NCBI GenBank assembly: GCA_963662655.2 | Contig: CAXXTU010000002.1 | Span: forward strand, 2,528,001 to 2,592,000 | Source: Candidatus Cloacimonadales bacterium | GTDB lineage: Bacteria > Cloacimonadota > Cloacimonadia > Cloacimonadales > JAIOQZ01 | Direction of reading: 5' to 3' | DNA: 64,000 nucleotides | Shown: positions 1 through 64,000 of the stretch, in pieces | Layout: each line of letters begins with the position of its first letter | Numbering within the stretch: the first letter of the stretch is position 1 | Notes under the pieces: generated by a model | Database searches by the model: none | Told to the model about the DNA's origin: nothing | What the model saw: only the letters and a program-made list of their open reading frames with translations | Translations under genes and position numbers: made by a program

Positions 1-1776
1 GTTGAACCGATAGTCGGTTATATAATTGTTGAAATAGCAATCCGAGTAGAGATATTTCGATTCGCCATTAAAGGAGCATATATAACCATTCAATAATTGA
101 TAACCCGGAAGGTCAAACGTATCCAAAAGATATGGATGATCCGGGTCCTCAATATTCATAGGCGTCACGCCAACTTCCGATGGCGCGATAATCGAATCTG
201 TCAGATATAATTCATGCTCTCCCGGCACAAACATGAGTTCTGTAACGGAATAATCATCCTCAATACGGTAGTAATGGTAACCCAAGTGGTAATAGTAATT
301 TTCTACGAATATAATATGTCTTGGATCCGTGAACATGCAAATGCTGCAATAGTAATCAGGCCAGAATTCATTAAGAAAAACCAATTGCTCTCCCTCGATG
401 CGATAGAAACTATAATAAGTCTCTTGATTTTCTATCTTTGCAAAGCAAGCAATATCTTCAAGAATATCTAGCCTGAGGTAATTATTCGGCATATCAAGAT
501 TGGTTACCGATTCCAACCCGTTATCCCCAAGCTTGACAACCTCGACATACGAATTCTGCTCAAACAACAATACATCCTGATTGTAACGCAAGGTGTTGTC
601 GAATATCCATCCATTTGTTTCAAAGGGAAGAAAACATCTCTCCTGCAAGTCGTATATTGTGTACCTGATGTCAGCCATGTCATCGACTGAAATACTCATT
701 AAAAGAAAACGGTTCAGCAGCACTTGCCACACCCAGTACCTGTTTGAATCTGAAAGTAACTGAATATTGTGGAAATCGTGATCTACTTTATACACCCTGT
801 TCGTTGTAAAAATGAGATAGCCACCCTCAAAGCTCTTAAGATTCGCATCAGAGCCAAGGATATTTGGCTGAATGTCTTCTCTCTGAGTTAACTCGCCATT
901 CTCCCAATGGAACCGAATAACTGAGAGCTCGGCAATCTCGGAAGCTCCGCAATATACAATTTCTTCTCCATCCAGAACGCTGCATCTATTTGCGACATAA
1001 TACAGCGGAAATGTATCTTCACGGGTAAGCGTCCCATCCTCTTCGAACGAAAAGACTTCCAGAAAAAGATACTCGCCATGATGCGCCGTCAGAAATAAAT
1101 GGTCGTCAAAGTATTCGGCCGTTGTTACCGCGTCGATGTTCTGCCAGTCATCCGTTGCCGGCTGCAACTCCATCGTCGATAAATCCTCACACATCTTTAT
1201 CACGTCCTCATACTCGATGAAGTAGTACCTCCCCGCTCTTTCGAACGCCTTGATGGCAAAACCATTCTCGGAAAATTCCCAAGCTCCGATCAATCGCGGT
1301 TCCAGCAGGTTCGTAACGGAGTAGAGTTCCCAGCTCGAGTGATAATTTCCGTCATCCGGAAAAACCTGATGACACTGAAACATCACGCTATCCATAACGT
1401 CCATCCCCATGTACAGGTAGGCGATCGTGGGTTCTGTCTCATCCAGAATTGTATCGATGTGTTCGAGATTGCCGTCGTGATAGGTATATACATCAATCCC
1501 CTTATGCAATCGTGGGAAGTACAGGGTATCGCCATGCGCAATTGGGATATCTGCACAAAAAGCGACCTGTGTCTCACGATCCAGAACCTCAACGCCGTCA
1601 TCTTCGATTCGTAAAACCTGAATCGTTCGACCCAAGTTCGTTATGTAAACATCCTCATCAACCGAGATTGAACGATAGGGGAAAATCCCTTCAAACTCGA
1701 TGATATCGTTGAATTGAATATCGACTGCCTGAAGCAGCGTAAATGATAGCAGAAGAAAAACGTAAATGCGTTTCAT
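1..1776 (-). CDS. Secreted protein, partial (runs off window start); possibly beta-propeller-like
   Basis: Absent from the ORF track. Manual translation from ATG at 1776 (GAGG upstream) gives MKRIYVFLLLSFTLLQAVDIQFND..., open for 592 codons to base 1. It has a signal peptide and an acidic, aromatic-rich beta-strand character. Confidence 0.8.
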   Translation of the reverse strand, partial: MKRIYVFLLLSFTLLQAVDIQFNDIIEFEGIFPYRSISVDEDVYITNLGRTIQVLRIEDDGVEVLDRETQVAFCADIPIAHGDTLYFPRLHKGIDVYTYHDGNLEHIDTILDETEPTIAYLYMGMDVMDSVMFQCHQVFPDDGNYHSSWELYSVTNLLEPRLIGAWEFSENGFAIKAFERAGRYYFIEYEDVIKMCEDLSTMELQPATDDWQNIDAVTTAEYFDDHLFLTAHHGEYLFLEVFSFEEDGTLTREDTFPLYYVANRCSVLDGEEIVYCGASEIAELSVIRFHWENGELTQREDIQPNILGSDANLKSFEGGYLIFTTNRVYKVDHDFHNIQLLSDSNRYWVWQVLLNRFLLMSISVDDMADIRYTIYDLQERCFLPFETNGWIFDNTLRYNQDVLLFEQNSYVEVVKLGDNGLESVTNLDMPNNYLRLDILEDIACFAKIENQETYYSFYRIEGEQLVFLNEFWPDYYCSICMFTDPRHIIFVENYYYHLGYHYYRIEDDYSVTELMFVPGEHELYLTDSIIAPSEVGVTPMNIEDPDHPYLLDTFDLPGYQLLNGYICSFNGESKYLYSDCYFNNYITDYRFN

Positions 1777-1791
1777 CGATACCTCATTATT

Positions 1792-1823
1792 AGTGGATAG
1801 GGCTGATTTCAACCCTATCCACT
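1792..1823. terminator. Intergenic hairpin (possible terminator or processing stem)
   Basis: AGTGGATAGGG-N10-CCCTATCCACT, an 11-bp perfect stem between two co-oriented genes, with no clear U-tract. Confidence 0.45.
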
Positions 1824-1836
1824 TGATTATGTGATT

Positions 1837-2229
1837 TTACAATCCAGGCTCTTCGTTTTGAGGGGGCGGAGATGGAAAACCGAGATCACACGTTCCAATA
1901 ATGTAAGGAGTCGCGCTCTGCGGACTAAACATTCTACTGCAAGAATCGTTCATCAATGGCAAGTCTTTCCGGCGGCAATTACATATTACCTCTATGTAAC
2001 CATTTCCAGGACCTCTCAAATTCCTTGCAACGTATTTTCCTCCGACATTATTCCCAAAATTCTCATCAAAAGCAATACTTCCTTGATCGACGGTAAATCC
2101 ATCGATCTTTATTATTACTTCTCCCTCAGCCGCACCGTCTTGAGCATGGTATATATTCACATAGTAATCCGCGCCCAACAGCAAACCGGCAGAAACGAGC
2201 AGGATGATTATAATCAGTATGTTTTTCAT
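1837..2229 (-). CDS. Small secreted hypothetical protein (130 aa)
   Basis: AAGGAG RBS, signal peptide MKNILIIIILLVSAGLLLGA, Pro-rich C-terminus. Confidence 0.75.
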   Translation of the reverse strand: MKNILIIIILLVSAGLLLGADYYVNIYHAQDGAAEGEVIIKIDGFTVDQGSIAFDENFGNNVGGKYVARNLRGPGNGYIEVICNCRRKDLPLMNDSCSRMFSPQSATPYIIGTCDLGFPSPPPQNEEPGL

Positions 2230-2562
2230 TGTAACTCCTTTTCTGTTTTGGCTGTAATGCTATTCTTGGCGTCTTGTTCGGAAAACCGGCATAAGCGATC
2301 GAGAAACGGAGTTAAATGAATTTATTTTGCCCCAAGTAGAATATATCACTTAGATGTGCGACATGACATATCGCGCATATTATTATATTACAACATCTTA
2401 TGGTTTCCGGGGGGGGGCATGACTCCTCCTATTTGATTCAATATTTAATCATGAATAATTGTCTGTCAAGTTTTAATAATTATCAAGGATGATTTTATCG
2501 ATAACTCTATGTTGCAACCCTGTGCATAGCGTTTTCTTAAACATGTTTCAGTGAAGGATGGC

Positions 2563-2599
2563 AAAAAGAAAACCGCTCTCTCGCAATGAAAGAGCGGTT
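2563..2599 (-). terminator. Rho-independent terminator of the S8 protease gene
   Basis: AACCGCTCT/AGAGCGGTT stem with an adjacent A-tract (U-tract on the - strand) just past the stop at 2621. Confidence 0.7.
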
Positions 2600-2620
2600 C
2601 TATCGTTTATTGGTATGTTA

Positions 2621-5600
2621 TCAGTTCTTCGCTTTCACCATGAAGTACTTCATTTCCTCGGATGCGGCCGTTGACCACACGGTAATGTTCGTCTGTCCCA
2701 CTTGCGTGTAAGGGCCTTCCGGCGAGGCCGCGGCATAGATCACGTATTGCGTCGCGTAGGTGGTGGTCGACCATGTTAGGTACACCGTCCCGGCGTCGAT
2801 TTGAATACTCAGGTCGTCGATCGGCAGCGGCTGGTATTTCACACGCAGGTTGATCTGCACTTCCACGATCGCTTCGTCCGGATCGTTGGTCTGAATCTCG
2901 AGCATCGTCTGGTAATCGCCTGAGGTCATTCCCGCCGTGTTCGCGGTCACGGAAATGATCTGGTAACTATCCACGGCCACGGTTCCCGACGTTGGATCGA
3001 ATCCGATCCAGTCGGTTCGCTGCATCTCCCGGCTGCTCGAAAGCGCGCCGGTCAATTCCGTCCGCGTTGCCAGGCTGGCAACGATCCCTTCGGAAATGGA
3101 GTAGTTCAGGCCTGCTTCACCCACATTCGAGATCGCGAATGTTTTCGTCTGCGTGTCGTCGGGATCAACATTGAAGCTGAGAAGTACTGGCGTCACCTCG
3201 ATATCCGGGAACGGCAGATAGACGCCCGTTCCGGTAACAGCCAACTGGTTGCTTGGATAGTTCGTGTCGTTGGAAGTGATGACGATGCTTCCGTTGTACG
3301 TTTCTTCCGCCACAGGCGTCAGCGTCAGGTCGAATGTTTGCGATGAGTATCCCGGAATCAGGTAACTGAGGGCGTTCCTTCCGTTCGATACCGATGCGAC
3401 TTCCTTGCGAGCTGAACCGGTTCTGGTCGTTGAAATCTCGCTCACTGTGTAACCGTCGATGGTCGTGATCGTACCCGACATCTCCGCGAAGCCGTTGTTC
3501 TCGATGGTGAACTGCAATGTCTCACTCGTCTGAAGCGGAACATCGCCAAAAGTCAGCGACGACGGTGTCAGATTGAACGCGGGGTACGTTTCGATGGTGA
3601 GGTTAACCGGGATTACAATCGTTGGCTCATCGGGATCGTTCGAGCTGATCACGATCTCCGCGCTGTGCGTTTCCCCATCAACCATGTCGGCCGTGTCAAT
3701 CGAGAAACCGATTTCCGCTGGACCGCTGTTGCCGGAGAGACTTCCGCTTGTTCCGGACGTCAGGCTGATCCAGTTAACCGCATCGCGTAACTCGACGGCA
3801 AAGAAGGTATCCGGTTCCGTCTGCGCGATACCACAAAGCGCCATCTTGCCTTCGGTCAATTCCGATGTCAGACAAGCGCCTCCTGCTTGCTGTTCGATGA
3901 TAGAGTCGACAAGAACAGGAACGACGATCGATTCGCCCGTGAGCGCTTCCGTGGCAATATCGTATTGATAGAACGTTGTTAACTGATACTCGTCGGGCCC
4001 GGAGATATCGAAAAACCACAGCGTGTGATCGCTTGGATCGTATGCCGAACCGTAGATATTCGAAATCGATGTGGGGATCGCCAGTTCATCCAGGATATTC
4101 CCGCTGGCATCGAACACGATGATTTCACCGTAGGTGTTATTCCAGTTACAGGTGATAAATCCCATGGAAGGGACATAGGAGAGCGCCCGGATACATCCGA
4201 GACCGAAGTTGCTGCTGAAAAGCATGGTCTGAGCGCCCGTTGCGGGATCGATGCGATAGAAACCGTTATCGTCGCCCGCATAGAGGTAGGTGCCGTCGTG
4301 CGCCATGTCCCGCAGACCCCACTGGCTGGTTGTGATCTGATCGTACGTATTCAGCAGGTTTCCGTTCGAATCGAAGCGGTACAGGTAATTACTGTCGTCC
4401 GAGGAACTCGTTAGCCCACCGGCCGTTGTCCAAATCTGTCCCTGGAACACTTCGCAACCGAGGTGTAGCACAGAGCCGGTCGGCGCGTTTACGTCATACT
4501 GAAGCAGCAGATCGCCGGTCGCGCGGATTCCGTTGAATGTAGTGTTGCTCGTCGAAAGGATCGGTACATCGGATTGCCCGTTGGACGTTCCTCCACTACG
4601 CATTCCATGGTATCCCGCATCGACCAGATTGCGGCTCATTTGCGTAACGCTCGCGCTCCAGTTCAGTGTGCCGGCATCCAGATTCATCAGTTGGATGGTT
4701 CCCTGGTCCGTTTGATCCGGTTCAAGCGTATAGTTGAACGACAACGGCGTTGCGTCGATGTCTGGAACAACCTCATCGATCACAAGCGTTACGGGGATCG
4801 TCTCGCTCGCGTGATCGGGATCGTTCGATGTGAGAACAATGTATGCGCTATAGGAGCCGGTCGTTAGGTTATCGCTATCGAAACCGACGCTGATCACATC
4901 GTCGGAACCTCCGCTCGCGATCGTACTATTTACACTTTCGCCGCCATCGAGCGTCAGCCATGTAGAGCTTACCGGGCCGCCTTCTCCATAGATTTCCACG
5001 TTATCCACGGCCCAGTACCACTCGTAGTTCGCATTGTAGTAATGGAATCTGACCTTTAGCTCGCTGTTGATATAGCTCGTAAGATCGATTGTCTTGTGAT
5101 CGGGGGTACTCCAGGAACCGACAGCCGCTCCGGACATGCTCAGCAGGTTATCCCAGGACGAGCCGTTCCACACATCGACATCGGCGATTTCTGTCTGGTA
5201 GTAATAGAAATATTGATCGAACTCCAGGGTCAGGCTCGTGTAGTCCGTCACATCCAGAGTCGGCGTGATCAGAGATTCATCCATATCCACCTGGCCTGCA
5301 CCATCGCTGTCGAGGAACGCGAACGGCGTTCCGTCAAGGGTATTCGTGTCATAGGCAGAAACGACTTCCCATGTGTCTGTTGTTCCGCCACCGTCTTCGA
5401 TTGTCCAGTCGCCCGGCATTCCGCTGTCGAAACTCTCGTCGATCAGATCGGTACGGCTGCGGGACGGGTAATCAACGGTCGCTTCGTACGTAAGAGCAAG
5501 GGCTCCGTTGTTGCCGATGGTCAGATTCTGGCTTGTTTGGGTATCAGGCTCCTGGGCTGCGTTAAAGGAAGCGGGATTCCAGGTTATGGCTGCCGTTGGA

Positions 5601-8600
5601 GGCGTAACACCCTCGCCCGTAACCGCGATGATCTCATCGGCGCCGGCGTTATTCGCGATCACAACATTGCCGTTGTATGATTGGTCGTAGAGCGGCTCGA
5701 AAGTGAGATTGTAGGTTGCGGTATTTCCAGCATCGATCGAGAATGTCAGAGAATTTCTGGTCTTAACGCCTTCACGTACCGATGCACGACTGCGCGTTGC
5801 CAGGGTAACCGTGTATCCACTCGGCGTAACGATTGAACCGGTCAGGATTGCCAGGCCGGTGTTCTGAATCGTAAACTGCTTCGTATCGGTTTGGCCGATC
5901 TCGAGGGTCCCAAACGCCAGAGAAGCCGGATTCACAATGATCTCCGGTTCCGGTTCGGACGTTACATGCAATGTCACCGGCACGACGATCGTTCCTTCGT
6001 CGGTATCGTTGCTTGTAATTGTGATGTTCTTGCTGTAGTCGCCGATCGCAAGGTTTTGCGCGTCGAAACCAACGGTAATCGGAACAGCCGGATCAAGCGC
6101 TTCGATTGTGCCGCTTGCACTCTCTCCTCCATCCAGCGTAAGCCATACGGGGTTCTCGTCCAGATTGAGCTGTACGTTATCGATCGCCCAGTAATAGCCT
6201 TGATTGTTGTTATCGTAGTAGTAGAACATGATCTGCAAAACATTGCCTGCGTATTCGCTAAGGTCGTACACTGGATGAGCAAAGCTGTTGAAGTCCGTTC
6301 CCTGATCGGATGAGAAATTAGCAACGCCATGCCATTCGCTTCCATCGTGAACATAAATCTGAGCGAGTTCATTGGTTCTGACCTTGAACAGATGATCGAG
6401 TTCGAGCGTTATAGAGCTGTATCCAGCCGTGTTAATCATAGAAGATTGAATCATGTCGTAGAATTGGACTCCTTCAGGATAAGCTCCACTGTTAACAAGC
6501 ATGAACGGGGTTCCGTCGAAAGACGCTCCTTCGTAATCGGTAACATTTTCCCATGTTAACCCTGTTACTCCATAATCGAGAATATTCCATCCTGTCGGTA
6601 AACCGGAATCGAAATCAAACAAGTCGATATCGCGGCTTGCGACTTCAGTCACCACAGCACTCCAGGTGAGGTCCATTCCACCAATGTTGTCTATGGTAAG
6701 CGTCTCATTGGCTGTGTTACCCGCAACGATACTCTTCTCGAATGAAAGCGGCGACACCACGATTTCCTGCTCTTGCGGCGCATCCGAAACAACCAGCGAT
6801 ACCGGGATGTCAACAGAGCCGTTGTTGGGATCGTTACTTGCGACATTGATCGTGGCATTGTAAGTCCCGTAGCTCAAACCGGTCGAATTGAATCCGATCT
6901 GAACAGCCTCGTCCGCCCCACTGGCAGCGATGCTTCCTGAAGCGCTTGTTCCGCCATTGAGCGTAAGCCACAACGGACCGGAAAAATCTCCGGTGATACT
7001 TACATTGTCGATTGCCCAGAACAAATCGTAAACGGCATAGTAGTGAAACCGTATTTGAAGCGCGCTATTAGCGTATTCCGTCAAATCGATCGTTTGATGA
7101 TCGGGCAGCGCCCACGAACCCCAGTCAATCAAGCCCGAAGTCCACACATTCTGCCAGGTGGCGCCGTCCCACACTTCCACATCGCCCTGTTCCGTGCCAT
7201 AGCCGTCAATATAGTTGAAGAACTGGTCGAACTCGAGCATGATATTTGTGTAACCGGAACAATCGATGGAGGGAGAAGTCAGGATTTCATCAGTCGTCTG
7301 TCCCGATCCTGCTGCATCGCTGTTTGAGAATGCGAACATGGTTCCATCAAGGCTGGAACTCGAAGAGCCATAAGCATCTTCTCCATACCATGTATCCGTT
7401 GTAGTTCCACCGTCCGTAATCGTCCATGTCCCCGGGATACCTGAATTGAAGTCTTCGCTGAACAGGTCGTCGCGGCTGCGGTCGCTCGAAGCATAGGTCA
7501 CCTGATAGGTAAGCGTCTCGTCGCCGTCGTTTCCAAGGGTCAGCGTCTGGCTTGCCGTCTCGTCGACGTCAAGCGTCTCGGTGAACGAGCCCGGCGTGTA
7601 GGTTATAGTTGCCGGGTTGATACCCGTACCAAATAAACTGATACTTACTTCAGAATTCTCGGGATCGTTGCTTGAAATTGTAACCTCATCGTTGTACGTT
7701 GCGACAGCCGTCGGTTCGAAGAAGAGATGAAGCGTCATGGATGCGCCGGTGGGAATCGCGAATCCGAGAACGTTTCGAGACTGTTCCCGGCTCGCTTCAA
7801 CGTCCCGTAACGATGAAGACACCCGATATCCTTCAGGTGCGAACACCGTACCGGAAAGCGTTTCGCCACCGGTATTGGAAATCTGGAAGCTGGCTGATGA
7901 TGAGCCTCCGACAACGACCTGACCGAAGTCGATCTGTGTCGGCGTGAAGTGGATAGAGGGATCGCCCGTCAGAGGTTCAGGGAAATAAACGAAGTCAACT
8001 CGGGCGCAATCGGAACCATCGCTCTCAGAACCGTCTTTGTCGTACGTCCAGCGGAAGGTATGCGTACCGGGTTCACTTACGTAGTAAGCATGATAGGTCC
8101 ACGGTTCTTCACCGCACCATTGTTCTTCCTGATCGTCATCGACATAGAAGTGAAGATAGTCGTAGCTCGCTTCCGACGATACCATCGAGTAGAACGATAT
8201 GGTACTGCCGCCTGCGCAGTTAAGTGTAATAGCCATCGATGTCTCTTCATTGTGGCTGATCACGCCCGACTTAGCGCAGAATCCGCCCTCGTAGGCATTG
8301 CTCGAATCAATTGTCCACTCGGCATCGCCTTCGAAGAACCAGTCGTTCGCTGTAAAATCTCCGGTCTCGAAGTTTTCGTCAGCCTCAGCGCCTGTCGTGA
8401 AGCTCCAAATTGTGCCTGTTGCGTCGCCGTTGGCGTTGTGAGAATCGACCCTCCAGTAGTAGGTTGACAGGTAATTCAGCCCGGAAACCGATATATAGGG
8501 GGTGGAGGTCGTCTGACCGTTCACCAGGTTCCAGGGAGCTCCGTTGTTCGTTCCTATGAAAACCGTGTAGGAAGATGCGCCGCCGCCGTTGTTCCATTTG

Positions 8601-10150
8601 AGCATCGCAGGAATTCCTATCGTTGTCGAGCCGCTCGTCGGCGTTGGGTTGGTCGCTGCGTTAGGCGGATCGGTTCCGGCAGGCACGGCGTTGACCGCTG
8701 CAAGTGCGTTGACTCTTCCCGATCCGAAGCTGTTGCTCTTGGACGACGAAAGCTGTACCGCGTTTTGCTCGATAATCTGATCGATCTCTGCGGGAGTGAG
8801 GTTTGGATTCTTGCTCAGCATCAGTGCAACAACACCCGAATTACACGGAGTGGCCATTGAAGTACCGTTCCAGCCGTCCAGGTAGCCGGTATTGTTGGAA
8901 TAATCCAAAGATTTGATATTGTATCCCGGGGCCGAGATGTCCGGCCGGATGATACCCATCCCGGGATTGTATGCGTAATCGCCGTAACCGCTTACATCTT
9001 CCCAGGTACAAGGCCCGAGGCTGGAAAAATAGGCGAGATTATCGCTGCTGTCGGTAGCGCCAACGCAGATGACGGACGAAAGCCCACCGGTCAGCGTTTG
9101 ATCGGGATGCAGCCACGGAGGAGGGCAATCGCCGGGGGTTCTTACATTGTCGGGGATGGGGTAAGAGCCTTGCTCGTCGCCTTCGTTACCGGCAGCCACA
9201 CAAGCAACCATGCCGGCTGCGAGAACATTGTTGAAGCTGTCGCGCCAGCTCGGACGGTCCACACCCCATGAGTGCTGCCATCCAAGGGACATACTGATCA
9301 TGTTCGCGCCTTGATTCACTGCGAACTGGATCGCGTTCCATACCGCCGATTCCGTTCCGCTTCCTCCGCTGTCGAGCACCTTGAGCGCCATGATCGTCGC
9401 TTCCGGTGCGATACCCGTTTGCGATCCAGCGGTTCCGTCTCCGGCCACGGTTCCCGCACAATGTGTTCCGTGGTCGGCATCGTCCATCGGATCGTTGTCG
9501 CCATTGATGAAGTCGTATCCGTGATTGGGGTACGAGGCGTTCGTCCACATGTGATCCTGGAGATCGTGGTGGTTGTAGTTGACGCCGGTATCGATGACCG
9601 CGACCGTCACACCTTCACCATGATAGCCCAACGCCCAGACGTCCGTCGCACCAACATGCGAGACGTTCCAGGTGATTTCACGCGAACCGGGTTGACCTTC
9701 GACCCGCACGCTGCTCTCTTTCTCGCGTGCGTCGAGCATGTTGCGCTTCTCGTCCAGATCGATGGATTCGATCTCTTTTCGCAAGGCGATCTGGCTGATC
9801 ACGTCCGCCGTTGTGTGGCAGCTAACCACGTTGGTTATCCAAAGCGGACGAAGGTTCTGCACATCGCCGCGGGAAGCCGCCAACTGATCGAGCAGACCTT
9901 CCTGACGATCTTCGGCAAAAGCCTTCAGCTCGGAAACGACGTATTCGCGTTTCTGCACGCGATCCATTCCGCGAGTCGCCAGAAGCAGATCGTTCGAGTT
10001 GTATTGTTCGCTCAATCGAATATTGATTGGGATAAGTTCTTTATCGGAGGCGGATTTCATAGCCTCCATAAGCGGGTCTGTTATTGTCGCTGCCGAGAGG
10101 GACAGGACAAACAAAGCGAAAACAAGTGAACACAAGCGCTTTACGTACAT
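2621..10150 (-). CDS. Large secreted S8 (subtilisin-like) serine peptidase with FN3, Ig-like/choice-of-anchor, beta-sandwich and beta-propeller modules (~2509 aa)
   Basis: Catalytic triad motifs VAVIDTG, HGTHCAG and GTSMATP. The likely start is MYVKRLCS at 10150 (AAGGAG RBS, signal peptide), not 10270. Repeated I.SNDP and W.IDNV modules. Confidence 0.9.
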   Translation of the reverse strand: MYVKRLCSLVFALFVLSLSAATITDPLMEAMKSASDKELIPINIRLSEQYNSNDLLLATRGMDRVQKREYVVSELKAFAEDRQEGLLDQLAASRGDVQNLRPLWITNVVSCHTTADVISQIALRKEIESIDLDEKRNMLDAREKESSVRVEGQPGSREITWNVSHVGATDVWALGYHGEGVTVAVIDTGVNYNHHDLQDHMWTNASYPNHGYDFINGDNDPMDDADHGTHCAGTVAGDGTAGSQTGIAPEATIMALKVLDSGGSGTESAVWNAIQFAVNQGANMISMSLGWQHSWGVDRPSWRDSFNNVLAAGMVACVAAGNEGDEQGSYPIPDNVRTPGDCPPPWLHPDQTLTGGLSSVICVGATDSSDNLAYFSSLGPCTWEDVSGYGDYAYNPGMGIIRPDISAPGYNIKSLDYSNNTGYLDGWNGTSMATPCNSGVVALMLSKNPNLTPAEIDQIIEQNAVQLSSSKSNSFGSGRVNALAAVNAVPAGTDPPNAATNPTPTSGSTTIGIPAMLKWNNGGGASSYTVFIGTNNGAPWNLVNGQTTSTPYISVSGLNYLSTYYWRVDSHNANGDATGTIWSFTTGAEADENFETGDFTANDWFFEGDAEWTIDSSNAYEGGFCAKSGVISHNEETSMAITLNCAGGSTISFYSMVSSEASYDYLHFYVDDDQEEQWCGEEPWTYHAYYVSEPGTHTFRWTYDKDGSESDGSDCARVDFVYFPEPLTGDPSIHFTPTQIDFGQVVVGGSSSASFQISNTGGETLSGTVFAPEGYRVSSSLRDVEASREQSRNVLGFAIPTGASMTLHLFFEPTAVATYNDEVTISSNDPENSEVSISLFGTGINPATITYTPGSFTETLDVDETASQTLTLGNDGDETLTYQVTYASSDRSRDDLFSEDFNSGIPGTWTITDGGTTTDTWYGEDAYGSSSSSLDGTMFAFSNSDAAGSGQTTDEILTSPSIDCSGYTNIMLEFDQFFNYIDGYGTEQGDVEVWDGATWQNVWTSGLIDWGSWALPDHQTIDLTEYANSALQIRFHYYAVYDLFWAIDNVSITGDFSGPLWLTLNGGTSASGSIAASGADEAVQIGFNSTGLSYGTYNATINVASNDPNNGSVDIPVSLVVSDAPQEQEIVVSPLSFEKSIVAGNTANETLTIDNIGGMDLTWSAVVTEVASRDIDLFDFDSGLPTGWNILDYGVTGLTWENVTDYEGASFDGTPFMLVNSGAYPEGVQFYDMIQSSMINTAGYSSITLELDHLFKVRTNELAQIYVHDGSEWHGVANFSSDQGTDFNSFAHPVYDLSEYAGNVLQIMFYYYDNNNQGYYWAIDNVQLNLDENPVWLTLDGGESASGTIEALDPAVPITVGFDAQNLAIGDYSKNITITSNDTDEGTIVVPVTLHVTSEPEPEIIVNPASLAFGTLEIGQTDTKQFTIQNTGLAILTGSIVTPSGYTVTLATRSRASVREGVKTRNSLTFSIDAGNTATYNLTFEPLYDQSYNGNVVIANNAGADEIIAVTGEGVTPPTAAITWNPASFNAAQEPDTQTSQNLTIGNNGALALTYEATVDYPSRSRTDLIDESFDSGMPGDWTIEDGGGTTDTWEVVSAYDTNTLDGTPFAFLDSDGAGQVDMDESLITPTLDVTDYTSLTLEFDQYFYYYQTEIADVDVWNGSSWDNLLSMSGAAVGSWSTPDHKTIDLTSYINSELKVRFHYYNANYEWYWAVDNVEIYGEGGPVSSTWLTLDGGESVNSTIASGGSDDVISVGFDSDNLTTGSYSAYIVLTSNDPDHASETIPVTLVIDEVVPDIDATPLSFNYTLEPDQTDQGTIQLMNLDAGTLNWSASVTQMSRNLVDAGYHGMRSGGTSNGQSDVPILSTSNTTFNGIRATGDLLLQYDVNAPTGSVLHLGCEVFQGQIWTTAGGLTSSSDDSNYLYRFDSNGNLLNTYDQITTSQWGLRDMAHDGTYLYAGDDNGFYRIDPATGAQTMLFSSNFGLGCIRALSYVPSMGFITCNWNNTYGEIIVFDASGNILDELAIPTSISNIYGSAYDPSDHTLWFFDISGPDEYQLTTFYQYDIATEALTGESIVVPVLVDSIIEQQAGGACLTSELTEGKMALCGIAQTEPDTFFAVELRDAVNWISLTSGTSGSLSGNSGPAEIGFSIDTADMVDGETHSAEIVISSNDPDEPTIVIPVNLTIETYPAFNLTPSSLTFGDVPLQTSETLQFTIENNGFAEMSGTITTIDGYTVSEISTTRTGSARKEVASVSNGRNALSYLIPGYSSQTFDLTLTPVAEETYNGSIVITSNDTNYPSNQLAVTGTGVYLPFPDIEVTPVLLSFNVDPDDTQTKTFAISNVGEAGLNYSISEGIVASLATRTELTGALSSSREMQRTDWIGFDPTSGTVAVDSYQIISVTANTAGMTSGDYQTMLEIQTNDPDEAIVEVQINLRVKYQPLPIDDLSIQIDAGTVYLTWSTTTYATQYVIYAAASPEGPYTQVGQTNITVWSTAASEEMKYFMVKAKN

Positions 10151-10172
10151 TTGAATCTCCTTGGTGTCATAT

Positions 10173-10442
10173 TTATAATTGATTTGATTGATAAAAACGG
10201 GAGAGCTCTTTTCTGACTTCTTCTGGAAGTGAGTGCCATCGGACTCTGCGAACCGCTCCTTCGAGGGCATACAGCTTGGTCAGGCAGGCATCGGGGTCTA
10301 TCGCTCTGATTTGTATAAACGCACGACGACTGCCCAGGCGATCCAGATCCTCGCGGCTCTCGATACCTGCTCGTATCAAGATTTCTTCCAGTTTTCTGCC
10401 AATGTTAGGCAAGCTTTGCAGTTTCCCCATCAATTTCCCCAT
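10173..10442 (-). CDS. TfoX/Sxy C-terminal domain protein
   Basis: LPNIG..LE..L..AGI...L..LG...KLYALEGA....W..L pattern. The start is ambiguous because of a 12-bp duplication encoding MGKL-MGKL. Confidence 0.8.
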   Translation of the reverse strand: MGKLMGKLQSLPNIGRKLEEILIRAGIESREDLDRLGSRRAFIQIRAIDPDACLTKLYALEGAVRRVRWHSLPEEVRKELSRFYQSNQL

Positions 10443-10585
10443 TGAGTATAATTTCTTATCTTGCCATCGTACATGGAATTGTCAATAAAAAGATTATCTG
10501 CGCATACCAATAATGATTAGCCATTCAGTATCGCATTCCCTTGATACTGTCGTATAATCATTTCGTTCATCGAGAGTTTGGCTTC

Positions 10586-13015
10586 CTACTCCCACCTCGG
10601 TTTTCCGTCCACGCGCTTCCAGGCCGGCGACAGCCGTACGAGCGAGCGGATGAGGAAGGAGGAATCGTCCCGAAGATCGCGAAGTATCATACGGGTTTGT
10701 GCCGTGTTGATCACTCGCAATCCTTTTGCTGCGATTACCCGGAGTTTTTCCGAGTCGTTCGCGGAGTATTCCTGGAGGATATCGATACTGCGTTCGCACT
10801 TCAATCCGCCGATGGACGCCAGAACGCGCGGAACGTACTTTTTCTGTTCCAGTAGCACGTACAGCGAATCCACCCAAAGTGTATCCTCCGATTCACTGAT
10901 CAGGGCGATCGTGTTCTTGGCGATAAGGCTGTCCGGACTGTGCAATCCGCGCGAGAAATACGGCTTGAGCGCATCCGAATCTTCCACGAACTTCGAGATT
11001 GCCCGATAGACAAGACCGCTTTTGGAGTTCATGCGGTTGTTGAATATATATTCCGCGGCTTCTTCTTCACGCTGTAGAAGGTATTCTCCAGCCACTTCCA
11101 CTCGCATCGCGCTGCTCCCCACGCCCCACTCGGACGCGGCAGCGAAGATTACCGAGATATCCGCGAGCGAATCGACCAGCGCGGCCTGTTCCTCGGCTTC
11201 TTCTTCCAGCGGAGTGGGCGGTTCAACCAGGGCGATGTCCCTGCCCAAGCCCCAGGTGCCTTTCACCCAGGTCGTGTCGTCCCTGGCATACTCGACGCTG
11301 TAGCGATCCTTTCCTCCGGTGTCGAGAAAAATACCGATCCCTCCGCAACCTCTCGATGAATTGGCGAAACCATAATTGCTGTCGAAATCACGCGCGTATT
11401 CGTCATCACCCCACACATCGAGGAATACGCCAACCGAGTTGGTGAGGCCCAGGCCGTTTCCACCCTCGACGCCGTAGTAGTCGTTGCCGCCGCGGTCGAT
11501 CATGAAGCCGACACCGTAATCGTGTCCCGCTCCCTGGCCGGGGCCGTGCTTGGAGTAGTAATGGTCCTCACCCGCGCCGTCGAAAAGAAATCCCCCGGCG
11601 AGGTGAATCCCGCTCCCCTGCGGGTAGTACACGGCATCGTAATAATCGTTGCCGTCGTTATCGATAATCATGCCCAAAGCGTACCAGTAGGCTACCGCCT
11701 GCGCATAAACGCCACCCTGATAGACGTCGTTTCCGTGGTTGTCGTGAATGATGCCGATTCCACCCGCGATATCGGGACGCATCCCAAAGCCGAAGCCTTG
11801 CGACAGGCTCCGGAAATCGAACGGGGCGAGTGGTGCGTGGTAGTATTTACCGCCGGCGTAATACATGTCTGCGCCATCCCGATCAATGAGCATTCCCGCT
11901 GCCAGAGGTCCGGCGAATCCCTCACCGTACTGCGTAGCGCTGTACCGGTCGTCACCGGCATCTTCTATCTGGAGACAAATACCGTAACTCGCGGCTCCCA
12001 ACGAATGCAAGCCGCACTCGTAGAGGTCGTTTCCGTTTTCATCCTCATAGATGCCGTAACCGAAGGACGCGCTCATCGTCATATCGGATCCGCGGTATGT
12101 GTCATCACCCCCTGCGTCCAGGAAGCGGCTCAGACCCATAACGGCGCTGAAAAGGCCGCCAACGTTCCGGTTCTCGTAGTAATCGTTACCCGCCAGATCG
12201 ATAATCCAGCAGAAAGGCTGCTTCGGGTCAGCATACAAGTCTGCACGATAAGTATCGTCGCCACCCGGATCGATAATCAGGGCGTAACGCCCTTCATAGA
12301 AATCATTTGCAGCACTTCCAATCTTCATCAGACCCCAAGGCGTCTTTTTTTCCCGGGGACGGAAATCGTCCCGCTTCACAATATCGCATAAAATGGAAAA
12401 ATCCTTCTCGAAAGCGATCGCCGCTCTGCTCAATGATGCGAAATCGACTTTTTCGATCAACGCAATCAGACTGTCGGAATCGATTGGCGCATTCTCTTCC
12501 AGTCCACGCAGATCAAATGCTTTCCGGTAGTCGAGTGAATCGCTGCTCTCCTCCCAAAGGCTCAGCGCGATTGCCTCGAGCTGCTTACGTTCCGCTTTGT
12601 TGAGCGCGCTCCACACCTGCTGGTACTCGCGAGAGATCGTATCCCAGCTATGAATGGTGTAATCGATGGGATCGTCCGTTTTATAGTCGGAGGAGAAATC
12701 GCTGAGGCTGCAATCGCAATCGTAGATAATCTGTGAGAATCTCAACAGCAAATCGACTGGAGTGGCACTCTTAACCAGCGTATCGATTTCCGCTACGAAC
12801 TCGGGGAACATGAATGGTTTGTTCAGGATGTCGACGACCAAAGGAATCTTGAATCGGGTATCCGAATCCCAATCTTTAAGGAAATCGGTCGAAAGACTGT
12901 CCAGATCGTTGTCGATCAACATCTCGCGCATCATTGTGCGCTCGGATGGTGTTATAATTACCGCTCCAAGAACAGAAATAAAGAGTACTACTGCGATCAT
13001 CGAGAGGGTTTTCAT
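10586..13015 (-). CDS. Secreted protein with ~12 DxxGxDxY repeats and a C-terminal HEAT-like region
   Basis: Signal peptide; repeats such as IIDPGGDDTY, IIDLAGNDYY and IDRGGNDYY; helical C-terminus. Confidence 0.8.
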   Translation of the reverse strand: MKTLSMIAVVLFISVLGAVIITPSERTMMREMLIDNDLDSLSTDFLKDWDSDTRFKIPLVVDILNKPFMFPEFVAEIDTLVKSATPVDLLLRFSQIIYDCDCSLSDFSSDYKTDDPIDYTIHSWDTISREYQQVWSALNKAERKQLEAIALSLWEESSDSLDYRKAFDLRGLEENAPIDSDSLIALIEKVDFASLSRAAIAFEKDFSILCDIVKRDDFRPREKKTPWGLMKIGSAANDFYEGRYALIIDPGGDDTYRADLYADPKQPFCWIIDLAGNDYYENRNVGGLFSAVMGLSRFLDAGGDDTYRGSDMTMSASFGYGIYEDENGNDLYECGLHSLGAASYGICLQIEDAGDDRYSATQYGEGFAGPLAAGMLIDRDGADMYYAGGKYYHAPLAPFDFRSLSQGFGFGMRPDIAGGIGIIHDNHGNDVYQGGVYAQAVAYWYALGMIIDNDGNDYYDAVYYPQGSGIHLAGGFLFDGAGEDHYYSKHGPGQGAGHDYGVGFMIDRGGNDYYGVEGGNGLGLTNSVGVFLDVWGDDEYARDFDSNYGFANSSRGCGGIGIFLDTGGKDRYSVEYARDDTTWVKGTWGLGRDIALVEPPTPLEEEAEEQAALVDSLADISVIFAAASEWGVGSSAMRVEVAGEYLLQREEEAAEYIFNNRMNSKSGLVYRAISKFVEDSDALKPYFSRGLHSPDSLIAKNTIALISESEDTLWVDSLYVLLEQKKYVPRVLASIGGLKCERSIDILQEYSANDSEKLRVIAAKGLRVINTAQTRMILRDLRDDSSFLIRSLVRLSPAWKRVDGKPRWE

Positions 13016-13050
13016 ACGTATCCATTTCCTTTATGTGAGTATGGTTTGTG

Positions 13051-13079
13051 ATTATACAAGCATACGATTTTCGCGTCAA
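13051..13079 (-). promoter_or_regulatory. Sigma70-type promoter for the 809-aa gene
   Basis: TTGACG-17 bp-TATAAT on the - strand, 36 bp upstream of the ATG. Confidence 0.75.
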
Positions 13080-13137
13080 TGAAATTTTACTCGCCGATAT
13101 CCCTTCATGCGATCGGCAAGCCTGGAACGTGCACTAT

Positions 13138-13273
13138 TCCCGCGGCCGGGGGCGGCGTAGGAAGCCCCGTTCCGGGACTTCCTGACTCCCTCTCCCTTTG
13201 GTTTCACGCCTTGAAACCAAAGGGAGAGGGAGTCGTGCGCGGAGCGCACACGCCGCCCCCGGCCGCTGAGTCG
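13138..13273 (+). repeat. Four-way-junction palindromic element, copy A
   Basis: TCCC, P1 (17 bp), P2, P3 (23 bp), P4 (GTGCGC-GGA-GCGCAC), P1', TGAGTCG. Same architecture as copies B, C and D. Confidence 0.85.
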
Positions 13274-13303
13274 TGGGAGCAATCCGGGAATGAGTTTTCT
13301 CCC

Positions 13304-13336
13304 AAAAAGAAAAGCCGGACAGAACCCTGTCCGGCT
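13304..13336 (-). terminator. Rho-independent terminator of the 745-aa gene
   Basis: AGCCGGACAG-AACC-CTGTCCGGCT with an adjacent A-tract. Confidence 0.75.
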
Positions 13337-13357
13337 GAAGAGATTATGATTAATCTA

Positions 13358-15595
13358 TTATTCGGCTGTGACTCGATAGAAGTATTTATTCGCGCCTGGA
13401 GCCGAATCGATGTAGCTGTTGTTTGTTGTCGTATCGTAAGGAGAGAATCCGGAATCGGGCAATGTTGAACGATAAACGTTGTACTGCGATGCGCCCGTAA
13501 CGGCTCCCCAGTTGATATGCATATCGCCGTCAATTTCCTCGATCACGATGTTGAGAGGCGTATCAAGCTGACCGCCGGAAACCTGCAGGGTGATCGGAAC
13601 GGTTACGTTGCCTTCATAGTCCGCGTTATGCACGATGACCAGCTCAGCGGTCTTCGTAGTTCCAGCCATGAGATCGGCGGAATCGAATCCGAGAGAGAGG
13701 TCAAGGTAATCGCGAGCGGAACCGGAAATCGTTCCACTTGAATTCGAGTTGATCGTCACCCAAGTCTCTGTCGCTTCAATCTCCAAAGCGAAGATATAAT
13801 CATTCGGAGTTCCCTGAACCATGCCAACGAGTACAAGCTTCCCATAGATGAGATCGGATGAGAACGAGCAGCCACCGGCCATCTGGTCGACACAATCGCC
13901 CACCAGCGGAGCCGTATAGGTGAGGCCCGTCAAAGCCTGAGTAACATGGTCGTATTGATAGAACGTGGTCTCGGGAGTTCCCGATTGCTCGTAGAACCAC
14001 AGTTTACCATTCACATCATCGTAAGCCATACCGTATGTAGAACTAATTCCGGGAGAAGGGATCACTTCAAGAACCGTCCCATCCGCGTTGAAGCGAACGA
14101 TGTCGCTTGCGAAACTCTTGGTGTAGAATCCATATCCCGGGACGTAAGCCAGAGCACGAATGCAGGTTACATTTCCGAATTCTGCCGCTGTGAATGTGAA
14201 CAGGACAGTCTGGGCTCCGGTAGCGGGATCAATGCGCACAAACGAAGTCTCGTTACCCGTGTAAAGGTACGTACCATCGTATGCGAGATCGCGATATCCC
14301 CAACCTGTCGAGGTTGCATCCTGTTCATAAGAGGCAATAAGGTTTCCTTGTCGATCAAGCTTGTAGACGTAATTCGGGTCGCTGTCGCTACCAGCACCAG
14401 TCGCCCAGAAATATCCGTTGACATACTCAACGCCGAGTAATTGGGTCTCGGAAGTTGGTGTTTGTGCATCAAGATCGAACACGACATCCCCAAGCTCTCT
14501 GGAAATCGTTGGGTTGGCTGAAACCGTCGGAGACGAATCGTTACGCGTGTTCGTGTTCATTCGCATACTCGATGACCATGCGTTTTGATTGAACTCACGG
14601 ACAGGCTGCATGAAATTGAGGTAGGCATGATACTCGAGATCGCCTGGCCCGTCGTTCGTTATCCGTATCGATTGAGACGAGGTCTGATCCACTGCCAGCG
14701 TCTCGTTCACATAAGTAGGATTTGTTTCGATTTCGGCCCATTTGAGGTAGAAATTCTGTACCGTTGTTTGATCTTCCGTAACGGTCACGATTGTTCCTTC
14801 ACTGAAATACGCAGAACCATCGGGAGCATAACACGCAACACCGTAATCGCCGACATAGATATCGTTGAATTCGTAGTATCCTTGCGCATTCGTGAGAGTT
14901 TCCTGTGTTCCGATACTCATCGTCGCGTTTTCAAGCGGTGTTGTTGATCCGTAAGCATAAACGTTACCTTGAATGTTTCCGGTAGCGGCCTCGGGCGCAT
15001 CGGCATAGATACGAGTAATCAATTCATAAGCTGCAGTACCTGTATCGTAATATGCCCAGTTCCCCGCTTCACCAACAACCGTGTGAATTGTCGCACCCGT
15101 TCCACGGTTTGTTGAAAGGCTTGAAGGGTGCCCGCTTGCATCCGCAGGGACAATCGCTACAATAAAATCATCATTTACCACCAATGGAGTTCTAAGCTCA
15201 TGAATCGTTTCGGTCGGGTATCTCTCTGCTTCAATTCCGAGTGTCTGATATAGAATGGTTGTTCCATCTGAGTCATAGATCCTGAAGTAAAATGTATCAT
15301 CTGGCCATGGATAGCTGGAATGTTCGTAGAAATAGTGTCCAATCGAAGAGATTGTGACAGGATAGGCCAGTCCGAAATCTGTTGTCATTTGAAAGATTGT
15401 ACCACGTTCAGGTGTTGGCCAGTTAAGGTTGGTCATTTCGGAAACGACAGCATACGAATACCATTGTGGATCTCGATCCATTTCTTGCGATGGTCGCTGG
15501 TCAAGGTCAATATCTGATATTGGCGCTTCCGTAACGGCACTCACAAAAGAGACCAGAACAAAACATAACATGAAAAAAGCAAATGACCTTTTCAT
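13358..15595 (-). CDS. Secreted multidomain protein (carboxypeptidase-regulatory-like domain, beta-propeller, C-terminal FN3-like domain)
   Basis: GGAGG RBS, signal peptide, GNIQGNV...TNAQGYYEF. The propeller and C-terminal domain are clearly similar to those of the S8 protein. Confidence 0.85.
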   Translation of the reverse strand: MKRSFAFFMLCFVLVSFVSAVTEAPISDIDLDQRPSQEMDRDPQWYSYAVVSEMTNLNWPTPERGTIFQMTTDFGLAYPVTISSIGHYFYEHSSYPWPDDTFYFRIYDSDGTTILYQTLGIEAERYPTETIHELRTPLVVNDDFIVAIVPADASGHPSSLSTNRGTGATIHTVVGEAGNWAYYDTGTAAYELITRIYADAPEAATGNIQGNVYAYGSTTPLENATMSIGTQETLTNAQGYYEFNDIYVGDYGVACYAPDGSAYFSEGTIVTVTEDQTTVQNFYLKWAEIETNPTYVNETLAVDQTSSQSIRITNDGPGDLEYHAYLNFMQPVREFNQNAWSSSMRMNTNTRNDSSPTVSANPTISRELGDVVFDLDAQTPTSETQLLGVEYVNGYFWATGAGSDSDPNYVYKLDRQGNLIASYEQDATSTGWGYRDLAYDGTYLYTGNETSFVRIDPATGAQTVLFTFTAAEFGNVTCIRALAYVPGYGFYTKSFASDIVRFNADGTVLEVIPSPGISSTYGMAYDDVNGKLWFYEQSGTPETTFYQYDHVTQALTGLTYTAPLVGDCVDQMAGGCSFSSDLIYGKLVLVGMVQGTPNDYIFALEIEATETWVTINSNSSGTISGSARDYLDLSLGFDSADLMAGTTKTAELVIVHNADYEGNVTVPITLQVSGGQLDTPLNIVIEEIDGDMHINWGAVTGASQYNVYRSTLPDSGFSPYDTTTNNSYIDSAPGANKYFYRVTAE

Positions 15596-15680
15596 TATTA
15601 CCTCCTTTGATCATTGAACAAATTTCTGAAACACAAATCATTTGCTGTCAAGAAAATCGCAGTAAAAAAACATCCGCCCA

Positions 15681-15723
15681 AAAAAGAAGCATCCTGTACA
15701 GCCCCTCACCGTACAGGATGCTT
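15681..15723 (-). terminator. Rho-independent terminator of the ECF operon
   Basis: AAGCATCCTGTAC/GTACAGGATGCTT 13-bp stem with an A-tract. Confidence 0.75.
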
Positions 15724-15739
15724 GATTATTCAGAATGGT

Positions 15740-16276
15740 TTAGAATCGGTTCTTGTGCTTTCCCGAACCTTGTTGAGCACCGGAATTCATGTGCTCTTCG
15801 CATTGTCCCTGAGGGTGCGACATTCCGCGTCCCATTCTCATTTCACCCCTCTCACCACGTGGTCCACGATGAGAGATCATTTTGAGGTATTGCGCCTTCT
15901 GCTCTTCATTCAGCTTGCTGTGAATCTGCTTCTGCATGTCCAGCCTGCCTTCCTGTAAATCAGCTTTTTTATTGCTGATTTGGCGTGACAACTTCTTTGC
16001 CTGATTGAAATCGCCGTCGTTGAGGGCTCCTTCAAGGTCCATCTCGAGCTTCTGGATATCCGCGTGGATATCGATCGTGCTTCTGCGGTGTGCAACCTGG
16101 ATATCTTCGATTTCTTCCTGCTGGGAATCCGTCAGATTCAAGCCTGCCATAAATCCACCGTGATGTGGTCCAAAAACAGGTTCTGCTTGCTCGCCAGGAT
16201 TCTCGTCATCTGCTGTAAGAAGAACAGCGAACATCATCATTGTTATTGCTATTGCGAGTGTGATATACCGATACAT
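15740..16276 (-). CDS. Spy/CpxP-family periplasmic protein
   Basis: Signal peptide; LNLTDSQQ and LNEEQK (LTxxQ) motifs; Gly/His/Arg-rich tails. Confidence 0.8.
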   Translation of the reverse strand: MYRYITLAIAITMMMFAVLLTADDENPGEQAEPVFGPHHGGFMAGLNLTDSQQEEIEDIQVAHRRSTIDIHADIQKLEMDLEGALNDGDFNQAKKLSRQISNKKADLQEGRLDMQKQIHSKLNEEQKAQYLKMISHRGPRGERGEMRMGRGMSHPQGQCEEHMNSGAQQGSGKHKNRF

Positions 16277-16288
16277 GATTCTCCTCCT

Positions 16289-16729
16289 TCAATCGGTCAA
16301 TCTTTGTGGTCTATCTTTTGGTCTGTCGTGTCTTGGATGGTCGTCTTTCATTTTGTCGAACATCATCAGACGTTGTTCCGGGGTCAGTTTCTCACGTGCA
16401 GCGATGAGCGTATTTCCAATAGTACGCTCCAGTTCCATGAGCATCCCCATTGAATACGACAACTTCTCCTGTAATTCATCGTTCGTCGTATTCGGATCCC
16501 TCAAGGCTTTCATGAAATCTTCCTTCGCTCTGCTGAAGCGGGAACGGCACATGTGAATCTCTTTACGATTTTCTTTGATCAATTCCAGAAATTCTGGATG
16601 CGGCTTCCTGGGAAAATCCGGTGGAAATGGCGGTTTCGCTATGTATCTGTGATATATGAAGGTTCCCAGAAACGCCAGGTTGAACGCGATCGATATGATC
16701 AGGAGTATTCCGGTTAAGCGCTTGCTCAT
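16289..16729 (-). CDS. Membrane-anchored periplasmic heavy-metal-sensor/Spy-like protein
   Basis: N-terminal SIAFNLAFLG helix and LTPEQR motif. Confidence 0.7.
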   Translation of the reverse strand: MSKRLTGILLIISIAFNLAFLGTFIYHRYIAKPPFPPDFPRKPHPEFLELIKENRKEIHMCRSRFSRAKEDFMKALRDPNTTNDELQEKLSYSMGMLMELERTIGNTLIAAREKLTPEQRLMMFDKMKDDHPRHDRPKDRPQRLTD

Positions 16730-17115
16730 TTTCCGCCCCCCATATCAAAGCTGTAGAGCGTTTCCGTGCCCAATGTTATATCCGTGTATTGCGTCGCGCT
16801 ACGGGAGGCCATGTCTCCGCTCATCACTACGCCCAGGAAGAACGCAGCCGCGGCCGTCAATGCGATCGATAGACGTGCAAACCAGCCAAGGCTCCGGGCG
16901 ATCTTCCCTTGGGGTATCGCCAGTATCCGCGCGATTGCTACCTGAGGTACCGGTTCCTCTTCGTACTGTGACAGAAAATCGTTAACCGAGGACAACTCCG
17001 CCAGTTCATGACGGCATTGTTCGCACTGATCCAGATGACGCCGAACCGTATCCATGTCTTTCAGTTCGCCATCCAGGTAGGCGTTCAGTTTGCTTCTGAT
17101 TTCTTCACATTTCAT
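16726..17115 (-). CDS. Zinc-finger (zf-HC2) anti-sigma factor
   Basis: C...L.AYLDGEL......HLDQCEQC (HxxxCxxC) plus a TM helix, downstream of the ECF sigma. Confidence 0.85.
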   Translation of the reverse strand: MKCEEIRSKLNAYLDGELKDMDTVRRHLDQCEQCRHELAELSSVNDFLSQYEEEPVPQVAIARILAIPQGKIARSLGWFARLSIALTAAAAFFLGVVMSGDMASRSATQYTDITLGTETLYSFDMGGGK

Positions 17116-17157
17116 CTTTCACTCCCCGGTCGATCTATCCTACCGACCGTCACATAT

Positions 17158-17667
17158 TCAGACATCGCCCCTGGCGAAATCCTGCGATAAATATTGTTTC
17201 AGTTTGCGCTTAGCTCTTATCAGCAAGGAATCTACCGCCGAAACCGTCGAATGCATGATCTCGGCAATTTCCTGATAACTTTTATTATCATAGTACTGCA
17301 AGTTAAGAGCCGACGCTTCACGTTCATTCAGTTTTCCTATAGCCTGTCTCACCTTTGCATTCTTCTCTTCCCGCATCCGCTTCTCTGGATCGAATACAAG
17401 ATCGCTCGACTCCAGAAGCTCAGGCATTTCCAATTCCGTATTCCGGCTTCTCTTCTTGATCAGATTGATCGCCTTGTTATGTGCTGTGCGATAGAGGTAC
17501 GATTCATAATATTCCTCATCCACTTTCGGCATTTTCTCGTAAAACGCGGAGAAAACCTCTTGCAAAAGGTCTTCCGCATCTTCGCGACTGCGAACCATCC
17601 GAAGCAGATAATTGAACAGCTTTTGGCTGCATGCTGAGACTACCGTCTCGAATCGATCTCTATTCAT
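17158..17667 (-). CDS. ECF RNA polymerase sigma factor
   Basis: Region 2 motifs DAEDLLQEVF and YLYRTAHN; region 4 SYQEIAEIM...V...L.RAK. Start placed at MNRDRF (GGAG RBS). Confidence 0.9.
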   Translation of the reverse strand: MNRDRFETVVSACSQKLFNYLLRMVRSREDAEDLLQEVFSAFYEKMPKVDEEYYESYLYRTAHNKAINLIKKRSRNTELEMPELLESSDLVFDPEKRMREEKNAKVRQAIGKLNEREASALNLQYYDNKSYQEIAEIMHSTVSAVDSLLIRAKRKLKQYLSQDFARGDV

Positions 17668-17817
17668 GAACACTCCGCAAACAAATACATCCCATAATCG
17701 TAAAACCTGCAATTATTTTCTTCCGATAAGTGAAATAAAACGCGAAGCTTTCTCTTTTGATTGCGTCGTCTGTCATGCACATACTTTTCGAGGTGGATAA
17801 ATTCAAGCTCTATCAAA

Positions 17818-17950
17818 CGGCTCAGCGGCGCGGCGGCGTGTGTGCTCCGCACACAGCACGTCATGGAGGTTTTTTTACTGAAAAACTCCATGACGTGCCG
17901 GGAAAGCCCAAAAAGTTGTTTTGGCTTTCCCACGCCGCCGCGGCGCGGGA
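17818..17950 (-). repeat. Four-way-junction palindromic element, copy B (inverted relative to A)
   Basis: On the - strand: TCCC, GCGCCGCGGCGGCGT, GGGAAAGCC..GGCTTTCCC, GGCACGTCATGGAG..CTCCATGACGTGCT, GTGTGC-GGA-GCACAC, ACGCCGCCGCGCCGC, TGAGCCG. Confidence 0.85.
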
Positions 17951-18048
17951 ACCGCGCCCCTCTCTCCCACCTACTGGCACACAAAACCGGAAATGATTGA
18001 CATTCACAGAAACATCCTGCAAAGTGTGAAATCACGTTTGGAGGCTAG

Positions 18049-20319
18049 ATGAAGACAGATAGGAAGAAGCATCCATCATTGTTCGACGACTTCAAGGATC
18101 ACATGAACAAGGCATTCGGAGCGATCCACAACTGCGATCTCGACACCGGCGAGACCGAGCTGGAAAAAATGCAGGCAATCGTCGAGAAGTCCAGCCATCC
18201 GGATGATCATGGCTTGCTGTGCATTGCGAAATTCAAGCTGGAAGACGGCAAACGTAGATTCGACAAAGCGATCGAGTGGCTCGAGAAAGCCCGTGAGTTT
18301 TTCAATCAATCAGGCAGCATCAATCGGCTGATGATCGTATACTTCGAAGCTGCCAGCGCTTATTTCCGACAAGGAGAATACAAGCTCGCCATCGAGAATT
18401 TCAATCTCGCAATCGATTGCGCGGACAAGACAAATGACATCGAAAACAAGGCGAACATCATGAATAATCTCGGCGAGTGCTACATCTTCATGAATCAGAA
18501 CTTGCTGGCGCTCGACTACACGATGAAAGCCCTGGCGATTCGCGAAGAATTGAAGCAGAAGCAGAAGATTGGTCTTTCACTCACAAACGTGACCCGAATC
18601 TACAACAACCTGGCTGAATACGATAAAAGTCTCGAATACGGACTGAAAGCGCTGGAAATTTTGAAGAACTCTCCGGGACTTGCCGTCTATGCGAACGCCC
18701 TGAATACCGTAGGCATAACATATTATTGTCTGGAAAACTACGATCAAGCACTCGAGTACCTGTACCAGTCTCTTGAGCTCAAAGAGAAACAGAGGAATCC
18801 CATAAGGATTTCCAATACCCTAAACAGCATCGCCAATGTATATATGAAACAAGGACAACTCGAAGAAGCAAAGAAGCTTCATACGGAAGCGCTCAAGATC
18901 AGACAGGCAAACAACGCACTTGAATTGATAAGTCGATCCAAGCTGCGCTTAGCCGATATTGCATATAGAATGGGAGATACGAACCAAGCGGAAAAGCTGT
19001 GCCTTGAAGCGGCCTCCCACCTGAAAGAAAACAACCAGCTTCTCCTGGAATTATACGACCTCCTTGCCTCCATTTACCAAGCCACTGAGGCCTACCCAAA
19101 GGCCTGCCATTATCACAACGAGTACCGGAAACTATTCAAGACGGTGGCCGAACAAACCAACGATCATCGTCTTGCCGAGATGCGGACCAGATTTAAGCTG
19201 GAGCAAAAAGATCGCGAGACGGAACTCCTCATTGAAAAGAACCATGAGCTGGAAGAGAAAAACAAAATGATCCTGAGCCAGAAGGAGCGACTCGACGAAA
19301 CGCTTGACGAACTCAGGAGAAGCGAGCGAAATCTCGATTTCCTCACCGAGGAGATCAAAAGCAGCTTCGAGACGCGCATCATCGGCAGAAGCGAGGCGAT
19401 GCAGAATATCCTGCGCCTGATGTCGAAGGTTGCCCAGGCGGATGACACGTCCGTCTTGATCATGGGAGAAAGCGGTACCGGGAAAGAACTCGTGGCCCGT
19501 GGAATCCACGAGATGAGCCGGCGGAAAAGTAAGTATTTCCATGCGATCAACTCCTCGGCCATCTCGTCGAGCTTGTTCGAGAGCGAATTCTTCGGCTACG
19601 AAAAAGGCGCGTTTACCGGCGCGCTGGATCGAAAGGCTGGCTGGTTCGAAGTTACCGACGGAGGAACCTTGTTCCTCGACGAGATCGGCAACATGCCCCT
19701 GGATCACCAGATTAAACTACTGCGCGTCCTGGAAGAAAGAAACATCATTCGAGTCGGAGCCAGACATGAAATCCCGGTGAACGTCCGCGTGATCTCGGCC
19801 ACAAACCTGAACCTTCTCGATCTCGTCGACAACAAGACATTCCGGGAAGACCTCTATCACCGCCTAGCTGCGTTCGTCATCAATATTCCGCCGCTCCGTG
19901 AGCGAAGCGAGGATATCCAACCGCTCGTCGAACACTTCGTGAACCTCTACACCACGCGAATGAACAAACCCATACGCCGCATCGACCCCGGTATCTACAA
20001 CGCACTTTCATGCTACGCTTTCCCGGGGAATATCCGGGAACTGCGCAACATGGTGGAGCGTGCGCTGATCATCTGCGACAGCTCGACGCTGCAATTCAAA
20101 CACTTCAGCATCCCGGCGAACGGAAAGCAAAAATCCCCGGATATCCCCGACGATATCATCCCGATCGATACGCTGGAAAGAACCATGCTCCTGCGAGCCC
20201 TTCGCAGAACAGGCAACAACCAGACCCAGGCAGCGAAATTGCTCGGGCTTTCCCAGAAAGCCGTCGAACGCCGCATCAACAAATTCGATTTACGCAAGGA
20301 GCTTGAACCCAGTCAATAG
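18049..20319 (+). CDS. TPR-repeat sigma54-dependent enhancer-binding protein (TPR, coiled coil, AAA+, Fis HTH)
   Basis: Tandem TPRs; GESGTGKE, GAFTGA, TLFLDEIG, FREDLYHRL; C-terminal NQTQAAKLLG. Confidence 0.92.
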   Translation: MKTDRKKHPSLFDDFKDHMNKAFGAIHNCDLDTGETELEKMQAIVEKSSHPDDHGLLCIAKFKLEDGKRRFDKAIEWLEKAREFFNQSGSINRLMIVYFEAASAYFRQGEYKLAIENFNLAIDCADKTNDIENKANIMNNLGECYIFMNQNLLALDYTMKALAIREELKQKQKIGLSLTNVTRIYNNLAEYDKSLEYGLKALEILKNSPGLAVYANALNTVGITYYCLENYDQALEYLYQSLELKEKQRNPIRISNTLNSIANVYMKQGQLEEAKKLHTEALKIRQANNALELISRSKLRLADIAYRMGDTNQAEKLCLEAASHLKENNQLLLELYDLLASIYQATEAYPKACHYHNEYRKLFKTVAEQTNDHRLAEMRTRFKLEQKDRETELLIEKNHELEEKNKMILSQKERLDETLDELRRSERNLDFLTEEIKSSFETRIIGRSEAMQNILRLMSKVAQADDTSVLIMGESGTGKELVARGIHEMSRRKSKYFHAINSSAISSSLFESEFFGYEKGAFTGALDRKAGWFEVTDGGTLFLDEIGNMPLDHQIKLLRVLEERNIIRVGARHEIPVNVRVISATNLNLLDLVDNKTFREDLYHRLAAFVINIPPLRERSEDIQPLVEHFVNLYTTRMNKPIRRIDPGIYNALSCYAFPGNIRELRNMVERALIICDSSTLQFKHFSIPANGKQKSPDIPDDIIPIDTLERTMLLRALRRTGNNQTQAAKLLGLSQKAVERRINKFDLRKELEPSQ

Positions 20320-20441
20320 ACGAAAACGTCTCCGCTAGACGATATCGTCTATGATGGCCAAATCACCCGAAAAACGGATCACGCAGCGTTTTTGTTCTTT
20401 TTTTTATCAGATCACACGGGCACACTAGACGATTCCGTCTA
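20317..20441. promoter_or_regulatory. Three palindromic TAGACG-N4-CGTCT(A/C) sites, putative enhancer (UAS)
   Basis: Sites at 20317-20332, 20336-20351 and 20426-20441, upstream of a sigma54 promoter. Confidence 0.7.
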
Positions 20442-20515
20442 TACATTTGAATGAAAAATTTTACAATCAAAGTCAGCAACAGCATAACCTATTGTATTAT
20501 ATAAATTAAGCACTT

Positions 20516-20531
20516 TGGCATCCATTATGCA
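20516..20531 (+). promoter_or_regulatory. Sigma54 (-24/-12) promoter
   Basis: TGGCATCCATTATGCA matches GG-N10-GC, preceded by an AT-rich tract and next to a sigma54 activator gene. Confidence 0.75.
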
Positions 20532-20557
20532 ATCCTGCTATAGAAAAAGGAAGCGTG

Positions 20558-20896
20558 ATGAATATTTTACTCGTCAATCAAGAACATCTTCAAGCTGAAG
20601 ATTTGCAAAGAATTCAGAGGAGCCTTGATACAAGCTTGTTTTTTGCAGTAACTTATAATGACGCGTTGCGGATATTCAAAAGGAATCACATGGATTATGT
20701 AATCCTGGATTACTCACGGGATCGAAAAGAACCATTCGTTCACTTCATGCAGGAGAACCCAACAAAAACGCGAGTCATCCTCACCGGCGACAACCCGGAC
20801 ATGGACACGGGGAATCTTTGCCACCGGTTCGAAGGTCATCCCAATGTCGATGAACTGATCAACGTACTTAAATCGTATCCTGACTTCTCGATATAA
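20558..20896 (+). CDS. Atypical stand-alone receiver-like protein
   Basis: NILLV...DYVILD...VILTG fold pattern. The first acidic pair is degenerate and no KP motif is evident. Confidence 0.6.
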   Translation: MNILLVNQEHLQAEDLQRIQRSLDTSLFFAVTYNDALRIFKRNHMDYVILDYSRDRKEPFVHFMQENPTKTRVILTGDNPDMDTGNLCHRFEGHPNVDELINVLKSYPDFSI

Positions 20897-20931
20897 GAAG
20901 CATTATAATCTATAAAAAAGGAGCAGTTGCT

Positions 20932-23900
20932 ATGAAAATCATGATCGCTTTACTTATGTTGGTATTCACAACTATGCTTGCAGCCCAAGCAGTAACATTG
21001 CCTTACGAGCAAAACTTCGATGCTTCGTCGAACCTGCCGGAAGACTGGACGATCTACATCAGCGACGGAACAAGCGCTTACGTTGCGCCCTATCCGGCAT
21101 ACTATCATTCCGAGCCATACTGTCTTTACTTCTGGAACAGTGATGTACCATTGGACAACAGCCACATCATCGCAGCGGGACCGTATATCAGCTCGTCGGA
21201 TTTCAACAACCGCGCCATATCGTTCTGGGCCCTGGGATATTCGGAATACGATATGCCCAGCGTGCGAGTCGGCTTCCTTGAGACTGACGGCGACCCAACC
21301 TCATTCACAGAGTTCAACTCGTATACGTTGTCGGAACACATGTCATTTTACACGGTCAATCTCGACTGGGTTCGCACCGATTACCAGATCGCCTTCCAGT
21401 TCGTGCCTAACGATGGAACGCAGGGTATGTCGCTCGACGATGTTTACATCGGAGATAGCGGCGGGGACGTCGGAACAGAACTACCTTACTTCCAGAATTT
21501 CGACGACTCGGAAGACTGGCCGGAAGACTGGCAACCTTATGTCTCCGATGAATCGAACGAATATATCAACCTTTATGGCTATTATTCTCATTCCGATCCA
21601 TGGTGCGTCTATTACTGGAAAGCAAACGAACCTCAGTCCGGCGATTACATGTTTGTCGGCGGCCCCATTTTGGATACCGATCAACTTGATGGGAATCTTA
21701 TCTCTTTCTGGGCATCGTGCTATACAAACTCAACCTATCCATCGATCAGTGTCGGGCATTTCGACAGTCCGGGGAACCCTGAGAGCTTCTATGAAATGGA
21801 ATCATTCGAACTGACTGAAGACATGCAGAAATTCGATATAGAATTCTATCCTGTTCGTTCGATCTTCCAGCTAGCATTCCGATTCAATGCAACAGACGCG
21901 GAGCAGGGGCTGGCGCTGGACGATGTCTATATCGGCGAGCCTGGCGGTGATATCCAGGTTGTCGAGCTTCCGTACATGGAAGACTTTGATGAAGCCTATT
22001 ACGACGAATTGCCCGATCCATGGTTCGCCATCGTGAATTCAACGAGCGAATACACCGACGTGAATATCGGAGAATCTTACGGGGTCAATGAATCGAATTG
22101 CATGTACCTGTACAATAGCTCCGATGCTTCCGAGAACCTTGAACTGATTGCGGTTGGACCCGCTGTATCCGATACGCTTCTCAACAACAACACCATAATC
22201 AGCTTTCAGTCAATGGCATATACGGATGATACCCCGGCTCAGCTCTCGGTGGGATGCTTGGCGGATCCATCGAATGCCGAGTCGTTCCAGTGCTTCGACA
22301 CAATCACGCTTACAAGCGACTTCACCGAGTACACGGTCGATATGAATATCGTGATACGTGGAGGAGTCTATGTGGCATTCAAGCATGAGGGAACAGGCAT
22401 TTACCAGGAAGTCTACGTCGATGATGTGATGATCTACGCGGGGGAGTCGGAGCCGGAAACCGGCGATCTTCCCTTCCAGGAATCTTTCAGCATCTTCGGA
22501 TTCCCGCCAGCGGGATGGTCGCGGGAGACCGTTTCTTACGGCAGCGGAAACGGATATAATCCCGAGTGGTCGGCCGTAATCCAGAACACCTATCCGAACT
22601 GCGTTCCCTACGAAGGCGACGCCATGGGCATTTACAACGGTTCTGCCAAGGCTGGCGGACAACAGCGATTGATCACGCCCGGACTGGATGTGAGCTCCTA
22701 TAACGCGCTCCGTCTCGAGTTCTGGGTCTTGCACAGCGCCGACTACAGCATGCCGCCTTTTGACCTGGAGGGAATTCAGATTCAGATGACGACGGATGGC
22801 TCAATCTGGGAGAATACCGGCAGCTTCATCAAGCGGAGCGATCCGATGGCGCCAGCGCCCTACTGGAAAAAGCACGTCATCGATCTCTCGGAACTGGCTG
22901 GGAATTCTTATATGAAGATCGCGATGCTCGCCACTTCGATGTTTAGCGGCTATAGCACTCTCGTGGACGATTTCCGGATTCTCGAATCCACACCGCAGAG
23001 CGATCAAATTTATATCTCCGAAATCTCGGACAACCAAATGGGTCAGGCGGACAACACCGGATTCATCGAGCTTTACAACAACGCTTCGTACGATATAGAC
23101 CTGAGCGGTTTGAAGATTCGCACCGGGTATGCCGACGCTTACGGCCAGAATTTTGCCCCGGACGAGCCGGAAGTATCTTATACAATACCCGACGGTACGG
23201 TTATCAGTGGCGGAGGTATCGTCGTAATCGGCTGCGGAGCCTCCGAGGGCGATTTCATCAACGCGTGGGGAATCGCCTCGGTGGAGAATTACCTGCCGGG
23301 AAGCGCTTCGTTCCCCATCACCAATTACTGCGCTTACGAACTCTATATTCCCGATACGAGAGCGGAAGCGCTCGATGCCTCCCCGGTTATCGGCAACGGA
23401 GAGGACATGGTGCAGACCTCGAACAACAACTGGGCAACCGGATCCCCTTCAACTGCAACCCCCAATTCTCTCGATTCGGGCCAAACGCTGCCGGTTGAAT
23501 TCACTTCGTTTTATGCTTCCATCGTGGACAATCATTCCGTGCTACTCACGTGGCAGACGGCTTCCGAATCAGACATCATGGGATATCAGGTTCTGCGAAA
23601 CACCTCGGACGACGAGGCTGGCGCACTCTACCTGACCCAAAGCATGATCCCGGGGCTCAATAATCCGAACGGAAACGAATATTATTACGAGGATGCCGAG
23701 ATAACCGACGCGGACAAGCTATTCTACTGGATTCTCAGCGTTGAAATGAATGGCGCCTCGAAAATGCATGGGCCGGTTTCGGTAAATATTGGTTCCTCCG
23801 AAGAAGAACCCGATGTACCGGAGGTTGTCCTCGTTTCTCGACTCAACGGTAATTTCCCCAATCCGTTCAATCCCACAACAACCATTTGCTTCGACCTCGC

Positions 23901-24123
23901 AGGCGAAGTCGGCGAGAAAATACCCGTCACGCTCGATATATACAACCTTCGCGGCCAGAAGGTCAAGACACTGATCGACGGACCCTATCCCTGTGGAAAG
24001 GGCACAAAAGTCCTTTGGGATGGGCTTGACGACCGTGGGAAATCCGTTTCCAGCGGCGTTTATTTCTATCGTTTGGCAACTCCGACAAACACGTTCAACG
24101 CCAAGGCGTTATTGCTGAAATAG
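20932..24123 (+). CDS. Secreted protein: four LP(Y/F)xxxF beta-sandwich repeats, lamin-tail domain, FN3-like domain, FlgD-Ig/T9SS-like C-terminal domain
   Basis: Signal peptide; LPYEQNFD, LPYFQNFD, LPYMEDFD, LPFQESF; IYISEI..FIELYN; TLPVEFTSF; NFPNPFNPTTTI...IYNLRGQKVKTL...SSGVYFYRL. Confidence 0.85.
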   Translation: MKIMIALLMLVFTTMLAAQAVTLPYEQNFDASSNLPEDWTIYISDGTSAYVAPYPAYYHSEPYCLYFWNSDVPLDNSHIIAAGPYISSSDFNNRAISFWALGYSEYDMPSVRVGFLETDGDPTSFTEFNSYTLSEHMSFYTVNLDWVRTDYQIAFQFVPNDGTQGMSLDDVYIGDSGGDVGTELPYFQNFDDSEDWPEDWQPYVSDESNEYINLYGYYSHSDPWCVYYWKANEPQSGDYMFVGGPILDTDQLDGNLISFWASCYTNSTYPSISVGHFDSPGNPESFYEMESFELTEDMQKFDIEFYPVRSIFQLAFRFNATDAEQGLALDDVYIGEPGGDIQVVELPYMEDFDEAYYDELPDPWFAIVNSTSEYTDVNIGESYGVNESNCMYLYNSSDASENLELIAVGPAVSDTLLNNNTIISFQSMAYTDDTPAQLSVGCLADPSNAESFQCFDTITLTSDFTEYTVDMNIVIRGGVYVAFKHEGTGIYQEVYVDDVMIYAGESEPETGDLPFQESFSIFGFPPAGWSRETVSYGSGNGYNPEWSAVIQNTYPNCVPYEGDAMGIYNGSAKAGGQQRLITPGLDVSSYNALRLEFWVLHSADYSMPPFDLEGIQIQMTTDGSIWENTGSFIKRSDPMAPAPYWKKHVIDLSELAGNSYMKIAMLATSMFSGYSTLVDDFRILESTPQSDQIYISEISDNQMGQADNTGFIELYNNASYDIDLSGLKIRTGYADAYGQNFAPDEPEVSYTIPDGTVISGGGIVVIGCGASEGDFINAWGIASVENYLPGSASFPITNYCAYELYIPDTRAEALDASPVIGNGEDMVQTSNNNWATGSPSTATPNSLDSGQTLPVEFTSFYASIVDNHSVLLTWQTASESDIMGYQVLRNTSDDEAGALYLTQSMIPGLNNPNGNEYYYEDAEITDADKLFYWILSVEMNGASKMHGPVSVNIGSSEEEPDVPEVVLVSRLNGNFPNPFNPTTTICFDLAGEVGEKIPVTLDIYNLRGQKVKTLIDGPYPCGKGTKVLWDGLDDRGKSVSSGVYFYRLATPTNTFNAKALLLK

Positions 24124-24147
24124 ACGTTCCATTGCATCTGACATGGA

Positions 24148-24177
24148 AGGGGCGACCAATAGCGTTGCCCCTTTTTC
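24148..24177 (+). terminator. Rho-independent terminator
   Basis: AAGGGGCGAC...GTTGCCCCTT followed by a T-run. Confidence 0.7.
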
Positions 24178-24204
24178 GTTGATTCTTGCGCATTTTTTAT
24201 TGTA

Positions 24205-24232
24205 TTGACTCGAAACTCATGTAAATTATACT
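24205..24232 (+). promoter_or_regulatory. Possible sigma70 promoter
   Basis: TTGACT-16 bp-TATACT, upstream of the ATG at 24264. Confidence 0.5.
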
Positions 24233-24263
24233 ATAGCATACTCTAACACAAGGATGATCTAAG

Positions 24264-24509
24264 ATGAAACTTATCGCTTTGCTAAAGGTAGTGAATATCA
24301 TATTAATTTTTTCTTTCATTGTAACAATGGCAACCATCTTATTGTATCGTTTTATTCCTTCGCCGCTACAAGGATCTGAAATCCTTTTTCATCTTCACTC
24401 GATCAGCGGACTCGTCTTTGGCACATCTGCAATCGTTCATATCGTGTTGAACTGGAAATGGTTCAAATCCAGCTATCTTAAACCCAAAATCAAAAAGGAG
24501 AGACCATGA
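24264..24509 (+). CDS. Small membrane protein, DUF4405-like
   Basis: Two TM helices; LHSISG...IVHIVLNWKW. Confidence 0.7.
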   Translation: MKLIALLKVVNIILIFSFIVTMATILLYRFIPSPLQGSEILFHLHSISGLVFGTSAIVHIVLNWKWFKSSYLKPKIKKERP

Positions 24510-24850
24510 GAAACCATGCCATATTACTGATCCTTTCGATTTTCCTTTTCAGCGCCGCGCTCCAGGCACATCCGGCGTCCGAAGTCAAAGCGAACTACGA
24601 CAAAGAAACCATGATACTGACCGTTCAGTACGAACACTCGGTATCGGATTCCTCCAAGCACTTCATCGATGACATCGATATCACCCTCGATAAAAAAGAA
24701 CTCGTAGTGCAGAAACTATCAAGCCAGGATTCTGCCGAAGGCGGCGAAGCGATCTATAAAATCCGCGACCTGAAACCGGGCGACGTTATTCTGATAACCA
24801 CAAGCTGTAATCGATTCGGGAAGAAATCACTGAAATACACCGTTGAATAA
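24506..24850 (+). CDS. Secreted putative metal-binding protein (superoxide-reductase-like His/Cys pattern)
   Basis: Signal peptide ending ALQA|HPA; YEHSV, KHFI and SCNRFG; ATGA overlap with the upstream gene. Confidence 0.6.
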   Translation: MRNHAILLILSIFLFSAALQAHPASEVKANYDKETMILTVQYEHSVSDSSKHFIDDIDITLDKKELVVQKLSSQDSAEGGEAIYKIRDLKPGDVILITTSCNRFGKKSLKYTVE

Positions 24851-24870
24851 CGAAGAGCAGAGTTGCGAAT

Positions 24871-26715
24871 ATGCTGACACGAAAAATCCTCTTCCTGATC
24901 ATTCCAATTTTCTTATTGTTCGCGGTCCTGGATTTTCTCGTAATCGATCTCATGGTCTCCAAAAAACTGGAACGACTCGAGACACAAGAAGCGATCGAAG
25001 ACAACCAGCGTGTTCAAGACGCGATTGAAAGAGAGTTGTACCACCTTCTGTCGCTGTGCGTGGACTGGTCTTCATGGGACGATACATACCAGTTCATGGT
25101 CGACAGAAATGCGCGTTATATCGATGCGAACCTCCTGATCGACACGTTCATGGACAACCATTTCAACATCATGCTCTTTATAAAGCCAGATGGAACTGTA
25201 TTCTGGAGAAGACTCTACAACCCTTCGGAGAAAGTAGAGATATCCATACCTGAATTCGAATTCGACCAATTCCCCGCGAATCACCCCATCATGTCGATCG
25301 ACGACAATGATCGCGGATCGGGGCTGTTTCATACGGACACCGGGCTCATCCTGGTCGTCCACGCCCCCATTCTCACCAGCGGAAGCGAAGGCCCTCTCCG
25401 GGGAACGCTGGTCCTCGGCAGGTATTTCGATCCGGAGTACCAGGAGATCATGGAGGCACAGACTCGGAGAAAGTTCGATGTAATAAAAGGGTCTTTCAAC
25501 GAAATAACAAAGCGTAAGAGAAAAGATTTATGCTTTGTAGGGGACAATTACCTTTTCGACAAATCGGACCACAATGTTTTATCTGTTTATAACCAACTCA
25601 CGACCATCGATGGTGTGAATTATCTCATCGAGTCACTCACGCCGCGAGATATCATTCAGGAAGGTAGAATCACCATCGTGATCTTATGGGTTTCTTTGAT
25701 GGCCGTTGGATTGCTCATCACCGTCGCCATGGTGTTCACTATAGAGTTTCTTGTAATCCAACCAATAAGACAGCTCAAAGAGTATGTTCTCGATGTCGGT
25801 CAGAACGACATACAGGGAACTCCGCTTTATCCGAAGCGACATGACGAGATCGGCTTTCTCGCGCAAGAGTTCGATAAAAACTACAAGCAGCTATTCGAAA
25901 CCCGATCGAGATTGCTGGAAAGCTCCTACAAATCAGGGCTCTCCGAGATGGCATCGAACTTCCTGCACAACCTTCGGAATTCCCTGACACCCTTGATGGG
26001 GGAAATCCAGGGAATCCGCATGGCATGCCGGAAAATCGATTTCAACAAGTATTCTAAAGCCCACAGGGAACTGAAGCTGGACAAAATGGACCCGGAAAGG
26101 CGCGAGCGAATCATGGAATACCTGACCCTGCTCGACAGCCATAACCTCGACTACCATGAAGAAATCCTTCAGCTCTTCAACTCCATGGACAACTATCGCA
26201 AGAATATCGAAGAGCTGATGGACACGCAATCCATCTGGACAAGCGCGAAGCCGGTCGTTGAAACGGTACGGCTTTCGGATATGGCAAAAGACATACACGA
26301 CTTCCTGTCTCCTAAAATCCGCAGCCGGATCAATCTCGCATTCCAGTTCAACCTCGAGGCAAATCAGATTGTTCGATCCTACCGCGTCAGCGTTCTGATG
26401 ATCATTTCTCGATTGCTCGAGTATATTGCCCAGTCTTGCGTAAAGGATGAGAAAATCAACATACAAATGTTAGTCGATCGCGCAGAGGTTAAAAACAAAC
26501 AGGTGCTTCAATTGAAAATCAGCATCCCGCCGGAATTGATCCCCGACGCGGAGTTCGCAAGCGTATTTGCATTTGACAAAAATCAAAACAAGAATCAAAT
26601 GCGAAGCGAGCTGCTTTGGTGCTCCAATACCGCCGCAGCCATCGGAGCGAAGTTATCCATTTCCAGAATGAGTGACAATAACTCCTATTTTCATATTCAA
26701 GTACCTCTAATGTAA
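24871..26715 (+). CDS. CHASE4-HAMP histidine-kinase-like protein with a degenerate ATPase domain
   Basis: CHASE4 motif DWSSWDDTYQF; HAMP motif DEIGFLA; H-box LHNLRNSL. N, G1 and G2 boxes are not recognisable. Confidence 0.8.
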   Translation: MLTRKILFLIIPIFLLFAVLDFLVIDLMVSKKLERLETQEAIEDNQRVQDAIERELYHLLSLCVDWSSWDDTYQFMVDRNARYIDANLLIDTFMDNHFNIMLFIKPDGTVFWRRLYNPSEKVEISIPEFEFDQFPANHPIMSIDDNDRGSGLFHTDTGLILVVHAPILTSGSEGPLRGTLVLGRYFDPEYQEIMEAQTRRKFDVIKGSFNEITKRKRKDLCFVGDNYLFDKSDHNVLSVYNQLTTIDGVNYLIESLTPRDIIQEGRITIVILWVSLMAVGLLITVAMVFTIEFLVIQPIRQLKEYVLDVGQNDIQGTPLYPKRHDEIGFLAQEFDKNYKQLFETRSRLLESSYKSGLSEMASNFLHNLRNSLTPLMGEIQGIRMACRKIDFNKYSKAHRELKLDKMDPERRERIMEYLTLLDSHNLDYHEEILQLFNSMDNYRKNIEELMDTQSIWTSAKPVVETVRLSDMAKDIHDFLSPKIRSRINLAFQFNLEANQIVRSYRVSVLMIISRLLEYIAQSCVKDEKINIQMLVDRAEVKNKQVLQLKISIPPELIPDAEFASVFAFDKNQNKNQMRSELLWCSNTAAAIGAKLSISRMSDNNSYFHIQVPLM

Positions 26716-26728
26716 TGGAAGGCTTTTA

Positions 26729-29425
26729 ATGAAACAGACGTATCGAATTCTCATTGCCGACGACGAAATGCACGTCCTTGCCACGTTCAGCAAGGTACTG
26801 AAGCAGAGAATAAAAAATGCCGACAAGATCAATGAGCTGAAAGAACTGGAAAAGAGTCTCTTTGATCATGAAGAAGACCCACTGCTGAAATTCGATTATG
26901 ATCTGACCCTGTGCGAGCAAGGCAACCAGGCTGTCGACGCTGTGAAAAAAGCGATCGAGGAGGACGATCCATTCTCGATCGTATTCCTGGATGTCCGCAT
27001 GCCACCCGGAATCGACGGCATCGAAGCTGCCGAACAAATCCGGGCGATCGATCAGGATATCGAAATCGTTATCGTCACGGCTTTTGCTGACACGAACGTT
27101 GACGATGTATGCAGGAGAATCCCACCACTCGACAAACTTCTCTTCATCCTCAAGCCTTTCCATCCGATCGAAGTTGTGCAATTCACGGCAGCGCTGGTTA
27201 CCAAATGGGAAAACGAGCGCAACCTGAGAATCCTCCACGGGCAAATGGAAGAAGAGCTGAAATTCCGCGAAGACAACATCATGATCCTGTACGAGAAGCT
27301 TCAGAATGACATTCAACGCCGCAAGCGATACGAGAAACAACTCGAGCGACACGCGATTGTCTTCGAGACCATGGATGAGGCAGTCCTGATCTCCGACACC
27401 GAAGGTAAACTGATTGACGCGAACGAGTCGTTCGAAAAAATATATGGATACACCAAGCAGGATTTCCTTGGGAAGCGGCTGGACATCATGCATCCGGACG
27501 GCACCAGCATCGTCGACACGATTTTGAGAAACCTGAAGAATGAAGGTTCCTGGGTCGGGGAGCTTCCGATCGTCCGCAAGAACGGTCGCAAAGGCTGGGT
27601 AAGAGTCAACGTAAAAGAATATTACGATGAGCATCAAAAACTCATCGGGTACCTCAGCGTGAATCGGGACATCACGGAAAACAAGCGTGCCTTCGATATT
27701 ATGAAGCAGCAGAAGAACCTGATGGAAGATGTCTTCACCCGCATCCACGAGGGTATTGGATTCGTGAACGAGAAGGAGGACTTCATTTTCGTGAATCCGT
27801 CCTTTGCCCGAATCTTCGAGACGTCGGTCGAGAGCCTGATCGGAAACAACCTCTCAGAATACCTAGAAGATATCGATCAATCGATGATCGACGAACAAAC
27901 GAGCCAGCGCAAGCGAAACCTGATAAGCACCTACGAACTCAACATCAAGACGAAAAAGGGCAATAAAAGAACAATTCAGGTAAGCGCATACCCGCGTAAG
28001 GACGTCAACGGAGCTTATCTTGGAGCGTTCGGCGTTATACAAGATATCACGGAACAAAAGCGCTTGAAGGAACAATTTCTGCAATCGCAGAAGATGGAAG
28101 CGATGGGCAGGCTCGCTGGCGGTATCGCGCACGATTTCAACAACCTCCTCACCATTATCAGAGGAAGCAGCGAACTGCTCCGCACTCGCATTCCGGAAGA
28201 CCTCGAACACGACTTCCTCGAAGAGATCGTAAAGGCCTCCGACCAGGCCAAGCTCCTCGTCGATCAGCTGCTTTTGTTCAGCCGCAAACAGACGACTCAG
28301 ACAGAGATTATACAGGTCAATAACATCATCGAGGAGACACACTCGCTGCTGAAACGAATACTGGGCGTGAACATCGCCTTCGAAGTGCATCTCGATCCGG
28401 AAATAGGTCTGGTCGAGGTCGATTCGGGGCAGATCAAGCAGATCATGATGAACCTGGCGGTCAATTCGCGCGATGCAATGCCGACAGGTGGCAAAATTAC
28501 ACTGACGACCCGCAATATCGAAATCGATGAGAAGTTGCAGGGCACGATCCAGGGATCGCGGCCCGGGAGTTTTGTCAGCGTCAGCTTCAAGGATACGGGC
28601 AAGGGAATTCCGGAGGACGTCATTCCACAGATTTTCGAGCCGTTCTTCACCACGAAGGAGGCGGGACATGGTACCGGCCTGGGGCTCTCGACAATCTTCG
28701 GTATCATACAGAAACACAACGGATGGATCAATGTTGAAAGCAAGGTGAATCAGGGAACCTGTTTCACGTTTTACATCCCCCGCATCGATAGCGATTTCGT
28801 GCACCAGGAACAGGAAAACCAGCTCATCGTCGAATTGAAGGGAAAAGGAGAAACAGTCCTCGTCGTGCAGGAGAATCACTCCGTGCGCGAATTCACCTCC
28901 AAAGCGCTGCAAGAAAACGGTTACAGAACCTATACCGAAAGCAACGCACTGGGAGCGAGAAACTGCTTCAACAAGAACAAAGCGGAGATCGATATTGTCG
29001 TATCGGACGTGAATCTCTCCGATTCGACCGGCATGTTCATCATCAATGAGATGATATCTCAGAAGCCAACCCTCAAGGCCGTGCTCACAAGCGGATTCGT
29101 GGGCGAGGACGAGAAGCTCGACCTCATTGAAAGCCTGCAAGTTCCACTCCTGCTGAAGCCGTACACCATTAAGGAAATGCTGGTCGCGCTCAAGCAGAGC
29201 CAGAAGTCCGACATCGACCTCGAAGACTATTGCGAGCTTTATGAGATATGCAACTTCATCAATCCGAAGAACCCTGAGCAACACCAGATTATCGACGGCT
29301 GGAAACGGATGTTCTGCAAAAACCTGGTGAAATCGGAACGCTGTAAGCGGAAGAAGTATTTCTTCGAAACCGGCAAGCAACCCGAGCCCAACATGACGCC
29401 CACGGGGAATTATCTGGAAGAGTGA
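26729..29425 (+). CDS. Hybrid histidine kinase REC-PAS-PAS-HisKA-HATPase-REC with a C-terminal Cys4 domain
   Basis: FLDVRMPPG, GIAHDFNN, NLAVNSRDA, DTGKG, FFTTK, GTGLGL. Confidence 0.92.
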   Translation: MKQTYRILIADDEMHVLATFSKVLKQRIKNADKINELKELEKSLFDHEEDPLLKFDYDLTLCEQGNQAVDAVKKAIEEDDPFSIVFLDVRMPPGIDGIEAAEQIRAIDQDIEIVIVTAFADTNVDDVCRRIPPLDKLLFILKPFHPIEVVQFTAALVTKWENERNLRILHGQMEEELKFREDNIMILYEKLQNDIQRRKRYEKQLERHAIVFETMDEAVLISDTEGKLIDANESFEKIYGYTKQDFLGKRLDIMHPDGTSIVDTILRNLKNEGSWVGELPIVRKNGRKGWVRVNVKEYYDEHQKLIGYLSVNRDITENKRAFDIMKQQKNLMEDVFTRIHEGIGFVNEKEDFIFVNPSFARIFETSVESLIGNNLSEYLEDIDQSMIDEQTSQRKRNLISTYELNIKTKKGNKRTIQVSAYPRKDVNGAYLGAFGVIQDITEQKRLKEQFLQSQKMEAMGRLAGGIAHDFNNLLTIIRGSSELLRTRIPEDLEHDFLEEIVKASDQAKLLVDQLLLFSRKQTTQTEIIQVNNIIEETHSLLKRILGVNIAFEVHLDPEIGLVEVDSGQIKQIMMNLAVNSRDAMPTGGKITLTTRNIEIDEKLQGTIQGSRPGSFVSVSFKDTGKGIPEDVIPQIFEPFFTTKEAGHGTGLGLSTIFGIIQKHNGWINVESKVNQGTCFTFYIPRIDSDFVHQEQENQLIVELKGKGETVLVVQENHSVREFTSKALQENGYRTYTESNALGARNCFNKNKAEIDIVVSDVNLSDSTGMFIINEMISQKPTLKAVLTSGFVGEDEKLDLIESLQVPLLLKPYTIKEMLVALKQSQKSDIDLEDYCELYEICNFINPKNPEQHQIIDGWKRMFCKNLVKSERCKRKKYFFETGKQPEPNMTPTGNYLEE

Positions 29426-29518
29426 GGAGGCGCGATCCCGCCAACCTCATGTCCGCCCATAAGATAAATATCTTGACGTGTTTTCGATGCTGGAAATCAT
29501 GACACGCAATAAGGAAAA

Positions 29519-29659
29519 AAGAAGCGTCTGCTTCTACCTTGCGGTTCGCTAGCACCCGCTGAAAAAGCGGGGAGATACTTGTAAGGTCTGATACTAACGA
29601 GATATATCGTCATAAATATATCCGAAGCAGGCGCATTGTGTGCGCCTGCTTCTTTTTTT
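29519..29659 (+). ncRNA. L20 leader-like ribosomal protein attenuator
   Basis: AGAAGC-gtct-GCTTCT, then an ACCTT...AAGGT helix, then terminator GAAGCAGGCGCA..TGCGCCTGCTTC-T7. An alternative antiterminator pairing is possible. Lies directly upstream of infC-rpmI-rplT. Confidence 0.7.
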
Positions 29660-29681
29660 AACCCAAACCTGGAGGTGTCCA

Positions 29682-30278
29682 ATAATACGAATTAGAAAAG
29701 GCAAGGCCAAAACCAAGGCCGTGATCCCAAAAGAGCGGGTCAATCGTCAGATTACCGCCCGAGAAGTACGTTTGATCGACAAAGACGGAGAACAGGTAGG
29801 CGTCGTGGATACCCGCGAGGCAATACGCCGTGCGGAAGAAGCCGGACTGGACCTGGTGGAAGTTTCTCCCAAGGCTGTGCCGCCCGTTTGTCGTATTCTC
29901 GAATTCAGCAAGTACTATTACCAGAAAGAACGTCGTGCCCGTGAGGCGAAGAAGAAACAACACACCGTTCAGATCAAAGAGATCAAGTTCGGGCCAAACA
30001 CCGAAGAACACGACTATAATTTCAAGAAGAAAAACACGGTCAAATTCCTCAAGGGACATGACAAAGTCAAGCTGACCGTTCGTTTCCGCGGCAGACAGCT
30101 CGCCCACAAAGAACTGGGCTACGATCTGCTGAACAAACTCAAAGAAGAATTGAAGGAAATTGTCGACGTTGATCGTGATATCAACAGCGAAGGACGTACC
30201 ATTTTTATGATCGTCTCGCCGAAAAAAGAGATCGACTCCCTCGTGGAAGCCTGGGAAGAAGAACACATCGAAGATTAA
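29682..30278 (+). CDS. infC: Translation initiation factor IF-3 (non-canonical ATA start inferred)
   Basis: N..I..REVRLID..G, LDLVEV, IKEIKF, RFRGR. GGAGG at 29671 is followed by in-frame ATA codons (29682, 29685). Confidence 0.93.
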   Translation: MIRIRKGKAKTKAVIPKERVNRQITAREVRLIDKDGEQVGVVDTREAIRRAEEAGLDLVEVSPKAVPPVCRILEFSKYYYQKERRAREAKKKQHTVQIKEIKFGPNTEEHDYNFKKKNTVKFLKGHDKVKLTVRFRGRQLAHKELGYDLLNKLKEELKEIVDVDRDINSEGRTIFMIVSPKKEIDSLVEAWEEEHIED

Positions 30279-30323
30279 TCATCGACAAGGATTTCGATAG
30301 ATATACTTGAAGAGGAGGATGAA

Positions 30324-30518
30324 ATGCCTAAGCTGAAAACAAGAAAAGGCGCATCGGAACGCTTTAAACTTACCGCATCCGGTAAGCTGAAAAGAAATCA
30401 CGCAAACCATGGTCACATCCTGACCAAGAAGACTCGGAAGCTGAAACGCAACCTGACCCAAACCGCGATTGTTGCCAAGGCGGATGTACCGAGAATAAAA
30501 AAGATGATGGGCGTATAG
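30324..30518 (+). CDS. rpmI: 50S ribosomal protein L35
   Basis: MPKLKTRKGASERFKLTASGK; synteny. Confidence 0.97.
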   Translation: MPKLKTRKGASERFKLTASGKLKRNHANHGHILTKKTRKLKRNLTQTAIVAKADVPRIKKMMGV

Positions 30519-30527
30519 GAGGATACC

Positions 30528-30893
30528 ATGCCGCGTTCAGTAAACAATGTAGCAGCGAAAAGAAGAAAGAAAAAAATACTGAAAGCCGCCAAAGGCTATT
30601 TCGGTGGACGTAGTAAACTGTATCGTACCGCTCGCCAGGCCGTGGAAAAAGGCTGGCAATACGCTTATCGCGATCGCAAAGCCAAAAAGAGAGACTTCCG
30701 TCGCCTGTGGATCATCCGCATCAACGCAGCCGCTCGCCTCAACGGTCTTTCCTACAGCAGATTCATCAACGGACTGCACAACGCCGAGATCAACATCGAT
30801 CGTAAAGCGCTGGCACACCTCGCGGTGCACGAGCCGGACGCATTTGCAAAGCTTTGCGAAGTTGTGAAAGCCCAACCACAGCCTGCAGAATAA
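30528..30893 (+). CDS. rplT: 50S ribosomal protein L20
   Basis: [25 protein letters not shown]. Confidence 0.97.
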
Positions 30894-30947
30894 CCGAGAA
30901 ATTCGATAGACAAGAGTCTCAACAAGCCAAACACACAGGATTGGACC

Positions 30948-31967
30948 TTGAAAGATAAACTTGATGCGATTCTGCGCTTGGCGCAGGACGAGATCAAGGC
31001 TGTGCAGTCGCAGCACGATCTCAATATGCTCAAATCGAAATATCTGGGAAAGAAAAGTGAGCTTTCCGAGCTTCTGAAACAGCTTGGCACCCTTCCCAAG
31101 GAAGAAAGGCCGGCTTTCGGCCAGGTGATCAATCAGGCCAAGAAGCATGTAGAAACACTGCTGAAAGAGCAGGCGGAAGCGCTTCAGGATTTCCTTTATC
31201 AGAAATCCATCGAAGAAGCGAAAATCGATATAACCATGCCGGGGCGTCATCGTGGAAGAGGATCTCTGCATCCCATCACCATGGCGACCCGTCTGATCGA
31301 AGACGTTAGCATGTCGCTCGGTTTCGAAGTGGCCGAGGGATACGACATCGAAGACGAATACCACAACTTCGACGCCCTCAACACGCCGCAGGATCACCCC
31401 GCGAGAAACCTTTCGGATACATTCTACATCGAGGACGACGTTCTGCTCAGAACCCAGACCTCGACCGTGCAGATCCGGGTTATGCAAAGCCATAAACCGC
31501 CGATCCGTATCATCTCACCCGGGCGCACTTACCGCAACGACAACGACGCGTCACACTCGCCGGCGTTCAGCCAGGTGGAGATGCTCGTGGTCGATAAAGG
31601 CGTTACATTCGTCGATCTTCGCGACATGCTCAACATGTTCGTTCAGAGGATTTTCAGCGACAAGATCAGCTCCCGCTTCCGTCCCCACTTCTTCCCCTTC
31701 ACCGAACCCAGCGCCGAGATGGACATCGTCTGCGTGGCCTGCGAAGGCAAGGGATGCCCGCTCTGCAAAGGCACGGGCTGGCTGGAAATGGGCGGAGCCG
31801 GAATGGTCGATCCCAACGTCTTGAAAGAATGCGATATCGATCCCGAAATCTATTCGGGGTACGCCTTCGGACTGGGCATCGAGCGCATCGCCATGCTCAA
31901 GTACAAGATTCCGGATATGAGAATGCTGTTTGAGAACGACCTCCGTTTCCTCAGGCAGTTCCGTTAA
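30948..31967 (+). CDS. pheS: Phenylalanine-tRNA ligase alpha subunit
   Basis: NFDALN, LRTQTS, FPFTEPS, AFGLGIER; TTG start. Confidence 0.97.
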   Translation: MKDKLDAILRLAQDEIKAVQSQHDLNMLKSKYLGKKSELSELLKQLGTLPKEERPAFGQVINQAKKHVETLLKEQAEALQDFLYQKSIEEAKIDITMPGRHRGRGSLHPITMATRLIEDVSMSLGFEVAEGYDIEDEYHNFDALNTPQDHPARNLSDTFYIEDDVLLRTQTSTVQIRVMQSHKPPIRIISPGRTYRNDNDASHSPAFSQVEMLVVDKGVTFVDLRDMLNMFVQRIFSDKISSRFRPHFFPFTEPSAEMDIVCVACEGKGCPLCKGTGWLEMGGAGMVDPNVLKECDIDPEIYSGYAFGLGIERIAMLKYKIPDMRMLFENDLRFLRQFR

Positions 31968-32011
31968 TTGTTTTATTCATTCAAACAAACTCTCCAGCGG
32001 ATGGAAAACCT

Positions 32012-34633
32012 ATGAAAATCAGTTACAACTGGTTGAAGCAATATATCGATCTGGAGCTGAGTCCCGAAGAGCTTCAGGAGAAGATGACCTTCGCGGGTAT
32101 CGAAGTGGAGGACGTCCAGTATCTCGGAGATGAGCTCAAGGACGTTGTCGTCGCGAAAATCGTAACCAGGGAAAAGCATCCCGATGCCGACAAGCTGTCC
32201 CTCTGCACCGTTGATGACGGAACCACCGTTCATCAGGTTATCTGCGGCGCGCCCAACACACGCGCCGGGCAAATCGTGGCGTTTGCTCCCATCGGAACGC
32301 AGATCGGTGAAATCACGCTCAAGAAGGCGAAAATCCGCGGCGTAGAATCGTTCGGAATGATATGCTCCGAACGCGAGATGGGACTTTCGGACAATCACGA
32401 CGGCATCCTGGAACTTCCGCAGGACGCTCCCGTCGGGGCGAGTCTGCCGGAATACCTCAATCTGCGCGATATCGTCTACGATGTCGAGATTACGCCCAAT
32501 CGCTCAGACCTTCTGGGCATGATCGGCGTCGCCCGAGATCTGGCCGCCGTTCTCGACCTTCCCATGCGGCTGCCGGAGATGCCGCTCAGTGCGTCGAAGG
32601 TTTTCCACAACGATTACATACCCAAGTACGATCTGCGCACCGTAACGCGCGAAGAGCTCCTGACGATCCCCGAGATCGGGCCCAAACGCGCCGACTACAT
32701 CATCGAGTATCGTGAGAAACACGGATTCGACACCCTGAAAAGCCTTCTCAAGGCGGATAAGATCGGCGATCACATCCTCGAGCGACTGATGCTCGAATTC
32801 AAGCCGTTCGGTTCGGTTCAGGAAGTGTGGCAAAGCATCAACGAGGTGCTTTCTCTGGAGAACAAAGCTCCGAAGAAGTGCCCGAGATACACCGCCCGTT
32901 TCATTAAAGGCGTCACGGTCAAGGATTCACCCGAGTGGCTCAAGAAGCATCTGATCTCTGTCGGGCTCCGTCCCATCAACAACATCGTAGACGTTACCAA
33001 CTACGTCATGATGGAATTCGGCCATCCGCTCCACGCTTTTGATTACAAACAGATTGAAGGACACAAAATAATCGTCCGCACCGCTAAAGTCGGTGAACCC
33101 TTCCAGGCACTGGACGAAGAGAAGCACGTGCTGACTTCGGACGATCTGGTCATTTGCGATGGAAAGAAACCTATCGCGCTGGCGGGTGTGATCGGCGGGA
33201 TGAACTCCCAGATCGACGACACCACCACGGATATCGTCATCGAAGCGGCGAACTTCCTCTACTCGTCCGTCCGCAAGACGTCGAACCGCCTCAAGATCAA
33301 CACCGATTCTTCCTACCGCTTCGAGCGAGACATCTCCGACGAAAACGCGATTCTCGCCAGCGACCGCGCTGTCCAGCTCATCCTGCAAACAGCTGGCGGA
33401 ACGTTGTACGACGGCGTGCTCGATTCCTATCCGAATCCGATAAAACCGATTGTCGTGAGTCTGCGGCCAGAACGCACGCGTCAATTCCTGGATGTCGAAA
33501 TTCCCGACAACAAGATGATCGATATCCTCGAATCGCTCAACATTTTATTAGTTGGAGAAGAAGGTGAAACCCTCTTCTTCCGCGTCCCGCATTATCGCAA
33601 AGATATTACTCGTGAAGCCGACCTGATCGAAGAAATCATCCGCATCTGGGGTTACAACAACGTTGGAACCCGCACGCATCTTCAGCATATTCAGAACCGC
33701 GACATGTTCTACATGCGTCGCAACATCCAGGATTATCTGGTTGATCGCGGATTCTTCGAGGTGATCAACTGGCCTTTCGCCGATCCCGAAGACCTCGACA
33801 AACTCCAGATTGCCGCGGATGACAAACGACGCGAAAACACCGTGATCATGAACCCGATCGGCGTCCGTTTCTCGCTGATGCAATCGACCATGCTGCCGAG
33901 TTTGCTACGCAACGCCCAGCACAACCTCAACCACGGTCAGCACGACTTCAAGCTGTTCGAGATGAACAAGCTGTTCTTCCGCAAGAACGAGAAGCTCGCT
34001 CGCGAAGAAACCTGGGTTACAGGCGTCATGACCGGCTCGCGCGAACCGATGTACTGGAACGGCAAGCAGGAAACGCTCGATTTCTTCGACATCAAAGGCG
34101 AAATGGAGGAACTCTTCATCGCGGCCGGACTCGACGTCCCCGCCGTTCAGGAATCGGATCAACCCTACCACATGAAGGGGCAAGCCGCTTCCTTGATGAT
34201 CGATAAGGAAGCCGTTGGATCCTTTGGACGCCTCGATCCGAAAATCGCCCGGATTTACGACATCGAAGCCGAGATATACGTTTTCGAAATCTGTATCGAT
34301 TCGCTCCTGAAGCACTGGAATGAACACCGCATTCAGTTCTGCGACGTCTCCCGTTTCCCGGGTGTCCAGAGGGACCTCTCCATCCTCGTTCGGCGCGATT
34401 TTTCCGTCGAGGAGATCAGCCGCGAAATCCTTCAGGCGAACCCGGAAATCATCCGCAATGTAAGCCTGTTCGATGTGTTTACGGGAAAGCAGGTTAAGGA
34501 TGGTTATCGAAGCCTCACCTTTAAGCTGTATCTGCAATCTTCCACAAAAACCTTGACGGACAATGCGATAAACAAAATATTCTCAAGGATTGTCTCCAGA
34601 CTGGAGCAGAAATTCAATATTGAGATGAGGTAA
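32012..34633 (+). CDS. pheT: Phenylalanine-tRNA ligase beta subunit with an inserted ComEA-like HhH domain
   Basis: MKISYNWL, HPDADKL, GMICS..E, TPNRSD, NNIVDVTNY, RFER, FDX-ACB C-terminus; an extra ~70 aa after TPNRSD. Confidence 0.96.
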   Translation: MKISYNWLKQYIDLELSPEELQEKMTFAGIEVEDVQYLGDELKDVVVAKIVTREKHPDADKLSLCTVDDGTTVHQVICGAPNTRAGQIVAFAPIGTQIGEITLKKAKIRGVESFGMICSEREMGLSDNHDGILELPQDAPVGASLPEYLNLRDIVYDVEITPNRSDLLGMIGVARDLAAVLDLPMRLPEMPLSASKVFHNDYIPKYDLRTVTREELLTIPEIGPKRADYIIEYREKHGFDTLKSLLKADKIGDHILERLMLEFKPFGSVQEVWQSINEVLSLENKAPKKCPRYTARFIKGVTVKDSPEWLKKHLISVGLRPINNIVDVTNYVMMEFGHPLHAFDYKQIEGHKIIVRTAKVGEPFQALDEEKHVLTSDDLVICDGKKPIALAGVIGGMNSQIDDTTTDIVIEAANFLYSSVRKTSNRLKINTDSSYRFERDISDENAILASDRAVQLILQTAGGTLYDGVLDSYPNPIKPIVVSLRPERTRQFLDVEIPDNKMIDILESLNILLVGEEGETLFFRVPHYRKDITREADLIEEIIRIWGYNNVGTRTHLQHIQNRDMFYMRRNIQDYLVDRGFFEVINWPFADPEDLDKLQIAADDKRRENTVIMNPIGVRFSLMQSTMLPSLLRNAQHNLNHGQHDFKLFEMNKLFFRKNEKLAREETWVTGVMTGSREPMYWNGKQETLDFFDIKGEMEELFIAAGLDVPAVQESDQPYHMKGQAASLMIDKEAVGSFGRLDPKIARIYDIEAEIYVFEICIDSLLKHWNEHRIQFCDVSRFPGVQRDLSILVRRDFSVEEISREILQANPEIIRNVSLFDVFTGKQVKDGYRSLTFKLYLQSSTKTLTDNAINKIFSRIVSRLEQKFNIEMR

Positions 34634-34636
34634 ACA

Positions 34637-34957
34637 ATGACGCAGCCGATCAATCAGCTTGAAGGAAAAATTCAGACATTAATCAATAAATATCAGGAAC
34701 TCAAAGAGATAAACACCAGAGCCATGGACCATAACCATGAGCTCGAAACAACACTGGCTGATCGCAATCAGGTGATTCAGGGCCTGGAAAACCAGCTCCG
34801 CGAACTCACCCAGATTTGCACGAGTCGCGAAGAGAAGATCACCCGCCTCCAGGAAGAAAACGATGCCATGAGCGAGAAGATCGAGCAGTTTGAAGCAACC
34901 ACGAAAGACGCGACGGGAAGACTGGACAGCATCCTCAGCCAAATCGAAGAATTATAG
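34637..34957 (+). CDS. Coiled-coil protein, ZapB-like
   Basis: All coiled-coil sequence; pheT-zapB-zapA synteny. Confidence 0.65.
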   Translation: MTQPINQLEGKIQTLINKYQELKEINTRAMDHNHELETTLADRNQVIQGLENQLRELTQICTSREEKITRLQEENDAMSEKIEQFEATTKDATGRLDSILSQIEEL

Positions 34958-34960
34958 TGT

Positions 34961-35227
34961 ATGAAAACAATCGAGGTTGAGCTATTCGGAAGAAAGCTGC
35001 GAATTCGGGGAGACGACCCGGCGAAGATACACAAGTACGCCGACTACCTGAATGCGGAGCTGAACGAGCTCAAATCCAAGATTGAATTCACCGACCATAC
35101 GAATTTAATCTTGTTCGGCGCTCTGATCATCACCGAGAAGTATTTTCTGGAACGTGACATGAACAACGCCCTGGCGGATGAGATGAATCGCCTGAACGAT
35201 ATGATCAAGGCTTTTGTAACCGAATAG
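34961..35227 (+). CDS. zapA: Cell division protein ZapA
   Basis: IEVELFGRKLRI...ADYLN...GAL.I; synteny with 6S RNA and rny. Confidence 0.8.
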   Translation: MKTIEVELFGRKLRIRGDDPAKIHKYADYLNAELNELKSKIEFTDHTNLILFGALIITEKYFLERDMNNALADEMNRLNDMIKAFVTE

Positions 35228-35246
35228 CCTCAGATTACGTTTTTTT

Positions 35247-35415
35247 GCCTGCGGTATTCGTGATGGGGTCTTGCAAATGAACCTAAGAACGTAGAGGGAA
35301 TCGAGCCTCGTGCGGCGCGCAAGCCGGACATGATCCGGATTCGTCAAGTGCGTAAGGTAGATACCCACCTTGTGTGGGGGTTCTGCGAGCAATATTTCAC
35401 ACGGTATCGCGGGTT
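35247..35415 (+). ncRNA. ssrS: 6S RNA
   Basis: Lies between zapA and rny. Closing stem CCTGCGGTATTCGTG/CACGGTATCGCGGG; GAACC..GGTTC, GGGA and CCCACCT motifs around a central bubble. Ends are approximate. Confidence 0.8.
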
Positions 35416-35563
35416 TGCATTTTCCAGGCAATGTAAATCCTTTTGTCGATTATCGAGACATGCCTGAGCCGTTTTGGGAAATTTCTCCACATTGTCGACC
35501 TTTCGGGATACTGCGGGATTCCGGGCTGGCCTTGTGTAAATAAATCAAAGTGAGGTAATTGTA

Positions 35564-37132
35564 ATGACTCTAATAAATCTCGGCGCTTTTGCCGTCGGCC
35601 TTGTTCTCGCAATTTTCGCTGTTATTCTCATCTACATCATCAAACGCAATAAAATCCGCCACGAACTGATCGATTCACGCACTGAAGCAGACAAGATGAT
35701 CGTCGAAGCGAGAAAAGAGGCCGAGACCATCAAGAAAACGACCATCCTTGAAGCCAAGGACGAATGGTACAAAATCAAGAAGAAGGAAGAGGAAGCCATC
35801 GACGAGCGCCAGCGCGAGCTGCGCGGAATGGAAAAACGCTACAACGAAAGGCTTTCGAACCTCGATAAACGTCTTGACGCTCTCGATAAAAAAGAGCACA
35901 ATCTTGAAAAACTCGACCGCAACATCAAAGAGCAGGAAGAAAAACTGCAAGCCCGTTCCAAAGAAGTAGAACGAACGATCGAAAAGCAGGAAGAAAAGCT
36001 GATGGAGATCGCTCAGCTCACGAAAGAACAGGCTATCGAACGGTTGGAAAGCGGTTTGATCGCCAAGGCTCGCAATCATGCAGCCGCCCAGGTAAAGCAG
36101 ATTCTCGAAGAAGCGCAGCTCAAGGCTTCACGCGAAGCCGCCGGATTCATCGCCACCGCGATTCAGCGTATCGCCGTCGATTACGTATCCGAATCGACCG
36201 TGGCCGTCGTCTCGCTTCCCGGCGACGAGATGAAGGGACGCATCATCGGTCGCGAAGGCCGTAACATCCGCGCGTTCGAGAAAGCTTCGGGCGTCGATGT
36301 GATCATCGACGATACGCCGGAAGCCGTCGTGCTCTCCTGCTTCGATCCGGTTCGCCGCGAAGTGTCCCGCATCGCGCTCGAGAAGCTGATTCTCGACGGC
36401 AGAATCCATCCCGGCCGCATCGAGGAAGTCCTCGAGCGCACCCGCAAGGAGATGGACGAGAACATCATCAAGATCGGTGAGCAGGCCTGCATCGAGGTCA
36501 ACGTCCACAATATTTCACCCAATATCATCAAGCTGCTCGGTCGTATGCAATACCGCACCAGCTACGGGCAAAACGTGCTTCAGCACAGCATCGAAGCTGC
36601 GTGGGTCGCCGGAATGCTGGCTGCGGAACTTGGTCTCGATCAGGAACTCGCGCGCCGCGCCGGATTCCTGCACGACATCGGCAAGGCCGTCGACCACGAA
36701 GTGGAAGGCTCACATGCCTCCATCGGTGCAACCATCGCCCGTAAGAACGGCGAGAGCAAGCTGATCATCAACGCGATCGAAGCGCACCACGAAGAAGTGG
36801 AGCCCACCAGCATCTACGCAGCGCTCGTACAGGCTGCGGACGCCATCTCTGGCGCACGCCCGGGAGCGAGGCGCGAAATGCTCGAATCCTACATGCAGCG
36901 GCTCGACAAGCTGGAAGAAATCGCCGGCACGGTCGAGGGCGTGAACAAGTCGTTCGCCATCCAGGCCGGACGCGAGCTTCGCATCATTGTCGACCCGGTT
37001 TCTATCGACGACGGCAAGACGCTCTATATCGCCGCCGATATCGCGGAGAAGATCGAGAAAGAAATGCAGTATCCCGGCCAGATAAAGGTCGTTGTGATAC
37101 GCGAAACACGCCAGACAGCAATAGCGAAGTAA
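35564..37132 (+). CDS. rny: Ribonuclease Y
   Basis: TM anchor, coiled coil, KH motif [16 protein letters not shown] motif LHDIGK. Confidence 0.97.
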
Positions 37133-37133
37133 T

Positions 37134-37913
37134 ATGAGATTTCTCTTCTTCGGTGACGTTTTCGGGAAGCCCGGCAGGCGAATCGTTCAGGAAAACCTGC
37201 AGAAGCTCAAAGACGAATTCAGAATCGATATTTCAATCATGAACTGCGAAAACCTCGCTTCGGGCAGAGGCGTTACGCGCAAAACCGCCGTCCCTCTCTT
37301 CGAAGCGGGTATCGACGCTTTCACAAGCGGTAATCATCTATGGGACCGCAAGGAGTCGATGGAGTACCTGCATTCCGAGTCACGCATTGTCAAACCGATC
37401 AATTTTCCATGTGACGCAACTGGCAACCCCCATTATATTATCGATAAGGGGGGAATCCGTATCTGCGTCGTAACGGTGGTAGGGCACGCTTTCATGACTG
37501 GCGCAGATTTGCCCATTCAGTCGCTGGAAGAAGCGTTACCCACACTACAGAAAGAGTCTGACATAATTGTCGTCGATTTCCACGCGGAATCCACGGCGGA
37601 GAAAAGGGCCATGGGCTTCTACTTCGACGGCCAGATACAAGCTTTGCTGGGTACGCACACGCATATCCAAACCGCCGATGAGGAAATCCTGCCCCGCGGA
37701 ACAGCTTACATCACGGACGTGGGCATGACGGGACCGCACGATTCGGTTATCGGCGTTAAAAGGAAAATCATCCTCGAGAAAATGCGCACAGGTATGCCGA
37801 TCCAGTACGAGGTTGCCGATTCAGGTTTGCAGATCAACGCGGTCTGCTTCGAGATTGACGACAGTACCATGAAAGCGGTTTCCATCGAGCGAATCAGGAG
37901 GAGTGTTCACTAA
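37134..37913 (+). CDS. ymdB: YmdB-family metallophosphoesterase
   Basis: GDVFG, TSGNH, DFHAESTAEK, GTHTH; follows rny. Confidence 0.92.
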   Translation: MRFLFFGDVFGKPGRRIVQENLQKLKDEFRIDISIMNCENLASGRGVTRKTAVPLFEAGIDAFTSGNHLWDRKESMEYLHSESRIVKPINFPCDATGNPHYIIDKGGIRICVVTVVGHAFMTGADLPIQSLEEALPTLQKESDIIVVDFHAESTAEKRAMGFYFDGQIQALLGTHTHIQTADEEILPRGTAYITDVGMTGPHDSVIGVKRKIILEKMRTGMPIQYEVADSGLQINAVCFEIDDSTMKAVSIERIRRSVH

Positions 37914-38773
37914 TGCAGGTTCTTAAAGGTCTCCCTGTCGCGAAAAAACTCTTCGCGGAAGCCAGGGCCAGAATAGAGGCGAAGAATCTGGCGCCAAAGC
38001 TCACGGTTATCATTCTCGGTAACGACCCCGCAGCGATGTTCTATGTGCAGAATATCGAGAAGAAGGGCGCGAGCATCGGCGTTGATGTCACCATCATGCG
38101 TGAGGACGATTCGATTTCGCAAGATCAACTCCTTTCGATTATCCACGGGCTCAACGAAGATCCGAACGTTCACGGCATCATGGTGCAGAAACCGCTTCCG
38201 AAGCAGATCGACGACATGACTGTGTCTATCGCCATCGCACCGGAAAAGGATGTGGACGCGTTCCACCCGATGAATCTCGGAAACCTCCTTCTGGACCGCG
38301 AAGGCTTTATCCCGTGCACACCGGCTGCTGTGATGGATATGATCCGGCACTACGAGATTCCCGTTTCAGGGAAGCATGTTGTCGTGCTCGGACGTAGCGA
38401 CATCGTTGGTAAACCCATGGCGCTTCTGCTCCTGCGAAAACGCGATTTCGCCAACGCGACCGTTACCGTCTGCCACAGCCGGACACAGAATTTAGCTGAA
38501 ATCACTCGTTCCGCCGACGTCCTTATCGCCGCAATCGGCGTGGCGAGGTTCGTCAAAGCGGACATGATAAAAGAGGGCGCTGTTGTAATCGATGTCGGAG
38601 TGAATGAAATCTCCGACGGCCAGGGCGGCACAATGTACACCGGCGATGTCGATTACGACGATCTATGTGAGAAGACCACCATGATAACCCCTGTTCCAAA
38701 AGGAGTTGGGACGGTAACGACCGCACGCTTGATTTCCAATGTCGTGGAGGCTGCTTTTCGCAATCGGGAATAG
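37913..38773 (+). CDS. folD: Bifunctional methylenetetrahydrofolate dehydrogenase/cyclohydrolase
   Basis: KDVDAFHP, PCTP, GRSDIVGKP, TPVPKGVG. Confidence 0.95.
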   Translation: MQVLKGLPVAKKLFAEARARIEAKNLAPKLTVIILGNDPAAMFYVQNIEKKGASIGVDVTIMREDDSISQDQLLSIIHGLNEDPNVHGIMVQKPLPKQIDDMTVSIAIAPEKDVDAFHPMNLGNLLLDREGFIPCTPAAVMDMIRHYEIPVSGKHVVVLGRSDIVGKPMALLLLRKRDFANATVTVCHSRTQNLAEITRSADVLIAAIGVARFVKADMIKEGAVVIDVGVNEISDGQGGTMYTGDVDYDDLCEKTTMITPVPKGVGTVTTARLISNVVEAAFRNRE

Positions 38774-38904
38774 GTTTTGGGATTGATTCTGCGGATAAAG
38801 AGAAATGTTTTTTTGAAAAAATACGTGTTATTTTGGATTTTTTGTTGACGGATTCCTGTCGACAAATGAAGTTAGACGAACATTATAAGGGGATTGGAGG
38901 AAAT

Positions 38905-41376
38905 ATGCGTGGTATAACCAGCAAACTGTTTGTTCTGGCACTGATCACGATTACAGGTCTGTTTATACTAACCTCATGCGAGCACTCAAAGGGCTCTCTA
39001 AGAAGTAATCAGCCACCGTCAATACAGATCACTTCGTATAATGGAGCGGTGGATTCATCGAATGTTTATTCAGATACGCTGCTTTATCAACAGACCATAT
39101 ACTGGGAAGGTGTCGATACAGACGGTATCATTGCAGGATATGCTTTCCGTATTCTGGATAACGACGGCAATGCTGTGGGAACCTACAACTACGAAACCCT
39201 CGACGGCGAAGGTTGGGTTTACCACTACAAAGAAGGCGCTAACGAAAGCGATCCGAACCACCCGCTCGGTGATCCGGAAGTCAGCACAATTTGGACGTCT
39301 CGTCCTTCTGCTACGATTCGCTTCCCCGCCAGCATTTCTCAGCAGATTATCCGGGATTCTCTTCCTGACGGCAGCTACATTGAGACCATCATCAATGAAT
39401 CTGCAACCGGTATTCCTTACCTGTTCGAAGTGAAAGCGCTCGACAACCGAGACGCCCAGAGCAGTATTGTTGGGAAATACTTCTTCACTTACTCGGTCAA
39501 GCCGGAAACTTACATCTCCACCACCAAGGGCGAGCTCTCCTACATCGACGAAGATACGGAACAGATCGTTTACAAAGATGTCGGTCTTGGCGTTCGCTTC
39601 TCATTCTCGATGGTAGACGAAGATCCTTACATCGCAAATGACCCGAAGGAATTCAAGTACGTCCTCTACAAAGTGGACACAGACGGTAATTTCGTACAAG
39701 ACGACAATTACAAGTGGACGGAGCTTCCAGATACAACGGACTTGGACGAATGGTATATCGCGTACGATTCAGGTAACATCTCTCGCCAGATTCTCACGGC
39801 AGACCCATTCAATACGCCGCCGCTCGTGGACTTCAACGACGACAATTACCTCACGCGTATCGCCTGTATCGGTATCGACGAAGCAGGGCTTCCTTCCTAC
39901 ATGGCATATAAGGATTTCAGAGTGAAAGAGGGATTCTACCCGGGAACTCTGGTCTACAATTACGATATTTTCGCGCTCGGCGACAACCACTTTGTCGATT
40001 ACCGCGACTTCAGTCTCGGAATCGTAATCCCGAGCCGTACCACGCTTACCGGTATCGAATACTCGACACCACTGTTTATCGACCAGCACAGCAGGCTTGT
40101 CGCCCTTCATAGCGATGACCTCCAGATTCACATGTACTGGGGATTCAACGGTGAATTCAGCAACAACAGCCCTCGCGAGAAGAAAGAAGACGTTGTTCTC
40201 GACGAACAAACCGGTGTCAACTACCTCAGCGAAATCAGATTCTTCGATTTCCGCTTGAATGGCGAACCGTACAGGCTTCCTGCGTTTGGTGATCCAAGCC
40301 AGTACGTCGTCACCGATAATGACGGTACGCAGTGGAGCCGCTTCTATATCTCGAGCGAATATGCAAAGAGGGTTACGCTGGTTAACCTCGAACCAACCGA
40401 TCCTTTCGATATCAACAGCTACCACAAGTTTGAAGTTCGCGCCGTTGACCTTCAGAACGAACCGGATCCAACACCTGCCGAATTCTCATTCAAACTTGAT
40501 GCACCTCTTTCTTACGAAGAAAAACAAGGTATCTTGATCATCGACGACGAAATCGATCACGCATTCAGCCCTCAAGATACTGTTTATGCTTTCTATAACG
40601 ATTATATTGCCGGCTACACTCCAAACGAAGTACTCGATTACAAGTATCTCGAAGAAAGCGTTTGGGATTCCCAGCTCCACTTCAGTAAGGACGTTCTCTC
40701 GCCAACCGATCTCCAGAAGTACAAACTGGTCATCTGGCACGTCGAGAATCCGCCCAAAAACATCAAGAACAACTTCGCGAAAGAGTACGATGTTCTGAAT
40801 CTTTACCTTCGTAGCGGTGGTAACATCATCCTTGTCGGTGGTGCGAACCTCTCGAATGTTTACGATGCGATCGTCTCCGAAGCTTATCCCATCTTCGAGG
40901 ATTACTTCGGCCTTTCCGCTAGCGTGAACGATGTTTCTGCGGGTATTCGCTTCCTTCCTGGTCCTCTTACGCAGGAACCATATTTCATCGGCGCTGAACC
41001 CACAAATTCAGATTGGCCGCAAGTCATGGTTAATCTTGAAGGAAACTGGAGCGCTATCGGTCCGATCATCTCGGCTCGTGGCGGTATCGGCTCAGTATCG
41101 TACTTCAACAACGGCAATTTCATTTCCGGCGTCGAAGTCCTATACAAAACCATTATCAAGGATCCAAGCGCAGAGGTTTACCCTCCATCCGCGGAACAAT
41201 ACGCAGCCTACAACGAGCGTCCAAACGTACTCCGCTTCAAACGCGAAGTTGCCGGACAGGTTGGCGTGCAGCAAACATGTTACCTTGTCGGTTTCCCGCT
41301 GATCTATATGGATCAGGCTGCAACGCAAGAAATGATGGGTAAAATGATTGAAGACGTCATGACCCAAAACGACTAA
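38905..41376 (+). CDS. Large lipoprotein of unknown function (823 aa) with Ig/FN3-like modules
   Basis: GGAGG RBS before MRGITS; lipobox LTSC; W.G.D.DG, FEVKALD and FEVRAVD...DPTPA. Confidence 0.8.
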   Translation: MRGITSKLFVLALITITGLFILTSCEHSKGSLRSNQPPSIQITSYNGAVDSSNVYSDTLLYQQTIYWEGVDTDGIIAGYAFRILDNDGNAVGTYNYETLDGEGWVYHYKEGANESDPNHPLGDPEVSTIWTSRPSATIRFPASISQQIIRDSLPDGSYIETIINESATGIPYLFEVKALDNRDAQSSIVGKYFFTYSVKPETYISTTKGELSYIDEDTEQIVYKDVGLGVRFSFSMVDEDPYIANDPKEFKYVLYKVDTDGNFVQDDNYKWTELPDTTDLDEWYIAYDSGNISRQILTADPFNTPPLVDFNDDNYLTRIACIGIDEAGLPSYMAYKDFRVKEGFYPGTLVYNYDIFALGDNHFVDYRDFSLGIVIPSRTTLTGIEYSTPLFIDQHSRLVALHSDDLQIHMYWGFNGEFSNNSPREKKEDVVLDEQTGVNYLSEIRFFDFRLNGEPYRLPAFGDPSQYVVTDNDGTQWSRFYISSEYAKRVTLVNLEPTDPFDINSYHKFEVRAVDLQNEPDPTPAEFSFKLDAPLSYEEKQGILIIDDEIDHAFSPQDTVYAFYNDYIAGYTPNEVLDYKYLEESVWDSQLHFSKDVLSPTDLQKYKLVIWHVENPPKNIKNNFAKEYDVLNLYLRSGGNIILVGGANLSNVYDAIVSEAYPIFEDYFGLSASVNDVSAGIRFLPGPLTQEPYFIGAEPTNSDWPQVMVNLEGNWSAIGPIISARGGIGSVSYFNNGNFISGVEVLYKTIIKDPSAEVYPPSAEQYAAYNERPNVLRFKREVAGQVGVQQTCYLVGFPLIYMDQAATQEMMGKMIEDVMTQND

Positions 41377-41399
41377 TCATATCACGCAGATAGATTTGG

Positions 41400-41430
41400 A
41401 AACGCCGGAGATCATCCGGCGTTTTCTTTT
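41400..41430 (+). terminator. Rho-independent terminator
   Basis: AAACGCCGGA-GATCA-TCCGGCGTTT followed by a T-run. Confidence 0.75.
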
Positions 41431-41525
41431 ACATCGCAATACGCTTCCAGGAAAGCAGCAATCCATCCACTTTTTATTGACACGTTTTGACCTTCGCGTT
41501 CATTCTAATCGCAGAGGAGGTTCCT

Positions 41526-42188
41526 ATGTGCGGACGCTTCGCCATCTATTCAAGCTTGCAGGACTTGTTCAAATACATCCGGTACATCAATGATCCCGAC
41601 GAGTACGACATCCGTTACAATGCCTCCCCAACGAATATTCTGCCGGTTTTTCGCAGGAACGACGAAGGCGTTGTCCTGGGTAATCTGCGCTGGGGACTGA
41701 TTCCATTCTGGTCGAAGGACGATACGATCGGGGGGAAGCTGATCAACGCTCGCAGTGAATCCGCCGGCGATAAACCAAGCTTCCGCAACGCGTATCGTTC
41801 GCGGCACTGTCTGATTCCCGCAAACGGCTTCTTCGAGTGGAGAAAGAACGATAAGCAGCCGATGTACATTTTCCTGAAGGATCATCCGATCTTCTGCTTT
41901 GCGGGGCTCTGGGAGAACTGGAAAGCGCCCTCCGGCGAATACGTCAGGACATTCACCATCCTCACGACGCAGCCGAACGAAATCATGGGCGACATCCACG
42001 ACAGGATGCCTGTGATTCTACCGCCAGGAAAGGAACTCGAGTGGTTTGACTGCGAAGGCGACATCGAAGCGTCGAACGCATTCATGAAGCCCCTTGATTC
42101 GGGGCTGATGACGTATTATCCCGTTTCAAAGCTTGTGAATTCGCCTCGCAACAACACAGAGGCTGTAACAACGCCTCTCGGCGCGTAG
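41526..42188 (+). CDS. SOS response-associated peptidase (SRAP, YedK/HMCES family)
   Basis: N-terminal MCGRF after GAGGAGG; WGLIP, INARSE, GFFEW, IHDRMP. Confidence 0.93.
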   Translation: MCGRFAIYSSLQDLFKYIRYINDPDEYDIRYNASPTNILPVFRRNDEGVVLGNLRWGLIPFWSKDDTIGGKLINARSESAGDKPSFRNAYRSRHCLIPANGFFEWRKNDKQPMYIFLKDHPIFCFAGLWENWKAPSGEYVRTFTILTTQPNEIMGDIHDRMPVILPPGKELEWFDCEGDIEASNAFMKPLDSGLMTYYPVSKLVNSPRNNTEAVTTPLGA

Positions 42189-42189
42189 G

Positions 42190-43551
42190 CTATTCGATAT
42201 TCTTCAGGTACGTATAGAGCTCGCTTCTCGTGATCCCCAGAAAGCGTGCGGTTTTCGACTTGTTACCTTCGTTCTTGTCGAGAGCTTCCTCGACGATCGA
42301 ATTGATGAACTCCTGTAAATTGAAATCCTTGTTGGAGGCGATCAGGCTTTCGACACTGGTTCCTCCGCCGTTCTGAGGAACCGTTCGGTTGAGGATATGC
42401 TCGATATGAATCGGATCGATCCTCTCGTCCTGATACAGCAACGATATCCGCTCGAGGACGTGCTTGAGTTCACGCACATTCCCGGGCCAGCGATATCGCT
42501 CCAGCAGCTTTGCCGCTTCCTTCGACACACTCGTGAACGTGGTGCGCTTGTCTACTTGCATCCTCTTGAGAAAATAGCTTGTAAATGGCACGATTTCATC
42601 CACCCTCTCTCGCAGCGGCGGAATGCGTATCAGACCTACGGATAGGCGGTGAAAAAGATCTTCGCGGAGTTTACCCTGCTGTAAACAGTGCTCGACGTCA
42701 CAGTTCGTTGCGCAGATAATCCGGGCGTTCGTATGGATTTTCTTTGTTCCGCCCACGCGGAAGAACTCACGCTCTTGCAGCAGACGGAGAAGTTTTGCCT
42801 GATACTCGTGCTTGAGCTCTCCGATCTCGTCCAGAAAGAGCGTTCCGTTCTCGGCAAGCTCGATTTTACCGGATTTCCCTTCACGAGAGCTGCCGGTGAA
42901 GCTGCCGGCCTCGTATCCGAACAACTCGCTCTCGAACAGCTCGGGAGGGATCGCCGCACAATTGATCGCGATAAAGGGGGTCGTTTTCTCGCTACGATGA
43001 ATTTCACGGGCTACGACCTCTTTTCCCGTACCCGTTTCACCTGCCAGAAGGATTGGGATGTCCGGTTTCTCGTGAAGCTTACGAGTAAAATCATAGATAT
43101 CCCTCATTTTGTCGCAGAACACCACGAAATCGTCCCCGGTCGTCGAGTAAACCTTCAGGATACTCTTCATGCGGCGGTTGTTGCTTCGCAGATTGAGGTA
43201 CTCCTCGATGCGATCGAGCAGAACCTTGAGCTCCATCATATCCACGGGCTTCATCAGGTAGTCGTAAGCGCCTTCTTTCATCGCTTCAACCGCATTGCGG
43301 ACAGTACCGTGACCGGTTATCATCACCACGATGGCACCCGGATTGGTCTTCCTGACGATGCGCAGCAACTCCATTCCGTCCATCACCGGCATCATGATAT
43401 CGGAGAGGATCATGTCGTAGTGGTTCGTCTTCATCAGCTCGAGCGCTTTCTCCGCGTTTTCGCAGAGCTTCACCTTGTGGCCGACCCTTTCGAGAAATTC
43501 ACCGATCGACGCCCGGATGGCAGCTTCGTCATCAACAAACAGAATCCGCAT
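42190..43551 (-). CDS. NtrC/AtoC-family sigma54 response regulator
   Basis: Receiver (VDDE, SDIMMP, KP); GETGTGKE; GSFTGS; LFLDEIG; HTH. Confidence 0.92.
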   Translation of the reverse strand: MRILFVDDEAAIRASIGEFLERVGHKVKLCENAEKALELMKTNHYDMILSDIMMPVMDGMELLRIVRKTNPGAIVVMITGHGTVRNAVEAMKEGAYDYLMKPVDMMELKVLLDRIEEYLNLRSNNRRMKSILKVYSTTGDDFVVFCDKMRDIYDFTRKLHEKPDIPILLAGETGTGKEVVAREIHRSEKTTPFIAINCAAIPPELFESELFGYEAGSFTGSSREGKSGKIELAENGTLFLDEIGELKHEYQAKLLRLLQEREFFRVGGTKKIHTNARIICATNCDVEHCLQQGKLREDLFHRLSVGLIRIPPLRERVDEIVPFTSYFLKRMQVDKRTTFTSVSKEAAKLLERYRWPGNVRELKHVLERISLLYQDERIDPIHIEHILNRTVPQNGGGTSVESLIASNKDFNLQEFINSIVEEALDKNEGNKSKTARFLGITRSELYTYLKNIE

Positions 43552-43727
43552 CGGTTCCCCCTTTGTTTCATATTCTCATCGACAAGTTTGCTGGCAAGTT
43601 TTTTCACTCGATCCGCGACGTATTCCCGTAAGCAGAGAGAGCGCTTTACCTTTCCACGATGAATATTATATATTGTTGACAGAATAAGGCGGAATTGCAG
43701 CATTATGTATCTCGACGGAGGTCCCTT

Positions 43728-44765
43728 ATGGAACATCAATTTCTCTCGGAATGCGCGATGAATCTTCTCGATTCGATTTTCGACGGCGTTTATATCGTCG
43801 ATCCGGATCGAAAGATCATCTTCTGGAACAAAGGTGCGGAGCAAATCACCGGCTACAAGCGTGAAGAGGTGATGGGATTCTCCTGCAAGGACGATATATT
43901 GAACCACATCGACGGCGACGGAAACCTGCTTTGCACCGGGAGATGCCCCATTGTAAAGGTGTTCGAGACCGGAGAAGCCCAGACGGCGAAAGTGTATCCT
44001 CTTCACCGGGACGGCAAACGCTTCCCGGTGAAAACGCATATCTCCGCAATCCGCAACGAGCAAGGCGAGATCGTCGCCTCCATCGAAGTCTTTCGCGATA
44101 TATCCGCTGAAGAGGATTACCGTATTCTTCAAGAGAAATTCCAGCGCCTTATCCAACGCTACGTTTCGGCTGCAACCTACGAAGAAGTGCGCCACCTCGC
44201 TTCAAGCAATTCCCTCACCACGACGAAAGTCCGCGAACTGACCATCATGTATCTCGACGTCGTCGGATTCACGACCTTCACGGAGCAGAACACCTCGGAG
44301 GAGGCCGTACAGATGCTGAACGACCTGTTCGGCGTGTGCGACGTGATTACGCGAGAATCGCTGGGGGATATCGATAAGTTCGTGGGTGACGCGCTCATGG
44401 CTACGTTCATCGATGCCAACGACGCTGTCACTGCTGCCGACAGGATACTCAACCTGGCGCTCCCGGAGTTGAATCTTCAGCGCAAGAAGCAGGGGAAAGA
44501 GGCGATTCACATCCGCATCGGTATCAACAGCGGAAGCGTTCTACAGGGGGATATCGGGACAAAAGAGCGCAGCGACCTCACCGTCATCGGAGACGTCGTG
44601 AACACCGCGTCGCGCATTGAAAAAGCGGCAGATACGGATTGTTTGTTCATCTCCGAATCTACCGCTTCAAGACTCAATATGGATATCTATCGCCAGTTCG
44701 AACCAGCGGGAGTCATTCAGCTCCGGGGTAAGGAGCGTTTCATCCAGCTTTTCCGAATGGGATAG
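43728..44765 (+). CDS. PAS-domain class III adenylate cyclase
   Basis: PAS domain; YLDVVGFT, DKFVGD, TVIGDVVNTASR; GGAGG RBS before MEHQF. Confidence 0.9.
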   Translation: MEHQFLSECAMNLLDSIFDGVYIVDPDRKIIFWNKGAEQITGYKREEVMGFSCKDDILNHIDGDGNLLCTGRCPIVKVFETGEAQTAKVYPLHRDGKRFPVKTHISAIRNEQGEIVASIEVFRDISAEEDYRILQEKFQRLIQRYVSAATYEEVRHLASSNSLTTTKVRELTIMYLDVVGFTTFTEQNTSEEAVQMLNDLFGVCDVITRESLGDIDKFVGDALMATFIDANDAVTAADRILNLALPELNLQRKKQGKEAIHIRIGINSGSVLQGDIGTKERSDLTVIGDVVNTASRIEKAADTDCLFISESTASRLNMDIYRQFEPAGVIQLRGKERFIQLFRMG

Positions 44766-44773
44766 CCTGAAAC

Positions 44774-45385
44774 TTATATAGCTTTCTCGAGAGAGCTGAG
44801 GTCCATTTTCTCCACAAACGCTTTGAGAACGTCGCCCGATTCGATCTGGGAGCCGTTTATGATGATGCTTTTGGCTTCGCCGACTTTGATCGTCAGGGTT
44901 CCCGACTGACCTTCCTGATCGAACTCAAGCGTTCCAGTATAACCCTGGATTCTCACGGAAGAACTTCCGGACATCGCACCGCCGAACATCTGTCCCATAT
45001 TGGCGAAACTTGCCGCCTGGCCGATCACTCCACCAACGGTGATGCTCAAATCGACGCTCGCTCCACTCTCGCTTGAATAGGATGCTTCGGCAGCCAGAGA
45101 ATTTGTCGAGCCCATGAACGCGCCGGCGGTACCGAGTCCCGTGGAGCTCTTGCTTTCCTGCGTGAACCCGGCCGGAGCGTCGGGAATGAATGCCAGAAGC
45201 TTCTGCGCCAGGATTTCGTTGATTTTGGAAAGCGCGTAATTGATCTCATCGACAGCCTTGGAATAGTCTTCCTTCGCCGTAAGGTTCTTCGCCGTATCGA
45301 GGCTGCTCAGGGCCTCTTCCTTTGGTCCAGCAACCAGAAGAACGCTGATTGCAACAATCGCGAAAACAAAAAACATTTTCTTCAT
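44774..45385 (-). CDS. Secreted hypothetical protein (203 aa)
   Basis: GGAGG RBS and signal peptide at MKKMFF. The longer track ORF is an upstream extension that overlaps the GT4 gene. Confidence 0.75.
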   Translation of the reverse strand: MKKMFFVFAIVAISVLLVAGPKEEALSSLDTAKNLTAKEDYSKAVDEINYALSKINEILAQKLLAFIPDAPAGFTQESKSSTGLGTAGAFMGSTNSLAAEASYSSESGASVDLSITVGGVIGQAASFANMGQMFGGAMSGSSSVRIQGYTGTLEFDQEGQSGTLTIKVGEAKSIIINGSQIESGDVLKAFVEKMDLSSLEKAI

Positions 45386-45438
45386 GATTTTCCTCCAGAT
45401 TATAAAATTGAATGAGACAAATCCTGCTTGATTTTCTG

Positions 45439-46674
45439 TCAAGAAGAATGCGCACCGCGATCTAGCAATCGCGTCATCTCTTCTTCCATACGGATGAAAA
45501 TCGCTTCCCAGGACTTGCTTCGAATAAATTGATCCGTTTTCCGCCAATCGATCGGCACGTCGTTCTTCTGCGCCTGAATTTGCTTCCGTAACGCCTCTTT
45601 CAGGTCGGCCTCGAACGTTGCCAGGCACCCCTGCTCCGGGCAATCGATGGTTGCCATTTTCGGCATGGGCACATACGCGACCAGCGAAGCATCGATCCTG
45701 CTCAACCACTCCCTCACCCCCGGGAGATCGGTGCAAACGCAGCGCATTCCGCACGCAATCGCCTCGATGAGAACCAGCGGCATTCCCTCGTAAAACGAAG
45801 GCAGGATGAAGAGATCGCCCGATCTGAAAAACTCCGCGAGCCTCTCCTGTGGAACCGCGCCAATGAGCTCGATAGGAGCGTCCGACCGCCCAACGGCGTC
45901 GGTGATCTCATCCGCCTCCACACCGCTTCCCGAGCCGATCAACAACAGCTCCAGGGATTCGTCCGCAACAGATTCGAATACATGAATCAGTTGCATCACG
46001 CCCTTGGCAGCGCTGAGCTTCCCGGCATAGATCAATCGCAGAACATCCCGCCGGGGTTTCTCCTGTCGGAAGAAGAGCTCGGAACGATATCCGTTGCCGA
46101 TATCGAGGACATTCGATAAACCGTACCTCTTTTCAATCTGCTCCTTCTGAAAGCGATTGGGAGCGAGAACAAGGTCAACACCCCGCAGGCCTCCGACGAC
46201 CTCGTCCCTGAACCGACTGGCCAGTGTAAGTTGACGCAGGCCGGTTCCATGCGCATAGGCAATCACCGGTATATTCCCGCTGAGTTTCAGCGCGATGGTC
46301 GATAGAATCCATAGATGGTGGGTCAAAATGACATCGGGCTTGAATTGCTCAATCACGTCGCGGATTACCCGCTCGAATTCAGCTTTCCAGGACGCGACCA
46401 TCGCCGGCGTCATCTCGCTGTAACGCGTGGAGGGATAGGGCATGACATCGCTCATCCCCACCACGTGAAACGGCAACGCTTCGGTCTCAAACAACACAGG
46501 GTAGAGCAACGTTCCCGCGGGAAAGCCGAAATCGGCTTCACGATCCGATACGGGGATTCCGGCAACCACCGCCTGTTCGTGGCCTCTCTTCGCTCCGATA
46601 TTCAGAGTGGAAAGCAGGTTGATTCCGCTACCGGTTCGGCCTGGTCGCTGCGCGAGAAGGTGCAGGATTCTCAT
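45439..46674 (-). CDS. Glycosyltransferase family 4
   Basis: YAGKLSAAKG and LPSFYEGMPLVLIEA (Ex7E motif). Confidence 0.9.
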   Translation of the reverse strand: MRILHLLAQRPGRTGSGINLLSTLNIGAKRGHEQAVVAGIPVSDREADFGFPAGTLLYPVLFETEALPFHVVGMSDVMPYPSTRYSEMTPAMVASWKAEFERVIRDVIEQFKPDVILTHHLWILSTIALKLSGNIPVIAYAHGTGLRQLTLASRFRDEVVGGLRGVDLVLAPNRFQKEQIEKRYGLSNVLDIGNGYRSELFFRQEKPRRDVLRLIYAGKLSAAKGVMQLIHVFESVADESLELLLIGSGSGVEADEITDAVGRSDAPIELIGAVPQERLAEFFRSGDLFILPSFYEGMPLVLIEAIACGMRCVCTDLPGVREWLSRIDASLVAYVPMPKMATIDCPEQGCLATFEADLKEALRKQIQAQKNDVPIDWRKTDQFIRSKSWEAIFIRMEEEMTRLLDRGAHSS

Positions 46675-47171
46675 TTTCTGAAATATCCGCTCCCCACCAC
46701 GTAATCGATATCGCCGACGCGCTTGTAATAGGCTTTGCTGCGCTCGATCTCCTCTGAATCCGGCTTGGCAATCGCTACGTCGATCCAGCCTTCTCCCTTT
46801 TCTTGCGCGCCACGGATCATCTGCTCAACGACAGGATTTCCGTCGGCATCAACGTTCTTCAAGAGATTCTTTCCCTTGAGATTGGCGTCTCCGCCATGAG
46901 CCACGCATACTCCATCAAAGTCATACACATACACGTAGTGATTTTTTTCGTGAAACTTCCCACCCGGGGATGTGATTTCATCAAATGCTTCCCGGAGCGT
47001 CTCGATCGATTCGCTCATCGAGAGAAGGAAGTCAACGGCGTTTTCTGTAATTTCCTTGGAGGATACTTCTTCCGAAGTCAGGTCGAGCCGGGCTTCTTTC
47101 GCTTCTTTTTTCATTCCACAGCCAGCCATGATAAGAGCTGCCAACAACATTGCGATCCATGTCCATTTCAT
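46671..47171 (-). CDS. Stand-alone Cache-domain lipoprotein
   Basis: Lipobox MAGC; YVYVYD..G..VAHG...GKN.....DADG...GEGWID...VGSGY. Confidence 0.8.
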   Translation of the reverse strand: MKWTWIAMLLAALIMAGCGMKKEAKEARLDLTSEEVSSKEITENAVDFLLSMSESIETLREAFDEITSPGGKFHEKNHYVYVYDFDGVCVAHGGDANLKGKNLLKNVDADGNPVVEQMIRGAQEKGEGWIDVAIAKPDSEEIERSKAYYKRVGDIDYVVGSGYFRK

Positions 47172-47183
47172 AAGGTACTTCCT

Positions 47184-47882
47184 TTATTCGTTTGTATTTG
47201 TCATCCATTCCACAGCCGACTGCGCATGTATTGGCAGGGTGTCGAACACGGGTAAATTCGTATTGATATGATCCATAAGCATATAGAGCTCGGTGCATCC
47301 CAGCACAATTGCGTCGGCACCCAAGTTCTCGAGATCGGTAATACAACGCTGGAAGAAGCCAACCGCTTTGGGTGTCACATTGCCTAGCGAGAGCTCCTCG
47401 TAAATTGCGTTACTCAGCTCGACGCCAAACGCATTGGCCGGCGCAAGCGACTTCATGCCGTACCTCTCTTTCAATCTCTCGTGATAGAAATACTCGTACA
47501 TCGTGAAGGTAGTCCCGAGAATTCCCGGCCGATGTACATCCTGTTCCTTCATCACCTCACCCAGGGCGTCGGCAATGTGCAGGATGGGGATATCGAGCTT
47601 TTCTTGTATGTCGTAGTAATATCGGTGCAGGGTGTTGGCACAGAGCAGGAGTCCTTCCGCTCCGGCCTGTTGAAGCTTCTGCGCGGTTTCGATCAGATAA
47701 TCTCTGCTCTTGTCGACGAGCTGAAGTTCGCGCAGTTCCGTGAAATCGACGGAGACCAGCAGCATTCTGGCTGAATGCGTACCGCCCAGCCTCTTCTGTA
47801 CCCCCTGATTGATCGTCCGATAATATTCGATGGTCGAGTGCCACGTCGTGCCGCCGATTAACCCGAGCGTTTTCATATTCAC
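47184..47882 (-). CDS. Aspartate/glutamate racemase family protein (YgeA/RacX-like)
   Basis: LGLIGG..W.ST..YY, LCANT and LGCTE. Start at 47882 or 47876. Confidence 0.9.
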   Translation of the reverse strand: MNMKTLGLIGGTTWHSTIEYYRTINQGVQKRLGGTHSARMLLVSVDFTELRELQLVDKSRDYLIETAQKLQQAGAEGLLLCANTLHRYYYDIQEKLDIPILHIADALGEVMKEQDVHRPGILGTTFTMYEYFYHERLKERYGMKSLAPANAFGVELSNAIYEELSLGNVTPKAVGFFQRCITDLENLGADAIVLGCTELYMLMDHINTNLPVFDTLPIHAQSAVEWMTNTNE

Positions 47883-48787
47883 TCCTGTTTCTGTATCTTC
47901 GAGACCAGGCCGATTGCTTCATCCCAGTAAGCAAACGCCATGCGGTCCGTATTGTGCGCGTATCCGTAGTTACCCTGGCGATCGATCATGATGATCCCCG
48001 CATCGCCATCAGTGCGCGATCGAAGGATTACAAGCGCTTTCTCGCAGGCCTGCATGGCATCGATTTGGAGCGTGAAATCGCAAGCTGTCTTCGCGAGCAT
48101 GACCTTCATGATCGATTCTCCCCACCCCGTTGCAGAACAACCGGCTGTCAGATTGTCGCACCACGTTCCTGCGCCTGGAAGCGGAGAATCGCCCACGCGC
48201 CCCGGAAGCTTGCGCGGGGAACCGCCGGTGGATGTCGCAACAGCGAGATTTCCGTTCGCATCGAGCGCTACAGCACCTACCGTCCCCTTGGGCGCAGGGC
48301 GGAATACATCCCGCGACCTGAAGTCGGGATCGTCCTTGATTTTCTCCCAGAATTCCAGTTCCCGAAAGGTCAGGAGTTCCTTCGGATCGAGTTCGGTAAA
48401 TCCCATCGCCCTTGCGAAGTCCTGTGCGCCACCTCCCACCAGAAATGCGTGTTCCGTTTTCTCCATTACCATACGGGCCAGAGATATCGGATGCAGTAGG
48501 TTCTGTACGGCCGCCACCGAGCCGATATCGAGGTTGAAGCCGTTCATGATCATCGCGTCGAGCTCGATCTCTCCTCGTGCGTTCAGGAATGCGCCTCGCC
48601 CCGAATCATACGTGGGATCCTCTTCCAGAATGTTCACCGCTTTTTCCACTGCGTCCAAAGCGGAGACGCCCCTTTTCAGAAGCGGATAGACTTCTTTTAT
48701 TGCTTTCTCCACACCTGCCAGGTGCGGATCGACCATTTTATTGGGGATGCTCCAAGCTCCCCCGTGAACGATTAACTTCGGTTTCAT
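47879..48787 (-). CDS. iaaA: Isoaspartyl peptidase/L-asparaginase (Ntn hydrolase)
   Basis: IVHGGA, G|TVGAV autocleavage site, TSTGG, GRVGDSP, TGWGE. Confidence 0.9.
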   Translation of the reverse strand: MKPKLIVHGGAWSIPNKMVDPHLAGVEKAIKEVYPLLKRGVSALDAVEKAVNILEEDPTYDSGRGAFLNARGEIELDAMIMNGFNLDIGSVAAVQNLLHPISLARMVMEKTEHAFLVGGGAQDFARAMGFTELDPKELLTFRELEFWEKIKDDPDFRSRDVFRPAPKGTVGAVALDANGNLAVATSTGGSPRKLPGRVGDSPLPGAGTWCDNLTAGCSATGWGESIMKVMLAKTACDFTLQIDAMQACEKALVILRSRTDGDAGIIMIDRQGNYGYAHNTDRMAFAYWDEAIGLVSKIQKQE

Positions 48788-49077
48788 GTATTTCTGTTCT
48801 GCCTTTCTTCCATTTTTCTCACAAGCTGATCGATTTTCTTCTGCTCACAGTCTTCACCAAGAAATCCAGGAATGCCAAATACACCAATGGCATGCCCCAC
48901 GAGTCCGATCCCCCAGCCAATCAGCGGATAGTAAAACCACCAGTGTCCCGGACTCGAGTATCGATTCAACAGGAATAATCCTGCATTTACCGCGATATAA
49001 ACAATCAAGTGAATATAGAAATCTTTGATCTCTCCGACTCGCTGACGAGCTTTTTCGACGAGTTTTTCTCGCTCCAT
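48784..49077 (-). CDS. 2TM domain protein
   Basis: FYIHLIVYIAVN...WFYYPLIGWGIGL..H; GGAGGTG RBS before MEREKL. Confidence 0.85.
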   Translation of the reverse strand: MEREKLVEKARQRVGEIKDFYIHLIVYIAVNAGLFLLNRYSSPGHWWFYYPLIGWGIGLVGHAIGVFGIPGFLGEDCEQKKIDQLVRKMEERQNRNT

Positions 49078-49193
49078 TTTCACCTCCGTTTTTTGCATTT
49101 GAAAGTATATACTTACGAGATGTCAATGTATTTGTGGAGACAGTCGTCATACGGCGCTCAACGCCACATCACGACAAAATGAATGGCGATAGC

Positions 49194-49352
49194 TTAGAAA
49201 TTCGCGTAGAAGAAGGGATTGGACTCGACAGCAATGATGGTGAACAATGCTTTTGCTGCAAGCGCAGTGAAAAGCAGGGTGAAAACAAATGTCACCCGAA
49301 GATACAACCAGAGATACGGTTTATTCTTTATACGTTCTAGTATACGCTTCAT
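49194..49352 (-). CDS. DltX-like small membrane protein (52 aa), not in the ORF track
   Basis: AGGAG RBS; MKRILERIKNKPYLWLYLRVTFVFTLLFTALAAKALFTIIAVESNPFFYANF; last gene of the MBOAT cluster. Confidence 0.75.
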   Translation of the reverse strand: MKRILERIKNKPYLWLYLRVTFVFTLLFTALAAKALFTIIAVESNPFFYANF

Positions 49353-50288
49353 AGAGCAATTCTCCTAATTCCTTGTTACCGTTTACGTTGAGATGGCCTC
49401 TACCTTTGATTCTGTTATCTGGCCTTAGAACGGACTCAGATGTAAAGATATTTATCTTGTTTTCAATGCAATATTCTTCTAATAAATCATTCTCGTCTTT
49501 GTTGTTGTTGAATGAAACAATTAGGAAATCATCTCCATATCTCTCATGAAATTTCAGCAAGGTTTCTGGTAATCCTTTTGGAAGCTCTAAAATAATCTTT
49601 CTTTCCGACTCTTCCGCTTTTTCAACGCGATCTTGATTATCCAAATTGGTATTCGAAGTCAACCTGACAAGTAAACTGACTAAACTGGAAATCCTGCAAG
49701 CTTTTTTAGCTGGTATTTTGTATTTTGAACCAACTATCTTATTGCCAAAATTACTTGGTATCTCAAAATTCAAAGGAAAATCGTGACGTTGGAGCACTCT
49801 TTATGCAGTCCCTCAGTAATCAATATCACTCTATCCGGTTTGTAGAATCTCTCAAAAAAAAGTGATCGATATAGAGCAATATATGGATCAACGCCTGATG
49901 CACCTAGATTGAGTACAGAATATTGACTCTTCTGGGCATTAAGCAAGCCCTGGAAAACTCCAACGGCCGTCTTATCCCGTTCAACCTGTTGAGCATCAAT
50001 AAAAGACGATCCAAGAGCGAAAATAGTTTCTTGTGAATTCTCAATATCTACATCTGAGCTGTGTAATCCGATATTATTGTTTCGATATTTCCTATTGCCC
50101 CCCTCAACACTCCAATACTCAAAATAGGGTCCAAAAACACGTATTCCCTTAGCAACATTATCAAAAGGCATGAAAACGTATTTCTCTCCTCCTCTAGAAA
50201 TTGGGAAACCAATAACAAATCTTACTATCAGTTCAACCATCACGAGGGCAGTAACAATTCCCAGAATGACAATCAGCCCCTTTTTCAT
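49321..50288 (-). pseudogene. SGNH/DltD-like protein copy 3, split by a 1-bp frameshift near 49795
   Basis: The two track ORFs (175 aa and 158 aa) are the halves of one paralog. GAG TG CTC lacks one G of the Trp codon conserved in the other two copies. Confidence 0.75.
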
Positions 50289-51412
50289 CTGAACCACATC
50301 CAGCCGATGGTAACGAAGGTGAAGGTTATCGCACCCATCAGAACCTGATAGCCCATCGTCTTCGGTGTCTTGATTTTACGCTTGCGTTTGTAATAAATCC
50401 AGAGCTGGTAGACCGCGATGCCTGCCCCGTGCCAGATGCCCCAGTACATGAAATGCCAGGCCGCCCCATGCCAGATGCCGCACGCAGCCATTGTGATAAT
50501 GGGAACGCACACCAGCGACCAGATCACCTTACGGCTAACCCGGCTCAGCGGGAAGAAAAGGTAATCGCGAATCCATTCCGAAAGCGAGATGTGCCAGGTC
50601 GCCCAGAAACGGCTCATGTTGGTTCGGAAATAGGGATTGTTGAAGTTCTCCATGATTTTCAGGCCCAGGATTCTCGATGAGCCGATCGCGATATCCGAGT
50701 ACCCGGCAAAGTCGGTGTAAATCTGGATGGAATAGCCCAGTAGCGCGAGCGCTCTCATCCAGAAGGAAGCGCTGTCCCACCAGGGCTGTATGAAATAGCC
50801 GATCCAGTCGGCAATAACAAGCTTCTTGAAGAGGCCGAACACGATTCTCTGGAAGCCAATCCACACATTCTGCCAGCTCTGGTGATTTTCCTCAAGCTGG
50901 GGCTGGTAACGGGAAAAACGTTCGATGGGGCCGGCCACAAAGATTGTGAACAAGGAGCTGTAGCTCAGAAATTCCAGGAAGCTTCCGCGTTTGGCGATCT
51001 TCCAGTTGAGGTCGCTGAGGTAGCTGATATGCTTGAAGGTGAGGTATGATATTCCAAGGGGGAGCAGCAGGTTTTCGATACGGAAATCGGGAAGGCTGGA
51101 GACAAACTGAGCCAGGTGACTCAGGGTTCCCGATAGAAGTCCGAGGTACTTGAACGCAATGAGCGCTCCGAGGATCCCGATGATTCCGATTCGGAGGAAT
51201 ATCGCCTTCTTGTATCGATCCAGCAGCCAGGCGAACAGATAGGTCCATACGGTTATACAAAGCGTCACCACGGCGGCCGAGCGATCGAGATAAGCCACAA
51301 AGGCGAGGCTGGAAAGGCTCAGAAAGCCTACACGTATCTTACTCCAGGGAAGAATCCGATAAACGATCGCCACCAGAACAAGATACGCGAAAAAGGGAAG
51401 GCTGATAATCAT
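50285..51412 (-). CDS. MBOAT family acyltransferase (DltB/AlgI-like), copy 2
   Basis: LPLGISYLTF, AGPIER, ENFNNPY, FWATWHISLS, GIWHG. Confidence 0.92.
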   Translation of the reverse strand: MIISLPFFAYLVLVAIVYRILPWSKIRVGFLSLSSLAFVAYLDRSAAVVTLCITVWTYLFAWLLDRYKKAIFLRIGIIGILGALIAFKYLGLLSGTLSHLAQFVSSLPDFRIENLLLPLGISYLTFKHISYLSDLNWKIAKRGSFLEFLSYSSLFTIFVAGPIERFSRYQPQLEENHQSWQNVWIGFQRIVFGLFKKLVIADWIGYFIQPWWDSASFWMRALALLGYSIQIYTDFAGYSDIAIGSSRILGLKIMENFNNPYFRTNMSRFWATWHISLSEWIRDYLFFPLSRVSRKVIWSLVCVPIITMAACGIWHGAAWHFMYWGIWHGAGIAVYQLWIYYKRKRKIKTPKTMGYQVLMGAITFTFVTIGWMWFR

Positions 51413-51421
51413 ATTGGTTGA

Positions 51422-51652
51422 TTAATATCTTTCGATGATCTCGATCATCTGGCGTACCGTGTCGAACGATTCCGCGGTTATTACCGGAGCGGGAATGCGT
51501 TTGCCAAACTCGGTCTCGATAAATTGCTGCAAGGAAACAAGGGAGAACGAATCGATCAGGCCGGACGAGATCAATTTCGTATCCACGTCGATGACTACAT
51601 CGTCTTCTTCCACAAACTCGTCGATTATGAATTCTATTAGCTTTTCTTGCAT
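51422..51652 (-). CDS. Acyl/aminoacyl carrier protein (DltC-like), copy 2
   Basis: Acidic 76-aa protein with the GLIDSF phosphopantetheine site. Confidence 0.9.
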   Translation of the reverse strand: MQEKLIEFIIDEFVEEDDVVIDVDTKLISSGLIDSFSLVSLQQFIETEFGKRIPAPVITAESFDTVRQMIEIIERY

Positions 51653-51721
51653 GGTTGTCTCCTAGTATTTTTTGTTCCAAAAAGCCCGTCTGAGACCGAA
51701 TTGTAAAGAAAATTCTCGACT

Positions 51722-52708
51722 TCAGGCTTTCTTCTGGCGGTTCGGATAAGTCTTGCTAAATGCTTTCTCGAGTAGTTCGCCAAGCTTTTTATTGCCTTCA
51801 ACGTTCAAATGCCCTGCGCCATTGAAGCAGTTCTTCGGCTGCAAAACACTTTCATCCGAATAAAAGTGGATTCCGTTCTCTTCGCAGAAATCTTCCAGCA
51901 TTTTATTTTCTCGCGCATCGTTATCAAACGAGACCAGAAGGAAGTCGTCGCCGAAATCGTGTTGAAATTGCAAGAGTGTGCTTTTCAACTCATCCGTAAA
52001 TTCGCTATTAACATCAATGTCGGTTGCCGGGACCTCTTCGATCTCCGTATCTTGTTCATCCTTCATATTTTTAAGGAGATTAAAGAAAATTGTCGCGGCA
52101 CTAGACACTTCGGTTGCCTTCTCAACAATAAATCGGATTTTTGAGAAGTGGTGAGGTTCCCCAAAACGTGGAGGCAACGAAAAATCAAGGGGTGTCTTAT
52201 AGCGGGAAAGCCATCCAGCTCTCATATTCTCGATAGCTAAAACTACTTTATCTGGAGAGCGATACAATTTTGTGAAGAGCTTCACTCTGAGATAAGCAAG
52301 ATAAGGATCGTGGCCCGATGCTCCGAGATTCAATACGGAAAAATGCTTATCCAAATTATTCAATTTTCTATCGAATATAGCTGCGGCTGTTTCCTCGCAT
52401 CGAACCTGATATGCTTCGATATATGATGAACCTGCGAGGAATATCAGATTAGAATCTTCAGAAAGGTCGGAGTCGGGGCCATGCACACCAATATTGTTAC
52501 GTCTGAATCGCCTGTAGCCTGCTTCGACATTGACATACACAGAGTTTGGTTTATATAGATACACCTTACTGGCGCCTGAAAGGCCTGGATAGAAAACAAC
52601 GGCCTTTCGCGGTCCCAATGTCGGATAACCAGCGACATATCGAATGAGTAGTTCAACCACCACAAAGGCAGTAACGATTCCCAGAATGACAATCAGCCCC
52701 TTTTTCAT
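51722..52708 (-). CDS. Membrane-anchored SGNH/DltD-like protein, copy 2
   Basis: N-terminal TM helix; AGSSY, NLGASG, GHLN..GN. The start overlaps the MBOAT stop (ATGA). Confidence 0.8.
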   Translation of the reverse strand: MKKGLIVILGIVTAFVVVELLIRYVAGYPTLGPRKAVVFYPGLSGASKVYLYKPNSVYVNVEAGYRRFRRNNIGVHGPDSDLSEDSNLIFLAGSSYIEAYQVRCEETAAAIFDRKLNNLDKHFSVLNLGASGHDPYLAYLRVKLFTKLYRSPDKVVLAIENMRAGWLSRYKTPLDFSLPPRFGEPHHFSKIRFIVEKATEVSSAATIFFNLLKNMKDEQDTEIEEVPATDIDVNSEFTDELKSTLLQFQHDFGDDFLLVSFDNDARENKMLEDFCEENGIHFYSDESVLQPKNCFNGAGHLNVEGNKKLGELLEKAFSKTYPNRQKKA

Positions 52709-53832
52709 CTGAACCACATCCAGCCGATGGTAACGAAGGTGAAGGTTATCGCACCCATCAGTACCTGATAGCCCATCGTCTTCGGCGTCTTGATCTTACG
52801 CTTGCGTTTGTAATAAATCCAGAGCTGGTAGACCGCGATGCCTGCCCCGTGCCAGATGCCCCAGTACATGAAATGCCAGGCCGCCCCATGCCAGATGCCG
52901 CACGCAGCCATTGTGATAATGGGAACGCACACCAGCGACCAGATCACCTTACGGCTAACCCGGCTCAGCGGGAAGAAAAGGTAATCGCGAATCCATTCCG
53001 AAAGCGAGATGTGCCAGGTCGCCCAGAAACGGCTCATGTTGGTTCGGAAATAGGGATTGTTGAAGTTCTCCATGATTTTCAGGCCCAGGATTCTCGATGA
53101 GCCGATCGCGATATCCGAGTACCCGGCAAAGTCGGTGTAAATCTGGATGGAATAGCCCAGTAGCGCGAGCGCTCTCATCCAGAAGGAAGCGCTGTCCCAC
53201 CAGGGCTGTATGAAATAGCCGATCCAGTCGGCAATAACAAGCTTCTTGAAGAGGCCGAACACGATTCTCTGGAAGCCAATCCACACATTCTGCCAGCTCT
53301 GGTGATTTTCCTCAAGCTGGGGCTGGTAACGGGAAAAACGTTCAATGGGGCCGGCCACAAAGATTGTGAACAAGGAGCTGTAGCTCAGAAATTCCAGGAA
53401 GCTTCCGCGTTGGGCGATCTTCCAGTTGAGGTCGCTGAGGTAGCTGATATGCTTGAAGGTGAGGTATGATATTCCAAGGGGGAGCAGCAGGTTTTCGATA
53501 CGGAAATCGGGAAGGCTGGAGACAAACTGAGCCAGGTGACTCAGGGTTCCCGATAGAAGTCCGAGGTACTTGAACGCAATGAGCGCTCCGAGGATCCCGA
53601 TGATTCCGATTCGGAGGAATATCGCCTTCTTGTATCGATCCAGCAGCCAGGCGAACAGATAGGTCCATACGGTTATACAAAGCGTCACCACGGCGGCCGA
53701 GCGATCGAGATAAGCCACAAAGGCGAGGCTGGAAAGGCTCAGAAAGCCTACACGTATCTTACTCCAGGGAAGAATCCGATAAACGATCGCCACCAGAACA
53801 AGATACGCGAAAAAGGGAAGGCTGATAATCAT
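52705..53832 (-). CDS. MBOAT family acyltransferase (DltB/AlgI-like), copy 1
   Basis: Same motifs as copy 2; differs by one residue (IAQRG vs IAKRG). Confidence 0.92.
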   Translation of the reverse strand: MIISLPFFAYLVLVAIVYRILPWSKIRVGFLSLSSLAFVAYLDRSAAVVTLCITVWTYLFAWLLDRYKKAIFLRIGIIGILGALIAFKYLGLLSGTLSHLAQFVSSLPDFRIENLLLPLGISYLTFKHISYLSDLNWKIAQRGSFLEFLSYSSLFTIFVAGPIERFSRYQPQLEENHQSWQNVWIGFQRIVFGLFKKLVIADWIGYFIQPWWDSASFWMRALALLGYSIQIYTDFAGYSDIAIGSSRILGLKIMENFNNPYFRTNMSRFWATWHISLSEWIRDYLFFPLSRVSRKVIWSLVCVPIITMAACGIWHGAAWHFMYWGIWHGAGIAVYQLWIYYKRKRKIKTPKTMGYQVLMGAITFTFVTIGWMWFR

Positions 53833-53841
53833 ATTGGTTGA

Positions 53842-54072
53842 TTAATATCTTTCGATGATCTCGATCATCTGGCGTACCGTGTCGAACGATTCCGCGGTTA
53901 TTACCGGAGCGGGAATGCGTTTGCCAAACTCGGTCTCGATAAATTGCTGCAAGGAAACAAGGGAGAACGAATCGATCAGGCCGGACGAGATCAATTTCGT
54001 ATCCACGTCGATGACTACATCGTCTTCTTCCACAAACTCGTCGATTATGAATTCTATTAGCTTTTCTTGCAT
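53842..54072 (-). CDS. Acyl/aminoacyl carrier protein (DltC-like), copy 1
   Basis: Identical protein to the copy at 51422-51652. Confidence 0.9.
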   Translation of the reverse strand: MQEKLIEFIIDEFVEEDDVVIDVDTKLISSGLIDSFSLVSLQQFIETEFGKRIPAPVITAESFDTVRQMIEIIERY

Positions 54073-54141
54073 GGTTGTCTCCTAGTATTTTTTGTTCCAA
54101 AAAGCCCGTCTGAGACCGAATTGTAAAGAAAATTCTCGACT

Positions 54142-55125
54142 TCAGGCTTTCTTCTGGCGGTTCGGATAAGTCTTGCTAAATGCTTTCTCGAGTAGTTCGC
54201 CAAGCTTTTTATTGCCTTCAACGTTCAAATGCCCTGCGCCATTGAAGCAGTTCTTCGGCTGCAAAACACTTTCATCCGAATAAAAGTGGATTCCGTTCTC
54301 TTCGCAGAAATCTTCCAGCATTTTATTTTCTCGCGCATCGTTATCAAACGAGACCAGAAGGAAGTCGTCGCCGAAGCTCTTATGAAACTGAAGAATCGAT
54401 TCCTTCATCGCTTCGGGGAATCCGGGGATTCGGGCAATTTCTTTTGGAGCGTTACTTTCACTTTTTCTTCGCAGAATCGTATGGAGCGCGCGAGTCATAA
54501 GGTTTGCCAAATGAGATTTTTGTCTGACAGCTTCTTCAATCTTCACAATCAATCCCGGAGTTGCTGGTTCACCGAAGTTTTGTGGAATCGTGAAATCAAG
54601 AGGAGTCTTATACGGAACCAGCCACTCGTTGAACAGGCTTTCCACCGGCAGTATTACCTTGTCGGGTTGATAAATTCTCGCCAGGAACATCGTTCGGTAC
54701 CAGGCAAGATATGGATCATGCTTTGCTGCTGCCGCATTGATAACCCGGTATTTTCCCGGATCACTATCTTCCAGAAGCTTGTGGAAAACCGCCGTGGCAA
54801 TTTCATCCTGCGGTATATGGTAAGCTTCAATGAACGATGATCCTGCGACCATGATCGTTTGCTTGTCAGCATCCAGATCCACATCGTTTCCCGGAAGTCC
54901 CAGGTTGTTGCGACGATAGACATGGTTTCCGCCTTCCACCGCCCAGAATTTCGAATATGGTTCATACAGGATCAAAAGACGATTTTTACTGATTGAAGGA
55001 ATGAATCTTCGACGCTCGCGTCGCGATATCACTGGATAACCGATAACAGAACATGCGACTAGTTCCCCCAAAACAAGGGCCGTCACCAGCGCAGCGGTAA
55101 CAATCATTACATTCTTCATCTTCAT
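54142..55125 (-). CDS. Membrane-anchored SGNH/DltD-like protein, copy 1
   Basis: N-terminal TM helix; AGSSF, NAAAA, GHLN..GN. Confidence 0.8.
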   Translation of the reverse strand: MKMKNVMIVTAALVTALVLGELVACSVIGYPVISRRERRRFIPSISKNRLLILYEPYSKFWAVEGGNHVYRRNNLGLPGNDVDLDADKQTIMVAGSSFIEAYHIPQDEIATAVFHKLLEDSDPGKYRVINAAAAKHDPYLAWYRTMFLARIYQPDKVILPVESLFNEWLVPYKTPLDFTIPQNFGEPATPGLIVKIEEAVRQKSHLANLMTRALHTILRRKSESNAPKEIARIPGFPEAMKESILQFHKSFGDDFLLVSFDNDARENKMLEDFCEENGIHFYSDESVLQPKNCFNGAGHLNVEGNKKLGELLEKAFSKTYPNRQKKA

Positions 55126-55256
55126 ATCGTAATTATTCCATATTAGCTTCGTGTGGGATATTCATGCCCTGGCATTCAATAAACGCGAACCCTTTTATCA
55201 TGTAAAGCTTTTTCGGCTTTTCCCCCGACCCCGCTATCAATCGATGGCAACCTCCA

Positions 55257-55383
55257 TCCCGCGCGCGGGGCGGCGTAGTAAGTCTTTTCAAGACTTACTG
55301 ACACGTTTTCCTTGCCGTGAGCGCTCACGGCAAAGAAAGCGTGCCGTTTGCCCTGCAAACACGCCGCCCCGGGCGCTGAGTCG
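55257..55383 (+). repeat. Four-way-junction palindromic element, copy C
   Basis: TCCC, GCGCGCGGGGCGGCGT, AGTAAGTCTT-TTC-AAGACTTACT, long imperfect P3, GTTTGC-CCT-GCAAAC, ACGCCGCCCCGGGCGC, TGAGTCG. Confidence 0.85.
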
Positions 55384-55403
55384 GGCAAACCAATTCGAGG
55401 CTG

Positions 55404-56198
55404 TCAAGTGTTTCGCAGGATAATCTTATGGAAGCGGCGCGTCAGGAACACGATCATGATGGTCGCGGCGATCATGAGCGACGACAGTGCGTTGATCGTG
55501 GTAATGGTTCCTCTGCGAATGCCGCCTTCCACGTATATGGGCAGCGTCGTGAAACCTCGCCCCGTGGTGAAGAAGGTGATGATGAAATCGTCGATGGAGA
55601 GGGTGAATGCCAATAGCGCGGCGGCGATAATCCCCGGCATCATCATCGGCAGCTTGATCTTGAAGAACGTCTGCCACGGGTTCGCACCTAAATCCATGGA
55701 CGCTTCCAGCAGGGAACTGTCAAATCCGTCCAGCCGCGACCGGATAACGATCACCGCATACGACAGACAGAACGTTACGTGAGCGATCAGGACAGTGAAC
55801 AGTCCCGTTTTCACGCGCAGGAAGCTGTAGAACATAGCCATGGAAACACCCATGAGAATGTCAGGCATGATAAGCGGAATGAACACCAGCACCGTTAGCA
55901 GTTTCCTGCCCTTGAACCGGAGATTCTCAAGGGCCAGCGCGCCAAGCGTACCGAGCACGGTGGAAATAATCGTGGAAAGGAACGCAATCAGCATCGTGTT
56001 GCGGAACGCAATCCGTATATTCTCGTTTTGCACGAGATCGATGTAATACTTGAACGTGAAGCCCTTCCAGCCTGCAACGATCTTCGAATCATTGAAACTG
56101 TATATGATCATGATCAGTATCGGGATGTATAGAAAAATCACCGCGAACGTGAATATCGTCAGGTTCATGCCCTTGTAAAACTTCTTGCTGTTTTTCAT
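55404..56198 (-). CDS. potC: Spermidine/putrescine ABC transporter permease
   Basis: FLYIPI..MIIYSFN, EASMDLGA, FTLSIDDF. Confidence 0.85.
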   Translation of the reverse strand: MKNSKKFYKGMNLTIFTFAVIFLYIPILIMIIYSFNDSKIVAGWKGFTFKYYIDLVQNENIRIAFRNTMLIAFLSTIISTVLGTLGALALENLRFKGRKLLTVLVFIPLIMPDILMGVSMAMFYSFLRVKTGLFTVLIAHVTFCLSYAVIVIRSRLDGFDSSLLEASMDLGANPWQTFFKIKLPMMMPGIIAAALLAFTLSIDDFIITFFTTGRGFTTLPIYVEGGIRRGTITTINALSSLMIAATIMIVFLTRRFHKIILRNT

Positions 56199-57073
56199 TG
56201 GCGGCTCCTCTCCCGCTTGTATCTGCGAGTCAAAAAGAATAGAATCACACTCACCAAAACCAGAAGAACGAGCGATAGCGCGGATGCGACCGGCCAGTTA
56301 CGTGGTATGTTCTTGATTTTGTACGTGATGATCTGTCCAATGAACAGGGAGTTCTGATGCCCCACCAAGTGAGGGATGATGTAGGTTCCCAGCGCGGGAA
56401 TGAATACGAGGATGATGCCGGAGAATATCCCCTCTTTCGAAAGGGGAAGCGTAACCTTGAAGAAGGAAAGAACCTCGTTCGCACCCAAATCCTTCGCCGC
56501 ATCGAGAAGGGTGAAATCCATCTTCTCGATTGCGCTGTAGAGCGGAAAAATCATATAAGGCAAATAGACGTATACCGTTACGAGGATGACCGCGAAATCC
56601 GTACGAAGCAGCCTCAAAGGCTGGTCGATCATGTTCAGGAACAACAATAGCTCGTTGAGTACCCCGTTCGTGGAGAGGAACACCCTCCAGGAGAAGATGC
56701 GAATGATGAAGTTTGTCCAGAACGGAATGATGATGAGCAGCAGAAACGTGTTTTTAAATCTCGCGGAGCTCCTGGCGATGTAATACGCCACCGGATACCC
56801 GAGCAACAGGCACAGGAGCGTTGTCCAGAACGCCAGCCGGAACGCCAGCATGAACGGTCTCAAATACGTTGGACTGAACACCTGCCGGAACGCCTCCAGC
56901 GAGAATTGAAATTTCACATCGTAAATCGTTGTCGTCAGGAAGCTGTACAGAACGATGATAAAATACGGCACCAGGAAAAAGATGACCAGCCATGAAATGA
57001 CCGGCGCCGAAAGAATCCAGCTATGCGTATTCTTTTTCTTGTGAATTCGGACTTCCGTAGGTGTTCCAGCCAT
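56195..57073 (-). CDS. potB: Spermidine/putrescine ABC transporter permease
   Basis: LGYPVAY, IPFWTNFIIR, YLPYMIFPLY, AAKDLGA. Confidence 0.85.
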   Translation of the reverse strand: MAGTPTEVRIHKKKNTHSWILSAPVISWLVIFFLVPYFIIVLYSFLTTTIYDVKFQFSLEAFRQVFSPTYLRPFMLAFRLAFWTTLLCLLLGYPVAYYIARSSARFKNTFLLLIIIPFWTNFIIRIFSWRVFLSTNGVLNELLLFLNMIDQPLRLLRTDFAVILVTVYVYLPYMIFPLYSAIEKMDFTLLDAAKDLGANEVLSFFKVTLPLSKEGIFSGIILVFIPALGTYIIPHLVGHQNSLFIGQIITYKIKNIPRNWPVASALSLVLLVLVSVILFFLTRRYKRERSRQ

Positions 57074-58260
57074 TAGTCTCGCCTGTTCTCCGGATTGCTC
57101 TGGTCGAGGATATTGAGATCCTCCTTGCGGTAGTCCCCTTCCACCTCTTCGATGATGTGCGTATCGGTGTCATGCCAGTAAAGGTAAACTTCCTCATCCC
57201 AGTCGAGGGCTTTATCGTCGAAATAAACGCGTTTATGCTGATTGAACACCCGGAACCTGAGATCGTCCACACGCACGATGTACTGCGTGTGCGTTCCGAG
57301 GTAAAGGATGTCCTCGATAATCCCCGAAAGAACATTGAAGTCGTCCTGATCCTCCGGTTTTGTCCGGGAAATGGCGATCTTCTCCGGTCTGAGCGACACC
57401 GTTATATTCTGCCCAATCTCGGGGACGCGCTGGAAGGTGCTGTCGAACTCGAACCCCTCTCCCGTTTCGGTTTCATATCGCAGATCGACGTAATTATCCT
57501 CGATGCCCAGAACCTTCGCGGGGATCATGTTGGTATCGCCAATGAAGTAGGCGGAAAAAATCGAATTGGGACGTTCATAGATATCGTCTGGAGGGCCTTC
57601 CTGGATAATCTGCCCTCTATTCATCACCGCGATCCGGTCGGAGATACTCATCGCCTCGTCCTGATTGTGGGTAACGTAGATGAATGTAATACCCACCGCG
57701 TCGTGGATGTTCATGAGTTCGATGAGCATGTGCTGACGCAGCTTGAGGTCCAGCGCGGCAAGCGGTTCATCGAGAAGAAGCACCTCGGGGCGGTTGACCA
57801 GCGCTCTTGCGATGGCGATTCGTTGTTTCTGGCCCCCACTGAGCTGACGGGGATATTTTGCGTGCTGGTCTTCCATCTTGACCAGCTTCAGCATTTCCAT
57901 AACGCGGTCCTCGATTTCGTTCTTCCGGATTTTCTGAATGCGGAGTCCGAACGCGGTATTGTCGAAAACGGTCATGTGTGGGAATAGCGAGTAGTTCTGG
58001 AAGATCGTGTTGACCTTACGCTTGTATGCAGGGACTTCCGTGACGTCCTGTCCCGAAATGAAGATACGTCCCTGGGAAGGCACTTCGAATCCGGCTATCA
58101 TTCGCAGAAGCGTGGTTTTTCCACAGCCGCTGGGGCCGAGAAAGGAGTAAAGCTCTCCCTGCTCGATTTTCATGTTTACGTTGTCAACAGCCATCAATTG
58201 CTCAAACGCCTTGCTGAGATTCTCCAAACGTATCGCTTCCAATACTTTTCTCCTATTCAC
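57073..58260 (-). CDS. potA: Spermidine/putrescine ABC transporter ATPase
   Basis: GPSGCGKT, FQNYSLFPH, LSGGQKQR, LLDEP. The true start may be TTG at 58242 (AGGAG RBS). Confidence 0.88.
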   Translation of the reverse strand: MNRRKVLEAIRLENLSKAFEQLMAVDNVNMKIEQGELYSFLGPSGCGKTTLLRMIAGFEVPSQGRIFISGQDVTEVPAYKRKVNTIFQNYSLFPHMTVFDNTAFGLRIQKIRKNEIEDRVMEMLKLVKMEDQHAKYPRQLSGGQKQRIAIARALVNRPEVLLLDEPLAALDLKLRQHMLIELMNIHDAVGITFIYVTHNQDEAMSISDRIAVMNRGQIIQEGPPDDIYERPNSIFSAYFIGDTNMIPAKVLGIEDNYVDLRYETETGEGFEFDSTFQRVPEIGQNITVSLRPEKIAISRTKPEDQDDFNVLSGIIEDILYLGTHTQYIVRVDDLRFRVFNQHKRVYFDDKALDWDEEVYLYWHDTDTHIIEEVEGDYRKEDLNILDQSNPENRRD

Positions 58261-58353
58261 ATCATTGAAAACACGTGCGCAAAAGAAATGAACCGTCCAT
58301 TTTTACGCAATTCTTTTTTCAAACGATTTACCACGACAGAGGATGCTTAAAAC

Positions 58354-58395
58354 TGCAAAACCCCTCGACGGTTCTGCACGCCGAAGGGTTTTGCA
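58354..58395 (-). terminator. Hairpin, probable terminator
   Basis: TGCAAAACCC/GGGTTTTGCA stem just past the stop at 58417. Confidence 0.5.
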
Positions 58396-58416
58396 TGAAA
58401 ATGGTACTCGGGGTCG

Positions 58417-59580
58417 TTAACGTATGTCTTCACCGCGATCTACGTAATCAATTGTGTTGATGGGTACAATCTGGTTCGTCTGGTCAATCTTGAAGACGTG
58501 CCAGACCGTCCCTTTCTTATTGGCCGGAACCTCAAAAGAGCCCATCAGCTTGTTATCGCCATACACCTGAACGCGTGCTCCGCTCGCTGAGAGTCGCCGG
58601 TTCCGGGAGGAATGACGATTGGAATAATCGTGAACAGCATAGTAGTAATCGCCCTTTGCCGGCTTGTAGATCGTGATGGTCTCCGGGCCATAGCTCGAGG
58701 TATCGTCGCGATCCAGGAAATCCTTCCCTCCGATCAGCATCTTGTGCCGGTACCAGATATGGAAATCTCCGCCGTCGGGATTCGGGCCCGAGAGATGGGC
58801 ATCCAGATCACGGGGACGAGATCCCCACGTCAGAACGATGCGGATGTTTTTGATTTCAGGGGTCATCGCGCATACAACTTCTCTCGGATTCTCGTCGAAA
58901 CCCATGTTGACGTTGAAGCTGCACGGTATGAAGCCATGTTTCTGAAACTGGAGCGTGTAATCTCCCGTTTCAACATCGGCCATGTAGATGCCTGCTTCAA
59001 CTTCCTTCAATTCGATGAGCTGATTGTCTGCGGATGTCGCTGCAACCTTCACATCCGGCAGGGGTTCTCCGGTAACGGCATGAACCGCCTGCGCGAGAAT
59101 GATCCGGTTCTTCGGAAAATATCGCAGCTCGGTATCAACCTCGCCTTCCGACACATCTAGTGTGAAGACCTTGCATACCATGCCGTACGAATCGGGGACT
59201 TCTATCGTCTTCACCGGAAAACCGTCTTTGTAAACCACGACTTTCGGATTGGCCCGTGCGATGAGCTCCATATCGGCGTTGATGTCCTGATCGCCGAACT
59301 TATCGCGTATCCAGAACGTGAAGAATCCATACTCGGACTCGATTACAAATTTCTGGCTGGCGTCCATGTCGCTTTCCTCGCCGATAGACTTGATCTTGCC
59401 ATCGAGCGCTGATTCCTTTGCAACGCCCTGCACAAATCCGTTTTCTTCGCCAATGGTTCCGCTCAAAACTCCGTTGAGGTCGCCTTCAAACTCGTCCCAG
59501 AGGAGCTCAACCTTCCAGGTTGCGCCATACAGCGCGAATACAAGAAGCATAACTGTTAGCAAGGCAATGTATTTCTTCAT
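58417..59580 (-). CDS. Secreted protein with carboxypeptidase-regulatory-like and YfaP/DUF2135-like domains
   Basis: Signal peptide MKKYIALL; IVLTWG..PRDLDAHL...LDRDDTSSYGPETITI. Confidence 0.78.
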   Translation of the reverse strand: MKKYIALLTVMLLVFALYGATWKVELLWDEFEGDLNGVLSGTIGEENGFVQGVAKESALDGKIKSIGEESDMDASQKFVIESEYGFFTFWIRDKFGDQDINADMELIARANPKVVVYKDGFPVKTIEVPDSYGMVCKVFTLDVSEGEVDTELRYFPKNRIILAQAVHAVTGEPLPDVKVAATSADNQLIELKEVEAGIYMADVETGDYTLQFQKHGFIPCSFNVNMGFDENPREVVCAMTPEIKNIRIVLTWGSRPRDLDAHLSGPNPDGGDFHIWYRHKMLIGGKDFLDRDDTSSYGPETITIYKPAKGDYYYAVHDYSNRHSSRNRRLSASGARVQVYGDNKLMGSFEVPANKKGTVWHVFKIDQTNQIVPINTIDYVDRGEDIR

Positions 59581-59634
59581 AAGGCCCCCATTTATAAAAT
59601 AATCATCTGCAATTCGCTTCAATGTCAAGCTTTT

Positions 59635-60405
59635 TTAAGGTTTTACAGCCACATCAATTTCCGCAACAAGCAATCCATCCGTTAACAGAGGTTTCTGTGC
59701 AACCACCTTCCCATCCTTGTCAACTGCCCACGCTCCGCCGCAGTACCGGCTTCCGCCTTGATCTACATCAGACAGCAGGTTAACAGCAAGAACAGGTGAG
59801 TTTAAGCGCTGCCATCGTTCAAGATAGAACGGTAACTCCTCAACATCCCATTGATCCTGCAAGCCTTCATGATCCTTTATTGCCCTGGCAAATGGATAGA
59901 GAAATAGACCCGGCTTTACAGCATTGACCCGTTCGATCAGGCCGTCATCGAAAAGGTCTCCGCATATCAGAATGCCAATACGACCAAACGATGTGTCCAC
60001 AAACACTTCTTCATTTCCGCACCGGTAGACATTTGCAGGAAATACGGGATTATACCAGCCAGAACTTTGCCTGCGATAATGCAGAACATCGTTTCCGCCT
60101 TTATCGACGAGAAGATAGCTATCGTAAATAGACGATTCATCCCGCTCGATAAAGCCGAAGCCGACATAGATATCATGCACCTTCGCCAAGCTGCGAATCG
60201 CGACGATCTCATCATCTTCAATACTGTGCGCTTTCACGTAATCTTGCTCGGGAATCCCATTGATATCGAGTCCGGTGAGGCAAGTCTCCGGAAAGAGAAC
60301 CATATCGCATTCCCTGCCAGCAGCAATCGAAACACATCGCTCGATGCTTCGAAGCGTTGCACCGATTTCCTCTTCAAGCTTGAACACACACAGCGCTGTT
60401 TTCAT
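59635..60405 (-). CDS. Carbon-nitrogen hydrolase (nitrilase superfamily)
   Basis: LFPET, FGFIER, GRIGILICGD; GAGGAG RBS before MKTAL. Confidence 0.85.
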   Translation of the reverse strand: MKTALCVFKLEEEIGATLRSIERCVSIAAGRECDMVLFPETCLTGLDINGIPEQDYVKAHSIEDDEIVAIRSLAKVHDIYVGFGFIERDESSIYDSYLLVDKGGNDVLHYRRQSSGWYNPVFPANVYRCGNEEVFVDTSFGRIGILICGDLFDDGLIERVNAVKPGLFLYPFARAIKDHEGLQDQWDVEELPFYLERWQRLNSPVLAVNLLSDVDQGGSRYCGGAWAVDKDGKVVAQKPLLTDGLLVAEIDVAVKP

Positions 60406-60470
60406 CCTACTCCTCACTCATGATCGAAATGCAGCTAGCTCAACGATAATCAGTCTCGAATTCGCCCTTC

Positions 60471-60589
60471 CGACTCCGCGGCGGCGGCGTGTTTGCTTCG
60501 CAAACGACTCCCTTCCGATGCTGTTTTGGGTTTAACAGCATCGGAAGGGAGTCAGGAAGCCTTAGGCTTCCAACGCCGCCGCCGCGGGA
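60471..60589 (-). repeat. Four-way-junction palindromic element, copy D (inverted relative to A)
   Basis: Read on +: CGACTCC, GCGGCGGCGGCGT, GTTTGC-TTC-GCAAAC, 20-bp stem GACTCCCTTCCGATGCTGTT, GGAAGCC-TTA-GGCTTCC, ACGCCGCCGCCGC, GGGA. Confidence 0.85.
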
Positions 60590-60641
60590 GCGAGCTCGTC
60601 CCACCTCGAACAGCGGGATCACTGGAGCAACAGGCATCTAT

Positions 60642-61562
60642 TTACGAAGCAGGTCTTTGATGTAATCGAGAAATCGATCCGAATTTCTCGTGAATGACCC
60701 CAGGATATCCCTCTGATTCTCGATCTGATCCTGCGCGCATTGAAGTCCCAGCCGATAAAAAGCGTCCGCCTTCATGAAGTCCCAGCCGATAAAAAGCGTC
60801 CGCCTTCATGAAGTCCCAGCCTTCCAGGCTCTCATCGTAGGCGGATATGAGGATGTCGGGCTGCGTATAGTTCAGGGAGCGCAGCGAAAGAAACGCCTGC
60901 ATGTATTCCGTGGAGCGAATGCCCTGATAAAACGACGTCGCCCTTTCCAGGTCTTCGTCGATTGCCACGATGCTTTCAGGATCGTATAGCGCAGTTTGAT
61001 TTTCGATGGGAGGCAGGACGTTGACGGCAATCACCTCGTACTTTTTATCGAATAGGCGTGCAAATTCAACCGGAAGCGGATACTGGATGCCGCCATCGAC
61101 AAACCGGTAATCGCCGTACTCGTAAGGCTTGAAGATGAAGGGTAGCGAACTCGACGCAATCATCGCGTCAGCGAGGTCGCCTTGATCGAAGAGAATCGAT
61201 TTCCTGCTTACGAGATCGAAAGCAACGGTGCGAAAAGGAATATGCAGGTACTGTATCTTGATATCGTGGGTTAGCTCGGAGAGGTAATCATGCAGCTTTG
61301 TGCGCCGTACAAGCCCACCCCGCACAACATCCATTTTCAGATAGGTAAGCATTTCGAGTGGATTGATGTCCTGAGCGAATTGCAAAATCTCGGTCGATTT
61401 GTAACCGCAGGCGTACAGGCCGCCGATGATCGAGCCCATGCTCGTGCCGATGATACCCCTGATGTCGTACGCCTTCTCGACCGCTTCCAGAACTCCGATA
61501 TGGGCAAAGCCCCGCGCCGCGCCGCCACCTAAAACCACTATTGCGGATTTTTTTGTTGCCAT
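60642..61562 (-). CDS. Patatin-like phospholipase (C-terminus frameshifted by a 34-bp duplication)
   Basis: GGGAARG, GTSMG and DGG motifs. Confidence 0.9.
   Translation of the reverse strand: MATKKSAIVVLGGGAARGFAHIGVLEAVEKAYDIRGIIGTSMGSIIGGLYACGYKSTEILQFAQDINPLEMLTYLKMDVVRGGLVRRTKLHDYLSELTHDIKIQYLHIPFRTVAFDLVSRKSILFDQGDLADAMIASSSLPFIFKPYEYGDYRFVDGGIQYPLPVEFARLFDKKYEVIAVNVLPPIENQTALYDPESIVAIDEDLERATSFYQGIRSTEYMQAFLSLRSLNYTQPDILISAYDESLEGWDFMKADAFYRLGLHEGGRFLSAGTSMRAGSDRESEGYPGVIHEKFGSISRLHQRPAS
60741..60821. repeat. 34-bp tandem repeat (~2.4 copies)
   Basis: TGAAGTCCCAGCCGATAAAAAGCGTCCGCCTTCA twice, plus TGAAGTCCCAGCC. Confidence 0.95.
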
Positions 61563-61652
61563 CCGAACCTCAATATTCCATATTACGATTAATTAGATAT
61601 CTTACGGATTTACCGTATAGCGTAACTCAACATGCTTTGTCAAGGCGGAACA

Positions 61653-63188
61653 ATGAAGAAGGTGATTCGGTTACTCATTATTACGCTTCTACTGGCTGTC
61701 GCGATCTGGCTCTCTATCACCCAATATACCATACATGCCCAAAGTATCACAACCAGAATCATTCTATATGTCTATAACACCGTCATCGCTTTGACAATCA
61801 TCACCATCCTATACACGCTGGTGAGAGAAAACCGAGATCCGAGAAGCAGCCTGGCGTGGATTCAAGTGTTGCTTTTTCTGCCCATCATCGGGGTTGTGCT
61901 TTATCTTGTATTTGGCGTGAATTTCCGTAAACGGAGACTTTTTGCCCGTAAAATGAAAGACGATGAGGATGAGATCAATCGATCCATAGCGCCGGTAACC
62001 GGAGAAATCGGGCTTCTCGAATCTCAAAACCATCTCCTCGAACAGAACAAGCTTTCCCGTCTGCTCTACTACCATAGCAATGTTACGATCGCCGTACGGA
62101 ACACCGTATCCGTAATCGATAGCGGCAAGGAAGCCATCGACAGGATGCTGGAGGAGATGGAAAGAGCAAAGCACCATATTCATATCGAGATGTTTTCGAT
62201 TATATGGGATACGACCGGTAAGCGAGTGCTCGATCTGCTCGAGCGGAAAGTGAAAGAAGGCGTCACCGTTCGTGTGATCTTCGATGCGGTCGGTAGCTGG
62301 ACGCTTTGGAGTTGGCGAATTCGCAAATTGAAAAAAGCGGGGATCAAAATCGTTCCGTTCTTCCCGGTTCGTTTCCGCCTTTTCGCGCATCGGGTGAATT
62401 ACCGCAATCATCGCAAGCTTGTGATCGTCGATGGGAAAACAGCCTTTATCGGGGGCGCGAATATCGGGAACAAATACTACGACCTGAACCGATACTTCGG
62501 TCACTGGCGCGACACAGTCATGCGGATTCAAGGGGACACGACCTACACGCTTCAGAAAATGTTCCTGCTCGACTGGTTTTTCGCCAGCAACGAGCGTTTT
62601 GCTTTAGGCGACTACTTTCCGGCGCATGAAATTGATAATCACCTGGAGATGCAAAACGTAGCGTCCGGTCCGGATACTGCGTGGGAGAACATTCTGCAAG
62701 CCTATTTCATGCTGATAACCGGAGCTGAACGTTATTTGTGGATCACAACTCCGTACCTGATCCTCGATGAAAGCCTTCTCACCGCACTCTGCACGGCCTC
62801 GCTAAGCGGTGTCGATGTACGTATCGTCGTTCCCGGAAAGCCCGAGCATTGGGTGCTCTGGTTCGGCAATCGCTCGTACTTCGACGAGCTCATGCGTGCC
62901 GGAATCAAGATTTACCTCTACAATAACGGCTACACGCACGCCAAGGTTATTATTACCGACGACAAGATCGCGTCCGTGGGAACGGCAAATCTCGATCTCC
63001 GGAGTTTGCGCCTGAATTTCGAGGTCAATTCGATCGTCTATGACGAAGCATTCACACGCAAAATAAGGCGTCAGTTCGAGAACGATTTCAAGCATTCCGA
63101 TTTTGTCGATCCGGAAACGTTCCAGCAAAGAAATGTGCTGCACAAAGTGGCGGAATCGGTTTCGAGGTTATTCTCTCCCCTGCTTTGA
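61653..63188 (+). CDS. cls: Cardiolipin synthase
   Basis: N-terminal TM helices; two HKD motifs (NHRKLVIVD and HAKVIITDD). Confidence 0.92.
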   Translation: MKKVIRLLIITLLLAVAIWLSITQYTIHAQSITTRIILYVYNTVIALTIITILYTLVRENRDPRSSLAWIQVLLFLPIIGVVLYLVFGVNFRKRRLFARKMKDDEDEINRSIAPVTGEIGLLESQNHLLEQNKLSRLLYYHSNVTIAVRNTVSVIDSGKEAIDRMLEEMERAKHHIHIEMFSIIWDTTGKRVLDLLERKVKEGVTVRVIFDAVGSWTLWSWRIRKLKKAGIKIVPFFPVRFRLFAHRVNYRNHRKLVIVDGKTAFIGGANIGNKYYDLNRYFGHWRDTVMRIQGDTTYTLQKMFLLDWFFASNERFALGDYFPAHEIDNHLEMQNVASGPDTAWENILQAYFMLITGAERYLWITTPYLILDESLLTALCTASLSGVDVRIVVPGKPEHWVLWFGNRSYFDELMRAGIKIYLYNNGYTHAKVIITDDKIASVGTANLDLRSLRLNFEVNSIVYDEAFTRKIRRQFENDFKHSDFVDPETFQQRNVLHKVAESVSRLFSPLL

Positions 63189-63315
63189 CGTCTTCATATG
63201 GGATTCACCACACCTATGAATTTCTTTCATATTTTTATTGTAAAAAATGTTGGATTCCCGTATACTGGTTGTTTCAATAGAATCAAATAGAGCGAGATCG
63301 TTTTCAGGAGGATTC

Positions 63316-64000
63316 ATGCAGACATATATGACTAAGATCGAAGAAATTATGCAGAAGAACGGACTTGACCGGATCGTAATCGATACGTTCGGGGAATATT
63401 ACAAGCAGGTAATGGATGGAGCAACGGGAAAGCTGACCCGGAACGAGATCGTCGCTCCGGGCGACGGAAATGTAGAACGTTACGAAGCGCTCACCGATCA
63501 GAATCAGGATTACCTAGACCAACTCGTTTTCGTAAAGCTCAATGGTGGTCTCGGTACCAGCATGGGACTGACAAAGGCTAAATCGCTACTTCCCGTAAAG
63601 GATGGCTTGACCTTTCTCGATATCATCGCAAAGCAAGTCATTCACTTGCGCGAATCGACAGGGAAATCGATACCGCTCCTTTTCATGAACAGCTTCAACA
63701 CGAGGCAGGACACACTTGAATACCTTTCGAAGTTCGCAGCTTTACCGCTGAACGGCCTCCCGCTCGACTTCGTTCAGAACAAGTTCCCGAAGCTCGTGAA
63801 GGAAACGCTCGAGCCGCTACAGAGTCATAACGACAGCCAGAACTGGAATCCTCCCGGACATGGCGACATCTACATGGCAATGGCGATCTCGGGAATCCTG
63901 GACATGCTTCTGGAAAAGGGGTATCGCTACATGTTCGTATCCAACTCCGACAACCTCGGGGCCGTCGTCGATGAGAAAATCCTGACATGGTTCGCGGATA
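63316..64000 (+). CDS. UTP--glucose-1-phosphate uridylyltransferase, eukaryote-type family (partial, runs off the end)
   Basis: Not in the ORF track. AGGAGG RBS; manual translation shows KLNGGLGTSMG, KSLLPVK, LLFMNSFNT, WNPPGHGD and SNSDNLGA. Confidence 0.9.
   Translation, partial: MQTYMTKIEEIMQKNGLDRIVIDTFGEYYKQVMDGATGKLTRNEIVAPGDGNVERYEALTDQNQDYLDQLVFVKLNGGLGTSMGLTKAKSLLPVKDGLTFLDIIAKQVIHLRESTGKSIPLLFMNSFNTRQDTLEYLSKFAALPLNGLPLDFVQNKFPKLVKETLEPLQSHNDSQNWNPPGHGDIYMAMAISGILDMLLEKGYRYMFVSNSDNLGAVVDEKILTWFAD

Follow-up and report, generated by a model that had tools for sequence, protein, structure and literature searches.

The REP, BIME and REPIN elements of Proteobacteria are mobilised by RAYT, a Y1 HUH transposase. 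REP palindromes bear a GTAG or CGTC tag in the survey of PMC3733652, and bacterial MITEs such as Correia/NEMIS, ERIC and RUP are covered by the general account in PMC3184786. The family analysed here, four copies of which lie in a window of 64,000 nucleotides from a Candidatus Cloacimonadales genome (G000), resembles REP, BIME and REPIN elements in being GC-rich, intergenic, palindromic, species-specific in sequence and present in dozens of copies, in lying at gene ends or between operons in both orientations, and in carrying a short asymmetric motif at the foot of its stem. Whereas a REP is a single imperfect hairpin of 20-40 nt or an inverted pair, each family member is a branched unit of 105-208 nt, a nested palindrome in which one stem encloses three hairpins to give a four-armed junction, and two of its arms, unlike those of REP, are hypervariable. 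The foot motif also differs, TCCC plus TGAG(T/C)C in the family as against GTAG or CGTC in REP, and REP and REPIN occur with RAYT, whereas G000 has no Y1 transposase gene. Like MITEs, the copies are 100-200 bp long and without coding capacity, the arms of their closing stem (P1) form terminal inverted repeats, and they show a lineage-specific burst and a filled/empty orthologous site; in contrast to MITEs, the P1 boundaries show no visible target-site duplication, matching ends were found on no parent insertion sequence, and conservation within the interior, which is made up of three nested palindromes, is confined to their bases. The palindromic repeats of the Lobosphaera incisa mitochondrion, as portrayed in PMC4524435, are likewise proliferating, GC-rich, intergenic and without a known transposase, but they belong to another host compartment and have another sequence.

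The four sequences in the window were confirmed at their noted coordinates and strands. Copy A (13138..13273, + strand) consists of TCCC, the P1 5' arm, P2, P3, P4, the P1 3' arm and TGAGTCG; it folds at -113.4 kcal/mol (z -13.8) and is matched by model R1 at 13133-13277 with 102.5 bits. In the fold its 17-nt P1 5' arm, GCGGCCGGGGGCGGCGT (13142..13158), pairs with the 3' arm at 13250..13266, and these enclose a 25-nt P2 hairpin with a GGAAGCC-type base (13159..13183), a 51-nt P3 hairpin with a perfect stem of 23 bp and a GACTCCC base common to copy D (13184..13234; no other match in the genome), and P4, GTGCGC-GGA-GCGCAC (13235..13249), which contains GCGGAGC, a form of the GCGNAGC motif. The asymmetric 3' motif TGAGTCG, conserved in the flank tables, follows at 13267..13273. 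Copy B (17818..17950, - strand; z -9.4; R1 match 17814-17957, 92.5 bits) folds into a 15-nt P1 5' arm with one mismatch (17932..17946), a P2 hairpin of 32 nt (17900..17931), a P3 hairpin of 45 nt (17855..17899), P4 as GTGTGC-GGA-GCACAC (17840..17854) and the P1 3' arm (17825..17839), which is followed by TGAGCCG (17818-17824). Copy C (55257..55383, + strand; z -9.5; R1 match 55252-55387, 93.1 bits) has a 16-nt P1 5' arm with one mismatch (55261..55276), a 23-nt P2 hairpin (55277..55299), a 42-nt P3 hairpin with two 1-nt internal loops and two unpaired junction bases on each side (55302..55343), P4 as GTTTGC-CCT-GCAAAC, the loop of which is not GNA (55346..55360), and the P1 3' arm (55361..55376), then TGAGTCG (55377-55383). 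In the fold of copy D (60471..60589, - strand; z -15.0; R1 match 60467-60598, 107.4 bits), the 15-nt P1 arms (5', 60573..60587; 3', 60476..60490) enclose a 17-nt P2, GGAAGCC-TAA-GGCTTCC (60555..60571), a 48-nt P3 with a perfect 20-bp stem and the GACTCCC base (60506..60553) and P4, GTTTGC-GAA-GCAAAC, which contains GCGAAGC (60491..60505); AGTCG follows at 60471-60475.

Each of the four copies thus folds as a closing stem P1 of 15-17 bp with three hairpins (z -9.4 to -15.0), none of 200 shuffles of any copy folded as well as the native sequence, and the complementary strands fold equally well. The initial annotation had ascribed to all four a P4 of 6 bp with a 3-nt loop and a junction free of linker bases. 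The P4 layout holds in all four, and in 57 of the 60 copies parsed genome-wide; in the minimum-energy fold, only copies A and B lack a linker, C having 2+2 and D 1+1 unpaired bases, and junctions without unpaired bases occur in 23 of the 60 parsed copies.

A covariance model returned 58 matches at E<=0.01, reverse-strand duplicates among them but still far more than chance would give, and when these were merged with motif scans, 61 family loci were obtained in the 3.8-Mb genome (completeness 98.95%), all of them intergenic by crude gene calls. The host encodes T9SS-tail proteins. The suspicion that an unnamed dispersed family with many more copies was present is therefore borne out, and its covariation is significant. 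No Rfam family matches the copies: in the 64-kb window only 6S RNA reaches its gathering threshold, and the copies themselves draw only sub-threshold miRNA-hairpin and tfoR matches (<=34.7 bits against cut-offs of >=70), which are generic hairpins found mostly on both strands. Searches of catalogues and literature found no repeat family of this kind. The congeners G001, G002 and G003 carry one copy apiece, and no copy turned up in the remaining 37 genomes of the order (the 'relatives' sample), in the 148 others of a 150-genome phylum sample under stricter filters, or in two metagenome scans and one viral-contig scan for the family patterns. A lineage-specific burst in the species of G000 would account for this copy number and distribution.

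The intact fold is kept in all 61 copies. Hypervariability does not extend to all four helices: P1 and the 15-nt P4 are nearly invariant over the 61 copies, and P2 and P3 are conserved at their bases. The stems are not flawless. P1 is GC-rich, with a conserved core GGCGGCG-N / N-CGCCGCC; its arms are perfect or near-perfect inverted repeats of 10-17 bp in most copies, and pairing reaches about 35 nt where it continues into the flanks. Sub-lineages can be told apart by the bases of P2 and P3, whose tips, in contrast, differ in nearly every copy and are still paired. P3 is 40-52 nt long in 48 of 60 copies, its sequence is unique to each copy, and similarity between P3 hairpins falls off from base to tip; the P3 stems together hold 1048 Watson-Crick and 37 G-T pairs with 65 internal unpaired bases, and 22 of 60 are perfect hairpins. 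P2 has a long form of 85-95 nt. The arm sequences of P2 and P3 have no other match in the genome. The unit has a fixed internal polarity, P4 always adjoining the P1 3' arm, and asymmetric flank motifs, TCCC on the 5' side and TGAG(T/C)C-GGG on the 3' side; TGAG(T/C)C stands on the 3' side of 30 of 60 copies by a strict pattern, or about 35 as judged by eye from the flank table. GCGNAGC occurs within P4 of 43 of the 60 copies. P4 loops are found in both senses, GAA (20), GGA (16), GCA (5) and GTA (2) in one and TTC (1), TCC (2) and TAC (1) in the other, flipped sense. As summarised in a 2026 review (PMC13037366), the GCGNAGC motif forms an extraordinarily stable, nuclease-resistant DNA mini-hairpin and is located at single-strand replication origins.

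Several comparisons bear on how the copies came to be dispersed. The closest pairs are 91% identical over 164 nt, 91% over 120 nt and 84% over 170 nt, and their alignments begin and finish within a few bases of the P1 ends, with unrelated flanks. The sole G002 copy is about 90% identical to the G000 copy at C1:115424 in P2, P3 and P4, while coding DNA of G000 and the congener genomes is only 64-80% identical; the flanks of this pair are unalignable, and P3 is otherwise unique to each copy. The two are the same element at unrelated loci in two species. The initial annotation had also proposed comparing orthologous loci for empty sites, and one such locus was found: G001 and G003 share a copy in a spacer flanked by a QueD-like/EngB operon on one side and a zinc-ribbon membrane gene on the other, and the orthologous G000 spacer is without it. 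This is the sole filled/empty locus, and a deletion in G000 would explain it equally well. Target duplications were looked for as well, and neither the flank tables nor the closest pairs contain a direct repeat beside P1; since the flank motifs belong to the unit, its true ends may be situated beyond P1.

Together with the copy number, these features are best accommodated by a small structured DNA repeat with a REP/MITE-like lifestyle, spread through intergenic DNA as a non-autonomous mobile element, a reading to which we give about an even chance and which fits better than the other two options first put forward, a protein-binding site and a non-coding RNA. A mobilising enzyme for it did not emerge. 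Searches for Y1/HUH transposases (RAYT, PF01797) gave 0 matches in G000 and were positive in 6 of 14 control genomes, and those for IS110-type DEDD transposases gave none in G000 with positive controls; an IS91 Y2 search, also without a G000 match, is uninformative because its control was silent too. No longer element with the same terminal repeats was found in G000, no unpaired or distant P1 half-sites except chance coding matches, and no parent insertion sequence; the abundant ISL3 element of G000 has ends (GGCACTGTTGCA...) unrelated to those of the family. Nor do the copies look like palindromic elements derived from IS200/IS605 (PATE), there being no lagging-strand bias (30 versus 28) and no Y1 TnpA.

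The paired changes between copies had been described as extensive compensatory change, and they are real: among 21 short copies, pairing holds for 99.7% of P1/P4 cells, and both-side changes affect 28 cells against 9.8 in shuffles, with none of 500 shuffles reaching 28. Furthermore, all 4 differences between the P3 arms of C2:725583 and C2:1813547 are mirrored, as are all 3 changes in the P3 base between the G001 and G003 orthologues, where palindromy also extends into the flanks. These changes do not amount to proof of structural selection, because template switching yields identical mirrored changes without selection. Template switching is reported to rewrite one inverted-repeat arm from the other and to flip loops (PMC8794818, PMC8604942, PMC7202029), and to homogenise arms, invert spacers and expand arms (the same sources and PMC13100816). 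The family shows corresponding signs, namely mirrored multi-base differences, inverted loops and arm expansion, although pairing selection predicts mirrored changes too; mirrored arm changes, flipped loops and palindromy growing into the flanks likewise mark the template-switch hairpins reported in the first three of these sources. What upholds arm pairing is probably template switching during replication, selection on the fold, or the two together. Template switching accounts for the pairing of the arms, but not for the P1, P4 and flank motifs common to 61 loci; these dispersed loci share the same parts, and copying between loci is therefore needed.

For the mobile-element reading, we envisage a putative enzyme, either working in trans or recruited from the host, that would recognise the parts conserved near the junction, its substrate probably being a single strand in folded form or an extruded cruciform. 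The very stable P4 GCGNAGC mini-hairpin may help to nucleate that fold or cruciform, while the tips of P2 and P3 would be free to change and be kept self-complementary mainly by arm-copying template switching, with or without selection on the fold. More broadly, the family might exemplify a distinct kind of prokaryotic mobile DNA that has yet to be described: 'cloverleaf' elements, spreading by folding themselves into a four-way junction and needing neither a Y1 nor an IS110 enzyme, in which a host junction- or hairpin-processing enzyme would recognise P1 and the GCGNAGC arm and the other arms would evolve freely by arm-to-arm templating; this wider proposal is speculative and, in our estimate, unlikely to be right.

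The same stable folds could be expected of a structured RNA, whether a 3'-end stabiliser, processing site or insulator in mRNAs, as for REP and BOX-like elements, or a small RNA family. Such a role would suit the position of roughly 20 of the 60 copies, which lie no more than some 80 nt downstream of a same-orientation hairpin and T-run (from a reading of the flank listings), the mild excess of T9SS-tail secreted protein genes among the neighbours (21/120 versus 8.9% genome-wide, p=0.0025), and the fixed polarity described above for P4 and for TGAG(T/C)C (30 of 60 copies by the strict pattern). However, no copy has an Rfam match at gathering thresholds, and G-T wobbles are symmetric, the named strand having 93 such pairs and its complement 88. 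Orientation, based on crude longest-ORF gene calls, is untied to the flanking genes, as initially supposed: in tandem spacers 12 copies are co-oriented and 24 opposed (p=0.065), a weak skew that is not significant, and both orientations occur in co-directional spacers. Many copies also follow a terminator or precede a promoter, and the copy that G001 and G003 have in common sits between the back-to-back -35 boxes of two divergent promoters. The RNA option is thus unsupported, and we regard it as quite improbable; the family probably belongs with small mobile DNA elements and not with RNA genes.

In E. coli, BIME and REP sites bind gyrase and IHF. By analogy, the family could be a host-maintained DNA site, a cruciform or static four-way junction at operon borders for a nucleoid, topoisomerase or junction-binding protein, with host selection keeping P1 and P4. 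Conservation of P1 and P4, among the orthologues and over the 61 copies, may indeed reflect a function kept by the host for each copy: in the G001/G003 orthologues the P1 core, P4 and the P2/P3 bases are conserved within a spacer that is otherwise largely unalignable, and the fold is intact in every copy. Furthermore, 8 of 9 copies examined coincide exactly with the borders of conserved gene blocks, i.e., they stand between operons, and the 6+3+6 palindrome of P4, with its stable GCGNAGC hairpin, is typical of a dimer site. Against this, each of the three congeners gets by with one copy, and the copy common to G001 and G003 is absent from G000, and therefore no conserved host requirement is apparent. 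The copies are evenly spread and have no spacer-type preference (36 tandem, 13 convergent and 11 divergent, mirroring the 576/192/243 genome spacers of >=150 nt), we know of no partner protein, and selfish spread more typically gives an expansion of this sort, 61-fold and confined to one species. We consider a host site unlikely.

The GCGNAGC motif in P4 of 43 of 60 copies also raises the idea of a signal for single-strand initiation or of a hairpin promoter, at which priming or loading would take place on single-stranded DNA, as at ssiA or the complementary-strand origin of phage G4. The motif is placed at the G4/ST-1/alpha3 origins, ssiA and the N4 hairpin promoters in the review's account, which gives the G4 origin several adjacent hairpins (PMC13037366); the family similarly sets GCGNAGC within a multi-hairpin fold, as do the motif sites treated there. 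A signal of this type would be expected to act in one orientation, on the strand left single during replication, whereas the copies show no bias relative to the lagging-strand template (30 versus 28, by GC skew), each congener has only one copy, and the likeness is limited to a 7-nt motif, all of which make such a signal very unlikely.

Finally, the narrow length of P3 (40-52 nt in 48 of 60) despite a sequence unique to each copy, and the location of copies at synteny breakpoints in 8 of 9 cases, would be compatible with a programmable recombination site, in which the hypervariable P2 and P3 arms specify a target in guide-like fashion and the copies drive genome rearrangement. The flank test argues against this: the longest matches of the arms to their own +/-200-nt flanks are no better than to the flanks of other copies (means 7.0 versus 7.2 for P3 and 7.6 versus 7.8 for P2). 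The arms lack other genome matches, G000 has no IS110-type enzyme, and two breakpoints specific to G000 have their partner ends 93 kb and 30 kb away from the nearest copy, leaving this the most remote of the possibilities weighed. One of these two partner ends adjoins an ISL3 copy.

The initial annotation had placed four copies of a branched, four-armed intergenic DNA repeat in the window, at 13138-13273 (+), 17818-17950 (-), 55257-55383 (+) and 60471-60589 (-) (copies A to D), and the sequences are confirmed at those positions. Fold prediction recovers the proposed four-way layout in each: a GC-rich stem, P1, closes the element around three hairpins (P2, P3 and P4, in that order). Energies run from -80 to -113 kcal/mol and z-scores from -9.4 to -15.0; none of 200 dinucleotide shuffles (0/200) folds as well. 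The further claim that the helices abut without linker bases holds for the minimum-energy folds of copies A and B, but not for copies C and D, which carry 2+2 and 1+1 unpaired bases, respectively. An Rfam search and a covariation test had been proposed as checks. Rfam, searched at gathering thresholds across the window and in E-value mode at seven loci, has no family that matches the element; in the window, the sole family above its gathering score is 6S/SsrS RNA, at 35243-35419 (+) (62.8 bits against a cut-off of 46.4).

Many further copies had been predicted from these four, and the source genome, a 3.81-Mb assembly in two contigs (C1 and C2), indeed holds 61 loci. Motif scans gave 41 copies. 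A covariance model limited to the P1 and P4 pairs of 21 short copies matched 58 times at E ≤ 0.01, reverse-strand duplicates included; merged, the two approaches yield 58 loci on C2 and 3 on C1. The alignment produced by the model search contained reverse-strand rows and was kept out of the counts. The same four-way junction is predicted by folding in all 61 copies, of which 60 were parsed for the counts below and the remaining one was folded only. Elements measure 105-208 nt from P1 end to P1 end. P1 has the core GGCGGCG-N/N-CGCCGCC; the pair at its inner end is T-A in 43 copies, whereas 10 copies have C-G there and 7 have G-C. The element is polar, with P4 always against the 3′ arm of P1. 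P4 is 15 nt long in 57/60 copies; its stem is GTGCGC in 34, GTGTGC in 15 and GTTTGC in 8, with three others besides, and 359 of its 360 base pairs are Watson-Crick. The P4 loop is GNA in 43 copies and forms, with the closing G-C pairs, GCGNAGC, a DNA mini-hairpin that, according to a 2026 review, is extraordinarily stable, resists nucleases and occurs at single-strand origins (PMC13037366). Outside P1, roughly half of the family has TCCC on the 5′ side and TGAG(T/C)C followed by GGG on the 3′ side. Under a strict pattern, 30/60 copies have the 3′ foot motif and 19/60 have both foot motifs; when the flanks are read by eye, the 3′ motif is counted about 35 times.

P2 and P3 are far more variable. 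The short form of P2 (33 copies, 16-32 nt) has the consensus GGAAGCC-loop-GGCTTCC, and the long form (27 copies, 64-95 nt, mostly 85-95) has the same base and an inner hairpin with a T-rich bulge after it. P3 is 40-52 nt long in 48/60 copies and about 17-22 nt in 8, and over the 60 copies it contains 1048 Watson-Crick and 37 G-T pairs with 65 internal unpaired bases, 22 of the hairpins being flawless. Its groups are set by the basal 5-8 bp (GACTCCC, GATACG, GAGAAYG and GGCAG..TTTTGAAA..), and similarity falls off from base to tip. Such a split, with invariant parts beside hypervariable, still-paired ones, is unusual.

In the 21-copy alignment, 99.7% of P1/P4 cells are paired, and the covariation test bears out the paired changes described in the initial annotation: both-side changes occupy 28 cells versus 9.8 in shuffles, none of 500 shuffles reaches 28, and sliding the partners out of register abolishes pairing. 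Related P3 hairpins likewise show mirrored differences throughout, for example 4/4 between C2:725583 and C2:1813547. Variable but paired arms need not reflect selection as RNA. Template switching at inverted repeats reportedly homogenises the arms, flips loops and lengthens palindromes (PMC8794818, PMC8604942, PMC13100816, PMC7202029). The family carries three signatures of template switching: changes in its arms are mirrored, its P4 loops occur in either sense, and its palindromy extends into the flanks. That P1, P4 and the flank motifs are nearly invariant over 61 loci and between orthologues is not explained by this process, and these parts are best read as a recognition surface for the element's copying agent or for a host factor. 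Capture of local or genomic DNA as the source of P3 was rejected, since the P3 sequences have no other match across the source genome and no excess of matches to their own flanks, and fall into sub-lineages by descent. The longest matches of the arms to their own flanks equal those to the flanks of other copies, and no address in the arms was detectable from flank matches. The family is a warning that abundant 'compensatory' changes need not signal a functional RNA.

Copies A to D fold equally well on the complement, with the same P1 and three-hairpin layout, and G-T pairs number 93 on the named strand versus 88 on the complement. GC skew puts the origin at about 2.76 Mb and the terminus at about 0.80 Mb; of the chromosomal copies, 30 have the named strand as lagging-strand template and 28 have the complement. 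By crude gene calls, 36 copies lie in tandem, 13 in convergent and 11 in divergent spacers, resembling the genome's spacers of at least 150 nt (576/192/243); within tandem spacers, 24 copies are opposed and 12 co-oriented (p=0.065, on the same crude calls). An RNA role seems to us improbable. Many copies sit just past a terminator or upstream of a promoter. A DNA site kept by the host, to which the conserved P1, P4 and foot motifs could also belong, is unlikely, if slightly less so than the RNA role.

The distribution is narrow. Among 40 relatives, the covariance model gave one match each in the congeners G001 and G002 and none elsewhere; a third congener, G003, gave a weak match in a lenient search, which folding identifies as a true copy. 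Under stricter filters, 150 sampled genomes of the phylum, from 53 genera, have matches in this genus only. The copy number goes from 1 to 61, an expansion in one species. Pattern scans of metagenome contigs and of viral contigs found no family match, and BLAST against plasmids and phages found no match to the element. Pattern matches in genome contigs are due to chance in GC-rich genomes, and those suggesting an analogous family in G006, from another genus of the same family, are ordinary coding DNA. A multi-copy chain of small hairpins in Lachnospiraceae UBA3332 and uncultured Eisenbergiella MAGs (loci L040, L054, L055, L067, L075, L079 and others), starting AAAAAAGTGTGCGC-NNN-GCGCACACGCCGCGTCGAGCGCGGTTGCCG.CAGGCAAC..., is unrelated; it has one hairpin in common and lacks the closing stem, and its P4-like hairpin is a matter of chance or convergence.

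Several observations bear on movement. In the closest copy pairs (91%, 91% and 84% identity), homology is confined between the P1 ends. The G002 copy is about 90% identical to that at C1:115424 through P2, P3 and P4, with unalignable flanks; coding DNA of the source genome and its congeners is 64-80% identical. Furthermore, one locus is occupied by a copy in both G001 and G003, with a QueD-like/EngB operon on one side and a zinc-ribbon membrane gene on the other, and the orthologous spacer in the source genome is empty. The two orthologous copies share P4, the core of P1 and the basal parts of P2 and P3, with three differences in the P3 base, all mirrored, and their tips differ wholly in sequence and length (P2, 43 versus about 105 nt; P3, 25 versus about 62 nt). 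The whole insert forms a long, imperfect palindrome with the junction at its centre and extends to two back-to-back -35 boxes (GTCAAACAT/ATGTTTGAC), where the source genome has GTCAA-N9-TTGAC only. Paralogous sites within the source genome yielded no informative empty site, and the idea that the interior inverts (flip/flop) against its flanks was rejected, at most 2-4 of 60 copies fitting it (e.g., C2:516046, C2:2402085). Together, the burst confined to one species, the limits of the homologous unit, the nearly identical copy at an unrelated locus in another species and the filled/empty site lead us to favor, with about even confidence, a non-autonomous mobile DNA element of REP/MITE-like lifestyle; other readings share the remaining probability.

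Searches of the source genome for a mobilising gene found no Y1/HUH transposase and no IS110 DEDD transposase, both searches being positive in controls; an IS91 Y2 search gave no match and was also silent on its control. No longer element with P1-like ends was found, and no recombinase-like gene recurs beside copies, nor, large paralogous families aside, does any other neighbor. The 12-copy ISL3 and the IS4-like DDE elements were rejected as parents, their ends being unrelated to the element. The ISL3-family IS (DDE_Tnp_ISL3 plus zinc ribbon, 411 aa; e.g., C2:1265251-1266598, locus L147) has 12 full and 1 partial copies with ends GGCACTGTTGCA..., often inserted in A/T runs beside terminators, and one stops 9 nt from the four-way-junction element at C2:2159040. 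That element and the one at C2:2239170 share 340 nt of identical flank, inverted, about 80 kb apart and each ISL3-bounded; the pair is a segmental inverted duplication or an IS-bounded invertible segment. At C2:510898 the 3′ foot directly adjoins 62 nt from the end of an IS4-like DDE element (GGGTATAAAATGACACCCC...), an end also seen at C2:1722662-1722723 (locus L148), C2:1619255, C2:3289859 and C1:20792. A reverse transcriptase as mover was likewise rejected: the only match in the genome (C2:981409-981954, locus L162) is stand-alone and at an unrelated locus, an in-frame TGA divides it into ORFs 148 and 358 aa long, and it looks like a defence-type enzyme. The 136-kb C1 is not a plasmid vector, because it carries mutS, rho, valS, glyS and similar housekeeping genes. 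C1:11000-20000 (locus L154) holds a Mu-like transposable-prophage remnant (Mu transposase C-terminal domain, TniB-like ATPase, Mu F-like protein, CI-like repressor), adjoined by an OLD-family nuclease and a type III restriction-modification pair.

REP, BIME and MITE repeats shape genome organisation, transcript stability and rearrangement in bacteria, and most small structured repeats are classed by their mobilising enzyme. By the defining tests, the element is not a RAYT-linked REP, a MITE with a parent IS or an IS200/605 derivative, which it resembles in lifestyle only, nor a member of any Rfam family; here, a four-armed repeat has expanded without a recognisable mobilising gene. Literature searches for four-way-junction or cloverleaf intergenic repeats turned up general REP and MITE reviews and organelle palindromes; judged by title and abstract, none of these papers has this architecture, and on that basis the kind is apparently unpublished.

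Finally, in eight of nine copies examined the flanking gene blocks are separated in all three congeners; the ninth, copy D, has one flank without a counterpart there. For copy B, the neighbor gene common to the three congeners lies in the source genome beside an ISL3 copy, 93 kb from any element, and the partner at copy C is 30 kb away from any element. Recombination between copies was rejected as the cause of rearrangement, the partner breakpoints being away from copies. Since flanking blocks lie apart in congeners and partner breakpoints are distant, the elements mark operon borders reshuffled in this lineage, with no sign that they cause the reshuffling. A locus in G002 orthologous to the left flank of copy B (C14:183550-184450, locus L143, about 250-450) bears a different MITE-like element, with terminal inverted repeats of about 28 nt (TTGTAGGGGC...GCCCCTACAA) enclosing two tandem copies of about 27 nt. 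Of 2397 crude ORFs of at least 150 aa, about 214 end in a T9SS C-terminal sorting tail. Genes with this tail are about 2.3-fold enriched beside elements (21/120 neighbors, p=0.0025); those in the window include 10586-13015 (-) and 13358-15595 (-), among others. A multi-copy gene has four near-identical coding stretches at C2:2559, 485631, 2748784 and 3314889 (TGAGCTTCTC...GACGTGGACGTTGTACACGTCCACGCCGCC...). At window positions ~50539 and ~52959 (C2:2578539 and 2580959, minus strand), at least 129 nt of coding sequence are identical 2.4 kb apart, which suggests a tandem gene duplication.

Follow-up and report, generated by a model that had tools for sequence, protein, structure and literature searches.

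An apparently captured ComEA-type helix-hairpin-helix domain in the phenylalanyl-tRNA synthetase beta subunit of a Cloacimonadota lineage

The architecture of the beta subunit of bacterial phenylalanyl-tRNA synthetase (PheRS), PheT, is very stable. A 64,000-nucleotide stretch of DNA from a Candidatus Cloacimonadales bacterium (the window; positions are counted from its first letter) encodes a PheT with 77 extra in-frame residues (197-273) between domain B1 and the B3/B4 editing domain, which raises the question of where such a segment came from and what it could do there. The segment was inserted in frame into a length-variable linker, has a single origin and is under purifying selection, and the host protein keeps its normal domains and editing residues. 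The insert represents a genuine, lineage-restricted domain capture by an essential enzyme, apparently as yet undescribed.

The insert and its host enzyme

The features of the locus, with the bounds of the insert set against 796-aa relatives, are as follows.

30948..31967, + strand: pheS, PheRS alpha subunit, 339 aa; Pfam tRNA-synt_2d and Phe_tRNA-synt_N, ordinary domain content
32012..34633, + strand: pheT, PheRS beta subunit, 873 aa; TIGR00472; sole full-length copy in the genome by tblastn
32588..32623, + strand: N-side linker, residues 193-204; modelled with low confidence; contains an F-x-x-D-Y that also precedes ComEA domain 1
32600..32830, + strand: 77-codon in-frame insert, residues 197-273, in the B1-to-B3 linker; from alignment with 25 insert-free relatives and from spacing
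32648..32722, + strand: first helix-hairpin-helix, residues 213-237; Glu221 for the first Gly (E/D/A in the family); Gly223, Arg226 and Arg234 invariant
32735..32788, + strand: second helix-hairpin-helix, residues 242-259; Lys250 for the first Gly (K/N); Gly252 invariant
32804..32839, + strand: C-side linker and junction, residues 265-276; opens with the F-x-x-F-G end of ComEA domain 1; 9/12 columns invariant (n = 6)
32876..33397, + strand: B3/B4 editing domain, residues 289-462; pocket residues intact

The initial annotation had described a ComEA-like helix-hairpin-helix (HhH) domain at 32590-32830 in a PheT of 873 aa. The length agrees with the ORF (32012-34633, + strand), which starts after pheS, and the coordinates are essentially right, since the edges of the insert slide by 1-2 residues in alignment. 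The peptide quoted there falls on residues 206-259 (32627-32788), between TPNRSD (161-166) and CPRY (290-293), as claimed. The profile check it proposed gave a match above the cut-off of 27 bits; Pfam HHH_3 covers residues 207-259 and scores 35 bits on full-length PheT and 39.8 bits once the stretch is excised. All six insert-bearing PheTs matched with 35-42.7 bits, and two insert-free PheT controls gave no match. A phmmer search of the PDB with the excised stretch returned ComEA 8dss as the best match (E 5e-8), together with 8dfk, 2duy, and EEPD1. The possibility of a ComEA protein proper was rejected, as the insert is internal to PheT and reached 40.2 versus 152.35 bits for TIGR01259 and 36.3 versus 53.1 bits for TIGR00426.

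The rest of the protein resembles other bacterial PheRS beta subunits (TIGR00472; 1pys, 3pco, 7k98), with which it shares the domain order, the editing pocket, and the infC-rpmI-rplT-pheS-pheT context, an ordinary run in which pheS has Pfam support and infC, rpmI, and rplT were identified by visual inspection of their translations. It differs from them by the 77 residues, which form a (HhH)2 domain located between B1 and B3 and interrupt the match to the TIGR00472 model; PheT scores 829.7 bits (cut-off 402.65) in two stretches split at the insert. B2 (tRNA_bind), B3/4, B5, CLM, and FDX-ACB stand in normal order with pheS adjoining, and the bacterial PheT structures among the PDB matches listed are 775-836 aa long, compared with 873 aa here. 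Residues P339, H341, L367, G392, and E411, assigned to the editing pocket by motif and spacing relative to M. tuberculosis positions, are present and are invariant in 30/30 aligned PheTs; the M. tuberculosis pocket consists of Pro273, His275, Leu300, Gly325, and Glu344 in the available part of PMC8136816. Full-length pheT gave one tblastn match in the whole genome, which is 98.95% complete in 2 contigs and carries one tRNA-Phe (gaa) gene. Based on this sole full copy in a 99%-complete genome, we infer that PheT is active and charges tRNA-Phe together with PheS. Over positions 28000-40000, Rfam models identified 6S RNA alone, with no match inside the insert.

An assembly chimera or a selfish insertion (intein or repeat element) has rarity alone in its favor. 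Two Logan contigs of one sample cover 32000-34700 unbroken and with zero differences. Both insert junctions lie inside these contigs, but the sample is probably the window's own source and thus not independent support. An assembly slip is excluded by the independent occurrence of the same insert in four genomes (G001, G002, G003, and G006) and in a metagenomic protein cluster (P0006). An intein or mobile repeat was rejected on the grounds of no Hint-type Pfam match, an all-helical 77-aa fold, and no second DNA copy, the best other blastn match of the insert DNA in its own genome having an E value of 0.2. The GC content of the insert is 0.54 versus 0.53 here, and no consistent foreign base composition was found in it. 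Because five genomes and, separately, a metagenomic cluster agree in site and length, and the contigs are unbroken, we regard a chimera or selfish insertion as practically negligible.

Distribution, single origin and selection

An insert at the same site was found in 5/232 Cloacimonadota genomes, a set in which many genomes are incomplete; the five belong to two genera, and one metagenomic protein cluster also carries it, all at 873 aa. Among 41 related genomes, full 873-residue matches came from five, namely G000-G003 from one genus (80-81% identical) and G006 from another (55%), and the remaining ones gave PheT matches in separate pieces skipping the insert. P0006, a four-member JGI/Logan cluster, is 54% identical with HHH_3 above the cut-off, and the identity of carriers reaches down to 53%. 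The TPNR-to-CxRY distance is 129 aa in 5/38 Cloacimonadota PheTs and 50-62 aa in the other 33, bearing out the earlier statement that typical PheT lacks the domain. Alignment of PheT across the phylum, likewise suggested there, mapped the insertion as 77 aa relative to 25 insert-free relatives.

A profile of the insert plus flanks, run over the 232 genomes, produced E values <=7e-64 in the five carriers and no better than 2.9e-19 in the others; the weaker matches listed lie in short frames and are confined to the HhH part. Within the same family, both genomes of genus g2 are without the insert, and G005 is not scorable because a contig end truncates its pheT near residue 161. The full-length matches among 13 loci in a GTDB scan were the 4 known relatives alone, and word-based protein searches gave 6/254, 2/115, and 4/40 positive candidates, all from the same clade. 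Two metagenome scans confirmed 0/156 pattern hits in one and returned 0 matches in the other; they evidently miss real members, since P0006 is present in JGI and was not found. A search for fusions outside the clade found the PheT body absent in the top 150 of 7083 representatives, a test with little power since the known fusions are themselves missing from that list. In this genome, HHH_3 occurs in ComEA, PheT, and one 849-codon frame only, and searches beyond the phylum were low-powered. One named record annotates a carrier protein merely as phenylalanine--tRNA ligase subunit beta. No description of an HhH or ComEA domain in PheT was found in the literature covered, mostly open-access main texts; further background came from the available parts of PMC8136816, PMC7948948, PMC6035289, and PMC5370408.

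In a PheT tree computed without the insert (31 rows), the 6 carriers fall on one branch with SH-aLRT 83 by a quick method. This shows, with moderate support, one insertion origin before the split of the two genera. Within-genus dN/dS values of the insert (Nei-Gojobori) are 0.109, 0.030, 0.062, 0.045, and 0.120, the sixth pair being saturated, and those of the rest of pheT in the same pairs are 0.098-0.121 by the same method; the insert is under purifying selection like the PheT remainder. Among the six sequences, which represent two deep branches only and make invariance a weak test, 28/77 columns (0.36) of the insert are invariant. The corresponding values are 34/94 (0.36) for the anticodon-binding B8, 48/112 for B2, 97/174 for B3/4, and 62/196 for CLM. 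In 10/10 pairs, which are not independent, conservation of the insert exceeds that of ComEA domain 1 from the same genomes (for example, 0.83 vs 0.75 and 0.50 vs 0.38), and the insert is retained whole across ~46% amino-acid divergence. Its constant length is no special sign, as the whole PheT is without indels among carriers. Essential proteins evolve slowly in any case.

Relation to ComEA and the altered hairpins

ComEA proper is encoded by a different gene of this genome; it is 201 aa long, has a hydrophobic N-terminal segment, and contains two HhH domains. Sequence comparisons make domain 1 of such a two-domain Cloacimonadota ComEA the very likely donor. Mean identity of the inserts to 30 ComEAs is 33-42% for domain 1 and 29-33% for domain 2. 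A one-residue-shorter span is found in 6/6 inserts and 30/30 domain 1 sequences, in 0/30 domain 2 sequences, and in 84/311 other HhH domains. The D-L-R start, the upstream F-x-x-D-Y flank, and the F-x-x-F-G end are also common to the inserts and domain 1; with this span, start, and both flanks shared, ~70 of the insert's 77 residues appear to have been copied as a single block. All 30 domain-1 rows group with the inserts in a tree of 116 rows (SH-aLRT 94); 25 of them had been picked by similarity to the insert, and for this reason the donor test was repeated with ComEAs not picked in this way. Profiles from these unpicked ComEAs gave 47-66 bits on the inserts for domain 1 and 41-44 bits for domain 2, the margin being only 4-6 bits in G006 and P0006. 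Domain 2 is separated from the insert plus domain 1 at SH-aLRT 98, and nesting of the insert within domain 1 compared with a sister position gave an AU p of 0.59. The carriers' own ComEA domain 1 is 30-34% identical to their own insert, versus up to 50% for domain 1 of other families. This low own-genome identity counts against the simplest donor story and suggests either an ancestral form of ComEA or one from another Cloacimonadota lineage.

The full-length PheT model, built from an alignment without ComEA rows, has a mean pLDDT of 86.5 and a pTM of 0.56. It places helices of the insert at 213-216, 223-237, 242-247, and 253-259 (pLDDT ~73-84), and the two predicted HhH motifs are loop-joined with no connector helix, in agreement with the ComEA-type arrangement given in the available text of PMC9747964. 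A model of the isolated domain (pLDDT 87.7), biased towards ComEA by an alignment containing 30 ComEA rows, has its best match in ComEA 8dss (rmsd 0.9 Å over 61 columns, Z 11.3), followed by 2duy and Tex and, more weakly, by TEFM, KIF22, PsbU, XcpX, and RlmN. The models strongly suggest that the insert folds like the ComEA DNA-binding domain. It would hang on flexible linkers, as residues 193-204 and 265-273 have pLDDT <50 in the full-length model, a value that may reflect only that 6/30 alignment rows cover the insert. The initial placement near the editing domain thus holds only along the sequence, given the low confidence of these linkers.

The occurrence of PsbU and XcpX (GspK) among the fold neighbors, with Z 5-6, is consistent with a docking module or structural cap, in which the fold would pack on PheRS or bind another protein. 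S244 and W273, which are among the insert-specific invariant residues, and the conserved C-side junction could be read in the same way. However, no confident docking appeared in the full-length model, the basic contact R226 is conserved, and no candidate partner gene was found, so we judge this explanation distinctly improbable.

Compared with the ComEA domain (PF12836; 8dss, 8dfk, 2duy), the insert shares the fold, the loop-joined HhH motifs, D-L-R, the flanks, and the main basic contact, but it lies inside a cytoplasmic enzyme and not behind a membrane anchor, and both first glycines and a Thr are replaced. Accordingly, the ComEA/HHH_3 pattern fit claimed initially stood as regards HHH_3 identity and was imperfect at the two GIG hairpins, where an altered DNA-binding motif had been overlooked. 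The first Gly is replaced in both hairpins of all six inserts, by E in three, D in two, and A in one at hairpin 1 and by K in five and N in one at hairpin 2; the second Gly of both is kept in 6/6, leaving Gly-hydrophobic-Gly in both hairpins of none. Replacement of both first glycines was seen in 0/30 domain 1 sequences, 0/30 domain 2 sequences, and 18/311 other HhH domains. At the first position of hairpin 1, 5/6 inserts and 6/311 other HhH domains have an acid, and a Glu there is not unique to the insert, as one ordinary Cloacimonadota ComEA domain 1 (G015) also has it. In HhH-DNA structures, the backbone nitrogen of the first hairpin Gly contacts phosphate. This Gly is not among the mutants in the available parts of PMC3879209 and PMC9747964, and its phosphate role comes from those other structures.

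G223, R226, and R234 are invariant in the inserts, and K225 is K in four, R in one, and V in one; these four residues are spaced as G60, K62, K63, and R71 of V. cholerae ComEA. In the accessible text of PMC3879209, DNA is contacted mainly by K63 and to a minor extent by K62, R71 is probably structural, and G60V/E abolish transformation. R226, present in 6/6 inserts, takes the place of the essential basic residue that follows hairpin 1 in ComEA (K63 in V. cholerae, K164 in B. subtilis); the same position is K in 13, R in 12, and T in 4 of 30 ComEA domain 1 sequences. After hairpin 2, the Lys-Thr of G. stearothermophilus ComEA (K195, T196) is absent; His254-Ile255 takes its place, with H/K/R followed by I/V in 6/6. 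The phmmer alignment pairs G. stearothermophilus K166, K195, and T196 with R226, H254, and I255, respectively. As far as the available part of PMC9747964 goes, a docking model puts these three residues on phosphates, loss of K166 abolishes DNA binding, and in Bacillus ComEA K164A costs more than two logs and K193A 2-4-fold. Net charge over ten hairpin-face positions ranges from 0 to +4 in the inserts versus +1 to +6 (median +4) in domain 1, and the face is near-neutral in two carriers, this PheT (+1) and P0006 (0). As aligned, the main basic contact is kept and the contacts of the second hairpin are changed. Since both first glycines and the second hairpin Thr are missing, any putative binding is probably weaker than that of ComEA, and an added nucleic-acid-binding surface, as the initial annotation proposed, is plausible.

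As the donor is known to bind double-stranded DNA and counterparts of K62/K63, G60, and R71 remain, the insert could still bind DNA and hold PheRS at the nucleoid, as a tether or moonlighting function adding to DNA binding by B5. For the B5 domain of bacterial PheRS, PMC6035289 refers, in the part available, to Lechler and Kreutzer 1998 and Dou et al. 2001 and states that it "was suggested to bind DNA"; two copies of the insert per tetramer would add avidity. Nevertheless, the first Gly is gone from both hairpins and the Thr modelled on a phosphate (G. stearothermophilus T196) is Ile or Val. Moreover, strong ComEA binding to the chromosome is toxic in E. coli, where ComEA trapped in the cytoplasm compacts the chromosome and is lethal at high expression (PMC3879209, accessible text), and no DNA-related gene linked to the pheT operon was found. 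We consider a DNA tether unlikely.

Possible roles and wider context

Our preferred interpretation, put forward tentatively, is a domesticated, weakened, sequence-independent nucleic-acid-binding arm that most likely helps PheRS hold tRNA-Phe. ComEA domain 1 would have been copied into the B1-to-B3 linker of PheT before the two genera split. Part of a periplasmic DNA receptor, now in two copies on a cytoplasmic alpha2beta2 enzyme, may at first have stuck PheRS to the chromosome, and the chromosome compaction and, at high expression, killing by cytoplasmic ComEA in E. coli would be a reason to weaken such binding. Binding could then have been tuned down as the first Gly of each hairpin and the Thr of the second were lost, with R226, the main basic contact, retained. 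The least supported step is that the useful ligand would be tRNA, captured or rebound for editing, and not DNA; it is suggested by analogy with the adjoining B2 OB domain. The latter, reportedly dealt with by Roy and Ibba in 2006, is taken as dispensable and as serving tRNA rebinding for editing.

Several observations argue against a tRNA-holding arm. ComEA-type domains bind double-stranded DNA, and no tRNA binding was reported in the literature examined. The hairpin face is nearly neutral in two members and 5/6 have an acid at the first hairpin, the conservation could stem from constraints on folding in a protein that is essential and highly expressed, and 33 insert-free relatives need no such arm. 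In addition, the full-length model has a pTM of only 0.56, with linkers of pLDDT <50. No compensating loss accompanying the insert was found: the editing residues are intact, and Tex is missing in 31/41 genomes regardless. A link to the loss of Tex was rejected, as Tex occurs in 10/41 genomes and was not found in 26 insert-free ones.

Alternatively, the insert could be an entrenched passenger, which entered a tolerant linker, lost its harmful DNA binding, and has been kept since partial deletion or destabilization damages an essential enzyme. Insert-free relatives differ by up to 12 residues in the length of this linker (50-62 aa), the binding motifs are eroded and the face is neutral in P0006, only 5/232 genomes carry the insert, and no co-occurring change was seen in PheS, the editing residues, or Tex. 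On the other hand, a passenger would hardly be expected to stay whole across ~46% amino-acid divergence, to fix R226 at a position that varies in ComEA domain 1, or to exceed the same-genome donor domain in conservation with 9/12 invariant columns at its C-side junction. We regard an entrenched passenger as possible but doubtful.

The most far-reaching claim, that a DNA-uptake receptor domain was domesticated and retuned via both hairpin glycines into a functional arm that grips tRNA or tethers the chromosome, is in our estimate questionable as well; if true, it would be a natural experiment on HhH ligand switching and on the purpose of PheRS DNA binding. An arm that binds tRNA would be an HhH DNA receptor retuned for RNA, one that binds DNA would bear on the old, unexplained DNA binding of PheRS, and one that binds neither ligand would document the entrenchment of a passenger domain. 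The reach is narrow, being five genomes and one metagenomic cluster, possibly without function, and the locus offers a clean case of domain capture in PheRS, an oligomeric class II enzyme, where the donor can be traced and sister lineages lack the insert.

Recruitment of extra domains into synthetases is a known theme. In the CAAD synthetases of cyanobacteria, the internal domain likewise originated as a copy from a free-standing protein of that phylum, Curt1, and conferred a new property; CAAD is a membrane anchor recruited at least 8 times, into monomeric class I synthetases only (PMC4893482, in the part available). In contrast, the PheT insert stems from one event in a class II alpha2beta2 enzyme, has a nucleic-acid-binding fold, and is not homologous to CAAD. 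Within PheRS itself, the B2 OB fold and B5 are likewise non-catalytic nucleic-acid-binding modules on the beta subunit, but those are ancient and general, whereas the insert is lineage-restricted, has a different fold, and comes atop an intact B2 and B5.

Indels at the B1-to-B3 linker and B5 hairpin of PheT

Within one family of relatives (f7; loci L026, L028, L029), PheT carries a 10-residue insertion that is unrelated to the HhH domain and lies in the same B1-to-B3 linker. The linker that bears the HhH domain therefore tolerates indels. The B5 hairpin of PheT also bears variable low-complexity insertions of approximately 10–35 residues in families f3, f7, and f8 (L115–L120, L026, L028), and these map to residues 513–516 of the PheT encoded in the window. 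DNA binding has been suggested for B5 of bacterial PheRS (PMC6035289).

ComEA variants and other HhH-bearing proteins

The insert-free genus in the same family as the genome of the window (genomes G004 and G007) encodes a short ComEA in a 152-codon frame (L092, L094). Its single HhH domain belongs to the domain-2 type, and domain 1, very likely the insert donor, was not found in this genus. Domain 1 of the ComEA on contig G015:C40 (L093) carries Glu where the first hairpin Gly would be, with no basic pair following it; the PheT of this genome lacks the insert.

Degenerate N-terminal HhH domains were observed in an exported protein of the insert carrier G000, encoded by an 849-codon frame (contig G000:C2, near 642028; L034), with similar frames of 842–895 codons in relatives. 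A 1806-codon frame (G005:C63, near 15750; L091) places ComEA-like HhH domains mid-protein.

Tex, a fold neighbor of the insert, is patchy across the order: it was found in 10 of the 41 related genomes surveyed, and not in G000.

Additional features of the window

35243–35419, + strand, 6S RNA (Rfam RF00013, 62.8 bits)
2621–10270, − strand, ORF of 2549 aa

The 6S RNA follows the two small genes downstream of pheT and precedes an rny-like gene, a common placement.
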